A DNA stretch of 64,000 bases from a virus (lineage: Duplodnaviria; Caudoviricetes), in IMG/VR virus record IMGVR_UViG_3300028048_001452; one strand, given 5' to 3'. Positions 1-64,000 of this stretch are shown piece by piece. The position numbers were made by a program, and so were the translations under genes. Under the pieces are notes generated by a model that was not told where the DNA came from, searched no databases, and saw nothing but the letters and a program-made list of their open reading frames with translations. How positions within the stretch are numbered: the stretch's first letter is position 1; each line of letters opens with the position of its first letter.

Positions 1-5
1 TTTCC

Positions 6-34
6 TTGACAAAAGCATAGACATAATATATAAT
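6..34 (+). promoter_or_regulatory. sigma70/sigmaA promoter
   Basis: TTGACA(6-11)-17 bp-TATAAT(29-34); RBS AAGGAG and ATG at 74 follow. Confidence 0.85.
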
Positions 35-73
35 CTATGTATAATAAAAATATCAAGAAAGGAGTCTGTTTAA

Positions 74-257
74 ATGGCTAGACCAAAGAGCGATAACGTC
101 CAAATCAATATTTCTATTCCGATTGTATGGAAGACAGAGCTTGAAAGCCTTGCAAGGATATATTCTGTGGAGGAAGGGAAAAACCATTACTTTTCTTGAC
201 CTTATGAGGTGTGGAATTAAAGAAAAATACCAGTTGGGAGAACCAAGTCATGTATGA
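74..257 (+). pseudogene. Small putative DNA-binding (RHH-like) IS-associated protein, frameshifted
   Basis: MARPKSDNVQINISIP...EEGK stops at 199 in frame, but continues as TITFLDLMRCGIKEKYQLGEPSHV* in the +1 frame after the A5 run at 179-183, ending over the tnpA ATG. Confidence 0.55.
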
Positions 258-687
258 TGACCAATATCATAGTGCGTCTCATTGCAAATATCTTGTTCAA
301 TATCATATCATCTGGTGTCCCAAGTTTCGGTTTTCTGTTTTAAACGGGAATGTCGAGGACACATTGAAACAAATTCTCCACGGTATTTGCGATAGATACA
401 GCTATGTCATCAAGGCACTGGAAGTCATGCCAGACCATATCCATATCTTTATTGATGCACCACAAACTGTTGCCCCGTGCGACATTGTGCGTACCTTAAA
501 AAGTCTTAGTACCATAGAAATGTTCAAAGCATTCCCCTTACTAAAACAATTTTATGCCCGTTGTGGGGTATTGTGGTCACGAGGCTATTTTATCTCTACC
601 GTAGGACATATTAGCGAGTCCACTGTAATTAAGTATATTGAGGAACAGAAAAGTCATGACAGAGAAGGAATTTCAACAAGCTCTTAA
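250..687 (+). CDS. tnpA: IS200/IS605 Y1 HUH transposase
   Basis: YHIIWCPK, MPDHIHIF (HUH), LWSRGYF, YIEEQ (catalytic Tyr); ATG at 250 with GGGAG RBS preferred over GTG 211. Confidence 0.95.
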   Translation: MYDDQYHSASHCKYLVQYHIIWCPKFRFSVLNGNVEDTLKQILHGICDRYSYVIKALEVMPDHIHIFIDAPQTVAPCDIVRTLKSLSTIEMFKAFPLLKQFYARCGVLWSRGYFISTVGHISESTVIKYIEEQKSHDREGISTSS

Positions 688-2269
688 AAAATATCATAAG
701 GCTTCTAACAGGCATATTTTGGTCGTTGAAACTGATATGCCTTATTGTGATGTTCTTAATGTTGTGGCTTATGCTAACAAAATCCGCAAGGCGGGAAATG
801 AACTTATTGGACTTATGCGAAAACAGTATGAACAACTTATTCAGACGAAACGGTATCGCAAATTATTGACTTTGTATGGAAAAACTAAGCATAAGAACAA
901 AAGAAAAATGTTAGCCCAACAACTCAACGAAATGCAACAAATATACAATGTTACATGGGATTTTTGTAGAAACTCCATGACTTATATCCGAAAAAAATAT
1001 GACGTAGACTCAATCTTTGCTCTGACTAAAGCCGAGGACGTTTGGCGTGGTATCGAAAAATGTCTGTATGGTAATGGAGCAACCATACATTTTGCCAAGT
1101 ATGATAATTTGCCTTGTATCAGGGCAAAGCAAACCAATCGTGGCATTCCGATGTCCGTGGAAGAAAGTGGTCTGACTTTCAAATTTCAAGGCATTAAGTT
1201 TGGCTTAAATGTCCGTGATAGATTTCAAAAAGACGAAATCCATGCTGTTTTGCATTATCTGGCGAATGTTTCCGCTATTGATGAAAAAGCGGTCAACACA
1301 TTCCTTTGTGAAGGTATTTGTATTGACACATATCGCCCCTGCTATGCAACGCTTGTTCCTAAGAAAATCAGAGGTAGGTATAGATTATATCTGCATTTAA
1401 CGATTGAGGGCAAAGCTGTCAGAAAGTACGATAGATATGGCAATCATCGTCATCACTACGGCAAAGGTATAGTTGGTTCTGATATTGGTACACAAACCTT
1501 TGCTTATACGTCCGATACTGAGGTTGGTTTGAAGAATCTTTCCGAGCATGGTAACAGTATCCAGAAATCCGAGCGTTTGGAACGGCTATATTATCGGGCA
1601 ATGGATAGGTCAAGACGGGCAACAAACCCACAAAATTATAACGAGAACGGAACGATTAAGAAAGGAAAGAAGAAGTGGGTTTATTCCAAGCACTATAAGG
1701 TGCTTCGGTATAAACACGCCGAACTTTGCCGAAAGAACGCCATTAACAGGCATTTGGCAATCAATGAAGACGCAAACTATCTCCGTAGTTTAGGAGATAT
1801 ATTTGTTACTGAGCCAAAGAATGCCTCAAAACTTATGAAACGAGCTAAAGAAACTACTGTTAGTAAAAAGACAGGCAAAATCAACCGCAAGAAACGGTTC
1901 GGCAAGTCCATCAAAAACCGTTGTCCAGGAGGATTTCAGTCTACTGTAGAAGCTAAGTTTAATTCTACTGGTGGTGCTTATATTGAAGTTCCATATAATT
2001 ATCGAGCTTCCCAGTATGACCACATCGCTGATGAATACATAAAGAAAAAACTGTCCCAGAGAATGTATAATCTCACAGATGGTACAAAAGTTCAGAGGGA
2101 TTGGTATTCCTCATTTTTGCTATATTGTTTTGATTTCACAACGCAAGGTATTGATAAGGAGAAATGTCACAATGAGTTTAAAAAACACTTAGCCAAAGAA
2201 AAAGCCTTAATCACATGGATTAAGACAAATAAGATAAAGATTTTGAATAGCGGTATTAAGATAGCGTAA
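656..2269 (+). CDS. tnpB: Large TnpB RNA-guided nuclease (~537 aa)
   Basis: RuvC-I GSDIG, RuvC-II VTEP, RuvC-III QRDWYS; RASQ motif; no CxxC zinc ribbon; overlaps the tnpA 3' end. Confidence 0.85.
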   Translation: MTEKEFQQALKKYHKASNRHILVVETDMPYCDVLNVVAYANKIRKAGNELIGLMRKQYEQLIQTKRYRKLLTLYGKTKHKNKRKMLAQQLNEMQQIYNVTWDFCRNSMTYIRKKYDVDSIFALTKAEDVWRGIEKCLYGNGATIHFAKYDNLPCIRAKQTNRGIPMSVEESGLTFKFQGIKFGLNVRDRFQKDEIHAVLHYLANVSAIDEKAVNTFLCEGICIDTYRPCYATLVPKKIRGRYRLYLHLTIEGKAVRKYDRYGNHRHHYGKGIVGSDIGTQTFAYTSDTEVGLKNLSEHGNSIQKSERLERLYYRAMDRSRRATNPQNYNENGTIKKGKKKWVYSKHYKVLRYKHAELCRKNAINRHLAINEDANYLRSLGDIFVTEPKNASKLMKRAKETTVSKKTGKINRKKRFGKSIKNRCPGGFQSTVEAKFNSTGGAYIEVPYNYRASQYDHIADEYIKKKLSQRMYNLTDGTKVQRDWYSSFLLYCFDFTTQGIDKEKCHNEFKKHLAKEKALITWIKTNKIKILNSGIKIA

Positions 2270-2524
2270 ACAAATTTTAATATAGGGGGACTGACTGCTC
2301 GCCTCCTTGTCTTATGACAGAAATTTGCCATACCAAGGAAACATAAGTGACCTTGAGAGATGTGTCCAACGGGATGCTCGGTAATAAATGATGTTCGCTC
2401 TCAAACAGACTTATACCCATACTCCCAAAGTCTGAAAATGATGTAAGGATATGGGCTAAACTTGAAAGAACGAACCCCACAGGCTTGCCTGTGGGTACAG
2501 TCAGTGGGGGTGCGCTTCGGAATT
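2270..2524 (+). ncRNA. Putative TnpB reRNA/omegaRNA (scaffold + right-flank guide); boundaries approximate
   Basis: GC-richer non-coding stretch between the tnpB stop and the right-end hairpin, the canonical reRNA position. Confidence 0.55.
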
Positions 2525-2971
2525 ATGAAAAAAGATGTTTTGCAAGACCTAGAAAATTTGGTGCAAAATTTATATAATAAATTTAACATAGAAATCCCTA
2601 GTATAGAATATTATAAGTTGTTAAGATTTTATAATATTACAATTGAATATAAAAATGATATTGATTTTTTATATGATAAATGTATTATTAAAAACGATAA
2701 TGGATATACGTTGTATATATGTAATGGAATAAATAAATACCAAGAAATATTTGATATAATAAGGATGTTAGGAAATATATTGTTAGATATTCCATATAAT
2801 ACAAGAAATTTTGAATTAGAAAATATTGTTTCACATTTTGCAATTATGTATTTGATTCCACGAAAAGCAATTAAACCAATTACTAAATTATCTGATATAA
2901 TAATAAAGTATAGAATATCAAGTAGTATGGTTGTTGAAAGAATAAAAATTATAGAATCTGAAAGTGATTGA
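2525..2971 (+). CDS. ImmA/IrrE-like metallopeptidase-fold protein, catalytically degenerate
   Basis: Pattern IYICN..NKYQEIFDIIRMLGNILL..ENIVSHFAIMYLIP mirrors RFTIAHELGH..E.EAN.FA..LLMP but HExxH is lost. Confidence 0.45.
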   Translation: MKKDVLQDLENLVQNLYNKFNIEIPSIEYYKLLRFYNITIEYKNDIDFLYDKCIIKNDNGYTLYICNGINKYQEIFDIIRMLGNILLDIPYNTRNFELENIVSHFAIMYLIPRKAIKPITKLSDIIIKYRISSSMVVERIKIIESESD

Positions 2972-3702
2972 AAGGATTTTATATTGTGGAAAAAGTTATA
3001 GATTTTGTTCAACCAAAAGGAAAATGGAAATTTAATGAAGAAGTAGCAAAATGTTTTGATAATATGTTAGAACGTTCCATTCCTGATTATCAAAATATGC
3101 GTAAATTAGAAAAATTAATTATTAATAATTCTGTGTCTAATAAACATACTTTGTTAGATATTGGCTGTTCTAATGGTATTAATATTGATGATTTTTGTAA
3201 TGATATGAAATGTTATGGAATTGATATAAGTGAACCAATGTTACAACAAGCTAGAGAACGTTTTGTAAAAAATAATAATGTTGTAATTGAACAGTTTAAT
3301 GTTTTAACAGGTTTAAATTCTTTGTGTGGCAAAATTGGTGTAGAAGGGTTTGATATAATTACATCCGTTTTAACCATTCAATTTACGCCAATTGAATATA
3401 GACAATCTATTTTATCAGATATTTATAATCATTTGAATAAAAATGGTGTTTTTATTTTTGTTGAAAAAATATTAGGTTCTGATAATGTAATTAATAATAT
3501 GTTGGTTAAATCGTATTATGATATAAAATCGGATAATGGTTATAGTTACGATGCTATTAATAGGAAGAAAAAATCTTTAGAAGGTGTTTTAGTTCCTGTT
3601 ACTTCTAATTGGAATAGAGACTTGTTAAAACAGGCAGGATTTACTAAAATGGAAACATTTTGGAAATGTTTAAATTTTGAAGGAATTGTGGCTTTGAAAT
3701 GA
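2968..3702 (+). CDS. CmoA-like carboxy-SAM synthase / class I SAM-binding protein
   Basis: N-terminal WKFNEEVAKCFDNMLERSIPDY (CmoA signature), LDIGCSNG motif I, TIQF, EK, SLEGVL, W..LNF C-terminus. Confidence 0.8.
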   Translation: MKGFYIVEKVIDFVQPKGKWKFNEEVAKCFDNMLERSIPDYQNMRKLEKLIINNSVSNKHTLLDIGCSNGINIDDFCNDMKCYGIDISEPMLQQARERFVKNNNVVIEQFNVLTGLNSLCGKIGVEGFDIITSVLTIQFTPIEYRQSILSDIYNHLNKNGVFIFVEKILGSDNVINNMLVKSYYDIKSDNGYSYDAINRKKKSLEGVLVPVTSNWNRDLLKQAGFTKMETFWKCLNFEGIVALK

Positions 3703-3712
3703 GGTAAAAATT

Positions 3713-4576
3713 TTGAAGATAAGATATGCAGATATGTTTTGTGGAATAGGTGGTTTTCGTTTAGCTTTAAATTCTGTTCCATCAGAATGTGTATTTAGTT
3801 CTGATTATGATAAAAATGCACAAATTTGTTATCAAGCATTACATGGAGAATTACCTTATACGGAAGATATTCGTAAATATAATTATTACGATATTCCCGA
3901 TATAGATTTATTGTGTGGCGGGTTTCCTTGCTGTAAATTTTCTATGGCAGGGGATAGAATGGGTTTTGCTTCGCAAGACCCTAGAGCACAAATGTTTTGG
4001 GAATTGGCTAAAATATTAGAAATTAAAAAGCCAACTATGTTTTGGTTTGAAAATGTGAAAGGATTGTTAAATCACGATGAAGGAAATTCCTTTAAATCAA
4101 TATTGCGGAAGTTGGATGAATTGGGGTATGATGTCGAATGGTTTTGTCCAAACGCGAAAGATACAGGCTACCCAATCATCAGAGAAAGGGTATTCATTGT
4201 CGGACATTTTAGAGAAAAACCCACAAAAGAAATTTTTCCTATCGAAACAAAGAGTTTCGCATATGATAGAAACATTAAAGTCTACCAATATAGAAGAAAA
4301 AGATTTAGAATTACTAAAGGATATGTACCAACTTTAACTGCTTCTATGGGTACAGGTGGTAATAATGTACCGATGGTTATAACAGATAATAAATTAAGAA
4401 AACTTACTCCTAGAGAATGTTTTCGTTTACAAGGTATGAACGATAGTGATATAGATAAATTGATTAATACAGGATTATCAAATTCTGCCTTGTATGAAAG
4501 AGCAGGTAGGACGATTTTCCAACCAATAGCAAAAAATATAGCTAAAAAAATTTATAATTCATTGAATAATTTGTAA
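3713..4576 (+). CDS. C5-cytosine DNA methyltransferase homolog, probable DNA carboxymethyltransferase
   Basis: FCGIGG (I), GGFPC (IV, C73), ENVKG (VI), RERVF (VIII), LTPRECFRLQG (IX); motif X reads AGRT (R266) instead of GNS. Confidence 0.85.
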   Translation: MKIRYADMFCGIGGFRLALNSVPSECVFSSDYDKNAQICYQALHGELPYTEDIRKYNYYDIPDIDLLCGGFPCCKFSMAGDRMGFASQDPRAQMFWELAKILEIKKPTMFWFENVKGLLNHDEGNSFKSILRKLDELGYDVEWFCPNAKDTGYPIIRERVFIVGHFREKPTKEIFPIETKSFAYDRNIKVYQYRRKRFRITKGYVPTLTASMGTGGNNVPMVITDNKLRKLTPRECFRLQGMNDSDIDKLINTGLSNSALYERAGRTIFQPIAKNIAKKIYNSLNNL

Positions 4577-4643
4577 ATAAATATATATATTGTTAATGAA
4601 AAATAAATTTATTAAATTTTGTATATAAAAGGATGATTAATAT

Positions 4644-4895
4644 ATGGCAACAGTTAATGTTACAACAGAAATGAATTTTAATGATTTGATGGATGCTTGT
4701 TGGGGTGGTGCATTAGATACACTTAAAATTGTAGAAGATGAAGATAAAGAAGAAGAACTTATGGAACTTTTAGCAGAACAATTTGATGGTTCTGATTTAA
4801 CTTCCATTAATGATTATCTTTGGTTTGAAGATGAAGATGTTTTATCTACACTAGGCATTGATTATAGTGACGAAGATGAAGATGAAGATGAATAA
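4644..4895 (+). CDS. Small hyper-acidic protein (candidate DNA mimic)
   Basis: 83 aa, about 29 D/E versus 2 K and 0 R; AAGGA RBS; own terminator. Confidence 0.7.
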   Translation: MATVNVTTEMNFNDLMDACWGGALDTLKIVEDEDKEEELMELLAEQFDGSDLTSINDYLWFEDEDVLSTLGIDYSDEDEDEDE

Positions 4896-4906
4896 TTAAA
4901 TTATAA

Positions 4907-4938
4907 AAATAGGAGTAGATAATATTCTACTCCTATTT
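4907..4938 (+). terminator. Intrinsic terminator
   Basis: AAATAGGAGTAGA / TCTACTCCTATTT hairpin just after the stop. Confidence 0.75.
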
Positions 4939-4945
4939 ATATAAG

Positions 4946-5269
4946 GTGATATATATGGGAGAAAATATATTAACATATGATAAATTAAAAGAAGATTATG
5001 GAGATATAAAAACTAAAGATGGAGAATATATTATCGTCAATGAAGTACCTTATTACGATTCAATATACAAAGGACATAATAAACAAGAATATTACAAAGG
5101 AATAGGTATTAAAATTGGTGATGAAATAGATTCTGATGGTTTTGTTCCTGCATATGAATTAAAATGGGATATTAATGATGAAAACAAAATACCCCCATGT
5201 GATTGGGATAAGCCAAAAGAAATTAATGAAAATGGATATTATCAAGTATTAGAAATGGATATTGAATAA
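4946..5269 (+). CDS. Hypothetical acidic protein
   Basis: 107-aa ORF, Tyr/Asp/Glu-rich, followed by a terminator. Confidence 0.65.
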   Translation: MIYMGENILTYDKLKEDYGDIKTKDGEYIIVNEVPYYDSIYKGHNKQEYYKGIGIKIGDEIDSDGFVPAYELKWDINDENKIPPCDWDKPKEINENGYYQVLEMDIE

Positions 5270-5297
5270 AGACTATGAATAATTCATAGTCTTTTTT
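5268..5297 (+). terminator. Intrinsic terminator
   Basis: AAAGACTATGAAT-A-ATTCATAGTCTTT plus T run. Confidence 0.75.
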
Positions 5298-5327
5298 ATT
5301 GTAAGTAATGAAGGGGTATGAAAAATC

Positions 5328-5345
5328 TATTTTATTAGTAGATTA
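5328..5345 (+). promoter_or_regulatory. Candidate late-promoter motif
   Basis: TATTTTATTAGTAGATTA, variant of the motif found before several structural genes. Confidence 0.35.
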
Positions 5346-5379
5346 AAAATGTACGAAAATGGATGGGAGTTTTAATATT

Positions 5380-6351
5380 ATGGCAGATGATAAAAAGATA
5401 GAAGAAGAACGTGAAAAAGAACTAATTATACAGGATATTATCTTTAAAGGATATGGAACAAAAACTTTCAAAAAATTTAATAAAGAATGGGAATTTCGTA
5501 CATTAGATTCGGAAGAACATAAACAATTATGGTCAATAGCTATGGTTGATGATGATGACGCTACTAGTTGGGCGGTTTTAAAGAAAACAATGTTGCAAAT
5601 GGCATTAGTTAGTATTAACCATATAGAGCCAACTGAAAATATGAAAGAACAAATTATTGAAAAGTTACCACCTAAAGTTATTGAAACTTTGTATAACGAA
5701 TATCAAAAATTAGATAAAATTCAGGTAGAGGCAACTTCGGATATTAATTTTGTTAAAAAAATTGCACAAAATCCTTACAGTAAAATTAAATTTAAAATAA
5801 TGTCGTATTTTAAAAAACTACCTACTGATAAGGAGTTCATGCATTTAAATGACCACCAACTCATGTGGTTATATGAAAATATAAGTCAAGAAGAATTAGA
5901 AAAAGAAAAAAATGATAAAATGAAATTAGATTATTTGGCTTATTATGTTAATCCTGAATTGGCAAAAGCGGTACGTGATAATGAAAAAAGTGCAGAACAA
6001 TATACAACAAAATCAGGAAATATTACACGAGTAAAAGCACATGATGAACAAAATCCATATAATCCAAATGAAGTAATTCATTATGGAGATACTACAGTTG
6101 ATGAAGATTTTGACGAAAAGTTGAAAATGTTTATGGGTGATGATGAGCCTGTAACTGTATTGGATGATGATACTCATAAAGGAAATTCAAGTGAAACAAA
6201 AGAAGATTTCTTGTCTCGCGTATTAGGTGCGGAAAAAACAATTCAAAAAGAGAATGATAATATAATGAAGAATTTAGAAAAAGAAGCTAAAGAAGCAGGT
6301 GTAAATCCTGATAATTTAGATGTAATTATGGTACAAGACGATGATAAATAA
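5380..6351 (+). CDS. Tail assembly chaperone, long (GT-like) form
   Basis: Directly upstream of the tape-measure genes; N-terminal half is paralogous to 18171-18584 (W..R.L.S.E...ALVS.N...P.V..TLYNE); ATG 5380 with GGGAG RBS. Confidence 0.6.
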   Translation: MADDKKIEEEREKELIIQDIIFKGYGTKTFKKFNKEWEFRTLDSEEHKQLWSIAMVDDDDATSWAVLKKTMLQMALVSINHIEPTENMKEQIIEKLPPKVIETLYNEYQKLDKIQVEATSDINFVKKIAQNPYSKIKFKIMSYFKKLPTDKEFMHLNDHQLMWLYENISQEELEKEKNDKMKLDYLAYYVNPELAKAVRDNEKSAEQYTTKSGNITRVKAHDEQNPYNPNEVIHYGDTTVDEDFDEKLKMFMGDDEPVTVLDDDTHKGNSSETKEDFLSRVLGAEKTIQKENDNIMKNLEKEAKEAGVNPDNLDVIMVQDDDK

Positions 6352-6374
6352 TTAAAGAAAGGAGGAAATAATTA

Positions 6375-9300
6375 ATGGATAAAAATGATACAACATTTGG
6401 TAAATTTGATACAAGTAATAATACACAACCTATTTCTGAAACAAGTTCTACTATATCTGTAGGGAGTACAGGTAGCAGAATTAATATGAATGATAATTTT
6501 AATATTATTTCTAATGCAACAGATGGTTTAAGAGATACAATTAGTAGTATTAATAATAATCATTTTCACATTGAAGGATTTAATGAAATATTATCAAAAT
6601 TAAAAGATGTTGACCAAAAAATTGAAGGGTTAAAAAATTCACAAGATACTACTAATAGTAATGATATTATACAACAGATGGAATCTGCTATAAATAATAT
6701 CAATACAATTAAAAATGAAATTATAACTTCTGTTAGTAAACAAGTACAAGAGATTGTTCAAACAAATAAAATACAAAATACAGAAGATTATGATAATATT
6801 ATTCAAAGTGTTGCTAATAGTGTAAGTGAAACAACAAATAAATTATCGCAGTTACAAAACACTTTACAAGAAACAAAACAATCTGTTTTAGATAGTACAC
6901 AACAACAAATTAAAGAAACAAATGATGTAGCGCAAGTACATACGCAAGCTATGAATCAGGCTACGCAAGACATAAAACAAACTGCTGATAGTGCAAATAC
7001 GTTAAGTGATGCAGAGAGTAGATTGTTTGAAGAAGTACAGACTACTCTTGCTAACATTGAACAAGGAACAGGTGCAACTAGTCAACTGTTAGATTCTGTT
7101 GACGAATTATCAAAAACGGCAGTTGAAAGTATTGATAATCAATTAATACAAAGTTTACAACAATTTAAAAATGATGTAAAAAATGATATTAGTTCTGATA
7201 ATTTTTCTGAAAATACATTAAACAATTTACGTGGATTAGTTGGTAATGCCAAGTCAGTTATGTCTGCAATTTCATCTTCATTAAAAGCTAATGAAGATGG
7301 GAGTAATTTAAGCCATATTAGAGCAACACAAGAATTAAATATAAAAGTTGCTAATAATGTAAATAATACACTTAATCAATTCGCAAGTATATTAGAACAA
7401 CAAGGTAATGCTAATAGTGGGATAGCAGATATAGTAAAAGCTATTAGGCAACAATTAACTGCTTTTAACAATGATTTTAAAGAAAATAATCAGAGTCTTA
7501 TTTCTGCTACAAATAGTGCTATACAAAATGCAAAAAATGCATTCGTAACTGCGCAACAAAATGCCATAAAACCTGGTACAGATGAATATAATTCGGTAAG
7601 TAATGCTATGGCAACACAATCATTAGCTAGTATTAGTTTTAATGATTTAACAACAGGTGCTAACGACGCATTAATTAATTTGGAATATTCACAAGGTAAA
7701 AATAATCCTTGGTATCAATATGTTACAACAGGCAATTTATTAGGTAATAAAACTTCTCTCGCTAGAGGTATGGAAAATACACAAAGAGAAGGTTTTTTGG
7801 CTAGTTCTCGTTATTCTGATTTAGTAAATAATGTAATGAGTGGTAATTGGAATAATAAACAAAAAGCGCAAGGAATTGCCGAATTAGCAAAAGTTAATGT
7901 ATCTATGGGTCAATCTGTGTTAGATACTGCTAAAGGTATGAATTTACATACAGGTGGTGGCAAAAATCTAAATGCAGAAGATAAAAAAGTTTTTGAAGCA
8001 TTTACAAAACAAGTAGATAATGCATTGGGCAATTTAACTAAAACGATTAATGCAATAGAAGATTTAGACCCTGAAAACAAATCTTTGAAAAAATTACGTG
8101 AAGAACAAAAAGCGTTATTAAAATTAAAACAAAATGCTGATGATGCTAAAGAAAGTTCTTCAGCTTTGTCAAATATATTTTCTGATATAGCTAGTGGCGT
8201 AAGCAAATTAAAAAATCTACTAGCGGGCGGGTTGTCTATGCTTGGTCTAGGAGCACTTTTGTCTCCTATGGTAATGCTTAATAAAGCTATTGGGTATGAA
8301 ACACAAGAAGGACAACGTAGATACGCAGTTGCAATGAATGATTTTTCTATGGGAGCTAATTTAAACCAAGGAAGAATTAATTATATTGCAAGAGATAAAG
8401 ATTTTGAATATTGGAAAAATACAAATGGAATGATTAAGGAAGGAGAATTTCTTAATCATTATAAAACATTAACTCAAACTGTTGGTGGTCATTATAACAC
8501 AGACCCTAATGCAAATATGGAGGACATGGCACAATTAACAGATAATTCATTTGCATGGGGAAAAGTATTCAATGTAGATGCAGGTACAATAGGTACTTTC
8601 TTTAAAAATACATATAAAGATTTAGGTATGTCTGCAAGCGAAGCTACACAAGCAATGGTTAATGTAGGCCAGGCTGCTACATCAGCAGGTATTCCTGTAA
8701 AAGCATATATGACTATGATTAATAATTTATCTTCTAATTTAATTAATCATGGTGTAAGTGCTCGTCAAGTTATGTCATCAATGAATGCATTAATTAATCA
8801 TTCTCATTTACGTCCCGAAGATGCAAGTAGTATGATTACTGAAATGGCTGGTGCTAATGAAAAAATGGCTACAGATATGAATAGTAGTGCATTTTTTGGT
8901 ATGATGGCAGGTCAAGGTGGTAGTCCATTTGATTTAATTGTACAAGGATATAAGCCATATAAGGCTAATGGTAGAGTTGATGAAAATTATTATCCAATGA
9001 TGGCTCAACGTGTTATGGCAGAAGCTAATTTAATGGGTGGAATTGGCGGAGATAATGCTTTAGGTGGCATTATGTACATTGATACACTTATGAAAAGAGG
9101 TTTTTCTCAAAAAAATGCTTCTATGTTACAAGACGCAGTATCTAAAGGAGATATGAGTTTAGTACAGGATATATTGAAAAAAGCAGATGAAGAAAAAGAT
9201 GGCGGTAAACAGGCGTATACAGAAGCCATTTTAGATGCTAAAGAAAAGTTAAAAACTGCTGGTGACCAAGTATCTATTTTCCAAAAATTAGAAACGGATT

Positions 9301-12197
9301 TATCTGAAGCTCAAAAGAAATTAGGATGGGCAATTAATGAATATTTGTCTGGTCCACTTGCTAAATTCCGTGAAGGTTTTGCAAAAATATTAAATACTTT
9401 AGTAACTACTGTTGGCGAATTGATGAAAGCCATTACTGATTTTATGGGTAAACATAAAGTTGGTGAAACTGTTTCTGATGCAGTAGATACTATGAGTAAT
9501 CATAAAGTGGCGACAGGATTAGGTATATTGGGTGGTGCAACTGCCGCAGGAGCAGGTGTATATGGATTAAAGGCTTTAGGACAAAAAGCGTTAAAATCTT
9601 CTCCCTCTGTTGTTAAAAATATAGCTAAAGCAGGAAGCCATTTAGGTGGAAAAGGTGCTATTATATCAGGCGGTATGGCTTTGGTTGCTGGTGCTGCATT
9701 AGTTGGCGGTGCAGGATTAAGTGCGCTTGTGTCTATGTTCACAACAGGTGAAGCTAAAGTTCAAACAAATAATAATGCAGAACAAGATTTATCTGATGTT
9801 CAAACAATAGTTGATAACTTACAAAATTCAACAGGTTATTCTCCTGATAGTGATGGAGCACTACAACCAAGTGAAAGTAATACATATGCAAAAGAACATA
9901 CAGGTGATGAAAATAGCTATTATTATGGTACAGGATGGTCTGAAGATTATAGTCAAATTGACCCTAATTTAATAGATAAAAAAGGAAATTATAATGAAAG
10001 TTTAAGTAACGCTGAATTTATTAATCAGTCTATAGCAGAACGATATGGTGATGAAATAGAGAATTATAAAATAGCAAATCCAAATGATGTTTATGTAGAT
10101 GCAAATACAGGTGAAGCTACAGAAGATTGGGAACAACGTGAAAAAAATCTTGACAAAACAACATTAATTAATAATGCAGGATTAATCGCAGGTGGAACGA
10201 TTGCAGTTCCTGGTGCAGCTGCATTGGCAGTTGCTAAAAAATATAATTTGATTAATAAAGATAGATGGGATGCATTAAATAATGTTGCAAAAAAAGGCAA
10301 ATGGTGGTCAAGATTTGCCAAATTAGGTAAATTTGGCGGTCCTCTTGGAGCTGGGATTACTCTTGCAGACGAAATAATTAACGAATTTAGTGACGAAAAT
10401 AGCGATAACTATAGTATGGGACAACACGTAGCAAGAGTTGCTTTTAGAGGTGGCGGTGCAATTGCAGGTGGTCTAGCAGGTGCAAAATTAGGAGCTTTAG
10501 CAGGTTCTTTGGTTGGCCCAGCTGGTACTATTGTTGGAGGATTTTTAGGTGGTACGGCAGGTGCTCTAATTGGTGGATTTGCAGGAGAAGGATTACAAAA
10601 TTCATCTGTTGGTGATGCATTAGGAATTTCAGATAAATCTGCCATTAAAACTGCCCATGATTCTTATGCTGCAAAAGTAAAACAATCAGCTAGTTTATAT
10701 GGTGATGCAACAAAGAGCATAGTTTCATCTAATGATAATAGACAAAAAGCAGCTGCGCGTGCTCTTTCTGAACATGGAATTAAATTGGAAGATTTAACAA
10801 ATGACCAAGAACAATACATTAATAATGTATATAATGATTTAAAGTCTCGTGGATTGGCAGATGAAGTTGCTGCGTTTGTTGCAGGATTAGCTGCAGGTAC
10901 AGTAGCAGATAAGCAAAAAAATGATGCAGAATATGCTTTTAATAATGATGAAATATCAAAAGGCAAAGGAATGAAAAAAACGGCAGAGGTTGCAGCTAAT
11001 GAGTGGATGACAGATGAACAAAAAGAACAAGGATTTGAAAGTTTAGACCCAAATGAATTATCAGGGCATGATACAACTTGGTCTTTGAAACTCGGAGGTA
11101 TGTATTTAGAAGATGGTGGGAAAGATAATAATCTTTCTATAGAAGAAAAGAAACAACGCTTAAGTTTGTTAGGTCAAATTATGGGTGGAACGAATGCTGG
11201 TTCTGGTGAAGATAAAATTGCAAATGCTATTATGAATGATAGCGATTGGACAGATATAGCCGGTCATTTAGTTTCAGGTCCATTTAGAAACGGAGATAGA
11301 GCAACAATAGCTAATATATTCCAAGATTCTAATTTAGAAAATTTTAGTGATGAAGATATTAATAAAGCATATAATATGGCTTATAATGAAGTTGCTTATG
11401 TTTCGTCTACACAAAATGAAGATGCCATAAAGAAAAATATGGAAAGCATTGTCTCTACTACGCCTAATCCTAAAGATGTTGGAGACAAAATGCAACTCAA
11501 CAAGCCAAATCCTCCTGATAATCCACATCAAGATACGCAACAAACAACGTCACAAAATAAAGACCAAACATTAGAAAGTACATATGCAGATGCAGAAAAA
11601 AATATTATGAATATGCAGAAACAAATTGGTGAATTGGCAGGATTAAAAGACAAAGAATTGTTAAATGATAGAGTTGCTACAGGTCAATTGATTTTGGATG
11701 GTTCTACTGCTTTATCTTCAAATGGACGTATGTTATCTTTACGTGGATTAAGAGATAGGTTTAGAGCATTTTCAGGTGTTCATGATAAAGATTTATTTGG
11801 TGTTAGTTTAAAAAATGGTGCTTATAGTGGTGATGGCAAATATTTGACAAATTCAGGTCCATCTGATATTGGTAAAAAAATGGATAAAGAACAAAAAGTA
11901 GATTTTAAAGCTATTAAAGCTAGTTCTAGGTATCGTATGAGTACAGAGGGATATGATGGAGCACTTCAAAAAATGGCAGAACAGTATAAATCAGACCACG
12001 AGCAACAAGAAAAAACCTATGCAGAAAATAGAAAACGTCAAGAAGAATTAAATAAAGAAAAACAACAAATGGAAATGGCAAGTATAAATATTAATAATAT
12101 TGTTAATAATTACTTTAAAAATGTTCCTAAACCGCAAGCTAATAATACTGCTTCAGAAGAAGAACGTAATCAAGCACAGGCATTAAAAGAAGCATAA
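6375..12197 (+). CDS. Tape-measure-like protein 1 (1940 aa)
   Basis: Coiled-coil N-terminus, conserved core shared with paralogs 2 and 3, Gly/Ala-rich hydrophobic zipper segments; sits after the chaperone. Confidence 0.75.
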   Translation: MDKNDTTFGKFDTSNNTQPISETSSTISVGSTGSRINMNDNFNIISNATDGLRDTISSINNNHFHIEGFNEILSKLKDVDQKIEGLKNSQDTTNSNDIIQQMESAINNINTIKNEIITSVSKQVQEIVQTNKIQNTEDYDNIIQSVANSVSETTNKLSQLQNTLQETKQSVLDSTQQQIKETNDVAQVHTQAMNQATQDIKQTADSANTLSDAESRLFEEVQTTLANIEQGTGATSQLLDSVDELSKTAVESIDNQLIQSLQQFKNDVKNDISSDNFSENTLNNLRGLVGNAKSVMSAISSSLKANEDGSNLSHIRATQELNIKVANNVNNTLNQFASILEQQGNANSGIADIVKAIRQQLTAFNNDFKENNQSLISATNSAIQNAKNAFVTAQQNAIKPGTDEYNSVSNAMATQSLASISFNDLTTGANDALINLEYSQGKNNPWYQYVTTGNLLGNKTSLARGMENTQREGFLASSRYSDLVNNVMSGNWNNKQKAQGIAELAKVNVSMGQSVLDTAKGMNLHTGGGKNLNAEDKKVFEAFTKQVDNALGNLTKTINAIEDLDPENKSLKKLREEQKALLKLKQNADDAKESSSALSNIFSDIASGVSKLKNLLAGGLSMLGLGALLSPMVMLNKAIGYETQEGQRRYAVAMNDFSMGANLNQGRINYIARDKDFEYWKNTNGMIKEGEFLNHYKTLTQTVGGHYNTDPNANMEDMAQLTDNSFAWGKVFNVDAGTIGTFFKNTYKDLGMSASEATQAMVNVGQAATSAGIPVKAYMTMINNLSSNLINHGVSARQVMSSMNALINHSHLRPEDASSMITEMAGANEKMATDMNSSAFFGMMAGQGGSPFDLIVQGYKPYKANGRVDENYYPMMAQRVMAEANLMGGIGGDNALGGIMYIDTLMKRGFSQKNASMLQDAVSKGDMSLVQDILKKADEEKDGGKQAYTEAILDAKEKLKTAGDQVSIFQKLETDLSEAQKKLGWAINEYLSGPLAKFREGFAKILNTLVTTVGELMKAITDFMGKHKVGETVSDAVDTMSNHKVATGLGILGGATAAGAGVYGLKALGQKALKSSPSVVKNIAKAGSHLGGKGAIISGGMALVAGAALVGGAGLSALVSMFTTGEAKVQTNNNAEQDLSDVQTIVDNLQNSTGYSPDSDGALQPSESNTYAKEHTGDENSYYYGTGWSEDYSQIDPNLIDKKGNYNESLSNAEFINQSIAERYGDEIENYKIANPNDVYVDANTGEATEDWEQREKNLDKTTLINNAGLIAGGTIAVPGAAALAVAKKYNLINKDRWDALNNVAKKGKWWSRFAKLGKFGGPLGAGITLADEIINEFSDENSDNYSMGQHVARVAFRGGGAIAGGLAGAKLGALAGSLVGPAGTIVGGFLGGTAGALIGGFAGEGLQNSSVGDALGISDKSAIKTAHDSYAAKVKQSASLYGDATKSIVSSNDNRQKAAARALSEHGIKLEDLTNDQEQYINNVYNDLKSRGLADEVAAFVAGLAAGTVADKQKNDAEYAFNNDEISKGKGMKKTAEVAANEWMTDEQKEQGFESLDPNELSGHDTTWSLKLGGMYLEDGGKDNNLSIEEKKQRLSLLGQIMGGTNAGSGEDKIANAIMNDSDWTDIAGHLVSGPFRNGDRATIANIFQDSNLENFSDEDINKAYNMAYNEVAYVSSTQNEDAIKKNMESIVSTTPNPKDVGDKMQLNKPNPPDNPHQDTQQTTSQNKDQTLESTYADAEKNIMNMQKQIGELAGLKDKELLNDRVATGQLILDGSTALSSNGRMLSLRGLRDRFRAFSGVHDKDLFGVSLKNGAYSGDGKYLTNSGPSDIGKKMDKEQKVDFKAIKASSRYRMSTEGYDGALQKMAEQYKSDHEQQEKTYAENRKRQEELNKEKQQMEMASININNIVNNYFKNVPKPQANNTASEEERNQAQALKEA

Positions 12198-12212
12198 AAA
12201 GAGGGTTGTAAG

Positions 12213-15200
12213 ATGGCTATTGTAAAAGCAAGCAAAGTCCAAAGAGATATAAACGATAAAATTTTAGTAACTTCTGCTGGATTAAAAGAAGTACAAAATC
12301 AAAAAATTGTAAAAGTTAAAGAATTAATAAAAGAATTTGATAAAACACAAGATGCTTTGAAAAAAGAAGAAATAGAAGCACTTATACATCAAATAGATGT
12401 TTTAGGTCAGGTAATTGCATACTATAACAATTTAAATGATATAAATAAAAATGGATACATTACTCATAATATAAAAAAACAAAATGATTTTGTGAATGAT
12501 TTGACAAAAGCCATACAATTAATTGAAAATGCAAATGGAGCAGGGAGTATAAATTCATTAAAAAAAGATTTAAATAGAGTATTATTATCTAGTGGTGAAA
12601 ACAAGTATATATTTAAAGGAATAACAAGATTATCTGAAAGAATTAAAAATTATGCAGATAATATAAAAAAAGAACAATTACAAGCACAAATTTCTTATTT
12701 GCCAAATACAAGTGATATTGGTATTTTATCTGCACTTACTACTAATCAATTAGAACAATTTTATAAAGTTCGTACTTCTAATGATTTAAATACACAAGAT
12801 TCTGTTAATTTGATGGATACAATTAAAGAAAAATACGTAGACTTAATTCGTTTACAATTAGATAGAATCCATCATATTCAAAATAAGATACAGGACGAAA
12901 AGGGTAAGACAGAAGTAGAAATATTACAAAATCTTGCGAATAAATTATTTCCGAAATCAGATGAAAAAGAACAACAAAAAATTTTAATAGATGATTTAGA
13001 TGATTTTAAAAAAAGAATAGCTAGTGCAGTTGAAGATTTAAATACAAAGTTTGACAAGGATTTAGAAAATGATAGTAATGATAATTCATCAAATTTTAAA
13101 AAATATAAAGACGCTATTACAAAAATAAATGATTTTTTTGTAAAATTTGATGAAGAAACAAAAGGAAGTAAAAAGAAAAGAGATATTGTTCAACAAGAAT
13201 ATGAACAATTGTTAGGCAGTTATAAAGAAAGCATAATAACAGTACTTGCTAATAAAGATTTGATGGAAGATATATCTAAATTATCTTCTGAAGGTAGGAT
13301 TATTAATTTTGTTAAAACTTTTACTAATGGTAGTTTAAACAATGTTTCTTCACCTGAATATCAATATGCGCATTCTTTAGTAAAACAACAAAGAATGAAA
13401 ACAGTATCTAAATTATCTTTTAGTAATCAAAATTTGGATAATGTCTCTTCTTTTTTAAAAATTAATTCAAATAATAATCATTTATATAATGGTGGTAGTA
13501 TAAGTTTCGCTAATGATGTAGATAATGTTCGTAGAACTAATACAATGTTCAATCTACAAATGAAAAGTTTTTTTAAAAATAACAAAATCACTACAAACGA
13601 AAACTATAGTAATGATTTATTAATACCAATTACAAGTGGAGCTTTAGAAGTTACATCTGTGAATAGAAATATGTTGTCAAAAGTTAATAAAAATAGCTTA
13701 TCATATTTGCTATTTACAAATGATAAAGAAAAAGCTAATTTACAACAAATTTCTTTTTCTGTAAGTCAAACAATAATGCAGTTAAACAAATTGTTATTTG
13801 CTTTTTACGATTTAGACAAAAAACCAAATGAATATTATCAGTTAAAAGAAGAAAAAGAAGCATTAGAATATGAATTGAAACAAATTAATGAATTACAACA
13901 ATCATTAGAAGGTATGAAACAGGCATTACATTATGTAAAAATGTTTAAAGACAAAATGATGAATATATTATCAGGCGGTTTAACATTTTTAGGTATAGGT
14001 GCTATTTTGCATCCAATGCAAATGTTAATGGGTGTTGTAAACAGGTCAAAAGAAAATGGTCAACTTAGATATAATATTGCTTTGACTGATACCGCTTTTG
14101 GTATAACTCCTAGTCAGTCAAATATAGATGATTTAAGTTATTATGCACCATCAAACTATTTTAATGCTACGTATGGACAAATTGGATATGGTACAGTTGG
14201 AGAAATATATCGTGGATTACAGTCCACTGTTGGTGGACAAAAAGGCAATAGTCCTGAAGAAAATCGTAGAGATACTGCATGGTTATCTAAAAATTTAGTT
14301 CCTGATAAAGAAATGTTTGGCGATATTGGTGGAATGGAACAGTTTTTAAAAACGTTTTATCGTGATATGGGCAATTCTGCTAATGAAGCATTAACTAAAT
14401 TAAGAACTGTTGAAAGATTTGCACAAACGCAAGGTATACCTGTTTCTCAATTGGTATCAATATTTAATAGTACAAATGAAGCTATGCGTTCAGTAGGTGT
14501 TAACGCTGATAAATATTTGGATGCTATGACTTCTCTTGTTGGAGTAAATGGTATGCGCGTAGAAGATGCTAATGCCTTAGTTACATCTACTGCAAATAAC
14601 GCAAAAACTTTTTCTAATGATTGGGCAAGAAATATTTTTTGGGGATTATGGAATAATCCAAAACAATCAACATTTGACACTTTGTTATCAGGTGTAAAGT
14701 CGCATGATATGCACGGAAATCCAATAGATTCGTATTATGATAATTTAGTTGACCGTATGTTTTCTGAACAAAATTATTTTGGTTCTCGTTGGGGCGGTTT
14801 AGGAACTGCATTAGGTCAAACAGATGCTTTTAGTCATATATTAGACCAAGGATATACAATTAAACAAGCACAAGAAATTATGCAAATGAAGGAACAAGGT
14901 CGTGATGAAGAACTAAAAGCAAAATTAAAAGGTTGGGATAAGTTAAAAAATGACCCATTGGCTTTACCACACACAACACAAGATTATACAAAACAATTAA
15001 GTCAAGCAGGAGAACAATTAAGTGAATTTACAAAAATTCAAGCTACATATATTAAATTTTTGAACGATTTGTCATTTAAATTTGATAAAATATTATCGCC
15101 TGAATTAACAAAAGGATTAAAAGCAATAGAAAAAATAATAGCTATGTTTACAAATGCTATGGCTGAATTAATTCGTCAAATTGGAGGAATTTTAAATTCA

Positions 15201-18071
15201 CCTTTAGGTAAAATGTATACCAATGCGTTTAATAATAGTCCATTATTAACAATTGCAGGTACAATTGTTGGGTTAGGTGCTCTTAGATTTGGTGCAGGAA
15301 AAGTACTCAAAGGTGGATTTGGTGCATTTAAAAATGTTTTATCAGGTAAGTCATCAGGTATTTCAACAGGTAAAGCTATTGCTACTGCAACGGCGGTAAC
15401 TGCCGGTGTTGGATTAGGAGCATGGAATCAATACGAAGGATTACAAGAACAAGCACAAAAAATGGGAAATAAAGACCAAAAAGGTCAATTAATTGAAATG
15501 TTCCAAAATGGTACTGCAAAAGCTACATTAATAATTGGACCAGGTACACAGGATAAAAAAGATTATACTTTGATTAAATATGCGCTTGCATTAGCATTAG
15601 CAGGTGCTAGTGTAGCAACGATAGCTAGTATATTAGGTAAAATTTCAACAAAAGGTAAAATAAAACATCAAGGAATTTTAAGAAGAATAAAACATTTGTC
15701 TAGTGGTTTAAATAAACAAGTAAAAGATGGTAAAATACCTGAAAAAAGTGAACGATATAAAAAATTAGAAGAACAAAAGAAAAAAATAGAAGCAGAAGGT
15801 AAAAAATTAAAAAGAAAAAAATGGCAACAATATCAAAGAGAGAAAAGATTATACGAACAACAAGTAAAACAAGCAAAAAAAATAGAAGCAAAAAACAAAG
15901 CTATAATGGAAAAAGCTAAACGATTAGAGCAAATGAGAATTAATCGAAGAAAACAATTATATAATTCTATGAAATGGGCAAAGAGATTAAAATATGCTAA
16001 AAAAGGTGGTTTACTAGCTTTAGGTGGAGCATTTTTAACTAGTTTATTTGATAAAGATGTTCAAGATAATAGACCAATAGGAGATTTTGTTTCTGGTTTA
16101 GCAGGTGGATTTATTGGATATGCTTTAGGTGGTTCAAAAGGAGCTGCATTAGGCGCAGGAATTGGTGCAGGTGCTATGGAATTGTTGCGTACAAATGATG
16201 TAAAAGCACAAAATGCATTAAATAATTATGACAAACAAACTACACAAGATAGCTTGGCAGGGTTAGTTCGTGAAGAACCAACACAACAACAAACACAAGA
16301 CCAGCAAAAACAAGCTAGTCAACAAGATAAAACATCTAAAAAACAATCTGCTCAATACAATGCTTATGTTAAAGCCTATCAACAAGAAACAGAAGCATAC
16401 AATAAATCAAAAGAAATGGAAATTCAAAATCTTTCTGCGAATAAAACTTCTTTTACAATTAATGAATCGAATGAAACATATACAAAAGCAAGAGATGCGG
16501 TTTTAGAAAAACATGGCATTAATTGGTCAAAAGTAGCAGACCATGAAAAGCGAATTTGGCAGAATAGTTATGAAAGCTTCTTGCAAATTTTTAGAGATAA
16601 TAAAAAGGCGTTAGAAATGGCTGCGCAAGCACTTATTAAAATTCAATCTATGGCAGGTGGTGGAACAGGCAGTATTTATACAAATGCTTCTGCTATTGAA
16701 TATGGTAATGCTTGTTATGCCAATGCCCCTGCTGACGTAAAATCATGGATTGATGAAGCAAGTGCAAAGTGGAATGTACCAAAATGGTTAATAGCAGGTG
16801 TATTACAGATTGAATCTGGAATGAACAAAAATCCTGCTCATAGTACTGCTGGAGCAGTTGGTATAGCACAATTTATGCCTAGTACTGCTGCTGGATTTGG
16901 TTTTGACCCAAATGACCCTCATGCGTCTGTATTAGGTGCTGCGCATTATTTAAGGAATCTTCTTGATAAATATGGAGGTTCTACTTTTAAAGCAGTATTG
17001 GCATATAATAGAGGATATTATGGTGATGATTGGAGAGATTTACCTGACCAAGTTGATTATGCTAGAAAATTTCATATGATTGATAGCAATAATAATCCGG
17101 TTCCTGAAACAGAACAAACGGCAGGGTATGTACCTATATCTGCTAATATTAGTCCGAGTTCATATTCTAATAGTGGTGGTATATATAGTGGGGATTTAGG
17201 TGTTGATTTTTCTCATTTAAGATGGAGTGGATTCGTAGCAGATAAAGGATGGGACCATAGTTATGATGCACATGCAAATTCTGCACAATATATTGCCATG
17301 GATATTGGTAGATTAACTCCAAAAGCGAAACAAAGACTAAATTTGTTTACCCAATTATATGCAAAATATAGTGGTGGTGGCACATTAGAATGGAACGTAG
17401 CTACATTAGGGCATGACCCTGGTACGCCACATAGTACAGGAAGAAAAATAGATATGGAATTGGGCGGAGTAGATGTAGGTGCTATAATAAGAGCTGGTAA
17501 TGAAGCCCATGTTGGTGTAGTTAATGAAGCTGGAACTCATTTTGATATATTGTTAGAAGGAACAGGAGGTTACGAAGGAACACTTTTAACACAACAGTTT
17601 TCTTGGGATGATGCAAATTCTAATGGTAGTTCAGGAGCAAATCCAAAATTAAATCTTAATTTGAATTTTGAAGATATAAAACCGAAAACATTAAAAGAAC
17701 AATGGGATGAAAATTTAAGAAAATATAAGGTGGCGGTAGGAAACGGTAAAGAAGTTCAAGGTAGAATTATTAATGGTTTATATGTTGACCCTAATCAGAA
17801 ATTTCAATCTATTGAAGAAATAGGTAAAGAAATTAGAGAAAAAAATATTAAACAATGGGGAAAATTATCAGATGATATAGATACCGTAGAACAATCGAAA
17901 CAATTTCAAGGATTAAAAAACCAAGAATCTATAGACCATGAAAAAATTCAAATGCGTTTTGATAAGAAACAAATGCGTTCGGATAAAATAATTGCTTTTA
18001 CTACAGAAGTTAAAAACACCATTCAAGATTTTTATGAACCATCTAGCTTAAAAATTTCATTTAATGGTTAA
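12213..18071 (+). CDS. Tape-measure-like protein 2 (1952 aa) with SLT lytic transglycosylase and M15/LAS-type peptidase domains
   Basis: IAGVLQIESG..AGAVGIAQFMPSTA..LAYN (SLT, ~16730-17060); HSTGRKID..HFD (Zn LAS-like, ~17320-17550). Confidence 0.8.
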   Translation: MAIVKASKVQRDINDKILVTSAGLKEVQNQKIVKVKELIKEFDKTQDALKKEEIEALIHQIDVLGQVIAYYNNLNDINKNGYITHNIKKQNDFVNDLTKAIQLIENANGAGSINSLKKDLNRVLLSSGENKYIFKGITRLSERIKNYADNIKKEQLQAQISYLPNTSDIGILSALTTNQLEQFYKVRTSNDLNTQDSVNLMDTIKEKYVDLIRLQLDRIHHIQNKIQDEKGKTEVEILQNLANKLFPKSDEKEQQKILIDDLDDFKKRIASAVEDLNTKFDKDLENDSNDNSSNFKKYKDAITKINDFFVKFDEETKGSKKKRDIVQQEYEQLLGSYKESIITVLANKDLMEDISKLSSEGRIINFVKTFTNGSLNNVSSPEYQYAHSLVKQQRMKTVSKLSFSNQNLDNVSSFLKINSNNNHLYNGGSISFANDVDNVRRTNTMFNLQMKSFFKNNKITTNENYSNDLLIPITSGALEVTSVNRNMLSKVNKNSLSYLLFTNDKEKANLQQISFSVSQTIMQLNKLLFAFYDLDKKPNEYYQLKEEKEALEYELKQINELQQSLEGMKQALHYVKMFKDKMMNILSGGLTFLGIGAILHPMQMLMGVVNRSKENGQLRYNIALTDTAFGITPSQSNIDDLSYYAPSNYFNATYGQIGYGTVGEIYRGLQSTVGGQKGNSPEENRRDTAWLSKNLVPDKEMFGDIGGMEQFLKTFYRDMGNSANEALTKLRTVERFAQTQGIPVSQLVSIFNSTNEAMRSVGVNADKYLDAMTSLVGVNGMRVEDANALVTSTANNAKTFSNDWARNIFWGLWNNPKQSTFDTLLSGVKSHDMHGNPIDSYYDNLVDRMFSEQNYFGSRWGGLGTALGQTDAFSHILDQGYTIKQAQEIMQMKEQGRDEELKAKLKGWDKLKNDPLALPHTTQDYTKQLSQAGEQLSEFTKIQATYIKFLNDLSFKFDKILSPELTKGLKAIEKIIAMFTNAMAELIRQIGGILNSPLGKMYTNAFNNSPLLTIAGTIVGLGALRFGAGKVLKGGFGAFKNVLSGKSSGISTGKAIATATAVTAGVGLGAWNQYEGLQEQAQKMGNKDQKGQLIEMFQNGTAKATLIIGPGTQDKKDYTLIKYALALALAGASVATIASILGKISTKGKIKHQGILRRIKHLSSGLNKQVKDGKIPEKSERYKKLEEQKKKIEAEGKKLKRKKWQQYQREKRLYEQQVKQAKKIEAKNKAIMEKAKRLEQMRINRRKQLYNSMKWAKRLKYAKKGGLLALGGAFLTSLFDKDVQDNRPIGDFVSGLAGGFIGYALGGSKGAALGAGIGAGAMELLRTNDVKAQNALNNYDKQTTQDSLAGLVREEPTQQQTQDQQKQASQQDKTSKKQSAQYNAYVKAYQQETEAYNKSKEMEIQNLSANKTSFTINESNETYTKARDAVLEKHGINWSKVADHEKRIWQNSYESFLQIFRDNKKALEMAAQALIKIQSMAGGGTGSIYTNASAIEYGNACYANAPADVKSWIDEASAKWNVPKWLIAGVLQIESGMNKNPAHSTAGAVGIAQFMPSTAAGFGFDPNDPHASVLGAAHYLRNLLDKYGGSTFKAVLAYNRGYYGDDWRDLPDQVDYARKFHMIDSNNNPVPETEQTAGYVPISANISPSSYSNSGGIYSGDLGVDFSHLRWSGFVADKGWDHSYDAHANSAQYIAMDIGRLTPKAKQRLNLFTQLYAKYSGGGTLEWNVATLGHDPGTPHSTGRKIDMELGGVDVGAIIRAGNEAHVGVVNEAGTHFDILLEGTGGYEGTLLTQQFSWDDANSNGSSGANPKLNLNLNFEDIKPKTLKEQWDENLRKYKVAVGNGKEVQGRIINGLYVDPNQKFQSIEEIGKEIREKNIKQWGKLSDDIDTVEQSKQFQGLKNQESIDHEKIQMRFDKKQMRSDKIIAFTTEVKNTIQDFYEPSSLKISFNG

Positions 18072-18112
18072 AATTAAAAATTATTTCATATAATAATATC
18101 AATAAAAATTTC

Positions 18113-18133
18113 TATATTTTTAATAGAAGATAA
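18113..18133 (+). promoter_or_regulatory. Candidate late-promoter motif
   Basis: TATATTTTTAATAGAAGATAA. Confidence 0.45.
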
Positions 18134-18170
18134 TTAAATTTTTCATATAGGAAGGATTTGACATAATATT

Positions 18171-18584
18171 ATGGCAACAAAGAATAAAAATGATAAGATT
18201 ATTTCTGAAATGCTTGCAGATTTGATTGACCCAAGTGAAGAAACAGAAATTGTAGAAAAGTATGGTAAGAAATGGGCTATGCGTCCAATTTCTTCACAGG
18301 AATATCTTGATGCATTGAAGGAAAGTCAAAGTTATAAGCAGGATGACCTTACACGTATGTTTGGTATGCAGATTAGTATTTTGAAACACGCACTTGTTTC
18401 TGTAAATGGATTAATTCTTACAGATGAACAGAAGAATAAAATCCTCAATGCTATTAGTCCTGCCGTTTTAACAACACTTTATAATGAATTTGAAGCAATT
18501 CGTCATAAGAGTGATGATGAAATTGCTAAAAAAGAAAATGAAGTTACAGAAGAAACGATAGGTAATACAACAATTGATGCATAA
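18171..18584 (+). CDS. Tail assembly chaperone, short (G-like) form
   Basis: Paralog of the N-terminal half of 5380-6351; lies between tape-measure genes. Confidence 0.6.
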   Translation: MATKNKNDKIISEMLADLIDPSEETEIVEKYGKKWAMRPISSQEYLDALKESQSYKQDDLTRMFGMQISILKHALVSVNGLILTDEQKNKILNAISPAVLTTLYNEFEAIRHKSDDEIAKKENEVTEETIGNTTIDA

Positions 18585-18606
18585 TTAAACAATCATTAAT
18601 AAAAGC

Positions 18607-18640
18607 GTGGTTCTGATTAAGATAGAACCACTTTTTTTTT
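18607..18640 (+). terminator. Intrinsic terminator
   Basis: GTGGTTCT...AGAACCAC hairpin plus T9. Confidence 0.8.
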
Positions 18641-18680
18641 GTATTTTTTTAATAGATACTATATGAAGTTGGTGAAAATT

Positions 18681-21600
18681 ATGGAAAATGCTACAATATC
18701 TAATACAGAGTTATATGCAGTAAAAGATAAGTTTGATAATGTATCAAAAGAATTAGAAAAAATCAACAAAAATTATTCTGATTTAATTACAAAAATAATT
18801 AAAAATAATAAATTAGAAGAATTACAAAAAATATTTGATATAATCGAACATTTTAAAAAAGAAAGAAAAGAAATTTTAGAAGTATTATCTAAGCCTTTTT
18901 CTTCAGAAACAGTAACAGTTGCAATGGATAACATTGATAGTTATAGTAAGAATGTTCTTCAAATGTTATCTAAAATGCAGGAAGTTTCTTTTAGTTTTAA
19001 AAATAGTACAGATGAAAGTATACAAAAAATTGTTGATGAATTAAACAATATTAATGTTGAATATTTAAAGAGTGTAAACGAACAAACAAAAATTTTAGAA
19101 GATTTGTTAAACACAGGTGTATCTGAACAACAAAAACAACAAGAAGCACATGAAAACTTCATCAATATTTTATACAAAGTAACTTTAAATATTAAACAAA
19201 GTTACAATGCAGAACAAACAAATAGATTAGTTGATATTATCAATAGCTTAGATGATAAAACACAAGAAATAGGTGCTAGAAATAAATTTGCATCACAAGC
19301 TCGTACTAGATTGACGAATTTAATTAAAAATATTGATAGTGATATAAAATCAAATATTAAGCAACGACCATATAGTGAAGGTTCTAAAAATTTATTAAAC
19401 CAACTTGATTTTATTAGAAAATTAAAATTAAATGATACAGGTAATGTAAAAGATTCAGAAAACATGGGCGAAATTTTAATTAATTTAGCCCAAGTAATGC
19501 AAAAAGATATTGTAGATAAAGGAAACAATTTAGAAAATAATTTAAACTCAACAAATGAATTTTCAGATTATAAAGACATATCATCGTATTTATCAAACGA
19601 AAAATTAGATAAATATATTAATGAAATAACTATATTCACGCAACAAAATACACAAGCAAATAGTGATGATAAAACTATTACAAATATAAGTGAACAAACA
19701 ACACAAATTTTAAAAAATGCTTTATCTGAAAAAAATGAGATTGCTAAAAAATTAGTTGATAAAAGTATTCATCAATTTGTAACTGTATATAATAAGAAAA
19801 AAAATAGTGATGATAAAACAGATTATTATAATTTCCAAATGTTACAAATGCAAGGAGCATTTACAGGACAAATCAACTCTAATTATAATAATTTCCGTTA
19901 TCATAATTTGTATGGTGGCATCTTTTCTAAAGACAAGAATTTAAATCAACTTTATAACAATTATGCAAGAAATACATTATTGTATAATCAAGAAGTAAGT
20001 AAAATTTCAAAAGAAGAAAGTGACTTAGCAGAACAAACAGGAATAGATTCCTCTAAATATTTATTAGAAGATATAAAAAATGATAGATTTTCAAATCCAT
20101 TAAAAAATAATAATGATAGTTTAATTCAATTATCACATGAATTTAATAGGAAAAATTTGCCCAAAGGTAATAAACAAGATATTATATCTGCGAAAGAATT
20201 AAGTTCTGTTATTGGAGAAGCTATTCATCGTACTTATCAACAAATTTATAGCAAGTCTCGTTTTGACCCTGATTCTAAATTGTTGAAAGCATTATATCAA
20301 CAAGCAAAACAATTAGAAGAAGAAAAACAAGATTTAGATGATAGTATTAAAAACGCAGAATTAAAGAAACAACATGATTTATTTAAAAATATAAAAAGTG
20401 TTAAAGGATTTTTTACAAAAGCCTTGGCTATGATGGGATTGGGTGGATTATTTTCATTTCATAAATGGTTTGATATGGTAAAAGACCGTGCAAATGAAAA
20501 TGGTCAAATGATGTATTCAAATTATTTGGCAAATGCTTCTATGGGAGCACCTATGTCTCAAAATGCTCATGATTTAGTATTTAATATGGGACAAGAATTA
20601 TTTGAAAAATCATATGGACAAATTGGATTTAATGTTCCATCAACAATGTATCAAAATTTAGCTAGTTCTGTAATGAATCAACCAGGTAGAACAGGTGCAG
20701 ATAAAGCGTCTGATATAATGGCTTTTACAAAAGCACTTGTATTACCATCACAAATATATGGTTTGGATAACGGTACAATAGCAAGTGGAATCAATGCCTT
20801 TTATTATCAAAATCGTATGTCTACAAAACAAACCATTGATATGATGATGCAAGTAATTGGTGATGCAAATAAGGCTCAAATACCTGTTAATAGATATATG
20901 GGACAAATATCACAATTGGTTAATCACTATCGTCAATTAGGATATAGTGGTAAACAAGTTGTAGATAATATGGGTTCTTTAATTGCAGATGGATATCGTA
21001 TGGAGGATTCTGCTTCATTTGTTGGTCAAGTTATAGGTGCGCAAGGAAACTTTTCTCAAAATAAATATAATTCTATATTTTCTGTTTTGGGCGGTGGAGC
21101 TGCGAACATGTGGCAAGGTATGTTCGCAAATTTAAAAACCCATGATAGATATGGTAATCCATACGCAGATAGACAACATTATATAGGTTCACAAATGTAT
21201 TCTCGTGTACGTATGGTTACAGATATGTTTGATAACCCTGTGATGAAACAATTTGGTGTTCATGCAGCTGCTAGTATGATTGGCGGTATGAACATGAAAG
21301 AAACGCAGGTATTAATGAACGATGTAGAAAATGGAAATTATGATAAATTAGCAGAACACTTAGAAGGTTCAAAAAATGATGAATTAGCAAAAAATAAAAA
21401 AGCTACAAACGCAACCAAAGATTTTACAAAACAGTTAGAACAAGCATCAAATCAATTATCTGAAGTAGATAAAAATAAATCTATGATGTTGGCTTCTGCT
21501 AATAAATTATCTGATTTATTGGTTGGCAATAATGAAGGTATGCAACAATTTGAAAATATAATTGTAGAAGGAATTAAGTTAATTACAAATGCTATGGCAA

Positions 21601-24600
21601 GTTTACTTGCATTAATTCCTGAAATTAAAAAATTTATTGAAGAATCTCCAACGTTAACAAAAGCATTAACGTTTGCTTCTCAAAATCCTTTAACTGCATT
21701 AGCATTAGCAGGATTAGGATTAGGTGGTATAAAAGCATTTGGTAAATTTACAGGTAAAAAAGTATTTGAATATGCAAAAAATAAATTAGGACATCATAAT
21801 GATGTAGACCATGAACAATTAGCAGAAGAAAATGTAAAACAACAAGTAGAATCTGAAAAACCAAAAACAGAATTGAAAAATGGAAAAGGATTTTTTGGCA
21901 ATTTAAAAAGTGGATTAAATAAATTAAAACCATCAAGGAAAACATTATCTTCTATTGGAAAAGGATTAAAAGGATTTCGTGGAGGTGGGATGTTAGGAAG
22001 CATTTTAACTGCCGGTGCAATTGCAGGGACAATGTTATTAGGTTCTAAAAACGTTTCTGCCAATGCTTCAAATAATGAGGATAATGCAAAGCAACAAGAA
22101 GAACAAGACGATGAACAAAGTATCAATAGTATGTATACAATGTTTAAGACTGGTAATGCAAAAGTCACTTTTTATAATAAAGACGGTAAATTAATTGATA
22201 TTACAGGTAAAAATCAATTAGATAGTCTATTAATGCAATATGGAACAAATTTGTTTGGAGTTACAATAGCTACGATTGGAATTTCTTCGATTGGAAAATT
22301 AGCATATGATAAATATAAACAGATAAAAGATTTAAAAATGCCAAAATTCCCGAATGTAAAAATGCCAAAAGAATTATCAGAAAAAGATTTACCAAAAGTT
22401 GATAAATTAGCAAATCCACAAGAAACAAGAGCTGGTATGTCAACAATGGATGCAGTATTAACTGCCATTGGATTAAAATCAGAAATGGGTAATACCAAGA
22501 CAAAAAGTAAGAACAAAACAAAAACATCTGGTAAAGAGGAAAAACTGCCGAAAAAAAGTGGGGGTGCTTTATCAAAGTTATTAAATAGATTGATGTACAT
22601 TGGCGCATTTGCAGGAGAGGTTTTATCTGATGATGATAGGTCATTTGGACAAAAAGCAGTAGCAGGTGGAATAGAAGCAGGTTCTATGTGGGCAACATTT
22701 AAATTATTGGATAAAACTGTTGGAAAAATACCAATTATTGGTAAACCGTTAGCATTTTTATTGGCTGGAACTAACTATTTGTCAATGGTATCAGAAAAAT
22801 TAAAAGCCTTGGCTGGTGTTCAAGCAAAATATAAAGAAGGAAATGAAGAATTTCTTGATAAAATGAATGACCAAACAGGATTGACAGGTGCTAGTTTTGA
22901 ACAATTAATTAATTCTGAAACAACACAAGGAGAATATTTTAGGTCATATTTAGAAGCAAATGGAATAGAATATGGTGATTTAAATGAACAAGAAAAACAA
23001 TTTTTTAAATTACAGATAGATGAATTGGCATTTTCTCAACATGGTGTTGCAAAGGTATTAGCTTATGCAATACATGCATTACAAGTTGCAAGGACAACAG
23101 GTAATTTTAATTTAAATGGGAATGAAAATGGAAATAAGCAATTAACAGAAAAAGGAAAAGAATATATTAAAAATCAGCTTGAAGCATTTTTCCCTGGCGA
23201 TGATAATGAAATTACAAATCTTGATATGGCGATTCATACATATGTTTATACACAAGATTATGTTAATGAACATGAAAGTGAATTTGATTATGATAAAAAA
23301 AGTGCCGCTTATGCAACATTACGTTATTTAAAACATCGTATTGTTGAATTGAATGGCGGTGAACCATATGAACTCACAGATGAAGATAATGTTGGATTGT
23401 TAGGCGAAAAATCATATATAGTTAATGACCCATATGATAATCCTCTAGGTCGTTCTGGAAGCAGTGAAGAATTTACTGAAAAATTATCTAATCTAGCAGG
23501 TTATATTGGATATATCCCTGCCGAAGAAATTAAGGAAGGTATTGGAAATACTGCTGAAGAAGATGAAGAAATAGCTAAAAGCGCAGGTTTTTATGGCGCG
23601 GCTATGGGAAATTATGAAGATAGTTTAACGAAACAATTAATTAATGATAATAATCCAGAATATGTAGAAAATAAGTCAATTCAACAAAATTCAGCTCCAA
23701 ATGTTTCAAATACTGGAGCATATGCAAGTATGGCAGAACAAGCTAAAATGATTTCTCAATTAACTGGTTTACCAGCAGATGTAATATTTGCGCAATTAGC
23801 ATTTGAAACGGGTCAAAATCCATCTGATATGGCATATTCTGATAAAATTCATAATTATGGTGGGACTATTGTTGATATGGGGCATGGAAAAAATGATAGT
23901 GGATTTGGTATTTATGTAAACAATCAAGAGGGCGCAGAAGCATATGTAAAAGGTACAGTCCCAGTTAGAGAACAATTACCACAATTAAAGGAAGCAATCG
24001 CACAAGGCGATTTGAAAAAATATGTACATTTATTAAAATATGGTATGGAAGAGTCTGGTAAAGGAAATTATCAATATTTTACTGGCGATGAAAATGAATA
24101 TTTAAATGGTATAATGTCTTATTTATCATTAGCTCATAAATTAGGATTGAATGGTGTAACACCTAATGGTACATTTGATTTTTCAAATTATACTCCTAGA
24201 ACTTTAAAAGAACAAGCAGAGGAAAATTTACGTAAATATAAAGTTGCAGTTGGTAATGGTAAAGAGATGCAAGGCGCTATAATTAATGGATTATATATTG
24301 ATACAAATAGACCTTTTCAATCTGTAGAAACTATAGGTGCTAAATTACGTGCTTCATTTTTAGATGGTTCTTATGATAATGACCCAAATAAAGTATATCA
24401 AGAAATGGAAGCAATTAATAAAAATAATATTAAAAAAATGGTAGAAAGCACCACACAACAAATTAAACAAACACAAGAACAACAAAAAGCATTACAACAA
24501 AGTGCGCAACAAACAGTTGAAATGCAAAATAAGCAAAAGCAAGCAGAACAAACAAATGTATGTTCGTTGAATGTTATGGGACAATTAAAACAAGGAATTA

Positions 24601-24701
24601 AAGAAACAGATGTGTTAGAAACAATTACCAAAATAGCACAAAAATATGGTGTTACAACAGATGTAAAAGCACAAGATGTAGTATTACCTTCAATGGCTTA
24701 A
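18681..24701 (+). CDS. Tape-measure-like protein 3 (~2006 aa) with GH73 glucosaminidase-like domain
   Basis: Shared TMP core; TGLPADVIFAQLAFETG..HNYGG..YFTGDENEY (~23720-24130); ATG 18681 with GGTGA RBS. Confidence 0.75.
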   Translation: MENATISNTELYAVKDKFDNVSKELEKINKNYSDLITKIIKNNKLEELQKIFDIIEHFKKERKEILEVLSKPFSSETVTVAMDNIDSYSKNVLQMLSKMQEVSFSFKNSTDESIQKIVDELNNINVEYLKSVNEQTKILEDLLNTGVSEQQKQQEAHENFINILYKVTLNIKQSYNAEQTNRLVDIINSLDDKTQEIGARNKFASQARTRLTNLIKNIDSDIKSNIKQRPYSEGSKNLLNQLDFIRKLKLNDTGNVKDSENMGEILINLAQVMQKDIVDKGNNLENNLNSTNEFSDYKDISSYLSNEKLDKYINEITIFTQQNTQANSDDKTITNISEQTTQILKNALSEKNEIAKKLVDKSIHQFVTVYNKKKNSDDKTDYYNFQMLQMQGAFTGQINSNYNNFRYHNLYGGIFSKDKNLNQLYNNYARNTLLYNQEVSKISKEESDLAEQTGIDSSKYLLEDIKNDRFSNPLKNNNDSLIQLSHEFNRKNLPKGNKQDIISAKELSSVIGEAIHRTYQQIYSKSRFDPDSKLLKALYQQAKQLEEEKQDLDDSIKNAELKKQHDLFKNIKSVKGFFTKALAMMGLGGLFSFHKWFDMVKDRANENGQMMYSNYLANASMGAPMSQNAHDLVFNMGQELFEKSYGQIGFNVPSTMYQNLASSVMNQPGRTGADKASDIMAFTKALVLPSQIYGLDNGTIASGINAFYYQNRMSTKQTIDMMMQVIGDANKAQIPVNRYMGQISQLVNHYRQLGYSGKQVVDNMGSLIADGYRMEDSASFVGQVIGAQGNFSQNKYNSIFSVLGGGAANMWQGMFANLKTHDRYGNPYADRQHYIGSQMYSRVRMVTDMFDNPVMKQFGVHAAASMIGGMNMKETQVLMNDVENGNYDKLAEHLEGSKNDELAKNKKATNATKDFTKQLEQASNQLSEVDKNKSMMLASANKLSDLLVGNNEGMQQFENIIVEGIKLITNAMASLLALIPEIKKFIEESPTLTKALTFASQNPLTALALAGLGLGGIKAFGKFTGKKVFEYAKNKLGHHNDVDHEQLAEENVKQQVESEKPKTELKNGKGFFGNLKSGLNKLKPSRKTLSSIGKGLKGFRGGGMLGSILTAGAIAGTMLLGSKNVSANASNNEDNAKQQEEQDDEQSINSMYTMFKTGNAKVTFYNKDGKLIDITGKNQLDSLLMQYGTNLFGVTIATIGISSIGKLAYDKYKQIKDLKMPKFPNVKMPKELSEKDLPKVDKLANPQETRAGMSTMDAVLTAIGLKSEMGNTKTKSKNKTKTSGKEEKLPKKSGGALSKLLNRLMYIGAFAGEVLSDDDRSFGQKAVAGGIEAGSMWATFKLLDKTVGKIPIIGKPLAFLLAGTNYLSMVSEKLKALAGVQAKYKEGNEEFLDKMNDQTGLTGASFEQLINSETTQGEYFRSYLEANGIEYGDLNEQEKQFFKLQIDELAFSQHGVAKVLAYAIHALQVARTTGNFNLNGNENGNKQLTEKGKEYIKNQLEAFFPGDDNEITNLDMAIHTYVYTQDYVNEHESEFDYDKKSAAYATLRYLKHRIVELNGGEPYELTDEDNVGLLGEKSYIVNDPYDNPLGRSGSSEEFTEKLSNLAGYIGYIPAEEIKEGIGNTAEEDEEIAKSAGFYGAAMGNYEDSLTKQLINDNNPEYVENKSIQQNSAPNVSNTGAYASMAEQAKMISQLTGLPADVIFAQLAFETGQNPSDMAYSDKIHNYGGTIVDMGHGKNDSGFGIYVNNQEGAEAYVKGTVPVREQLPQLKEAIAQGDLKKYVHLLKYGMEESGKGNYQYFTGDENEYLNGIMSYLSLAHKLGLNGVTPNGTFDFSNYTPRTLKEQAEENLRKYKVAVGNGKEMQGAIINGLYIDTNRPFQSVETIGAKLRASFLDGSYDNDPNKVYQEMEAINKNNIKKMVESTTQQIKQTQEQQKALQQSAQQTVEMQNKQKQAEQTNVCSLNVMGQLKQGIKETDVLETITKIAQKYGVTTDVKAQDVVLPSMA

Positions 24702-24725
24702 TGTTATTATTGGAATGTAATATTT

Positions 24726-24746
24726 TATGTTTTTATTAGAAGATAA
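24726..24746 (+). promoter_or_regulatory. Candidate late-promoter motif
   Basis: TATGTTTTTATTAGAAGATAA. Confidence 0.45.
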
Positions 24747-24764
24747 AACGGTGGTGAATTATAT

Positions 24765-26825
24765 ATGGCAGATAAATATTCCGTTGGTGGTGGATTTGGT
24801 GGAGGTTTACAACAAAATTCCTCTAGTGGCAATTCATCATCAGCTTCAACAGATTCAACAGGTTCACATAAACAATCTCAAAATTCTACTGTTATGAAAA
24901 CTGTTGGAACGGCAGTTTTAGGTGGATTATTGGGTAAAATGTTTAGTAAAGTAACAGGAGAAAATAAACAAAAAGACTATAGTATGGAAGGTGCTCCAAT
25001 AGATATACCTGGTACTTTGATGGGCAATTTAAAAAATGTACAAGGAACAAAACAATATTTAGATAATTTTGCTCGTTACAATAATTATTTAACGTGTAAT
25101 TTGGGTATGGCTCAAATGGCTTCTGATAGATATATGTCTATTAAGGAACGTATACCTATGTCTTTTGAATACTATGAGAATCCTAAAACGAAAAAAGAAG
25201 TCGTTATGTATATTAATCCTGAAAACATGACGATAAGTACTTCAAAAGTAAAGCAAAAAGTTTATACTCGTGGTGGAATATATTTTCACCATTATGGTGA
25301 TGATGTTTGGAGTATGAAGATTTCAGGTACAGTAGGATATGCACAAATGCGTGGTATAGAAGCATTGGAAGAAATATATTTCCATTCAGGGGCTTTATTA
25401 AAATATAATAATATTGCAGTAGATACTGTACATACAAACAAAATTACGTCTTATACAGGTGCTTCTGATGCGACTATTGCAAACAGATTAGAAGAATTAC
25501 GTAGTTCTGGTCCAATTGGTAATTATTTAGCAAAAGTAATTGGTACAGGAACAGATGCATTAGGATATACAAAAGGTAAAGATGGGAAAACTGATAATAG
25601 TTTAGTTACAAAATTTGGTAAAAATGGTGGAATATTAGGTAAAATATTTGGCGGTAAATCTAGTGAAAAAAGTGGAGGAAATTTATTTAAGGCTTTAGCT
25701 GGTGCTAGTGGTAATTTACAAAATGATATAAATAACCGCAATAAACGTACTAAAGCAGGTGGTGTTTCTCGTAAAGAAGTGCAAACACTTATGGCTGCTG
25801 GTGCATTAATTACAGGTTATCCAACCGCTGCAAAAGCAGGATATAATGCCTTATTTAAAAATTTAAAACAAACAATGGGAGGATTTACTAGCGGAAATAT
25901 TTTAGGTGCTATGGCTGCTGATATGCAACAAACAATGAGTAGTGGGAAAACTAGCACAGATAATATGAAAGATTTAATGAATTCGCTCAATGATGGTACA
26001 AAAGATTTTTTCCAAGGTACATTGGATATTTTAACAGGACATCAATCAGATGGAACAGGTTCTAGTAATATAACTGCGCCTTCTTCTGCTATTAATGGTA
26101 ATTATTATTCTTTTGATATAAATTCTCGTATGGATTTAAATAATGTTGTTAAATCTGTTGCTTCATTTGGAGCAGACCATACAATAGATAAAAAACAAGC
26201 ATTTAATGAATATAAAGATTTAGAAGGAGACTTGACTGATTTATATCGCCCACGTCAAATTATTATGTATTTTGATGATAGAGTATATATTGGTCATTTT
26301 GATAGTTTTAATTATAGTAGAAAAGCAACAACACCATTAATTTATTATGATATGCAATTAACAATTACACGCCAAATTAGAATTACTCCAAAACAAAGTA
26401 AAAAACAAAACAAAAAATCTCTTGCGGAAATGTTAGGTATGATGGTTGCAGGAGAAGTTTTTGGTGGATATGGTAATGGTTCTAGCGAAGGAACTGCAAC
26501 AAAAGATAATGATAACAAAAAAACAAATAATAATAAAAAACAAGAAACTACAAAACAAGAAGTTACTGAAAAACCATATATTATTGATAAGGCTTTGGAT
26601 TTGGAATATAGAGCACAAGAGGCATATAGAATGGGCAATACATCACAAGGAAATGTTTTACATGATATGGCGCATGAAGAATATATGTTAGACCCAAATG
26701 TTGTTGGTAATTTAAATTATACCAAGAACAATGTTGATACTGCGGATAAAGCACTTGATACTGCATATAGGGCAAAATATGGTAATAGAGATTATGACTT
26801 ACATAAAAGGTATGTAAATCCGTAA
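24765..26825 (+). CDS. Tail tube initiator / baseplate protein with a large insertion
   Basis: MYINPENMTIS..TRGG..ISGT and YIGHFDSFNYS..YDMQLTI halves separated by a Gly-rich insert; follows the TMPs. Confidence 0.55.
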   Translation: MADKYSVGGGFGGGLQQNSSSGNSSSASTDSTGSHKQSQNSTVMKTVGTAVLGGLLGKMFSKVTGENKQKDYSMEGAPIDIPGTLMGNLKNVQGTKQYLDNFARYNNYLTCNLGMAQMASDRYMSIKERIPMSFEYYENPKTKKEVVMYINPENMTISTSKVKQKVYTRGGIYFHHYGDDVWSMKISGTVGYAQMRGIEALEEIYFHSGALLKYNNIAVDTVHTNKITSYTGASDATIANRLEELRSSGPIGNYLAKVIGTGTDALGYTKGKDGKTDNSLVTKFGKNGGILGKIFGGKSSEKSGGNLFKALAGASGNLQNDINNRNKRTKAGGVSRKEVQTLMAAGALITGYPTAAKAGYNALFKNLKQTMGGFTSGNILGAMAADMQQTMSSGKTSTDNMKDLMNSLNDGTKDFFQGTLDILTGHQSDGTGSSNITAPSSAINGNYYSFDINSRMDLNNVVKSVASFGADHTIDKKQAFNEYKDLEGDLTDLYRPRQIIMYFDDRVYIGHFDSFNYSRKATTPLIYYDMQLTITRQIRITPKQSKKQNKKSLAEMLGMMVAGEVFGGYGNGSSEGTATKDNDNKKTNNNKKQETTKQEVTEKPYIIDKALDLEYRAQEAYRMGNTSQGNVLHDMAHEEYMLDPNVVGNLNYTKNNVDTADKALDTAYRAKYGNRDYDLHKRYVNP

Positions 26826-26852
26826 CAATTAAAAATAGAAAGGAGTAATTTT

Positions 26853-29800
26853 ATGTCTAGTGATAATCAAAAAACAAATAAAAGTGATTTTGATAATACA
26901 AAAAATTCTATGGCATTCAATGCTGCTACTACACATGGAACATATGATACAGGTACATATTATACCAACGGTAATATGGAAATGAATGTTGGTCAAGATA
27001 TTCTTGACGGTTCTACATTTAGAAAATATGAACATCAAGACCGTTTGGTAGGAACGCAATTACAATATCGTAATAGTGGAAATCTAAAAGTAATTAATTT
27101 TAAGCAAGATTACGTTGTTTTAATTCGTAAAAAATTATTTTATGCTGCAAATGCGAACATGATGGTTAAAGATGGAGCTACAATGACAGACGGAAACTAT
27201 GTTCGTAGTTATAAGTTGGATAATTGGACAAGTATTAGAACTAATATAAGTATAGCTGGTACACCAGGTAATTGTCAAATAGATTTAAAAGGTGGAGAAA
27301 GAGTTCTTTGTTGGGAAGAAATGTCTATTGACAATCAAGGTGTTCCAAAAGTTACCGAAACTTATAATGGTATGGTAAGTGATGAATGGCCAGATAATAA
27401 CGCACAAGTTCGTGATGCTAATAACGATATTTTAAATACACCAAATATTAAAGATACCGCAACTGTAGGCAAAAATATTAATAATGCTAGTAATGCAGAA
27501 CAAGCCAAAGCAATTCAAGATGTTGCTGATAAAGCTAATAAATTAGATTGTGATGTAGAAGAACGAGAATTAAATGATGATTATAATTGGAGTGCTACAA
27601 AATCAGAAGATGGACAATTTAGAATAATTACCATTAAAAGTAAGAAAGCTGATGAAAACGGTAAAATAGGAGAAAAAACAATTAAATTACCTATTGGAAA
27701 AACAAAATCACCTAATGGATTAGGTGGAGACGTTATATTAAATAATTTACATAATGGATATAAAATTGCAGAAAAATGTGACTGGGAACCTATGGATGAA
27801 GTATGGGTATATGGTAAATCTAATTTTGAACGTGATGGTAGTGGAGATTTTAAAATGAACCAAATATTTTTTGGTTACATTGATACAGTTTCTAAATCTT
27901 ATCAAAGTGGCAAAACAAACGGTTGTACTATTAGCATTACTGCTACAGACCAATTAAAAATATTAGATTTATCTTATTTAACTATGAATCCATCAATGAC
28001 ACCTGGTGCGAGTGGCGCAGGTGGGCTAGATTTGCGTTTTTCTAATCAGGATGTAAAACATTTCGGTACGTTTGAATTATTTAATCCTTTTGCCGTTACA
28101 CAAATGATAGGATTAAATTGTGATGCTAATACTGCGTCTGAAGCACAAAAACAAGTTTTACGTAGTGCATGGAGATATTTTACATTAAATAATATTTTTG
28201 CAGGTAAACCTGTACATGAAATTATTAAAGAGTTATGTTTAGATGCAGGTGTACCACCTTGGTATTTAAAGAAACGTATTGAACCAATTATGTTTCCTCC
28301 ATTTACATATTCGTTTAAACAATCCAATTCGCAAATGTTATTTAATGCTTCTATGATGAAACGTTTGGCAGAATGTCAATCTGCTGCAAAAAAATTAATG
28401 TTAGAGTTTTTTGCAGACGAAGAAGGAAACATTGTATTAAAATGCCCTAATTATGCTTTAGGTGTTAATTCAAAACCTGCAAATAATATGGGATTATCTG
28501 ATTCTTGTTCTATGATTAATAATATTGATATAGACAAAATTGCTCCTTATTATGCAGTTTCTAATGGTGGAGCATATACAGAAGAAATATTAAAAGATAT
28601 GCCACCTGAAAAAAAGAAAGAAGCTCAAGAATTATTAAATTCTCATAATGCACAACTAGTACAGCAATATTTTAATACTAAAGCACAAGAAGAAATATAT
28701 TCTTTATCTAAAGGTAAAACTTATGCAGAAAGACAAAAAGATACAAATAGTATGTTAGAAACTATGGATAATAGTTTAAATACAAATGAAATACGCAATT
28801 TAAATACATTAAACAAACAACTTTCTTCTTTTAACAATTCATCATATGGCAATTCAGGAAATTATGTGCAATATACTGTTAAATCTCCTGATACTTTTAC
28901 AAGCATTGCAAATGAAGTTTTAGGAAATCCTGATGGTTGGGCAGATATGTATAATCAAGCGAAAGCACAATATCCTGAAATTAAAAATCAAGACGATTGT
29001 CAAGCAATTTATGGAAAAACTATAATGATTGACAAAAATCGTCTATATGCTTCTAATAATGGTATTGTTGATGGTTCAGATGCATTATTAGCTAAAAATA
29101 AATTTAAAGAAAAATATGGTGATGATGAATCTACATGGTTGGCAAAAGCGCAAGCAGAAGATGATGCTAATATAGCTAAAGCAAAACAAATGTTGGGTGG
29201 AAAAAGTGCATTATATGAAACAAAAGTTAGACAACAATATTCTGATACATTATCAGAAAGAACGGATGCATTAATTCCTGAAATTCCACAAGAATATATT
29301 ACAAGTTTCCAACTAACCGATACAGATAAAAATATTTACAATATGTATGAAATTAATATTGAAGGAGACTTCGGTGTATTTGATAAAGGTGGTCCACTCC
29401 AAAAAATATCTCGCGTATTTCCTGATATAGCTTCTATGATAAGGTTTGGTTGTAGACCTGCCCCCGGTGCCATCAGTTTTCCTTATATGGGTAATAGAGA
29501 AAATGCACATATGTTAGGATTTATGATGTGTGCAAAATCATTAGCACAACGTAATTGCGGTTCTTTAAGTATGATTGAAGATTCATTTATTAAGGTAGGA
29601 AATCCAATTCGTTTTTTTGCTTATGATGAACATCCAGATATTCCTTTATCTGAACAAAAAGGCGATGCAGGACAAGATAATTCTGTATTAAATGAAATGT
29701 CTGCAAAAAAAGAGCCAGGTCTTTCTTCGGATAAATCATTAGAGGTTACAGAAAAAGAACATTATGCAGGTTTGCAACAAGAATTTGATAGAGAAAAAGA

Positions 29801-31865
29801 AAATGCAAAAATAATTCACCAAGCAAAACAAGAAGAAAAACAACATGATATGCGTAATCCTGAAGAATTAGCAAAAGCAACTGATGAAAATGGTAATGGC
29901 ATGGAACAAGGTTCTTCTGTTAAAACTGTTGAAAATGCAGATGGTTCTATATCACAAGTTCCTATAAAAGATATAGAAAAAGCTAAAAAAGAAGCAATAG
30001 GTTCTTCTATGGATGGACAATATGTTGTTGGTGTTGAAACAGGTAATGCTATTAATTGGACTACAAATGGTTCTTCTGGGAAGAAAACATATGAATTTGT
30101 TTCTGCTTCAGAAGCAGCTATGAAAACAGATGCACAATCTGTATATTACGTTGAACAGGTGTCTCGTTCTATGAGTCCGACAAATATTTCAACAATGACG
30201 TTGACATTAAGTTGTGGACGAATGATGGGTAAGCCTAGTGTGATAGACTATATGTTGTTGCTATATAAACCATTTTTTGACCCTGTTTTGGGTTTCTGTG
30301 CAGATATTACAGAAATTAATCAATTAGTAGAAAAATATAATGGTAAAACAAAATCACATACAATATTATCTTCTGATAGTTTGGTAAATATTGCATATAA
30401 TGAATATGGATTAAAAGGCGGTTATCAAGATGAATATACTGCGGAAGATTTGAATAATAAAACTGCGGAAGAGACAAATGGTGAAGAAAATAAATATCCG
30501 TATTCATTAGAAAATTTATGTAATGAAGATGAATGTAGTAAATTAGTAATTAATGGAATTACTAATTTCGATAATATACAATCAATCAAATTGATTGATT
30601 TTATAAATTTATTTAAACGTGTAAAGGCTTATACAGGGGATGCTTTTACTAACTTAACATCTATTGATTATGGTTATGTTGCAGGATTTTCGGAAGATAG
30701 CCCAAATGAAAGACGTGTTATATTTAGTTTTATTACATTTATTTTTGATGGCAATAAATCCGAATGGTGTACTGTTAGAACAGGCTTTGGCGGTACAAAA
30801 AACCCTAATTATAAATGGTTATTGGAAGCAGATGCAGAGGATGAATATAAAAAGAAGTATGGGATACTTTGTAATCATACTGCTATTAGCGCTATAGAAG
30901 TATTTGATACATGGGCGCAATCAACTTGGACATATAATTTAAGAGACAAAATTCACAAAGAAGGAGATAATAGTGAACTTGCGCTAGTTGCATGGAATAA
31001 AGATATAGTATCTGATTTGTTCCAAGATAAAATTACTTCTGCTTCAGATATTGATTATAATAAAATTAAGGTAAAAGAAGAATCGGAAGGACAAAAGAAA
31101 ATTGATGAATTATATAAAGCTATTATTGCGTTAAATGTTGATAAATTTGGTAATTCATTAAATATTAATGAAATACAATTTAATGGAATATTAATGGCTC
31201 ATGTTGATGAAGCAATTATTATACCAAATGAAATTATTTTAGATAGTGATGTAGATACATCTAAATCTAATGATAGTCCCAAAGATGTTGATGAAATAGT
31301 AGAAGCTACAGATGAAGAAAAAGCAAAATTTGGGGACGATGTTGTAAAACACCATATTATTAAAGATGGTCAATATAGTACTAGATATGAAGGAAGTAAA
31401 ATGACTTCACAATATTATTTTTCTGAACATCAATTTGAAGATGCAACAGGTATGATTGATTATAGAAATAATAAAAATGTTCGTGAAGCCTATGAAAAAA
31501 GTCATGAATTAGATAGTACAAATAATTCATATGAAGTTCATGAACATATTAAGGTAAAATCTGCTGGTGGAGATTTAATTGGTGTAGATGTTGTTAATAC
31601 TTCTTCAACTTCTGATGGTAACAATTTAAATACAAAAGCATCTAAATTAACATATATAAATTATGATTATGAAGATGGAGACCATGCATTATATCATGCA
31701 GATGTAACAGATAAGGAAGGAAAACCAATTCATGCTTCGGTAGCTACAGGAATAGCTCAACAACTTGGATATGGTGGTCATAATAATATAGAAGATTTTG
31801 CCACACATGCTACAGGTTATACAGTACAAAGTGGTGGATATGAAAAAGTAAATAAAGATAAATAA
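26853..31865 (+). CDS. Baseplate hub (gp27/gp44-like) with LysM-like inserts
   Basis: QIFFGYIDTV, ITATDQL, LEFFADEEGNIVLK, YYVEQVSRS; LysM-like YTVKSPDTFTSIA and HTILSSDSLVNIA. Confidence 0.65.
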   Translation: MSSDNQKTNKSDFDNTKNSMAFNAATTHGTYDTGTYYTNGNMEMNVGQDILDGSTFRKYEHQDRLVGTQLQYRNSGNLKVINFKQDYVVLIRKKLFYAANANMMVKDGATMTDGNYVRSYKLDNWTSIRTNISIAGTPGNCQIDLKGGERVLCWEEMSIDNQGVPKVTETYNGMVSDEWPDNNAQVRDANNDILNTPNIKDTATVGKNINNASNAEQAKAIQDVADKANKLDCDVEERELNDDYNWSATKSEDGQFRIITIKSKKADENGKIGEKTIKLPIGKTKSPNGLGGDVILNNLHNGYKIAEKCDWEPMDEVWVYGKSNFERDGSGDFKMNQIFFGYIDTVSKSYQSGKTNGCTISITATDQLKILDLSYLTMNPSMTPGASGAGGLDLRFSNQDVKHFGTFELFNPFAVTQMIGLNCDANTASEAQKQVLRSAWRYFTLNNIFAGKPVHEIIKELCLDAGVPPWYLKKRIEPIMFPPFTYSFKQSNSQMLFNASMMKRLAECQSAAKKLMLEFFADEEGNIVLKCPNYALGVNSKPANNMGLSDSCSMINNIDIDKIAPYYAVSNGGAYTEEILKDMPPEKKKEAQELLNSHNAQLVQQYFNTKAQEEIYSLSKGKTYAERQKDTNSMLETMDNSLNTNEIRNLNTLNKQLSSFNNSSYGNSGNYVQYTVKSPDTFTSIANEVLGNPDGWADMYNQAKAQYPEIKNQDDCQAIYGKTIMIDKNRLYASNNGIVDGSDALLAKNKFKEKYGDDESTWLAKAQAEDDANIAKAKQMLGGKSALYETKVRQQYSDTLSERTDALIPEIPQEYITSFQLTDTDKNIYNMYEINIEGDFGVFDKGGPLQKISRVFPDIASMIRFGCRPAPGAISFPYMGNRENAHMLGFMMCAKSLAQRNCGSLSMIEDSFIKVGNPIRFFAYDEHPDIPLSEQKGDAGQDNSVLNEMSAKKEPGLSSDKSLEVTEKEHYAGLQQEFDREKENAKIIHQAKQEEKQHDMRNPEELAKATDENGNGMEQGSSVKTVENADGSISQVPIKDIEKAKKEAIGSSMDGQYVVGVETGNAINWTTNGSSGKKTYEFVSASEAAMKTDAQSVYYVEQVSRSMSPTNISTMTLTLSCGRMMGKPSVIDYMLLLYKPFFDPVLGFCADITEINQLVEKYNGKTKSHTILSSDSLVNIAYNEYGLKGGYQDEYTAEDLNNKTAEETNGEENKYPYSLENLCNEDECSKLVINGITNFDNIQSIKLIDFINLFKRVKAYTGDAFTNLTSIDYGYVAGFSEDSPNERRVIFSFITFIFDGNKSEWCTVRTGFGGTKNPNYKWLLEADAEDEYKKKYGILCNHTAISAIEVFDTWAQSTWTYNLRDKIHKEGDNSELALVAWNKDIVSDLFQDKITSASDIDYNKIKVKEESEGQKKIDELYKAIIALNVDKFGNSLNINEIQFNGILMAHVDEAIIIPNEIILDSDVDTSKSNDSPKDVDEIVEATDEEKAKFGDDVVKHHIIKDGQYSTRYEGSKMTSQYYFSEHQFEDATGMIDYRNNKNVREAYEKSHELDSTNNSYEVHEHIKVKSAGGDLIGVDVVNTSSTSDGNNLNTKASKLTYINYDYEDGDHALYHADVTDKEGKPIHASVATGIAQQLGYGGHNNIEDFATHATGYTVQSGGYEKVNKDK

Positions 31866-31876
31866 GGTGTAAAAAA

Positions 31877-32086
31877 ATGAATATATATAAAAAATATTTT
31901 GATGGTATAAAAAGTGGTAGTATGCCAAAATCTTTATCTTCTATTAAAGATAAGGTGAATGGTATATCAGGATTAAAAAATAAAATATCTTCCGCTAAGA
32001 GTACTTTATCAAGTAAAATTAATTCTGTTAAAAGTGGAGCTGTTAATAAATTGAAAAGTGGTGCATTAAAAAAATTAAAGAAATAA
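31877..32086 (+). CDS. Small Lys/Ser-rich hypothetical protein
   Basis: AAGGTG RBS, tightly packed in the operon. Confidence 0.65.
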   Translation: MNIYKKYFDGIKSGSMPKSLSSIKDKVNGISGLKNKISSAKSTLSSKINSVKSGAVNKLKSGALKKLKK

Positions 32087-32097
32087 GGTGATATAAT

Positions 32098-33171
32098 ATG
32101 TCTAAAGGGCAAACTTCTGAAACTTTTCCATATATAGACGATTTAGGACCATATCGTTGGACAACTGTGCTTGGAGCTAAAGTTAAACAGTATAACCCTC
32201 GTTTTATTTCTAAAGAAGAAATTCAGGAACACGTACAAAAATTAAGGAGACAACAAGCAACTCAAATATCCACAGGAACAAGTGAAATTGTGAAATCTGT
32301 TGATAATTCATCAAATTTAAAAACAGGCAATATAATAAATAATGGATTAAAAGACGCCAATAAAGCAGTTCAAAAAGCAGGTAGTGTTTTGCAATCAGGA
32401 ATGGGAGGATTAAAATCTCAAGCAGAAACATTAACTAGTGGTAAATTAGGGTCTAATATTGGAGCTGGGGTATTAGGTGGAGAACAAGGTAAAATAGCAG
32501 AAGGAGCAAATAAATTAAACAATTTAAAATCAAAAGCGGCAGGATTAAAAGGATTAGGTAATATTGGTAATTTATTAGGAATTATGGGTGGTACTGCCTT
32601 ATTATCTAAAATGTCAGGAGTTTTAAATAAAATTCCTGCGGGTAAAATTATTGGACAAATTGCGGTTGTTGGTGCATTAGGCGCAGCTATTGCTAAAATA
32701 TCACAAAAACATACCAATGCTACATCAGGTCAAGCTAAAGAAGATGAAAAAGATAAAGCGGTTGATAAAGATGGTAATGAAGTTGAAGAAGATGATAATG
32801 ATAATACTTCTCCTGAACCAAAAGAAGAAAATAGCACTAATGAAACAACTGATACAAAATTAAATGGATATTTACCTTCTAAAGAAATGACAGAAATAGC
32901 AAGTAGTCCATTTAGAATGCAACAAACACAACAAGCATTACAATATACTGAACAGGCAAATATTTGTAGAGGAAAAGGTCAAACAAATAAAGCAAATATA
33001 TATGATAAAATGGCTTTAGAAGCGTCTATATTAGCAACGACTCAAAAATTAAATTATACAGATGAAACTAAATCTCATGCACAGAAGATGATTTCTGAAT
33101 ATAAGCAATATCAAGAAGATAAAGAAAATGCATTTAAAGAAGCGTTTCCATCAGGTAATGTATATAAATAA
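32098..33171 (+). CDS. Hypothetical virion protein (Gly/Lys/Ala-rich helices)
   Basis: RBS, operon context; C-terminal motif shared with 24765-26825. Confidence 0.65.
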   Translation: MSKGQTSETFPYIDDLGPYRWTTVLGAKVKQYNPRFISKEEIQEHVQKLRRQQATQISTGTSEIVKSVDNSSNLKTGNIINNGLKDANKAVQKAGSVLQSGMGGLKSQAETLTSGKLGSNIGAGVLGGEQGKIAEGANKLNNLKSKAAGLKGLGNIGNLLGIMGGTALLSKMSGVLNKIPAGKIIGQIAVVGALGAAIAKISQKHTNATSGQAKEDEKDKAVDKDGNEVEEDDNDNTSPEPKEENSTNETTDTKLNGYLPSKEMTEIASSPFRMQQTQQALQYTEQANICRGKGQTNKANIYDKMALEASILATTQKLNYTDETKSHAQKMISEYKQYQEDKENAFKEAFPSGNVYK

Positions 33172-33182
33172 GGTGATGATAA

Positions 33183-33725
33183 ATGAATTTAGATACTAAA
33201 GATTCGTATGAAGGCAAAGGACATAATATTGTATCAGGAGAACAAGATAGTAATATTGTTCAAGGGGTAAAAGATAATGCAAAATCTGTTGCTCAACAAA
33301 CAACAGGAGCAGATTTATTAGGTAAAGCAAAATCATCCTTAATGGATAAAATAGCCAGTAAATTACCTAGTGCAATACAAGGTGTTGTTAAAGCCAAAGG
33401 TGCAAGTGTAATTGGCAAAATGGTTGGAAAAGTAGCTGGTAATGCAATTGCAGGAAAAGCACTTGGAAAATTAACAGGAAAAATAGGTGGATTGGCTAGT
33501 AGTGCAATTAATGGAGCTATATCTAAGCAGGTTCAAGGAATTTTGACAAGAGTACCTGGTCAGAAAGGCATTAAACAAGCACAAAAAGTGTTAAAACAAA
33601 ACAAAACTAGTGGTTCTTCTACAACGAAATCTAGTTCTGATACAAAAACAAAAACAAATGCTAAAAGAAATAGTGGTAATAAAATAGATATTTCTAAATT
33701 ACCAAAAAATATAATAATGCATTGA
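33183..33725 (+). CDS. Hypothetical Lys/Gly/Ala-rich protein
   Basis: AAGGTG RBS, operon context. Confidence 0.65.
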   Translation: MNLDTKDSYEGKGHNIVSGEQDSNIVQGVKDNAKSVAQQTTGADLLGKAKSSLMDKIASKLPSAIQGVVKAKGASVIGKMVGKVAGNAIAGKALGKLTGKIGGLASSAINGAISKQVQGILTRVPGQKGIKQAQKVLKQNKTSGSSTTKSSSDTKTKTNAKRNSGNKIDISKLPKNIIMH

Positions 33726-33729
33726 AAGT

Positions 33730-33760
33730 AAATATACCAACATAGTTGGTATATTTTTTT
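33730..33760 (+). terminator. Intrinsic terminator
   Basis: AAATATACCAAC-ATA-GTTGGTATATTT plus T run. Confidence 0.75.
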
Positions 33761-33844
33761 ATTAGGAATGAAATTAAAGGACTAATCGTTAAGCATCCAA
33801 AAACATACGCAAGTTGTATGTGTTTTTAGAAGGAGGAAATATAA

Positions 33845-34774
33845 ATGGCTCAAATTACAGAAGTTGATATGCAAGATTATAGTACTAATATTCAAAATTT
33901 ACAAGCAGATATAGTTGAACCTCCAAAATCAAATACTCTTGCATTGGACGCTTCAAGAAATAATTTGGAAAAATATTATGATGTACAAATTCGTGTAGGG
34001 CAAATAGATTACCCCGGCAATGAAGTAGTTAGCCCTTTTACTCGTGACCCGACACAAGTAAAAGGAATAGTAAATAATATAGAGAAAAAAGTAAGTTTGC
34101 GTATTAATGATATAAATTTAGGTATGGCAGATGTTTCAGGAACAATAGGAGAACAAGTACCTGAAAAAAGTTATAATGTACAAGACCAAAGAACGTATCA
34201 TGTAAAAAATACTGATGATATACCAAATGTTCCATTAACGTTCCCGTTTATATTTACAAATGCTTCTACATGGTGTGGATTTAATTATTTACCTCCTGCT
34301 GGGTGTAAGGTTTTAGTTGGTTTTGGTAAACATAAAGCTCCATATATATTAGGGTATTTAGCAGAAAATGTAAAAATTATGTCTCCTGTATTATCACCTG
34401 GTGAAATTATGATTAAAGGATTAGGAAACAATTATATACATTGGGGTAAAGATGGAGTTTTAACATTATATGCAGGTGCAATTGAAGGGGAATTAGATAA
34501 AAACGATTATTCAAAACAATTAACAAATAAAGAAACTGCTTCTTGTTCAATTGTTTTAAATGCAAATCAAGGAGAAATTATTTTTTCTACAAATAATTCT
34601 CAAATGCGATTAAATTCACAAGGAATTAGTATGTCTTATACTAGTGGAAGTAATGCTTCTATGTTTAATTTGAATGAAGGAATTTCTTCAGATACAACAG
34701 GTAATATTTCTAATAGTAGTGCTAGTCAGACAACGAATACTCCGAAAAATTCTGATAATACTGGTGCGAAATAA
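33845..34774 (+). CDS. Baseplate central spike (gpV/gp5 OB-fold type)
   Basis: GFNYLPPAGCKVLVGF..PYILG then PGEIMI and a beta-strand-rich C-terminus; precedes gp25-like and gpJ genes. Confidence 0.65.
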   Translation: MAQITEVDMQDYSTNIQNLQADIVEPPKSNTLALDASRNNLEKYYDVQIRVGQIDYPGNEVVSPFTRDPTQVKGIVNNIEKKVSLRINDINLGMADVSGTIGEQVPEKSYNVQDQRTYHVKNTDDIPNVPLTFPFIFTNASTWCGFNYLPPAGCKVLVGFGKHKAPYILGYLAENVKIMSPVLSPGEIMIKGLGNNYIHWGKDGVLTLYAGAIEGELDKNDYSKQLTNKETASCSIVLNANQGEIIFSTNNSQMRLNSQGISMSYTSGSNASMFNLNEGISSDTTGNISNSSASQTTNTPKNSDNTGAK

Positions 34775-34788
34775 AAGGTGAATTTCAA

Positions 34789-35274
34789 ATGTCTATAGAT
34801 GCAGAGATTTTTACAATGTGTGACCATTATACAGGTGGAAAACAATATATTCCTGAAAAATGTCCAAAATGTTTTGGAAAGGGGTATTATTACGATATTT
34901 CATACGATTTACAAGGTCATGCAAAAGTTGTAACAGGAACAATTAAATTGCAACAAGAAATGTTAAAAATTATTAATGATGTAAAAGGTAATAATATATT
35001 TTTTGAACGTTGGGGTTCTGAACTACATGGATTAATTGGTAGCAAAAAATCACTTTTAACTAATTCTAAATTGCAAATGATGATAATTACATCATTGGAT
35101 TATTTACAAATGTTACAACGTCAGCAAGACGTAACATACAAAAATATGTCACAAGATGAAATATTATTAGGTGTACAAAATATAGAGATAGCAGATTATA
35201 CAGTAGGATTTGATGTTTCTGTAACAATTGAAAACGAATCAAATGACATACTTAGTCAAACAATCTTACTGTGA
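34789..35274 (+). CDS. Baseplate wedge gp25/gpW-like protein with N-terminal Zn-finger
   Basis: KLQQEMLKI..FFERWGSELHGLIG; CPKC; precedes baseplate J. Confidence 0.65.
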   Translation: MSIDAEIFTMCDHYTGGKQYIPEKCPKCFGKGYYYDISYDLQGHAKVVTGTIKLQQEMLKIINDVKGNNIFFERWGSELHGLIGSKKSLLTNSKLQMMIITSLDYLQMLQRQQDVTYKNMSQDEILLGVQNIEIADYTVGFDVSVTIENESNDILSQTILL

Positions 35275-35290
35275 AAGTTGGTGAAAGTAA

Positions 35291-37267
35291 TTGATAAAAC
35301 AAAGAACTTTTGATGAAATTCAACAATCTATTCGTAATAATATTAATGATAGAGACCAGCGTGTAGATTCAAAACCAGGTACATTTATTTCAGATGTGTT
35401 TGTTCAACCTGAAGCAGATGAATTAGCATCTGCTTATATAGATATGAAAATCTTGGAAATAAATCAATCTATTAATACTGCTTCAGGATATAATCTTGAC
35501 CGTTTAGGAATGAACTATTTTACTTATCGTATGGCAGGTGCTAAATCTACTGCAAGAGTACGTTTTTATATAGAAAATTCCAACAAATTATCACTTAAAG
35601 AAAGTGATTTACCTGAAGAAGTTTATATACCTGTAGATTTTGAAGTAGCTACAACAGGTTCTTTAACTGTAGACCAAATTGTTTTTAAAACAACTGAATC
35701 CGCATATATGACACAAAAGCAAATATTTGATAGTGCATATGTAGATGAAGGTACAGGATATAAATATATAGAATTACCTGTTGTTTGCGAAGCTATGGGT
35801 TCAGGAGGTAATGTAGTAGCAGGAGAAATAAATAGTATTTATAGCGATGCTATAGATGGTATAGTAGCTATTAGTAATCCTTTATCTGCTATTGGTGGTA
35901 AAGATATTGAATCTGATACATCATTAAAAATGCGTATTATGCTTGCGGTATTAGGTGCTTCTATTTGTACAAAAAATGGTTATCTTAAATGGGCAATACA
36001 AAAAGATAATGTAAATGATGTAAAAGTAATCGGTGCAGGGGAAGATTTAATGTACCGTGATGGTGGATTTATTAATTCCGCAGGTTCATATTCTTATGGT
36101 AGAGGTGGCATGGTAGATATTTGGATTCGCGGAGAAATGCCACAAGAATATACACTCAATTTTGATGTTTCAGATAGCTATAAAACAGGTAAAGGATTGA
36201 CAGGAGACTATGAAGGAATTGCTTGTCATGATATTATATTACCAAATCAACCAGTTTTAAATATAGTATCAATTAAATCAAATAATACAGATTATGTATT
36301 TGAAAATGCAGATAAATACGGAATAGAATATGGTTACGATAGTCACTCTATGTTGACTAGGACATATTATAAAGATATTCTTTGGGATTTTGGTACAACA
36401 GGTTCATTTACGGATACAGAATATTATCCAATGGATTTAGTTGATGAAACAGAAATAGAAATATTAAGAAAACAGGTTAATAAAGAATTATTAGAGTTAG
36501 CTCCTGAAATGGAAAATGTTCGTGAATCTTTGAATTGGTATTTAGCAGATTATGAAGATTTAAATTTATATGATATTACACCAATGTTTAGAAAAGTTAG
36601 TATTAATAAAACAGTCTATAAGGTTGTTGCAGTAGATAAACGTTTAAATGGAAGAACATTTATAAAGAAAAATAATAAAATATATCTTAGAGTATATCAG
36701 GAACCAGATTATGTATTAGTTCCTACTCCATATTCAGAAGAAGATAAATCTAAATCACAATTAGGAAAAGATTTAGGTGGTTCTATATATGCTACTGATT
36801 GTATTCAATGGACCAATACAGGTAAATCAAAATTACAATCAGGTGATACGTTAGTTATTACATATACAACAAATAATTTAATAAGATTTTTACAAAGTGA
36901 AATGGATGGCATACGTATACTCACCGCAGATATTTTAATTCGTCAAGCTAAAAAAGTAGATATTCAAGTAATTATGAATGTAAATATAGATGATACTTTT
37001 AATTCTAATATTATCAGAAATACTATATCTACTGCTATAAATACATTTGTTAATTCATTACAAAAAATGGGGTCAAGTATCGAAGATTCTGAATTTGTAG
37101 CTTTAACGAGAGGACTAGATGGTATTACCCACGTTGATATAGATAATGTAACTTTATGTAAAGTTGGGCAACAAGATGTAAATGAAATTAAATTAGAAAA
37201 AAATGAATATTTTAATTTAAAAGATTTATTTCTTACATTAACTAGTGCAGGTTCAGTAGATAATTAA
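35291..37267 (+). CDS. Baseplate J-like wedge protein
   Basis: TASGYNLDRLG, CEAMGSGGNV, NPLSAIGGKDIESDTSLKMRI, GMVDIWI. Confidence 0.85.
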   Translation: MIKQRTFDEIQQSIRNNINDRDQRVDSKPGTFISDVFVQPEADELASAYIDMKILEINQSINTASGYNLDRLGMNYFTYRMAGAKSTARVRFYIENSNKLSLKESDLPEEVYIPVDFEVATTGSLTVDQIVFKTTESAYMTQKQIFDSAYVDEGTGYKYIELPVVCEAMGSGGNVVAGEINSIYSDAIDGIVAISNPLSAIGGKDIESDTSLKMRIMLAVLGASICTKNGYLKWAIQKDNVNDVKVIGAGEDLMYRDGGFINSAGSYSYGRGGMVDIWIRGEMPQEYTLNFDVSDSYKTGKGLTGDYEGIACHDIILPNQPVLNIVSIKSNNTDYVFENADKYGIEYGYDSHSMLTRTYYKDILWDFGTTGSFTDTEYYPMDLVDETEIEILRKQVNKELLELAPEMENVRESLNWYLADYEDLNLYDITPMFRKVSINKTVYKVVAVDKRLNGRTFIKKNNKIYLRVYQEPDYVLVPTPYSEEDKSKSQLGKDLGGSIYATDCIQWTNTGKSKLQSGDTLVITYTTNNLIRFLQSEMDGIRILTADILIRQAKKVDIQVIMNVNIDDTFNSNIIRNTISTAINTFVNSLQKMGSSIEDSEFVALTRGLDGITHVDIDNVTLCKVGQQDVNEIKLEKNEYFNLKDLFLTLTSAGSVDN

Positions 37268-37288
37268 TTATGAAGGGTTGGGATTATA

Positions 37289-40200
37289 TTGAAAACAGGT
37301 ATTAGATTTACTTGTTTGAAAAATGGAGATAATTTATTAGGTCAAAATTGGGAATATAAGGGCAAAACAGGTGTAGAAGCAATTCAAGAAAAATTAAATA
37401 CAATGTTTTATCTTGTAGATGATTTATCTATTGATTACATTATAGATACATTGTATATAGGAAAAGGTTCTGCGAATGATTTGTATTTACCAAATACAGG
37501 TATTAATGGTGATTTGTGGCCAGTAATTGAAAGATTACAACAATATCAACAATTATCTTCTAAATATAACAAGAAAATATTAATTGAATTAGAGTTCCCA
37601 ACTGATGTAACTGAATATAATTATCAACAATATGCTCAATATGCAGTAGATGTAATTGGTAAGTTTCCATTTATTTCATATTGGCAAATAATGACAACGC
37701 CTGAAGCAATTAATAAAGTTACAAATGAATATAAATGTCCACCAGGTCTATATGTTCAAATAATAAAATATATAGCAGATATTGTGCATACGAATTTAAA
37801 AAATGTAAAAATTGGTGGACCAGGTTCATTTGACGCTATTAATGAATATGTAAATAGTGCATATAAAAATTCTGATAAACAAGTATTCCATACAGGATGG
37901 CTTGCAGAAGCTACTGGTGAGCTATATGGTACGAATACAAAATATGATAATACAGAAAAAGCTGGAATTTTACCTTATATAGATTTTTTCTCTTTTCAAG
38001 GAGATACTAGTACAGGTAAATTCACATATGATACTTTATATTTTGTTGTACAAAAATTGAAAACAGGTTTAGTTGAACAAGCAAATCGTTCAGGCATTTC
38101 ATTTAATGTTCCATTTTTATCAACTAAACAAGGTCATATGGCTGATATTAAATCAAAAAATGATTTGGAATTACAAGCATATCGTGATTTAAAAGAATAC
38201 ATGGTAGACTTTGTATCTGAAGTAATTCCTTTTAAAACACAATTGGTTGATGAATATTTTGATGAAAAAGATAAAAATACAATAAAAAATGTATATGGTA
38301 TCTTGTACTATTACATGAATAAAGCACAAAAACCTGCTTATCAACAATTTCAATTTGTTTTAAATAAATTATCGGAATATAATTCTATTTTAAAAGATGA
38401 AATGATGATAAAGGCAAAACGTCCTTATGATGAATTAGAAGGTGACGTACAAAGTGTTATGTTCATTAATGACAAACAGGATAAAGTGCTAACCGTTATT
38501 TATCCTATTGCAGAACGTAATACATTACCAGGAAATACATCTTTTTCAACTGTTACATTAACACCTGCATTAAATAGAATTGTTTATTTGCCAAATGGTA
38601 ATTCTGTTACTATTACAAATCCAACAGATGTAAATTTTAAAAATTATGATTTTATTATTGTTGAAGAAAATGTAGTTATAGATACTGTAGATAAAGAAGA
38701 TTTACAACAAACGTTAGACTTAAAATTAAATTTTTATAATACATATATTAAAAGATTATTGGATATGGTACCAGATGATTATAATAAAGAAGTATATGAT
38801 ACTAATTTTTATAATCTTATTAGGGCGGTTGGCATTGAATTTGGCGATATGCGTTACGAAATGAAAATGCTACAAGATAACTATTATCTGTCTACTGCTC
38901 ATGGAGATGCTATTTATAATAATTTCGGTGCTATCATTGGCGTTCGATGGAAGAAAAAATGGTCTGAAGAACAATATCGTACTGCGGTTTCAGGAATTAT
39001 AGATGCTTTGTTTCATGGTGCAAATAAACCATCTATGGAAAAAGCAATTAAAGCATATACAGGCTATGATGTAAAAATATATGAATTGTTTGAAGATTAC
39101 GCTCATTATGGCATTCCAAAAGAGTTGAATTGGGATAACCAATATCGTTTTACAGTAGAAGTACAAAAAAATATTGATGATGAAACGGATATTTCAGATG
39201 CTTATGAAGATGTAAAAGAAGCCATTGACTTAACTAAACCTGCGCATACACTACCAATTATTATGATTGTGTTAGTCGGTGAAGAAAATTATCGTGATTG
39301 GTATAAACAAAAATATGGTATAGATTTTAGTCAATCAGATATTAATGAAAATGAATTAATGAAATTTTCAGAAAGTAACCGATATGGTTGGAAATCTTTG
39401 GGATATGATTGGGTATTAGAATCAGATAGTGACCATTTTAAAAAGATAAACGATGTATTTCCAATAGCTCCTAGATATACATTGTATGATAGATATACAT
39501 TGGACTATTTACAAAAGTTTAAACAAAATGTTCCAAAACCAAAAGATGAATTATATGCAGAATTAATTTCATGGTATCAAGATGAATATGATAGAACAGT
39601 TTTAGATACTATGAAAGCATTAATTGAAATGGAGTTTAAAGAAGCAAAATATGGTATTAAACCAACTGCAACTGAATTGACATTGAAAACAAATGGTGGT
39701 TTGCAATATGATAAAGATGGTAATATTATAGGTTGTGAAAAACGAAAAACAATGTCACACAGATATGGGTTTAGATATGCTTTATATGATGATATGTGGT
39801 TGTTATATGAATATTTTGGTGAAGAAAAATATCTTATTGTAAAAGACGCAGAAATGTCTGCGGAATTGATAAAAAAATTATATGAAAAGTTTCATAAACC
39901 TATAGAAGAATATAATGCACATTTGGAATCTTCATATTATGAATTGAAGTTTGGATTAGTTCCTAATTCTCCATATACTTTAATGACATACAAATTAAAT
40001 CCAAGGAATAGAACAAATCGTAAATTAAATAAACATAGATATGCAGTAAAAAATAGATTGCTTGATGAAGTAACAGATGTTATATTGGATAATATAGAAA
40101 CAATTAATCATCCAACAATTATTAGTTCTATATCAGACAAAAAAACTCTTAGTGAAAAAGTGTCTATTACTCCAACAGATAGTATTTCGTTGAATTATAC

Positions 40201-40315
40201 ACCAGATGTGTTTTCTGAAGCACCATATAAAACTCCTAGTGAAACGTGTGATATAGAATTGTTTAAAGTAGATTCATTTGGAACAAAAACAGTAATCAAA
40301 GCAGAAAGTATGTGA
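37289..40315 (+). CDS. Baseplate wedge (gpI-like) fused to an N-terminal glycoside-hydrolase-like barrel
   Basis: YLSTAHGDAIYNNFG..SEEQYR..TKPAHT (gpI-like); N-terminal YWQIMTTPE..KIGGPG..IDFFSF..YGIL..KPAY resembles GH-A clan. Confidence 0.55.
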   Translation: MKTGIRFTCLKNGDNLLGQNWEYKGKTGVEAIQEKLNTMFYLVDDLSIDYIIDTLYIGKGSANDLYLPNTGINGDLWPVIERLQQYQQLSSKYNKKILIELEFPTDVTEYNYQQYAQYAVDVIGKFPFISYWQIMTTPEAINKVTNEYKCPPGLYVQIIKYIADIVHTNLKNVKIGGPGSFDAINEYVNSAYKNSDKQVFHTGWLAEATGELYGTNTKYDNTEKAGILPYIDFFSFQGDTSTGKFTYDTLYFVVQKLKTGLVEQANRSGISFNVPFLSTKQGHMADIKSKNDLELQAYRDLKEYMVDFVSEVIPFKTQLVDEYFDEKDKNTIKNVYGILYYYMNKAQKPAYQQFQFVLNKLSEYNSILKDEMMIKAKRPYDELEGDVQSVMFINDKQDKVLTVIYPIAERNTLPGNTSFSTVTLTPALNRIVYLPNGNSVTITNPTDVNFKNYDFIIVEENVVIDTVDKEDLQQTLDLKLNFYNTYIKRLLDMVPDDYNKEVYDTNFYNLIRAVGIEFGDMRYEMKMLQDNYYLSTAHGDAIYNNFGAIIGVRWKKKWSEEQYRTAVSGIIDALFHGANKPSMEKAIKAYTGYDVKIYELFEDYAHYGIPKELNWDNQYRFTVEVQKNIDDETDISDAYEDVKEAIDLTKPAHTLPIIMIVLVGEENYRDWYKQKYGIDFSQSDINENELMKFSESNRYGWKSLGYDWVLESDSDHFKKINDVFPIAPRYTLYDRYTLDYLQKFKQNVPKPKDELYAELISWYQDEYDRTVLDTMKALIEMEFKEAKYGIKPTATELTLKTNGGLQYDKDGNIIGCEKRKTMSHRYGFRYALYDDMWLLYEYFGEEKYLIVKDAEMSAELIKKLYEKFHKPIEEYNAHLESSYYELKFGLVPNSPYTLMTYKLNPRNRTNRKLNKHRYAVKNRLLDEVTDVILDNIETINHPTIISSISDKKTLSEKVSITPTDSISLNYTPDVFSEAPYKTPSETCDIELFKVDSFGTKTVIKAESM

Positions 40316-40322
40316 TGAACGA

Positions 40323-40982
40323 ATGTATATTTTATTTGATATAGGACAAGAAAATGCTACTTCATATTCCGATACTGTTAAACCATTTACAACAGGGATT
40401 AAAGTAGATGATATATCAGGTTTAAAAAAAGAAATTGAAGAAATTAGTTATGTTAATAAAACACAAAATGGGAAACAATTATATATAGATAAATTTGGTA
40501 TGCCTACAGTAGATAGTAGAGACGCAGAACCATATAAAGAAAAAGTTGTTACGAAAGAAATAATTGATTTTTCACATTATCCACATAAATTTACTAGAAT
40601 AGATGTAATGAAATATAAACAAAGTTTGCTTCTGGAAGAATATAAAGCAGATGAATGTTTTATGTATGAATTTAATTTAAATAATTTTGTTGATATGAAA
40701 CTATCTCAAAATATTCAAGTGTTACAAGACGATGTAGAATTGTTTAAAAATGGTTATTTAAAAACAAAAGCAATTAATATTAAAGGTTATAAAAATTTTT
40801 CTATTTTAGTCGATTCCAAAGATAAAGTAGACTGTTATTATTCATATAATGGAGAAAATTTTGCAAAAGCAAAAAAGAATAATGTTATTGTAGATGAAGC
40901 AGACACAATAATGTTGGGATTTAAAAATAAAGTAGATAATGATAATATGGTTTATGGTTATCAATTATTATTAAAGAAATAA
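40323..40982 (+). CDS. Hypothetical structural protein
   Basis: Operon context. Confidence 0.65.
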   Translation: MYILFDIGQENATSYSDTVKPFTTGIKVDDISGLKKEIEEISYVNKTQNGKQLYIDKFGMPTVDSRDAEPYKEKVVTKEIIDFSHYPHKFTRIDVMKYKQSLLLEEYKADECFMYEFNLNNFVDMKLSQNIQVLQDDVELFKNGYLKTKAINIKGYKNFSILVDSKDKVDCYYSYNGENFAKAKKNNVIVDEADTIMLGFKNKVDNDNMVYGYQLLLKK

Positions 40983-41037
40983 GCTATATTTTGAAACTTT
41001 AATAATATTGTTTAGATAGAGAACAAAAACGAAAGGA

Positions 41038-43041
41038 ATGAATAATTATATGTCAGGTGGTCCTTTAATAGATTATAATCCAACCTTCATGCAACCAGTA
41101 AAAGGTTCATTCCAATATGATACGCATTTTGTAGCTTTAAATGTTGGTACAGATGCGTATGTTACAGAACGTGAAGTAAATGAATTACAATGGATACAAA
41201 CTGAAAAAGCTGCTGAAGCATTGAGACAAATAGCTTATAGTGGTGTTCTTACAATAGATGATGATAGTAATTTTAAAAAATGTTTTAAAATTATTAATAA
41301 TGATAAAGACCATTTAAATGGTTTTGAATTACCTCCTTTTGATACAATATGTAATGGTTATATTACACATCATGAACTTTATAATGGAACAAAAAAGAAA
41401 AATATACCTGTTCGATTGCCAAATCCACCAATTACAGGATTTAGACATGATTTTGTTTATATCGAATTTTGGTTTGCAGAATTAAAAGAGAAAGATAAAG
41501 TTCCAAAATTTGGATATAACATAAATGATTCGATGGATTATAATATCATTGATGAACGAATTAACGATGAAACATCAAGACGCATTCAATTACAATGGAC
41601 AATTTCACATTATGAGGATTATGATGATTGGTGTGATAAAGGATTTATTAAACCAAATGGTCAACCAAATGAAAAAATCCATCCATTAGCTCAAACAGGT
41701 TATTTAGATAGGACATCACATTATGAGCCTGTTGATTATGACCCATATTTATATCGTGCAGGTAATGGGTTATCTCCGAAACAGAAAATTCATACTGTAG
41801 ATGGCTATATTTATGCAATCCCATTATTCAATATTTTTAGACGTAATAATGATACATATTCTGCTGCGGTCAATCCTTATGGTGGTCCAGATTATGTAGC
41901 AGGTAAAACAATTACAGTTAAACGTCCTGATGGTAAATATTCCAACATTATTTATGATGATGACATAAAAGATTTGCGTCATTTATCTCCAATGAGTGAA
42001 AAGCAATATAATAAAATTTATATTACACTCACAGAATATTATAATAATGAAACAATTTTACGTAACAAGCTCTTGAATATGACAGAACAATATAAAAATG
42101 AAAGAGAAATGCTACGCAATTATGATATAGACCTCCCATCTATTCATGATAAAGAAATTTATGGTCATGAAATGTATCATCAATGGGGACTAACTAATGG
42201 TGCAGGATTTGACCCATTAGACAAAGACAGAAAAATTGTATATAAAAAACACATTAAATATTATGTAGGTCAAAGATTAAAAAACAAAAACTATTGTGTT
42301 TTACCAACATTGATTGATTACGATGCAGAAGATGAAGGTTCATTAGGTGATTTTTATATTCAAAAAATGCCTAATAAATTCCGTTTTTATAATACAGGTG
42401 CTAAAAATTTACGAATGAATTTTGAAACATTACTTATTGATGATGATATGGTACGAAGTGGCGTAAATGTATTTAGTGGTATGGACGGTACTCCAATTAA
42501 TATGCCATTTAAATTAGATTCTGATAGATATTTTGTACAGATTACACCGCTTGACAATACAAATGGTAGAAATGGTGAAATTTTTGTTAAATTTGTAGAA
42601 AAGCAAATTTATGTATATAATACAGGTTTGTCAACAAGTACATTAACAGGTTCAGTTACATCTACTGTTGGCAATAAATTCCAATGGGTAGTCATTGATA
42701 TGCAACATCCAAATTGGAAGAATATTGACCGTGTACTTGTTACATTAAATGGTCATGATGGTGTAGAAGTGGCTTCACATGAATATGGAGAAAAATACCG
42801 TTTGACGTTAGGTACTCCAATTATTGATTCTTCTATGGTAGTTGAACAAGGTTCAATTGGTGAAACATTTGCAGATGTTGATGAAGATAATTTATTTACT
42901 GTATATAATACAGGTACAACAGGAGCACAAGTTCAATGTTTAATTTTTGACGATATAGATTACGTTGATTTTTATGATACATTGAAAACAACACAAGTTG
43001 TAGATGTTGATGATATTAAAAATATTGTAGTAAATGAATAA
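41038..43041 (+). CDS. Baseplate/tail-fibre protein, paralog of the 46313-49948 N-terminus
   Basis: E.NE.Q.IQ, VY.E.WF, DETS.R, YIYA.P.F.I.RRN and RPD motifs shared with 46313; repeated F.VYNTG units in the C-terminus. Confidence 0.6.
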   Translation: MNNYMSGGPLIDYNPTFMQPVKGSFQYDTHFVALNVGTDAYVTEREVNELQWIQTEKAAEALRQIAYSGVLTIDDDSNFKKCFKIINNDKDHLNGFELPPFDTICNGYITHHELYNGTKKKNIPVRLPNPPITGFRHDFVYIEFWFAELKEKDKVPKFGYNINDSMDYNIIDERINDETSRRIQLQWTISHYEDYDDWCDKGFIKPNGQPNEKIHPLAQTGYLDRTSHYEPVDYDPYLYRAGNGLSPKQKIHTVDGYIYAIPLFNIFRRNNDTYSAAVNPYGGPDYVAGKTITVKRPDGKYSNIIYDDDIKDLRHLSPMSEKQYNKIYITLTEYYNNETILRNKLLNMTEQYKNEREMLRNYDIDLPSIHDKEIYGHEMYHQWGLTNGAGFDPLDKDRKIVYKKHIKYYVGQRLKNKNYCVLPTLIDYDAEDEGSLGDFYIQKMPNKFRFYNTGAKNLRMNFETLLIDDDMVRSGVNVFSGMDGTPINMPFKLDSDRYFVQITPLDNTNGRNGEIFVKFVEKQIYVYNTGLSTSTLTGSVTSTVGNKFQWVVIDMQHPNWKNIDRVLVTLNGHDGVEVASHEYGEKYRLTLGTPIIDSSMVVEQGSIGETFADVDEDNLFTVYNTGTTGAQVQCLIFDDIDYVDFYDTLKTTQVVDVDDIKNIVVNE

Positions 43042-43058
43042 AAGGAGAGAATATCATA

Positions 43059-43709
43059 ATGAATTTAAATGAGAAATATATGAAACCGATTAAAGGACAA
43101 ATCACTATGATTGCTCATAAGGGTGGTCATTTTGAAAATGGTAAATTAGTTGGTGGAGAAATTATTGATACAGAAACAATTCAAAATTTGATTGTTAATA
43201 GTGCTTCTGTATTAATGGCAGAGAGAATGGCTCCGGGTGCTATTACAGGTGCTACAAATCCTGCTTTCCAAGGTAATTTTGCTTCAAAAGGTTTACAGTA
43301 TCTTGCTTTAGGTGTTGGTATCTTAAAAGATAAGACAAAGCCTTATGACGAAAAAACAAATAATGTAGATAGAACTTTATGGGATTTACAAGACCCTCCT
43401 GTTGAAACATTAACAGAAACAAAATTAGTTGGAGAATTTTATCGCAAGCGTTTTACTACATGGTGTTTCGTTGACGCAGCAGGAAACGAAACAAATACTG
43501 CTACAAATATTTTAAAACTTACTACAACATTCCTAGAAAACGAAGCAAATGGTCCTATTACAGAAATGGGTATTTATGGTGGAGATGCACAAGAATGGAA
43601 TGCTGGTGCAGGAAAAGATACAGGTATACTTTTTAATTTAAAAAGGTTGAAGGTATGGAATAAGACATCCGACTCAAGACTCACAATAGTATGGAAGATT
43701 ACATTCTAA
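43059..43709 (+). CDS. Baseplate/tail-fibre attachment protein
   Basis: NLIVN, YLALGVG, EANGPITEMGIYG, LTIVWKITF pattern typical of tail-fibre/baseplate N-terminal domains. Confidence 0.55.
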   Translation: MNLNEKYMKPIKGQITMIAHKGGHFENGKLVGGEIIDTETIQNLIVNSASVLMAERMAPGAITGATNPAFQGNFASKGLQYLALGVGILKDKTKPYDEKTNNVDRTLWDLQDPPVETLTETKLVGEFYRKRFTTWCFVDAAGNETNTATNILKLTTTFLENEANGPITEMGIYGGDAQEWNAGAGKDTGILFNLKRLKVWNKTSDSRLTIVWKITF

Positions 43710-43841
43710 TATAATTTATATTAAAAAAAGATGTATGTAAAATATCAATGCTAATTAGATAAGAGATTTTCAATCTCTAAAGCCACATAACTAGCATTGG
43801 AATCCTGAAAGCCCATTTAGTTAAGGCAATAGAAAACAAAC

Positions 43842-43887
43842 AAAGACCTATCGATAGAAAAATCTGTTCGGTAGGTCTTTTTCTTTT
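43842..43887 (+). terminator. Intrinsic terminator (possibly bidirectional)
   Basis: AAAGACCTATCGA...TCGGTAGGTCTTT plus T run. Confidence 0.7.
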
Positions 43888-44103
43888 GCTATATCAGAGC
43901 ATGATGATATGGTTGGATTCATTCAGCCAACCTTAAATAGAGATATTCAGTTATATCTTTCTACGGTCGTTAATCTGGAATTTCACCACATGACACTTTA
44001 TCTTCTCAAACTGCTTGAAATCCCAACGCTGATACATTGTTTTCGGAGACAGACCGCCTGTAACAATTTGTGCAGAAAATACCATTTTAATGTTACTTTA
44101 TAG

Positions 44104-44132
44104 TTGCATTTACAACATTATAGTAGTATAAT
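44104..44132 (+). promoter_or_regulatory. sigma70/sigmaA promoter of the MTase
   Basis: TTGCAT-17 bp-TATAAT. Confidence 0.7.
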
Positions 44133-44151
44133 TACTAATAGATAGTGATAC

Positions 44152-44243
44152 TATAGTGGTACTTATTTGCTTGTCAGAAGATAGGCGTATTTCTTTACTC
44201 TCGGAGTACCACTATACCGTTACTTTGTAAGAAAGGACGTAAC
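44152..44243 (+). promoter_or_regulatory. Structured 5' leader of the MTase mRNA
   Basis: Perfect 12-bp IR TATAGTGGTACT/AGTACCACTATA enclosing GCTTGTC-AGAA-GATAGGC; GTTAC/GTAAC stem enclosing the RBS. Confidence 0.5.
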
Positions 44244-44250
44244 AGTATAT

Positions 44251-46281
44251 ATGTCAACAAATGCAAATCTTCACAAAGCAAAAGATGCGAAGAATGATGA
44301 GTTCTATACTCAGCTCACAGATGTATCAAAGGAGCTGATGCATTATAGGCAGCACTTTAAGGATAAGACCGTACTCTGTAATTGTGATGACCCCACTTTG
44401 TCAGCATTTTGGAAATATTTCCATCTGAACTTCTCAGCTCTTGGTCTTAAGAAACTAATTTCCACTCATTATGATAAAACTCAACCTACCTATAAGATGG
44501 AATACACAGGTGGCAATGACAATGATATTGAGGTCGGTGTAAAGACCTCGTTAGAGGGTAATGGTGACTTCCGTAATCAAGAATGTCTTGACATTTTGGA
44601 CGAGGCAGATATTGTCGTAACGAACCCGCCTTTCAGTTGCTACTCCAGTGACACAGAGGTTATGACAGATAATGGCTGGAAACTTATCAAAGATGTTGAT
44701 ATTTCAAAAGACATCATTATGTCCTTAAATCCTGATACGAAAAATATTGAAATGGTCAAGGCTGTTGATTATATCAAAAATCCCGTTAATGGTGAACTCT
44801 ACAATTATCATACAAGGCATATGGATTTTTGTGTCACAGGCAACCATAGAATGTATGCAGAGTATAGAAACTGTAATGGTGAGAATGTAAGTATTCCTTT
44901 TGTAAATGCAGAGGATGTAAAGAAATCTTATATGTTGCCATTGGCAGGTTTTTCATGGTCAGGTAAAGATGAAAAATATTTTATTTTACCTGCAACAACA
45001 CAACTTGAGCAGTATTCCAGAAAAGAAATAACTGTACCGGAAAAGAAAATTCTTATGGAAGACTGGCTTGAGTTTTTCGGATTTTATATTGCTGATGGTT
45101 GTTATAGAAACCACATAAACTCTTATGGCAAAAGAGATTATACTATTTCTATCAAACAGAATAAGGATAATGAAAAATATGTACTGAATCTGATTAAAAA
45201 ACTTGGCTATAAGGTTGAAATAAGCCGAGGAAGTACAGATTCGAACAATAACTATAACATCTATTCCAAACAGTTATGGGAGTATTTGTCGCAATTTGGT
45301 CGTAGTACTGAAAAATATATTCCCCGTGAATTTCTGGATTTGGACACAAAATATTTAATGGCGTTATACAAAGGATATACAAATGGAGACAGCTCTTTAT
45401 GTGCAGACGGACATACACATTTTTCAACAACATCTATTCGGCTTATAGAAAACATACAGGAAATAATCTTAAAGATTTTTGGCAGGGTTGTGCAATATCA
45501 TAAGTATACCAAAAAACACTCTTATGATGATAATTATGGTGTTTGTTATAGCATCAACTTAACTATTGATAAAAACAGGGACAATTATAGTAGGTATGGA
45601 GTAGCTGAAAAAGTTCCTTATAATGACAATGTTTATTGCCTTACACTCGAAAAGAACCATATTATGCTTGTAAGACATAATGGTAAGATAGGTTGGTGTG
45701 GCAATTGTTTTCGTGAGTATGTGGCTGTTCTGATGGAGCATGAGAAAAAGTTTTTGATTATCGGAAGTCTTAATGCTGTAAAGTATAGCGAATGCTTTCC
45801 ATTTATTATGAACAATCAAATGTGGCTTGGGAATAACAATGTTCATAACTTCATGCAACCTGATGGTACTGTGAAAAAATTCGGAAATATAAATTGGTAT
45901 ACGAATTTAGATTTCGCAAAAAGACACGAAAAGATAATTTTGCGGAAAGAATACAATGATAAGGAATATCCTAAGTATGAAACCTATGATGCTATTGAGG
46001 TATCAAAAGTTACTAATATCCCTGTTAATTATAATGGAATAATGGGTGTCCCTATATCGTTTATGAGTAAATATAATCCTGAACAGTTTGAAATTGTTGG
46101 CGAATTTAATCATGGTTCTGACAATATTTTTGATTTAGCAAAACCAATTATAAATGGGAAAGAATTGTATCCTCGTATAGCGATTAGACGCTTGACATCC
46201 TCCCCCACCTCTTTAGGTGGGGGAGGATGTCAATTTAATTGCGATAAAAGAATTATATATTTATATTTTTATATTAGATGA
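44251..46281 (+). CDS. Adenine-specific DNA methyltransferase (M.EcoRI-like family), intein-containing
   Basis: KNDEFYT, CNCDDP, GDFR, DIVVTNPPF, MGVPISF. Confidence 0.9.
   Translation: MSTNANLHKAKDAKNDEFYTQLTDVSKELMHYRQHFKDKTVLCNCDDPTLSAFWKYFHLNFSALGLKKLISTHYDKTQPTYKMEYTGGNDNDIEVGVKTSLEGNGDFRNQECLDILDEADIVVTNPPFSCYSSDTEVMTDNGWKLIKDVDISKDIIMSLNPDTKNIEMVKAVDYIKNPVNGELYNYHTRHMDFCVTGNHRMYAEYRNCNGENVSIPFVNAEDVKKSYMLPLAGFSWSGKDEKYFILPATTQLEQYSRKEITVPEKKILMEDWLEFFGFYIADGCYRNHINSYGKRDYTISIKQNKDNEKYVLNLIKKLGYKVEISRGSTDSNNNYNIYSKQLWEYLSQFGRSTEKYIPREFLDLDTKYLMALYKGYTNGDSSLCADGHTHFSTTSIRLIENIQEIILKIFGRVVQYHKYTKKHSYDDNYGVCYSINLTIDKNRDNYSRYGVAEKVPYNDNVYCLTLEKNHIMLVRHNGKIGWCGNCFREYVAVLMEHEKKFLIIGSLNAVKYSECFPFIMNNQMWLGNNNVHNFMQPDGTVKKFGNINWYTNLDFAKRHEKIILRKEYNDKEYPKYETYDAIEVSKVTNIPVNYNGIMGVPISFMSKYNPEQFEIVGEFNHGSDNIFDLAKPIINGKELYPRIAIRRLTSSPTSLGGGGCQFNCDKRIIYLYFYIR
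44638..45705 (+). mobile_element. Intein with LAGLIDADG endonuclease (356 aa)
   Basis: Starts C(YSSDTEV) after NPPFS; block B VTGNHRM; FFGFYIADG; ends VYCL..WCGN with Cys at +1. Confidence 0.9.
46192..46233. repeat. Perfect 19-bp inverted repeat resembling IS200/IS605 ends (PATE/REP-like remnant)
   Basis: TTGACATCCTCCCCCACCT-CTTT-AGGTGGGGGAGGATGTCAA; GC-rich in an AT-rich context; each strand ends in TCAA. Confidence 0.75.
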
Positions 46282-46284
46282 TAA
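46262..46284 (+). promoter_or_regulatory. Candidate late-promoter motif
   Basis: TATATTTTTATATTAGATGATAA. Confidence 0.45.
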
Positions 46285-46312
46285 AATTTTTGAAAAGGAG
46301 AAGTGAAGCACG

Positions 46313-49300
46313 TTGGAATATTTCGATAAATTCTCCAATTATGATAAACGTTCTAGTTTTCAACAAGTACGTTTTGGTCATGATAAACCAATTCTTGAAA
46401 CAGAATTAAATGAAATACAACAAATACAAGATAATATGCGTACAGAAGTTGTTCGCAGACATATATATAGTGGGTTTACGGAATTAACAAAAAAAGAATT
46501 TACAGGTGAACCAATTATTTATAATCCAACTGAAAATGGATTAACTTTAACAAACAAAATAGCTATTGCTCCATTTAAAGCAAATATATTGGGTTATACA
46601 TTAAATGGAGAAGGAAATTTTACATATGATAAACATGATAACTACGTGTTAGTTGACTTGGGTGAATCGCCAAAAAATAGTGAAAAAGATTCGTTAGTGT
46701 ATTTAGAAGTATGGTTTGAGGTTGTAAAAGGTACAGATTCCATAACAAAGTATGGATATATTAATGGAGATATAATTGGTACACCTGCAAAAGATAGTAG
46801 AGTTGGTGATGAAACATCACAAAGATTGGCTATGTTTTGGACAATACGTGTAGCAAATGAAGTGGATTTTGATAAATATCCTGAAGGATTAGGGTATATA
46901 GATATTTTTAATTTTTCACATATATTTGCTAGAGCAAACGGTCAATTAAATAAATTAAGCAATGTTAATATATCTTTTTGTGAAGCTACGAATGATTTAT
47001 TTAGAAATGAGGAATTTCATAATGATAAAAATTTATATGTAGCAGGTAGACCGACATATGAAATAAATTCTTCCACATTATATGGAAAATATATTTACGC
47101 TTTACCAATGTTCCGTATACGTAGAAGGAATACAACTCAATACTCTTTACGTAATTTTAATGGTTCTGAGTCATATAACAATATGGTAATCAATAATAAT
47201 AGTTCTGTATCTGGTGATTTAATTGCTGGATATAGACCTGATAGATTAGCATATGATGTTATAGACGTAAATGATGTAATAGATATAAGAAAATCCGTAA
47301 GTTATGCTGATTATAATGAAAATAGTATGGCAGATAAAACAATTAGTCAATTGTTTGATGCAACATTACAAACAAAAGAACCAAAAAAAATGAGACGTGT
47401 TCAAATAGGAAACACAACGTTACCATATAAACATGTTGAAAATGCTAGTATGGTTGTTTTGTTTAATAAAACCATTCATGATACATTACCAGGAAATGCT
47501 TTATCAACAGATAATACATCTATTCGTTATGAAGATTCCGTATGTGGCATGGGCGCAGTTTTTGATGGTTCAAATTATGCATTATATGATGTGCAAAATT
47601 GCTTGAATGTTAATAACGGTACATTAGACTTTTATTTTAAACCAAATTGGAATGGTTGTGACGAAGAAGTATATAATCAAATTATTTGCTTAAAAAATTC
47701 TAGTCAGCAACCGATTTTAGTATTAGAGAAAAAAGGATTACAATTATTATTAACTAGAGTTTATGATTATGATGCTACTAAAAAAACAATTAAAAATGGT
47801 GCTACTGCATATGTTGACTTGTCGAATACTTTATTAAAAGCAAATCAAAATTATCATTTTAGAATTTCATGGACAGATAAAGCTATGCCAATTAACGGTA
47901 TGATTTATCTATATTTAAATGGTAGATTAATAGCACAGGCAGAAACATATAAAACAAAAGATATAGCAAAATGGCTTGTTATTGGTGGAGATGCCAATTC
48001 TACTACAGGATTTGTTATAAGTGATTTAATTGGTTATAAAAAGAATTTTGAAATATTGGTAATGCAAGGTTCTTCTTATGGATATGCAAAAAATAATTTC
48101 TGGCCTATGTTACCAAAAGATTTTGTATATGGTGATACACTATTATTGCCTGGTTTTAATGGATTGACTAATAATTTTGGAGATAATGGTTATACGCAAA
48201 CACAGGTTACAATGGAACTTTCACCAGATTCTAATATATCAAATGGTAAACATTTTAAATTCCATGTATCATCTGATAAACGTATTATTAGTATAAATAA
48301 AGTTTATAATTACGAAGATGAAAAACTTTATACTTATAAAACAAATTATGAGGTTTTTATTAATGGTGTAGCAACAAATAATCAGGCTGGTCAACCAATT
48401 TATTACGGTAATGAAGTGGATATAACATTCCAAACTGCTTATGCTTCTGTTAATAAAATTGTTGTTGAAGCTACAATTCAATTAAATACAGGTTGTGGTG
48501 GTCAGGATTGTCCAAAAGAAATATTAAGTGCAGGATTTATGGCTTATGATGATGAATCAGATAATTATGATTATAAACTAAACATCATTAATGAAGTGTC
48601 TTTTAATGCAGAAGGAGAAATACCTAGACAAATTCCGTGGCTTAAACCTCGTAAAGTAAATGGAGAGGTAGATAAGGCATATGATATTTCTAACAAAGTG
48701 CGCACACAGACACAATGTTATGCTAGATTGATATATTATAATATGTCAGGAAATGGTACGGTTAAATATGATATACCTATGCAAGTATATGGATATAAAG
48801 TAGTTGGTGTAATTGGATGTAGCTCTATTGGAGACATTGATTATGTATATCGTACACCTTCAGAAATCCCTGATGAACCGGAACAGTATATTACTGTAAT
48901 ATTGAAAAAAGCATTATTGGTTGGTGAAACAATAACATTTACATTGGCTACTGAAGGATATTCATTTGATTATGATTTAAATTCAAAAACAATTTGCACA
49001 AATATGTATCAATGTAAAAATTTAGTATTTGTCGCAGATGGTAAAAAATCTGTATTTACAAAGCCTTGTATGTCAAATGCAGATGAAGTTATGCATGGTG
49101 GTATATTAAAATCTGTATTTTCTGCATTAATACAACAATCTAATGGTAAGTATAAAAATGTATATCAATGCTATGAAGATAGTCAAGTGTTTTATAATGA
49201 AGATGGTGAACCAACAGACCAAAAGCGTTTGAATACTCATAACATTACTGTATCAGGATTTAATACACCTTTTATAACAGTAAATATTGGGGAAATATTA

Positions 49301-49948
49301 CCAAAAGGGACTAGAATTGAAGTTCCAATTATGACAACATATCAGCCATTACAAAATGAAATTCTTTCAATATGGTATAATTATGTTCCATATCAAGGTG
49401 TAATGGAAAATAAAACACAATATGTCAAACGTATTACAGATTGGAATTATTTTATTACAACATTAGGTACAGGTAAAAATAATACAGAATTAATAAAGAA
49501 AAATATAATTAACAATCTGCCTGGAGGATTAGTAAAAGGTTATAAAATAGATAATAAAGATATAATTCTTTCTAATGTTTATTCACATATGAATAATACA
49601 TTATCTAATTTAAATAAGAAAATTGTATTTATGAAAAATTCTGTATTGGAAAATAAAAAAGAATTTTGTAATTTAGAAACTGAATATAAATTATATAAAA
49701 ATTGTTCTAATTATCAGGATGGTAAATTACAGTTTAAAAATGTAGACTTTAGTTTATTCTTTGATGAATGTACTATTCCAATTTCTAAATATATAGGAGC
49801 ATATAGTGTAGTTATTGCCGATACAGGGGAAATTATGGTATTAGTGATTGGTAATTTCGATGAAAATGCAACAGTTATCAACCATTTAACAGGTGTATAT
49901 GGTGATTTATATCGTATTGAAGGTAGACCTACTACAGTAAGGTGCTAA
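46313..49948 (+). CDS. Large tail-fibre/baseplate protein with LamG/ConA-like lectin domain
   Basis: VRFGHDKPILETELNEIQ N-terminus; GTLDFYFKPNW..YHFRISW..IYLYLNG. Confidence 0.65.
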   Translation: MEYFDKFSNYDKRSSFQQVRFGHDKPILETELNEIQQIQDNMRTEVVRRHIYSGFTELTKKEFTGEPIIYNPTENGLTLTNKIAIAPFKANILGYTLNGEGNFTYDKHDNYVLVDLGESPKNSEKDSLVYLEVWFEVVKGTDSITKYGYINGDIIGTPAKDSRVGDETSQRLAMFWTIRVANEVDFDKYPEGLGYIDIFNFSHIFARANGQLNKLSNVNISFCEATNDLFRNEEFHNDKNLYVAGRPTYEINSSTLYGKYIYALPMFRIRRRNTTQYSLRNFNGSESYNNMVINNNSSVSGDLIAGYRPDRLAYDVIDVNDVIDIRKSVSYADYNENSMADKTISQLFDATLQTKEPKKMRRVQIGNTTLPYKHVENASMVVLFNKTIHDTLPGNALSTDNTSIRYEDSVCGMGAVFDGSNYALYDVQNCLNVNNGTLDFYFKPNWNGCDEEVYNQIICLKNSSQQPILVLEKKGLQLLLTRVYDYDATKKTIKNGATAYVDLSNTLLKANQNYHFRISWTDKAMPINGMIYLYLNGRLIAQAETYKTKDIAKWLVIGGDANSTTGFVISDLIGYKKNFEILVMQGSSYGYAKNNFWPMLPKDFVYGDTLLLPGFNGLTNNFGDNGYTQTQVTMELSPDSNISNGKHFKFHVSSDKRIISINKVYNYEDEKLYTYKTNYEVFINGVATNNQAGQPIYYGNEVDITFQTAYASVNKIVVEATIQLNTGCGGQDCPKEILSAGFMAYDDESDNYDYKLNIINEVSFNAEGEIPRQIPWLKPRKVNGEVDKAYDISNKVRTQTQCYARLIYYNMSGNGTVKYDIPMQVYGYKVVGVIGCSSIGDIDYVYRTPSEIPDEPEQYITVILKKALLVGETITFTLATEGYSFDYDLNSKTICTNMYQCKNLVFVADGKKSVFTKPCMSNADEVMHGGILKSVFSALIQQSNGKYKNVYQCYEDSQVFYNEDGEPTDQKRLNTHNITVSGFNTPFITVNIGEILPKGTRIEVPIMTTYQPLQNEILSIWYNYVPYQGVMENKTQYVKRITDWNYFITTLGTGKNNTELIKKNIINNLPGGLVKGYKIDNKDIILSNVYSHMNNTLSNLNKKIVFMKNSVLENKKEFCNLETEYKLYKNCSNYQDGKLQFKNVDFSLFFDECTIPISKYIGAYSVVIADTGEIMVLVIGNFDENATVINHLTGVYGDLYRIEGRPTTVRC

Positions 49949-49956
49949 AAAATATG

Positions 49957-49985
49957 TTGACAAATTTTGATTTATCTTATATAAT
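49957..49985 (+). promoter_or_regulatory. sigma70/sigmaA promoter
   Basis: TTGACA-17 bp-TATAAT. Confidence 0.85.
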
Positions 49986-50027
49986 ATAGCTACCATATAA
50001 AAATGTAATTATTGGAGGAAAATCAAA

Positions 50028-50285
50028 ATGGCTTTTGCGGATAACAATAATTCTCTGTATGAAAATGTTATGAAACAGTCTGATGTAAAAGAGACTAAAT
50101 TTTCCCTGTTGGAAAATAAGAAGTCTGGTAAACTAACTGCAAGTGTTCGTGATTTCAAGCACACAGAAGGATATGACGGTCCTACACGTAATGGAATGAT
50201 GTTGCAGTTGAATACAGTAGAAGATGTAGAAAAATATCAGAAAGCGTTTAATGACTTCTTTGAAAAAGTTAAAGAGTTTTTCTGA
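50028..50285 (+). CDS. PC4/YdbC-like ssDNA-binding protein
   Basis: SVRDF..GPTRNGMML resembles the PC4 motif D.R....P.KKG..L; GGAGG RBS; monocistronic. Confidence 0.5.
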   Translation: MAFADNNNSLYENVMKQSDVKETKFSLLENKKSGKLTASVRDFKHTEGYDGPTRNGMMLQLNTVEDVEKYQKAFNDFFEKVKEFF

Positions 50286-50292
50286 AAATATG

Positions 50293-50324
50293 AGGTCAAA
50301 GGCATTTAGCTTTTGACCTTTTTT
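50293..50324 (+). terminator. Intrinsic terminator
   Basis: AGGTCAAAGGC/GCTTTTGACCT plus T run. Confidence 0.75.
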
Positions 50325-50340
50325 GTTTAAGGAGCTATTT

Positions 50341-50718
50341 ATGCCGAGAAGAAAATTAAGTGAAGAAGAAAAAAAACAAAAATTCAAACAACAAATGTTT
50401 GAAAAAATTTTAAACAATGAAGAATTAACCATAACGCAAGTAGCAAAACTAGTAAATAAAAAGTCTGTTACTATTCGTAAGTGGGAACAATTAGGTATTG
50501 TCCATAAACCTAGAATTGTAAATAAAGTACGTAGATATAATCGAAATGAACTTTGTGTATTTATGCATGACTTGTTGCAACATGATTGGAAATATAGTAC
50601 AATTGACAAAGAAATGATTCAACAAATAGCAGATTATTTAGATTCTATGATTGCTATTGCTCCGAAAAAACGAACAATTAAAAAAGACCCATATTCATAT
50701 GATGGAGATTTATATTGA
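50341..50718 (+). CDS. MerR-type HTH DNA-binding protein
   Basis: LTITQVAKLVNKKSVTIRKWEQLGIV..P..RRY. Confidence 0.75.
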   Translation: MPRRKLSEEEKKQKFKQQMFEKILNNEELTITQVAKLVNKKSVTIRKWEQLGIVHKPRIVNKVRRYNRNELCVFMHDLLQHDWKYSTIDKEMIQQIADYLDSMIAIAPKKRTIKKDPYSYDGDLY

Positions 50719-50732
50719 GGTGAATAAAGAAA

Positions 50733-53189
50733 GTGGTACAATTAGATTTAGATAATGTATATTTAAAGATTACAGGGTTAGAAAAAGATATTGAAATAAA
50801 ATTATGGAATGAGTTATCTTTTGGTATACAAATTTTTGGTGTACCTGAAATTAGGTATCGTCATTTATATAATCGTAAGACAAAAAAGACATACGCAGGA
50901 TTATTTGATTATGTCAAAGACTTCTTTGATACGAACGAGATAGATTATAAATTAAATGATAATCGTGTAAAGCCTGAACAAAATGCTAATTTTCAATTGG
51001 TAGATTATATTGATAGTGATAAAAAAGTTCCTTTAAAATTAAGACCTTATCAACAGGATATTGTTGATAAGTGCAGAGAACGTGAGGTAATACAAGCCTG
51101 TACTGGAGCTGGGAAAGCATTACCATTAGATACAGATATTCTTACTCCAAATGGATTTGTTAAAATGCGTGATATTCATGTTGGTTCTGTTGTTTATGAT
51201 GAAAATGGTGAAAAAACAAATGTAATTGCAGAGTTCCCACAAAGTGAATTGAAGCAAGAATATAAAATTACATTTAATGATGGTAGTTATGTGATTTGTT
51301 GTAAAGACCATTTGTGGAAATATGATGTAAAATCTAATCTTCAACATCATAGATGGAAAGTCGATAATATTGTTGATATACTTCACAAATATGGATTAAA
51401 GAAAAATAGGTCATTTAACATTTATATTCCTGTATGCAAACCGATTCAATTTAGTAAAAAAGATTTGTTTATACCTCCATATTTAATGGGTGCATTATTA
51501 GGAGACGGAGGGCTTACACAAAACACATTAACATTTACCAATGTTGAGCAAGATATAATTGATAAAGTTAATTTGCTTGTTTCAAAATGGGGCGTATTTA
51601 AACATAGAAAAAACAAAAAGCATATACAATTACATTTTGTTGGCGGTAAAAATAATCCGTTTAAAGAATATTTAACAAATACGTTCCACCATGCAAATTC
51701 AAAAACAAAATTTATTCCAAATGAATATAAAATGAGTTCTATTGAAGATAGATTAGAATTAATTCGTGGATTAATTGATACTGATGGTTCTATAAATGAA
51801 AAGGGACATATAAAAATTGGTTTTGTTAGTGAACAATTAGCAAAAGATTTGCAATTTGTTCTTCAAAGTCTAGGCTATCGTTCTAAAATGACGATTGGCA
51901 AAAGAAAAGGAAAAAATAATACGTATAATTTATATATACGTGGTTGCGATGATAAATTATTTTCTTCAATAAAGCATAAAGAAAGATTTAAACATCGTAA
52001 AGTAGGAAAAAATCATCACTACGATATTTTAAAAATTGTTTCAGTAGAACCATTAGATAAAAAATCAGAAATGAAATGTATTACAGTTGATAGTCCTTTG
52101 CATACATATATTTGTAAAGACTTTATTGTAACACACAATACATTGATGATGGCTGCTTGTATTGCTAAATTCAATGTAAAACCTGTTTGTATTTTCGCGG
52201 ATAAAATAGGATTATGTCAGCAATTAAAACAGGAAATGGAAAAATTTCTTGGTGTCGAAGTTGGTTTAGTCGGTGATGGCATAGAAGATTATAAAGATAT
52301 TACTGTAATATCGGTACAATCAGCAGACGATAATTATATTAAAAATGCACAAATGTGTCTGTGGGACGAATGCCACCATATTCCTGCACAAACAATCACA
52401 TCTATTGCTAATAAATGTAAAAATGCTTATTATAGAATTGGTGTATCTGCAACACCTTGGCGCGATGCGGGTGATGATTTACTAATTGAAGCAGTTCTTA
52501 ATAAGAAAAAAGATGCAGTTATTAATGCTTCTATGTTAATTGAAATGGGTTATTTGGTAAAACCTGAAATTTATTTTGTTCCAATAAAACAAGTATTTAA
52601 GGGTAAAAATTATCAAGATATATATAATAAAGCAATTGTAGAAAATTTAGATAGGAATAAAATTATAACAAAAATTGCTTACAATATGTATATTCGTGAT
52701 AAACACATCTTAATGTTGTATAAAAATATTAAGCACGGAGAAAAATTGCTTGATATGGTTTCAAAAAGAATTGGAGAAAAAGTAAAACCTTTTACAATTA
52801 AAAATCCAAAAACAAATAAAGATGTTACAGTACGTGTAAGAAATGTAGAATTATTATCAGGTAATGATGATACTGTTAAACGTTTAGCAGTATTTGAAGC
52901 AGTTAAAGCAGGATTTTGTCGTTGTTTAATTGCTTCTACAATCGCAGATGAAGGATTAGATTTACCAATTCTTGATACATTAATTCTAGCAGGTGGAGGA
53001 AAATCTTCTACTAGAGCTTTTCAACGTATTGGTCGTGTAATAAGATTACATGAAGGTAAAACCAAAGGTATTGTTTTTGATTTTACGGATTATACTCCTA
53101 TGTTGCGTAGACATTCTAGGAATCGTCAAAAATATTATGAACAAGAACCTTTGTGGGATATTCATAAATTTAATGTAAATCCTGATTAA
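50733..53189 (+). CDS. SF2 DExH helicase (UvsW/Rad25-like), intein-containing
   Basis: LRPYQ, TGAGK|T, DECHH, SATP, EGLDLP, QRIGR. Confidence 0.9.
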   Translation: MVQLDLDNVYLKITGLEKDIEIKLWNELSFGIQIFGVPEIRYRHLYNRKTKKTYAGLFDYVKDFFDTNEIDYKLNDNRVKPEQNANFQLVDYIDSDKKVPLKLRPYQQDIVDKCREREVIQACTGAGKALPLDTDILTPNGFVKMRDIHVGSVVYDENGEKTNVIAEFPQSELKQEYKITFNDGSYVICCKDHLWKYDVKSNLQHHRWKVDNIVDILHKYGLKKNRSFNIYIPVCKPIQFSKKDLFIPPYLMGALLGDGGLTQNTLTFTNVEQDIIDKVNLLVSKWGVFKHRKNKKHIQLHFVGGKNNPFKEYLTNTFHHANSKTKFIPNEYKMSSIEDRLELIRGLIDTDGSINEKGHIKIGFVSEQLAKDLQFVLQSLGYRSKMTIGKRKGKNNTYNLYIRGCDDKLFSSIKHKERFKHRKVGKNHHYDILKIVSVEPLDKKSEMKCITVDSPLHTYICKDFIVTHNTLMMAACIAKFNVKPVCIFADKIGLCQQLKQEMEKFLGVEVGLVGDGIEDYKDITVISVQSADDNYIKNAQMCLWDECHHIPAQTITSIANKCKNAYYRIGVSATPWRDAGDDLLIEAVLNKKKDAVINASMLIEMGYLVKPEIYFVPIKQVFKGKNYQDIYNKAIVENLDRNKIITKIAYNMYIRDKHILMLYKNIKHGEKLLDMVSKRIGEKVKPFTIKNPKTNKDVTVRVRNVELLSGNDDTVKRLAVFEAVKAGFCRCLIASTIADEGLDLPILDTLILAGGGKSSTRAFQRIGRVIRLHEGKTKGIVFDFTDYTPMLRRHSRNRQKYYEQEPLWDIHKFNVNPD
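51117..52139 (+). mobile_element. Class-3-type (Ala1) intein with LAGLIDADG endonuclease (341 aa)
   Basis: Inserted in Walker A (GK|T); starts ALPLDT; DHLW, MKCITV, THN; LLGDG and LIDTDG motifs. Confidence 0.9.
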
Positions 53190-53199
53190 GAGATTTGGG

Positions 53200-54462
53200 G
53201 TGCAAAACGATATGGCTCAAAATGATTCAGTTTGCTTGTTATGTGGCGAACAATTCAAATCGGCAATAGCTATGAAGAATCATATATTAAAGACGGAAGA
53301 ACCAAAGCATCAACTTTTGTCTTTTGTATATAAAGAGTTAAAAATCAAATGTAAAGAAATAAATTTATATGTTGATAAATATCGTGATTTTTTTGATAAG
53401 GTAACAGAAGATACTCTTTCAATGAGTAAAGAGGCATTATTAAATAAAATCAAAACAGATATTCAGTTAGAAAAAGAAAAGAAATTAGAAGAAAAAAATA
53501 AAGAAAAAGAACAAAGAAAATTGCAAAGACATATGCAAGATATTCAACGTCTTGCAGAATTGGAAGAAAAACGTAATATTGAAAAGCGTTTAGAAAAAGA
53601 TTTATTTAATAGTATGCCATTGGAAGATAGACCAAAGTCAATAGTAGAAGAATTTTATACTATGATACATAGTCGTTGTTATAACTATGCTATTGAAGTG
53701 AAATTAATTAAATCATTATATACAAAACAAAAATTAACTTCAAAACAAGTTCATTTTGTGATTGAATATATGGCAAAAATGGGATGCCAAAATCTCCGTA
53801 GTATTAATTTTAAGTTAAATGAAGCATTGGATTTTAAAGCCAATATGGATTTAATAAAACAAGAAGGTACTGTTCCACATTTAGTTAAATATTTTTATAA
53901 GCAGTCTCATATGAGAATGAATGTAAAAACATTTATGAAAGAAGTTAATATAATTAAATCTTCTATGTTGGCTAATCATTTATCAATTGAACAAGTAAAA
54001 AATGTTATTGATGGAATGATAAAAAACAAAGTAACTGTTTTGTTGTGGTTTGATAATTATGTTTCAAGATTTTCTAATATTGAACAAACAGTAGACCCTA
54101 TTCATACGTGTACAAATACTCGTGAAATTAAAATGAATGTAAAAGAAGTTGTCAATGGAAATATGACTGTTGATAAGATTAGTAAGCGCATTAAAAAAGA
54201 TTGTATTAAAAAAATATATGAAATTTTCAAAGAAGGAAAATTTAATGATAAATATAATTATTTAGAATGGGCTTATAAAATTAATTTACCATTAAATAAA
54301 GAAATGGTAGATTATGCAAATGAACATAATAAAGAGCGTTGTAGTCGTTTTGACATTTGGGGTCAGAAGGTAGCTAGTTCTAACAGTGATGTTTTAAAGA
54401 AAAAATATGAAAATGTAATTAATTCGTATAAAGATTGGTTGTCAAAACTCCCTAATGCGTAA
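53200..54462 (+). CDS. Putative replication initiator with N-terminal C2H2 Zn finger
   Basis: CLLC..H..H; directly upstream of loader, helicase and primase genes. Confidence 0.45.
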   Translation: MQNDMAQNDSVCLLCGEQFKSAIAMKNHILKTEEPKHQLLSFVYKELKIKCKEINLYVDKYRDFFDKVTEDTLSMSKEALLNKIKTDIQLEKEKKLEEKNKEKEQRKLQRHMQDIQRLAELEEKRNIEKRLEKDLFNSMPLEDRPKSIVEEFYTMIHSRCYNYAIEVKLIKSLYTKQKLTSKQVHFVIEYMAKMGCQNLRSINFKLNEALDFKANMDLIKQEGTVPHLVKYFYKQSHMRMNVKTFMKEVNIIKSSMLANHLSIEQVKNVIDGMIKNKVTVLLWFDNYVSRFSNIEQTVDPIHTCTNTREIKMNVKEVVNGNMTVDKISKRIKKDCIKKIYEIFKEGKFNDKYNYLEWAYKINLPLNKEMVDYANEHNKERCSRFDIWGQKVASSNSDVLKKKYENVINSYKDWLSKLPNA

Positions 54463-54500
54463 TATAATAGATACAAAACGAAATAAGGGAGATAAACGAT

Positions 54501-55274
54501 ATGTTACTTACAAATGAAGAACGTGACCTAGAAGAAAAGAAAAACCATAGACGTATCGTTGAAAAATGTTCTATTTGTAACGGTACAGGTTTTGTATCTA
54601 AGATTGATGAACATGGGTATGAGCAGTCATATCCATGTTCTTGTTTGAAAAAGGTTAACCGCAATGTGAAATTATTAGATTGGGGTATTCCTCGTAAATT
54701 TTTATCTGATAAATGGGATATTAATTTTATTAAAGATAAAAATTTTTATGAACCTATTAAAAAGTATCTTGATAATTATTTGGATAATTATGACGAAGGT
54801 AAAGGGTTATTCTTATCTGGTCCACAAGGACGTGGAAAAACTACCATCGAAAGTATTATTGCGAAATTTTTAGTTACAAAACCAAATCCTGATACTTTTG
54901 ATAAACATTATACATTTAATGTAGCCTTTTCTATGTATGATGATTTATTGAAATGGCAATTTGATAAAAATTGTCAAGATAAAATGAAATTTTTTATCTA
55001 TAAATCTGATTGGCTTATTATTGATAACGTTGGAAATGAAATGGGAAGAAATGATAAGCAGTTTTCACAAAGATTTCTTGAAATGATTTTGAGAAAAAGA
55101 GATAACGATTGTAAGCCTGTAATTATTTCATCGAATTATACAATTGATGAAATTGGTAAAGAATATAATAATGATATAAGAGATTTTATTATTCAAAATA
55201 ATGAAATTATAAATGTGTTGGGAGACAATCATCGTATAGAAAAATATAATATAGATGACGATTTTGATTTTTAA
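54501..55274 (+). CDS. DnaC/IstB-like helicase loader ATPase
   Basis: CSICNGTG..CSC Zn site; GPQGRGKT; LIIDNVG; IISSN. Confidence 0.85.
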   Translation: MLLTNEERDLEEKKNHRRIVEKCSICNGTGFVSKIDEHGYEQSYPCSCLKKVNRNVKLLDWGIPRKFLSDKWDINFIKDKNFYEPIKKYLDNYLDNYDEGKGLFLSGPQGRGKTTIESIIAKFLVTKPNPDTFDKHYTFNVAFSMYDDLLKWQFDKNCQDKMKFFIYKSDWLIIDNVGNEMGRNDKQFSQRFLEMILRKRDNDCKPVIISSNYTIDEIGKEYNNDIRDFIIQNNEIINVLGDNHRIEKYNIDDDFDF

Positions 55275-55292
55275 TGTAAAGGAGCTTTAACA

Positions 55293-56654
55293 TTGGCACA
55301 AGATAAAACGCTTGAATTAGAAAAGAAGTTCCTAGCATATGTTTTGTCCGATAACGATTATATTGGAGAATCTATCGCTAGAATGGATAAATCATATTTT
55401 AAACATATAAATAATATTTATCGTATGATAGTTGGTTATTATGATAAATATAAAATGCCAATTACAGATGATAGAATTGATGCAAAATTAAATAATATTA
55501 AAAATTTAACTGAAGATGAACAGATTAAAATAAAAACAATTGTTTCTGATAGTAGGGATTTACCTATTCATGATATGGGCGAATTTAAATCTATCGAAGA
55601 TGACATAATTACGCAATATAAACGTAGAAAATTAGTTAAAATTGCAGATAAAGTAGTTGGTAATAATCCAAATAATTGTTCAGAAGAAGAATTAAAACAA
55701 TTACAAGATACTATTCAACAATTACTTGTAGATATTAACAGTACTGATTATGATGTAGAAAAAGAAGGTACTGTTGAAGAAGATGCAGATGAACGTTTGA
55801 ATGATTATACTAGAATTAAAGAACATCCTGAAGAAATCAATTTGATTAAAACAGGATTCAAACATATTGATGAAGCTATTATTGGTTGGGGATACGGTTC
55901 TGAAAACATTGTTTGTGGTCGTAAAGGTGATGGTAAATCTACCATGCTTTTAAATTTGGGATATTATCTATGGAAACAAAATAAAAATATTTTGTTTTAT
56001 TCGTTAGAAATTGATAAAAAACAATATGAACGTAGATGGGACGCAAGAGCTGCACTTGTATCTAGCAAAGGGTTAAAAAGTGGTCAATTGTCAGAAGAAG
56101 AAGAAAAAACATATAAAGAATATATTAATAATCTAAAAAATCATAAAGATATGTTTGGAAAACCTGTTGGTAGTGTATATATTGTAGACTGCCCATCAAA
56201 TGTAACTCCTTCTTTTGTTTCTGCCAAAACAGAAGAAATCGAAAAGAAAACAGGTATTGTATATGATGTAGTTATTGTTGACTATATGGGAATTATGAAT
56301 GCAAATATGCCAACAGGTGTAATTCGTGATGATTTAGGTTCTATTGCATTGGATTTAAAACGATTTGCTAGAGAACAAAAAAAGGTATTGTTTACTGCTG
56401 TTCAAATGAACCGTTCAGGTAAAAAAGATTTGGAACAAAAAAATGGTCATGCAGATACAGACGCTATTGCAGGGTCAGACCAAATCGCAGACCATGCAGA
56501 CAATGTATTTGTTATTCGTTCATTGGATTCTGATACTGCATTAGTAGAATCATCAAAAACTCGTGATGGAAGCTCATTTAGTTTTCACATACAAAAGAAA
56601 TATGATAAAATGCAAATGATAGAAATAGATGATAGTGAATGGGATAATTTATAA
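55293..56654 (+). CDS. dnaB: Replicative DNA helicase, DnaB-like
   Basis: TGF..ID, GRKGDGKST, SLE, IVDY, QMNR, KTRDG. Confidence 0.88.
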   Translation: MAQDKTLELEKKFLAYVLSDNDYIGESIARMDKSYFKHINNIYRMIVGYYDKYKMPITDDRIDAKLNNIKNLTEDEQIKIKTIVSDSRDLPIHDMGEFKSIEDDIITQYKRRKLVKIADKVVGNNPNNCSEEELKQLQDTIQQLLVDINSTDYDVEKEGTVEEDADERLNDYTRIKEHPEEINLIKTGFKHIDEAIIGWGYGSENIVCGRKGDGKSTMLLNLGYYLWKQNKNILFYSLEIDKKQYERRWDARAALVSSKGLKSGQLSEEEEKTYKEYINNLKNHKDMFGKPVGSVYIVDCPSNVTPSFVSAKTEEIEKKTGIVYDVVIVDYMGIMNANMPTGVIRDDLGSIALDLKRFAREQKKVLFTAVQMNRSGKKDLEQKNGHADTDAIAGSDQIADHADNVFVIRSLDSDTALVESSKTRDGSSFSFHIQKKYDKMQMIEIDDSEWDNL

Positions 56655-57307
56655 TGAAAAAAGAAGATAGATGGGATGACGATTCCGATATAACTTTAAA
56701 GCGTGATTTTTTAGATAAAAAAATAGATGGTGTAAGTTATATTAAATCGCTTATCCGAGTAAAAAAAGTAGGAAATATTTATACTGCTTTATGTCCATTT
56801 CATAATGAAAAAACAGAATCTCTAAGAATATATCCTGAAGGATTTAAAAATTCTGATGGTAAACCACAAGACCATACATCATGGTTTTGTTTTGGTTGTA
56901 AAAAAGGTGGAGATATAGTTAAATTTGAAGAATTATATTTCGACTTAGATAATGCACAGGAAGCGTGTAATTCATTATCGAGAAAATTTCATTTAGATTA
57001 TTCAGGGGACAATGAATTATCAGAATTGCAATCAAAGTTAGATGAAATTAAAAAATCAGATGAAAAAATAATGTCTCTACAAGAAATTAATTTTATTTGT
57101 TCTATTGCTTGTAGAAACTATCTTCATTTTGTTCTTGAAAAGTACCCTGATATATTTAATAACGAATATAATAAAATACAAATGGTTTATAAAAAACTAG
57201 ATGAACAATTATTGAAATCAAATGCTTATCAAGCACAAAAATTTATAAAAATTACTCAAAATACCATAAAAAAATATAAAAAGTGCTTGACACACAAGGA
57301 TATGTAA
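56654..57307 (+). CDS. Stand-alone DnaG-type CHC2 zinc-binding domain protein (no TOPRIM)
   Basis: CPFHNEKTES..WFCFGCKKGGD; 217 aa ending without a catalytic domain. Confidence 0.8.
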   Translation: MKKEDRWDDDSDITLKRDFLDKKIDGVSYIKSLIRVKKVGNIYTALCPFHNEKTESLRIYPEGFKNSDGKPQDHTSWFCFGCKKGGDIVKFEELYFDLDNAQEACNSLSRKFHLDYSGDNELSELQSKLDEIKKSDEKIMSLQEINFICSIACRNYLHFVLEKYPDIFNNEYNKIQMVYKKLDEQLLKSNAYQAQKFIKITQNTIKKYKKCLTHKDM

Positions 57308-57315
57308 TGTATAAT
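57287..57315 (+). promoter_or_regulatory. sigma70/sigmaA promoter
   Basis: TTGACA-17 bp-TATAAT. Confidence 0.85.
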
Positions 57316-57372
57316 CATATACGTAATCAAGAGAAAATTAATTCTCGTACAAAAGTAAAGGAGTTATGAAAA

Positions 57373-57648
57373 ATGACTAAGAACGATTTTATCAATGCAA
57401 TTGCCGAGAAAGCTGATATTACTAAGAAGTCTGCTTCGGATGTAACAGATGCAGTTTTTGCAGTTATTTCTGAGGCTATGGCTAATGGTGACAAGATTGC
57501 TATTAGTGGCTTTGGTACTTTTGAGACTGTTGACCGTGCAGCTCGTAAGGGTCGTAATCCAAAGACAGGCGAGACGATTGATATTCCTGCTTCTAAGGCA
57601 GTCAAGCTAAAGGTTGCAAAGGCTCTTAAAGAGACGGTAAACTCCTAA
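57373..57648 (+). CDS. hup: HU DNA-binding protein 1
   Basis: GFGTF..RAARKGRNPKTG. Confidence 0.95.
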   Translation: MTKNDFINAIAEKADITKKSASDVTDAVFAVISEAMANGDKIAISGFGTFETVDRAARKGRNPKTGETIDIPASKAVKLKVAKALKETVNS

Positions 57649-57673
57649 TCAAATCAAAAAAATATTCCTCTAC

Positions 57674-57708
57674 TAAAAACCACTATCTAAACTAGATAGT
57701 GGTTTTTA
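57674..57708 (+). terminator. Intrinsic terminator
   Basis: TAAAAACCACTATCTA/TAGATAGTGGTTTTTA. Confidence 0.8.
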
Positions 57709-57741
57709 TATATAAAAATTTAAAAAATTCAATTCAAACTG

Positions 57742-57770
57742 TTGACAAAATAACTTTTCTTTGATATAAT
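57742..57770 (+). promoter_or_regulatory. sigma70/sigmaA promoter, extended -10
   Basis: TTGACA-17 bp-TATAAT with TGn. Confidence 0.85.
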
Positions 57771-57815
57771 ATAATTAAAGATAAAGAGATAAACAAAGTT
57801 CGAGATATAGAAAGG

Positions 57816-58604
57816 TTGATAAAAATGGTTGGAATTGTGTTAATGGTGATTGGGGCAATTCTTGTTGGAATTGCGTTATTTGGTTTTTTCTCATATGCAC
57901 TTAGCATTGTAGGAATGTTTCTTCTTGCAATTGTTCGTGTAGTATGTGGTGGTTTATACCATATGTTTAATCATTCTCGCATTAATTCAGATTATGTAAA
58001 ATATAAAGAAAATGAAAAAATTGCAAAAGAAAATTCCAAAAAGGCAAAAATAGAAGCACGTAAACAGAAAGCATTAAAAGAAGCAAATGACCGTCTTGTA
58101 TATTCTACAACAAAACAGGTAAATGACCTTAAAATTCGTTATCCACTTGCAGATAGCTATCTGTTTGACGAATTTGTTACTGCTTTTACTACAAGAACGG
58201 TAGATGAAGCAGAACAGATTAAATCTCTTATTAAAGAACAACATACGGCTCGTATGAACGAAAATCAGTCTTTCAACAATAATAATAAATATACTGTTGA
58301 AGAAGTTGTATTCTTTGATAAGATGGATGAAGATAGTGCGTATGATATTACTTGCACGATTTATAAAAATGAAGCAGACTATATTCTGTTAGTTATGAAT
58401 CGTCTTACGAATGTTAAAATTATGTATACGTCTAAAAATCCTGTTATTGTAAAACAGATGATGCAGAATATGATTAATAAGGCTAAAGAAAATGCGAATA
58501 ATACTCGTATTCAGTTGGAACGCAATAATAAGAAAACTTTGAGTACTGCTGATATTAATGATATTATCGCATATACTTTGAATGAATGTAAAGGTGAAAA
58601 ATAA
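57816..58604 (+). CDS. Membrane-anchored hypothetical protein
   Basis: Two N-terminal hydrophobic helices followed by a charged coiled region. Confidence 0.7.
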   Translation: MIKMVGIVLMVIGAILVGIALFGFFSYALSIVGMFLLAIVRVVCGGLYHMFNHSRINSDYVKYKENEKIAKENSKKAKIEARKQKALKEANDRLVYSTTKQVNDLKIRYPLADSYLFDEFVTAFTTRTVDEAEQIKSLIKEQHTARMNENQSFNNNNKYTVEEVVFFDKMDEDSAYDITCTIYKNEADYILLVMNRLTNVKIMYTSKNPVIVKQMMQNMINKAKENANNTRIQLERNNKKTLSTADINDIIAYTLNECKGEK

Positions 58605-58654
58605 AGGAAATTACAGATAAATTTCATAAAATACTTGATATATAAGCATAAAAT

Positions 58655-58694
58655 AATATAGCAGACAAATATTATATTGTGTCTGCTATATTTT
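58655..58694 (+). terminator. Intrinsic terminator
   Basis: AATATAGCAGACA/TGTCTGCTATATT plus T run. Confidence 0.7.
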
Positions 58695-58736
58695 GTTTAT
58701 AGCTAGAGAATATATTTTTGAATTTATAATAAATAG

Positions 58737-59024
58737 GTGATTAAATTGAAGAAACATGAAATTGCTAAACAAATTTCAAATCGTATGGATGGTTTGACAT
58801 TACAACAAATTGAAGATTGCATTGATTGCTTTTTTGATGTATTGACAGAAATACTTGCTAACGGTGATTCATATAATCAGAAGAATTTTGGTACTTTTAA
58901 GTCTGTAGACCGTGCTCCACGTAAAGGACGTAATCCACAAACAAAAGAAGTTGTTGATATTCCTGCAACCAAGGCATTAAAGATTGTTGTTTCCAAGAGT
59001 TTAAAAGATGTATTGAATAAGTAA
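58737..59024 (+). CDS. HU/IHF-family protein 2
   Basis: NFGTF..RAPRKGRNPQT. Confidence 0.9.
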   Translation: MIKLKKHEIAKQISNRMDGLTLQQIEDCIDCFFDVLTEILANGDSYNQKNFGTFKSVDRAPRKGRNPQTKEVVDIPATKALKIVVSKSLKDVLNK

Positions 59025-59031
59025 AAATATT

Positions 59032-59064
59032 AAAGAGTATACATTATATTTGTATACTCTTTTT
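59032..59064 (+). terminator. Intrinsic terminator
   Basis: AAAGAGTATACA/TGTATACTCTTT. Confidence 0.75.
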
Positions 59065-59183
59065 GATATAACAAAAACGGATATAACAAAAAATTAAATA
59101 TATGTTAATATTGAGAAATAATAAAAATTAATGAATTGAGGTGAAAAAGGTAGGTGTGAAAACATAAATTTTTATTATTTTGT

Positions 59184-59576
59184 ATGAGGAAGATGTTTTC
59201 CCCTACAAAGAAAATGAATAGTTCAAGATATTTTGATGAAGAAGTATTAGCTTGCCCCCATTGTGGATGGCAACCTGATAATGGTATTAACAGAAAACTT
59301 TTAAATTTTTTAGATAAACTGCAAAAGCAAATAGATGAACCATTAGACATTAAATGTTGCGCTAGATGTGAAGAATATAATGAAATGGTTGATGGATATA
59401 AAGATAGCTACCATATAAAAGGTAAAGCGGTTGATATAAATGTTCCTGATGATATGTATATTGACGAATTTGCTGATATATGTGAAGATTGCGGTGCTGA
59501 AGGGATTGTTTTAAAATATGATGAAAATGTTGTACACGTTGATATGCGTGGACAAAAAAAACGTTACGAAGAATAA
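59184..59576 (+). CDS. Peptidase M15A (YcbK/D-Ala-D-Ala carboxypeptidase-like)
   Basis: YF..E..CPHCG, RCEEYN, SYHIKGKAVD, VHVD. Confidence 0.85.
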   Translation: MRKMFSPTKKMNSSRYFDEEVLACPHCGWQPDNGINRKLLNFLDKLQKQIDEPLDIKCCARCEEYNEMVDGYKDSYHIKGKAVDINVPDDMYIDEFADICEDCGAEGIVLKYDENVVHVDMRGQKKRYEE

Positions 59577-59583
59577 TAAATAG

Positions 59584-59624
59584 ACCGTTATATTTTGTTG
59601 ATAAAACGAATATAACGGTTTTTT
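59584..59624 (+). terminator. Intrinsic terminator
   Basis: ACCGTTATATT/AATATAACGGT plus T run. Confidence 0.7.
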
Positions 59625-59685
59625 GTTATAAAAACTGAAAAATCATATATAATATTTTTGATTTAAAATTGTTGGAGGTAAAAAT

Positions 59686-59960
59686 CTCACTAATACCCAC
59701 GGGCTTGCCCGTGGGGTTGCGAAGCAATTTACAACCCAGAGTGAGTAGCCTAAGTCTTAGCTGACTACGTTAAGGAAGAAAATAGTTACCTACGGATGTC
59801 GTACCAAGTCTGTAGCTCTAAGGTCTGTGATTAAACAATCCTGTGGTATAGGGATAGTGTTGCAGATAGACAAAACCTTCCATTAACTTTGGCGATGGTA
59901 CACTTACCCTGCTTTGGCAGGTGTTGCCCCTTGCTTTGATAAGGGGAATTTAATCTTTTA
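59686..59960 (+). ncRNA. IscB omegaRNA (HEARO-type) scaffold; guide would be the 5' flank
   Basis: GC-rich structured non-coding region upstream of iscB with AGCCTAAG..CTACGTT..GCTCT..TAAACA..TTGGCGATGG elements. Confidence 0.8.
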
Positions 59961-59978
59961 AGAAAGGAGTGACCGTTT

Positions 59979-61223
59979 GTGGTCTATGTATTATCAAAAA
60001 CTGGACAACCTGTTATGCCGACTAAGAACCACACAAAAGTGCGATTACTCTTAAACTCTGGTAAGGCAAAGGTTGTCAATCGTTGTCCGTTCACGATTCA
60101 ATTAACGGGAACTTGTAAAACTTTTACACAAGAAATTTCTTTAGGTGCGGATGCAGGTTCTAAACACATCGGGCTTTCTGCCACAACTAAGAAAAATGTC
60201 CTTTTTGAAGCCGATATAACCCTTAGAAACGATATTGTTGACTTGCTTTCTAGTCGTAGAGAGCTTAGACGGTCTCGTAGAAACAGAAAAACACGTTATA
60301 GAAAAGCAAGATTCTTAAATCGTGTTAAGTCCCTAAAGGCAGGATGGTTAGCTCCATCGGTTAAACATAAAGTCGATTCTCACTTGACAATGATTGCAAA
60401 AGTGCATAAAATTTTGCCAATTTCTAAAATTATTGTTGAAGTTGCGAGCTTTGATATTCAAAAAATCAAAAATCCAGATATTTCTGGAGTTGAATATCAA
60501 CAAGGCGAACAATTAAACTTTTTGAATGTTCGGGAATATGTTTTATTTCGAGATGGTCATCAATGTCAATGCTGTAAAGGGAAATCAAAAGATAAAGTTT
60601 TGAATGTCCACCATATCGAATCTCGTAAAACTGGTGGAAACGCTCCAAATAATTTAATCACGCTTTGCGAAACCTGCCATGATGGTTTTCATAAAGGGAC
60701 AATTACGTTACCAAAAACCATAAAACGAGGTATGAGTTTCCGAGATGCTTCGTTTATGGGTATTATGCGTTGGGCTTTTTACAACAAATTAAAAGAAATG
60801 TATCAAAACGTAAGTTTAACCTACGGCTATATTACGAAAAACACTCGTATAAAAAATAATTTGCCGAAAGAGCATTATATCGATGCCCGTTGCATTAGTG
60901 GAAATCCGCTTGCAATGGCTACAGGCGAAGTTTTCTTTTTAAAGAAGGTTCGTTGTCACAACAGACAAATACACAAATGCAAAATTCTCAAAGGTGGTAT
61001 TCGTAAGAGGAATCAAGCTCCTTATGAAGTTAAAGGCTTCCGTTTGTACGATTATGTGCAATGGAAAGGAACAAAATGCTTTATTTTTGGTCGTAGAACA
61101 ACTGGTCGTATGGATTTAAGGTTTTTAGACGGAACGCATATCAATGCTTCTGTTGGTTTCAAAAATATCAAATTGTTGTCCATGCGTAAAAACTATTTGT
61201 GTGAATTAAGAAAGGTGGTGTAG
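59979..61223 (+). CDS. iscB: IscB RNA-guided endonuclease
   Basis: PVMP (PLMP), RuvC-I GADAG, RRELRRSRR bridge helix, VE, HNH (VHHI..N..LCETCH), RuvC-III HYIDA. Confidence 0.95.
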   Translation: MVYVLSKTGQPVMPTKNHTKVRLLLNSGKAKVVNRCPFTIQLTGTCKTFTQEISLGADAGSKHIGLSATTKKNVLFEADITLRNDIVDLLSSRRELRRSRRNRKTRYRKARFLNRVKSLKAGWLAPSVKHKVDSHLTMIAKVHKILPISKIIVEVASFDIQKIKNPDISGVEYQQGEQLNFLNVREYVLFRDGHQCQCCKGKSKDKVLNVHHIESRKTGGNAPNNLITLCETCHDGFHKGTITLPKTIKRGMSFRDASFMGIMRWAFYNKLKEMYQNVSLTYGYITKNTRIKNNLPKEHYIDARCISGNPLAMATGEVFFLKKVRCHNRQIHKCKILKGGIRKRNQAPYEVKGFRLYDYVQWKGTKCFIFGRRTTGRMDLRFLDGTHINASVGFKNIKLLSMRKNYLCELRKVV

Positions 61224-61273
61224 TGGCAATTCCTCCCACGGGCAAGCCCGTGGGTTTCCTTGCCACAGATATT

Positions 61274-61603
61274 ATGATTACTCAAACTTATTCTGTTATG
61301 TTAGTTCCAAATTATAATTCGGTACAATATTTTACAAATTTACCAAAGAGTAATTATTTTAAAATCTATACTGATGAAGGAATTACTATTAATGGCAAAT
61401 GTGTTACGTTTTTTGATGATGATTCTGATATTAATGAAATGATAAGAGATAAAGATAAAATTTTAGAAACAATTAATAAAAATAATAATATAAATATTTT
61501 TAATCAAGTTGGTGTAGAATATATTTTCGATAATCCAAAAAAACTATATTTTTATGCTAAGAATATTGAACACCCGGTTAAAATTTATGTTGATATACAA
61601 TAA
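61274..61603 (+). CDS. Hypothetical protein, target gene of the IscB insertion (alternative start GTG 61223)
   Basis: AT-rich phage-like ORF; native RBS displaced to 59674. Confidence 0.65.
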   Translation: MITQTYSVMLVPNYNSVQYFTNLPKSNYFKIYTDEGITINGKCVTFFDDDSDINEMIRDKDKILETINKNNNINIFNQVGVEYIFDNPKKLYFYAKNIEHPVKIYVDIQ

Positions 61604-61607
61604 TGAG

Positions 61608-61636
61608 TTGACTTTTTTCAAAATACACGATAAAAT
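61608..61636 (+). promoter_or_regulatory. sigma70/sigmaA promoter
   Basis: TTGACT-17 bp-TAAAAT before gyrB. Confidence 0.65.
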
Positions 61637-61670
61637 ATAGGTATTCAAACAAAAGAGGGAGGTTTTTCTT

Positions 61671-63847
61671 GTGTCTGATACCTTAAAAGTAAATAACAGA
61701 TATGGTGTAAACCAAATTAAAATGTTGAAAGGTCTTGAAGCTGTAAGATGTAGAGCTTCTATGTATATAGGCTCTACGTCACAGTCAGGCATTGACCAAC
61801 TTGTATATGAAATCATTGATAACTCTATTGATGAATTTGTAGCAGGTTGGGGTAATGAAGTAGATGTACACGTATATAAAGATTGTTCTGTAAAAGTTGT
61901 AGACCACGGCAGAGGTATTCCTGTTGGTAAAAGTGAAACGTTTAAAGACGAAGATGGTAATCCGATTGATACTTTGACAGGTATTCTTACAAATCTTCAT
62001 GCAGGTGGTAAGTTTACATCTGATGGATACAAATGTTCATCGGGATTGCACGGCGTTGGAAGTACATGTGTCAATGCATTATCTGATTCGTTTGACGTAA
62101 TTGTTAAACGTGATGGATATACATGGCATCAACATTTTAGCGAAGGTAATCCAACAACGGAAGTTGAAAAACTTGAACCAACTAAAGAAACAGGAACAAT
62201 AATTAAATATCATCCTGATAAAAAGATTTTTAAATTAACATTACAACCTAGTGAACACATTAAACATCGTTTAAGTGAATTAGCTTCACTTAATGCAGGA
62301 TTGAAAATTAATTATATTAATGAATTAACAGGAGATAATATTTCCTATCATTTTGAAGATGGCATTACAGGATATACACTTCATATGATTGGAGATAAGC
62401 AAAAATTGTATGATACGGCATTTTCGTTTGATGATACATATCAAGAAGAAAATGGTCATGCAATTATGTGTGATATTTCATTTATTCATGATGATGAAAC
62501 AGAACCTAATTCAAAGTTAAAGAGTTTTGCGAATAACATTAATACATATGAAGGTGGTTATCATCTTCAAGGTTTTAAAAATGGGTATAAAGACTGTATT
62601 AACCAATATGGATTAGATAGAAAACTTATCAAAGAACCTATTGAAATGCAATATTTGATGGATGGTTTATATGCAACTATTTCCATTAAACTTTATCAAC
62701 CTGAATTTGAAGGACAGACGAAAACAAAATTAGGTAATAAAGAAGCACAAGATGCAGTAGATAGCGTAATTCATAAATATTTTGAAAAAATTACAAAGCA
62801 AAAAGATAAAAAAGAAATTCTTGATGCTATTGTAAATCGTGCAATTAAAGTAAAAGAAGCTGAATTAAACGCACGTAAGGCTAGAGCAATTAGCAGAAAA
62901 TCTAAAAAACTTATGAAAACTAGTTTACCTGGTAAATTAGCTGATTGTTCTAATAAAGACGGATATACAGAATTGTGGATGTGTGAAGGTGATTCCGCAG
63001 CAGGAAGTATGAAGGAAGGACGAGAGCGTTCATATCAAGCAGTATTGGGATTAAGAGGTAAAATTCTTAATGTTAATAAAGCAGATATGAATAAAATTCT
63101 TAATTCTGATACAATTAAAGGTATTGTAGCTTCTATTGGCGGTGGAATTGGTAAAGCATTTAATATAGATGATGTACGATATGACAAAATTATTATTGGC
63201 ACAGATGCGGATGTTGACGGTGAGCACATAAGAGTTTTAGTTCTCACATTGTTCTATTATTATATGCCAAAACTTATTGAATCAGGTCGTGTATATTCTG
63301 CGCAACCACCACTTTATAGAATTATTAAAAAGAACAATGAATCTGTTTATCTTTTAAGCGATTCTGAATTAAAAGAATATCGTAAAAAACATAAAGGTGA
63401 ATCATATCAAGTAAACCGCTTTAAAGGGTTGGCGTAAACCTTGCCCTTATCAATTTTTCCTTTTATCAAAGGGGTATACATTATGTATGCTAACGGAACG
63501 AGCCTTAATTAAGGTAAGCCCGTGGGAAATAAAAACCTGTACAGACTATAGGGGTTGTTCCCTAGTAGGATAACTATTGATACGTTATCCGAAACAGTAG
63601 ATAGCTATATGAGCTAAAGAGATAGTCGGTGCGTATAGTGATATACGGTAATCATGTAGGTGAAATGAATCCTGAACAATTAAAAGAAACAACAATGGAT
63701 ATTCATAATAGAACATTACGTAGAATTACACTTGAAGATGCCAAAGAAGTAGCAGAACTTTTTGAGACATTGATGGGTAAAGATGTAACAAAACGCAAAC
63801 AATTTATCGAAGCAAATTCTGATATGGTGGATTTGGAAGCACTATAA
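61671..63847 (+). CDS. gyrB: Type IIA topoisomerase B subunit (GyrB/ParE), join(61671..63429,63657..63847), 649 aa
   Basis: EIIDNSIDE, DHGRGIP, GLHGVG, EGDSA, LRGKILN, DADVDG; splicing restores RFKGLGEMNP. Confidence 0.9.
63430..63656 (+). ncRNA. Group I self-splicing intron (227 nt, no homing endonuclease)
   Basis: Exon-terminal U with P1 AAGGGU/GCCCUU (U.G wobble); P10 ACCU/AGGU; P7 GACUA/UAGUC; terminal G. Confidence 0.9.
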
Positions 63848-63851
63848 AACT

Positions 63852-63885
63852 AAGGATAAGAGTAAAAATTACTCTTATCCTTTTT
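63852..63885 (+). terminator. Intrinsic terminator
   Basis: AAGGATAAGAGTAA/TTACTCTTATCCTT plus T run. Confidence 0.8.
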
Positions 63886-63963
63886 ATACAATAAATTAAG
63901 TATTATTTTAAGATGTTTTAATTATTTTATATATAGAATAATAAATAAGGACGGTAGTAACAA

Positions 63964-64000
63964 ATGGCTGAATTATGGATTTCTATGGATATAGATGATG
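63964..64000 (+). CDS. Partial CDS at the window edge (MAELWISMDIDD...)
   Basis: AAGGA RBS and late-like motif upstream at 63923-63944. Confidence 0.45.
   Translation, partial: MAELWISMDIDD

Follow-up and report, generated by a model that had tools for sequence, protein, structure and literature searches.

The length of a phage tail is classically controlled by a single tape-measure protein (TMP) gene, whose product is a homo-oligomer in the tail tube, with a usual scale of about 0.15 nm of tail per residue. Homotrimeric TMPs are, to our knowledge, the only arrangement known so far. T5 Pb2 and the TMP of mycobacteriophage TM4 have peptidoglycan hydrolase domains within their C-proximal part, and their hydrophobic segments presumably enter the membrane. 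The very long tail of phage G is served by a single TMP of 2893 residues. This protein, gp183 of Bacillus (Lysinibacillus) phage G, carries the tape-measure annotation and has been detected in virion proteomics (PMC12484599). In the Staphylococcus jumbo phage vB_SauM-UFV_DC4, UFVDC4_00260 is annotated as 'tail tape measure protein' (M23, about 1990 residues) and its neighbor UFVDC4_00259 as 'tail lysozyme' (about 1962 residues). That paper neither treats the two as paralogs nor considers a joint ruler, and neither is named in its text among the virion proteins found by mass spectrometry (PMC10638138). Comparable tandem pairs are also present in the Staphylococcus phages PALS2, Madawaska and MarsHill.

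The locus described here departs from the one-gene rule, with three TMP paralogs in one contig. The window, the entire stretch of 64,000 nucleotides that was analyzed, comes from a giant phage, an uncultured myovirus of roughly 0.4-0.5 Mb found in the ruminant and pig gut; this one is from cattle. The three genes, T1 (6375..12197, 1940 residues), T2 (12213..18071, 1952 residues) and T3 (18681..24701, 2006 residues), are intact open reading frames in tandem on the plus strand. The reading frame of T3 opens with a TTG at 18639, which would give 2020 residues; the ATG at 18681 agrees with the starts of the orthologs. Contigs from the RNA libraries of four bovine-gut studies contain pieces of T1, T2 and T3, which is compatible with transcription of the three genes, without proving it or ranking their expression.

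An earlier note on this DNA had described three tandem, length-matched tape-measure paralogs with shared motif blocks and with different inserts at the same C-proximal position, and this description is borne out. The identity by pairwise BLASTP is 27% over 609 residues for T1 and T2 (E 2e-51), 26% over 749 residues for T2 and T3 (E 2e-33), and 25% over 323 residues for T1 and T3 (E 2e-18), a similarity judged to be far above chance. A core of about 450 residues is common to the three proteins and collinear, with 25-27% identity. The blocks L..LG.G, E.GQ..Y, (G/Q)IPV, R.ED(A/S) and L..A..Q.S are found in the same order in T1-T3 (alignment A1), and MF..G.AK can be read off all three translations.

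The surroundings are those of a contractile tail module, in the order sheath (phrog_2839, E 4e-37), two tube-like paralogs, TAC-L, T1, T2, TAC-S, T3, tube initiator and baseplate wedge (phrog_6). TAC-L (5359..6351, plus strand, 330 residues) is, by homology, a long tail-assembly chaperone of the fused G+T form. Its N-terminal 100 or so residues have 30% identity to TAC-S (E 1e-12) and share homology with chaperone gp181 of phage G (E 6e-7), and its C-terminal half is similar to a separate second chaperone reading frame in single-TMP relatives (E 1e-12 to 2e-29). TAC-S (18171..18584, plus strand, 137 residues), a gp181 homolog as well (E 1.4e-6), is a short chaperone with the G form only. Directly 3' of T3 is a tail tube initiator-like protein of 686 residues (24765..26825, plus strand), with a match to Pfam PF23980 at 28.5 bits (cut-off 27).

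The conserved core blocks cover residues 591-1040 of T1 (8145..9494) and 561-1010 of T2 (13893..15242), in the coordinates of profile A2, and residues 553-1003 of T3 (20337..21689). The core of T1 matches phage G gp183 with an E value of 9e-18 and that of T2 with 2e-12, and the core profile matches a 2893-residue representative with an E value of 1.6e-51. Pfam TMP_3 matches the core in 7 of 15 blocks (E 0.0014 for T2), a weak and sub-threshold match, and the matches to PhageMin_Tail and TIGR01760 are concordant but also sub-threshold. A comparison of the core with PDB sequences gave no meaningful match. Among 50,697 GenBank phage records, gp183 is the sole match of the TMP core, and it appears to be the only cultured relative of T1-T3; a megablast search of GenBank phages with the 18-kb region found no match. 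Each copy begins with a Gly/Pro-poor arm of about 550-600 residues (0-7% Gly+Pro per 100 residues) and a Gly-rich hydrophobic segment, followed by the 450-residue core and further hydrophobic Gly/Ala segments. Such Gly/Ala-rich segments are present on either side of the core in most of 15 proteins. An exchangeable peptidoglycan-hydrolase cassette is located 150-450 residues from the C-terminus, ahead of a putative C-terminal docking module. The position between the G/GT chaperones and the tube initiator, together with the homology of the core to gp183, supports the tape-measure identity proposed in the earlier note. T1, T2 and T3 are thus assigned, on homology and gene order, as true tape-measure paralogs inside the tail module, probably ancient paralogs of the giant tail TMP of the phage G type. 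Should the scale of about 0.15 nm of tail per residue apply here, a tail of about 290 nm is predicted.

The enzyme cassettes are unlike between the paralogs and are swapped among orthologs, with their position unchanged. T2 carries an SLT lytic transglycosylase domain with a goose-lysozyme-like fold (residues 1513-1601, 16749..17015). It matches PF01464 with an E value of 1.3e-17 (63.9 bits, cut-off 21.3), and its fold gives VIA-align Z scores of 8.9-10.0 to Slt, MltC, MltF and MltE. It is followed by a putative LAS-fold zinc peptidase-like domain (residues ~1662-1804, 17196..17624), without a Pfam match. The hallmarks of a LAS zinc peptidase are the fold and the metal ligands H-x(3-6)-D plus a distal His. 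The VIA-align fold matches of this domain are moderate, with Z scores of 7.2-4.2 overall: 7.2 and 6.6 for ShhN, 6.4 for Hedgehog, 5.3 for LdcB and for VanX, 5.2 for MepA and 4.9 for Ply500, with LysB4 and the RB49 peptidase also matched. H1740-x6-D1747 and H1776 are invariant in four sequences (alignment A7).

T3 has a putative GH73-like (N-acetylglucosaminidase-like) domain at 23706..24158. A GH73 domain is recognized by a profile score above the cut-off, a catalytic Glu in an A..ES motif and a FlgJ-like fold. The score for PF01832 (Glucosaminidase) is 18.2 bits (E 0.004), below the cut-off of 30.2; the domain is kept in the T3 clade, and the putative catalytic Glu is invariant in seven sequences. 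The best Foldseek matches include FlgJ, Tge2, Auto, AtlA and a Thermotoga glucosaminidase, at probabilities of 0.21-0.93 and E values of 0.1-0.9. Sequence searches of the PDB with the T2 LAS and T3 GH73 regions gave no match or non-significant ones, FlgJ being the top one for T3. T1 of this phage matches no Pfam family at E <= 0.01; its orthologs have NlpC/P60 or M23 at residues 1683-1790.

The triple set is also present in at least five related metagenomic genomes (L005, L007, L008, L017 and, in part, L009), giving six genomes with this phage. The order TAC-L, T1, T2, TAC-S, T3, initiator is found with three intact reading frames of about 1.7-2.2 kaa in all but L009, whose contig end truncates T1 and which continues in this order with T2, TAC-S and the beginning of T3. 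PF23980 is matched 3' of T3 in L005, L007 and L008 (weakly or faintly), and L017 has a gene for 581 residues there, without a Pfam match. A pattern scan of viral contigs based on alignment A1 gave zero confirmed relatives, the patterns being poor. The orthologs in the five relatives have diverged to 25-68% identity, and there is no degenerate copy of T1, T2 or T3 among the six genomes. In a tree of the core blocks, T1 (support 0.91-0.97), T2 (0.95) and T3 (0.99) are separate clades, which together form one clade (0.95). Because the 59 sequences are divided among the three clades as 20, 21 and 18, the triplication is taken as old and retained, with the paralogs co-resident 1:1:1 in the relatives. 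A sister lineage (metagenomic contigs L011, L013 and L014) arose by an independent duplication, forming a separate clade (support 0.98). There, two copies lie in tandem, each of 3.4-4.4 kaa and matched in length (4423/4393 and 4266/3948 residues); L014 has a cut a-type gene and then a second copy of 3649 residues.

The lengths of T1/T2/T3 are 1940/1952/2006, 1958/1961/2015, 2028/1900/1949, 2037/1867/1713 and 2248/2165/2155 residues per genome, and differ by 3-19% inside one genome. They co-vary modestly, as the earlier note had suggested looking for in relatives: the within-genome standard deviation is 69 residues compared to 111 expected (permutation p = 0.018), for four to five non-independent genomes. 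In L017, T1, T2 and T3 are each about 200 residues longer than elsewhere. The spread is largest in L008 (2037/1867/1713), at 19% or 324 residues. The core blocks can be shifted against each other by as much as about 170 residues, the N-arms in L017 having 693/592/520 residues.

The three proteins are not equivalent at the end that would face the hub, as T1 has a C-terminal module of its own and lacks the one common to T2 and T3. The T1 module (ATGQLILDG..ALSSNGR.MSLRG..SGV.D.DL.G, 11622..11864) has 12 invariant columns in 10 T1-clade proteins (alignment A4) and is unmatched by the T2/T3 module HMM. The other module (KTLKEQ...G.IINGLYVD...FQSIE) is located at 17679..17840 in T2 and 24198..24353 in T3, with 61% identity over 71 residues, and is found in all T2 and T3 orthologs. 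It is more similar within a genome than between orthologs (48% compared to at most 33% in L017, 55% compared to at most 44% in L005), which suggests a common docking partner or concerted evolution. A recent gene conversion is not supported as the cause, as the nucleotide identity is only 69% and, of 37 identical codons, 23 agree in the third position; the likeness is therefore old or selective. A complex prediction for the three C-terminal regions (A4-A6, T1 as partner) has a score of 0.13, the mark being 0.32, and speaks neither for nor against their association.

Between TAC-S and T3 there is a terminator-like hairpin (18607..18655, plus strand), with a 9-pair stem and a T9 tail, followed by the motif TTTGTATT. 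A hairpin is present at the equivalent place in all five relatives, with different stem sequences, and the T-run and TTTGTA follow it in each of them except L008. Expression of T3 may differ from that of T1 and T2, since this conserved terminator-like element stands between them. The TTTGTATT...TAG motif was also considered as a general promoter and dismissed, as there is a single site within the window.

The best reading of these observations, with a probability of roughly 0.55, is that T1, T2 and T3 co-assemble in one tail. With their lengths kept alike and their wall-cutting enzymes different, the three probably share a tail. The old 1:1:1 retention, the matched pairs of the sister lineage, the C-terminal module common to T2 and T3, and the fact that three TMPs have a single set of chaperones (a G form and a GT form) also count in favor. 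The 19% spread in L008, the cores that are out of register, the C-terminal module specific to T1 and the hairpin before T3 count against it. In such a tail, the split chaperones (TAC-S as the G form, TAC-L as the fused GT form) would coat all three proteins during assembly, their C-termini would dock on the tube-initiator/hub complex, and the chains would be enclosed together in one tube as a mixed ruler bundle. Contraction would then expel them jointly and deliver several wall-cutting activities, in this phage those of the SLT, LAS peptidase and GH73-like domains. The stoichiometry would be either one of each per trimer or the result of stochastic mixing. An obligate asymmetric heterotrimer in the tail lumen, in which T1, T2 and T3 supply one chain each and are assembled on a three-fold hub by two kinds of docking modules (that of T1 and the one common to T2 and T3), is a tentative possibility. 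The earlier note had proposed such a 1:1:1 hetero-oligomer. Paralogy, retention, co-varying lengths and differing cassettes agree with it, but a strict 1:1:1 heterotrimer cannot be general, given the two copies in the sister lineage. Three is no required number, since the sister lineage and the Staphylococcus phages have two, and this weakens the logic of one of each per trimer.

The same observations bear on several other arrangements. It is rather unlikely, but conceivable, that each tail contains a homo-oligomer of one paralog, giving three kinds of virions with equal tails and different wall-degrading cargo, as bet-hedging against variable host cell walls. This would keep to homotrimeric TMPs, the sole arrangement known, and is consistent with cassettes that differ and are shuffled among paralogs. 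Equal lengths are expected here too if tail length itself is selected, and the co-variation would also arise from stabilizing selection on tail length with one kind of tail per paralog. Moreover, the T1 module could nucleate separate assemblies, and T3 is located behind a conserved terminator. On the other hand, T2 and T3 have a common docking module, evolving in concert per genome; competition between them for hub sites would follow, and mixing is the default expectation. There is also a single G/GT chaperone set with a single initiator and hub, and strict retention in six diverged genomes is less expected of interchangeable alternatives. An unlikely arrangement has one ruler and two ejection or lysin proteins derived from TMPs, which the tube or the baseplate would house and whose size is kept by descent and fit. 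The lengths in L008, 324 residues apart, and the C-terminus of T1, unlike those of T2 and T3, point this way, as does the Staphylococcus pair annotated as tape measure and 'tail lysozyme' (PMC10638138). However, the N-arm, core block and hydrophobic segments are complete in all three proteins, zero copies are degenerate among the six genomes, and the lengths co-vary, with the entire L017 trio about 200 residues longer.

Very unlikely is an end-to-end arrangement in the lumen, with T1-T3 jointly measuring a tail of roughly 0.9 micrometers. Their total of about 5,900 residues, the very long tail served by the single 2893-residue TMP of phage G, and a gene order that could mirror the order along the tail would fit. 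Serial parts, however, need neither equal length nor co-variation; each copy has the full layout of N-arm, core and C-terminal module, and the T2 and T3 modules are equally far from the end, which suggests parallel docking and not a head-to-tail chain. The least probable arrangement is that T1-T3 are internal or ejection proteins packaged in the head, in the manner of T7 gp16, which also has an SLT domain. The SLT region does match the PHROG 'internal virion protein with endolysin domain' and the fold of the gp16 SLT domain, but these matches are confined to that domain. The genes are located in the tail module, between gp181-homologous chaperones and the tube initiator, and the tape measure of phage G is a homolog of their core block.

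If the three proteins do form a heterotrimer in a shared tail, tail length would be set by three different rulers that selection holds in step, and each chain would deliver a wall-degrading enzyme of its own, at a fixed 1:1:1 dose. Three full-length, diverged rulers (two in the sister clade), with their lengths in step, have been kept long-term in a clade of the largest known phages. This implies either that a ruler can be built as a hetero-oligomer or that several kinds of tails come out of a single burst; each of these would introduce a new principle into tail assembly and a new route for delivering combinations of cell-wall enzymes. The question can be tested in the cultured Staphylococcus jumbo phages, with their analogous pair. 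It also concerns annotation, as extra copies are now labeled 'tail lysin' or left hypothetical.

The earlier note knew of no described example. A literature search for two, three, multiple, duplicated, paralogous or megaphage tape measures found no paper on the phenomenon, but the published Staphylococcus jumbo phages contain an unremarked pair. As here, the giant paralogs lie side by side and are matched in length, their lytic domains differ, and a C-proximal module is nearly identical between them; in comparison, there are two copies and not three, and the TMP family is unrelated in sequence (no tblastn match). The sister lineage has the same core family, the chaperone and initiator context, matched lengths and enzymes that differ per copy (SLT in one, M23 or NlpC/P60 in the other). 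It differs in having two copies, of about twice the length, from a separate duplication. T5 Pb2 and the TM4 TMP also have muralytic domains in the C-proximal part of the ruler. They are single-gene homo-oligomers, however, whereas the enzymes here are spread over three co-resident paralogs and the cassettes of the orthologs are swapped. The tail module of phage G (gp178-gp189) has the same order as here, with sheath, two tube paralogs, G/GT chaperones, TMP with lysin, and baseplate (PMC12484599), and its chaperone gp181 is homologous to both TAC-S and TAC-L. In phage G there is a single TMP of 2893 residues and GT is produced by a programmed frameshift. In this phage there are three paralogs of about 1950 residues, G and fused GT are separate genes, and the gene for the G form is located between T2 and T3.

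The three tandem genes, T1, T2 and T3, are all located on the plus strand. T1 (6375-12197) and T2 (12213-18071) encode proteins of 1940 and 1952 residues, respectively. The third ORF (18639-24701) encodes 2020 residues from a TTG codon and 2006 residues from the ATG at 18681, which agrees with the starts of the orthologs and has GGTG upstream. The pairwise identities are 25-27% over 320-750 residues (BLASTP E values of 2e-51, 2e-33 and 2e-18). The earlier note had described three tandem paralogs with collinear motifs, and alignment together with direct reading of the proteins located every listed motif, in the same order. The GC content of the window is about 30%, and the 103-kb IMG/VR contig around it is rated about 21% complete, implying a genome near 0.5 Mb. 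Metagenomes of bovine and pig gut, from 12 studies, contain near-identical DNA. Moreover, pieces of T1, T2 and T3 are found in RNA-library contigs of four bovine-gut studies, which is compatible with their transcription but is no proof of it.

T1, T2 and T3 are bona fide, selected tape-measure paralogs. They have a common layout, with an N-terminal arm poor in Gly and Pro, a hydrophobic Gly-rich segment, the core, and then further such segments. The core block, a conserved segment of ~450 residues, has a sole match among 50,697 GenBank phage records, gp183 of phage G, which is annotated as a tape measure and was detected by virion proteomics (PMC12484599). Individually, the core blocks give sub-threshold but concordant matches to the Pfam families TMP_3 (7 of 15) and PhageMin_Tail (2 of 15), and also to TIGR01760.

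A word-indexed search finds orthologs of T2 with 99%, 68%, 46%, 41% and 28% identity. The contigs carrying them, some of 333-500 kb, have the same gene order, consisting of a long tail-assembly chaperone (TAC-L), T1, T2, a short chaperone (TAC-S), T3, and the tube initiator. BLAST scores and best-paralog matches give a positional 1:1:1 orthology of the three proteins across these relatives. Their lengths (T1/T2/T3) are 1958/1961/2015 residues in L007, 2028/1900/1949 in L005, 2037/1867/1713 in L008 and 2248/2165/2155 in L017, while L009 has a T1 of at least 1946, a T2 of 1969 and a partial T3. When 1.84 billion proteins are searched with a profile of 15 core blocks, 111 representatives have E < 1e-10. 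A FastTree phylogeny built from 125 core blocks separates T1, T2 and T3 into clades of their own, with support of 0.91-0.97, 0.95 and 0.99, respectively. The joint clade (support 0.95) has 59 tips, distributed as 20/21/18 with no remainder. The triplication is therefore older than the divergence of the whole clade, and T1, T2 and T3 have each been retained. The outgroup lineages, L010 (2261 residues), L012 (2300 residues) and phage G, have a single tape measure.

A separate clade (support 0.98) carries two tandem giant tape measures of 3.4-4.4 kaa, and multiple tape measures have thus arisen at least twice in this family. The two proteins have 4423 (with an SLT domain) and 4393 residues in L011 (1-23182), where an IS605 OrfB gene is found shortly downstream. 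In L013 (3668-26468), a 550-residue TAC-L-like gene is followed by proteins of 4266 (SLT) and 3948 (M23) residues, and in L014 (2705-13654) a cut a-type gene is followed by a protein of 3649 residues (NlpC/P60, C39) and an initiator homolog. The first-copy and second-copy subtrees are mirror images of each other, with a1 pairing with c (about 4.0-4.4 kaa) and a2 (3676-3725 residues) pairing with b (3422-3649 residues). At the usual 0.15 nm per residue, if it applies here, the tails of this lineage would be 0.5-0.65 micrometres long. Co-resident copies are similar in length in both multi-copy lineages.

The divided enzymatic cargo proposed in the earlier note is real, and it is modular. T2 has an SLT domain (E 1.3e-17 in Pfam, with fold matches of Z up to 10.0) and a second domain, with an invariant H-x6-D...H pattern, whose fold is matched best by LAS peptidases (ShhN, Z 7.2; LdcB, VanX and MepA, Z 5.2-5.3). 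The GH73-like domain of T3 is kept across the T3 clade with an invariant Glu; its match to Pfam Glucosaminidase is below the cut-off, and several GH73-type enzymes are among the best Foldseek matches. No enzyme domain is recognisable in T1 of the window or of L007. The position of T1 residues 1683-1790, which contains no such domain in the window, is occupied by NlpC/P60 in L005 (3905-9991) and by M23 in L008 (3816-9929). Judged from the sequences, this difference between orthologs is a cassette exchange inside the tape measure. The SLT domain also moves, being on T3 instead of T2 in L008 and on both proteins in L017.

A module of about 55 residues is common to T2 and T3. It lies 100-170 residues from the protein end and has the pattern P-K/R-T-L/I-K-E-Q ... 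G-x-I-I/V-N-G-M/L-Y-V/I-D ... F-x-S-I/V-E. It is present in all T2 and T3 orthologs and in two basal representatives of the T1 clade. The core T1 proteins lack it and have a conserved module of their own (ATGQLILDG..ALSSNGR.MSLRG...). The shared module is more similar between paralogs of the same genome than between orthologs (48% versus at most 33% in L017, 55% versus at most 44% in L005, and 43% versus at most 35% in L008). The core block shows the opposite, with orthologs more alike than same-genome paralogs. Recent gene conversion is not supported, as the nucleotide identity of the module in the window is only 69%. The likeness points instead to an old conversion or to co-evolution with a shared docking partner.

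The surroundings are those of a tail module. A tail sheath gene (721 residues, phrog_2839, E 4e-37) lies upstream in the contig, as do two neighboring tail-tube-like genes that are paralogs (210 and 225 residues, both phrog_985; 11805-13127 of the contig, upstream of the window). The same arrangement is found in gp179/gp180 of phage G (PMC12484599). This doubling is common to single- and triple-copy phages and is thus not tied to the number of tape measures. A roughly 7-kb insert (window 211-5269) separates the tube genes from TAC-L and contains a transposase (phrog_506), a CmoA-like and a C5 DNA methyltransferase, and a hyper-acidic protein of 83 residues. In L008 and L005 the sheath and two tube genes immediately precede TAC-L; the methyltransferase part is also present in L007. 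After T3 there are a 686-residue protein above the Pfam tail-tube-initiator threshold, a 1670-residue protein, and baseplate wedge genes. The 1670-residue protein (26853-31865; phrog_14367, E 3e-95, in four stretches, with a weak baseplate match) is probably a hub or spike protein, and a likely docking partner of the tape-measure C-termini.

TAC-S (18171-18584, 137 residues) is a paralog of the N-terminus of TAC-L (5359-6351, 330 residues), with 30% identity (E 1e-12). The phage G chaperone gp181 is a homolog of both. In single-copy relatives a second chaperone is encoded by an ORF of its own, which is matched by the C-terminal half of TAC-L. TAC-S is therefore the G-only form and TAC-L the fused G+T form. 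Phage G makes its G/GT pair by frameshift, and the single-copy relatives have G and T ORFs side by side, whereas here the G-only and fused forms are separate genes. Each of the six triple-set genomes has TAC-S between T2 and T3. The bins over it (17669-18970) have the highest summed contig depth in three of the four RNA-library contig sets; as genes cannot be ranked by contig depth, the pattern no more than hints at an abundant G-form chaperone.

A terminator-like hairpin (18607-18655; 9 pairs, T9) is located between TAC-S and T3, followed by a T-run and a TTTGTATT motif that occurs once in the whole window. A hairpin is at the same spot in five of five relatives, with different stem sequences, and the T-run and TTTGTA follow it in four of them (absent in L008). 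T3 may therefore be the first gene of a transcription unit that also includes the initiator and hub genes.

Co-variation of the three lengths, a check suggested in the earlier note, is borne out in part. Among five complete triple sets, which are few and kin to one another, the mean within-genome SD is 69 residues, versus 111 under permutation (p = 0.018; p = 0.033 when L007, a close relative, is left out). The correlations are r = 0.84 for T2-T3, 0.78 for T1-T2 and 0.41 for T1-T3. On the other hand, the spread in L008 is 19%, and segment lengths match less well than totals. The N-arms in L017 have 693/592/520 residues, which places the cores out of register.

The best-supported reading, with a probability of roughly 0.55, is that all three proteins enter the same tail. 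This reading rests on four points, namely a single chaperone set, initiator and hub, the concerted evolution of the T2/T3 docking module, the strict and long retention of every copy, and the coupling of their lengths. Tape measures are generally held to be trimers, which makes the strict 1:1:1 heterotrimer of the earlier note an attractive hypothesis. The two-copy lineages, the different C-terminus of T1 and the imperfect register complicate it.

It is unlikely that each protein forms homo-oligomers, giving mixed virion populations, and somewhat less likely still that one is the ruler and the other two are derived cargo proteins. A serial ruler is very improbable, and packaging of the three proteins in the head is the least probable of these alternatives.

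The earlier note knew of no described example, and a literature search found no paper discussing multiple tape measures. However, the Staphylococcus jumbo phage DC4 and its relatives have an adjacent pair of 1989 and 1961 residues, annotated as 'tape measure (M23)' and 'tail lysozyme', which are confirmed here as paralogs with a near-identical C-proximal module.
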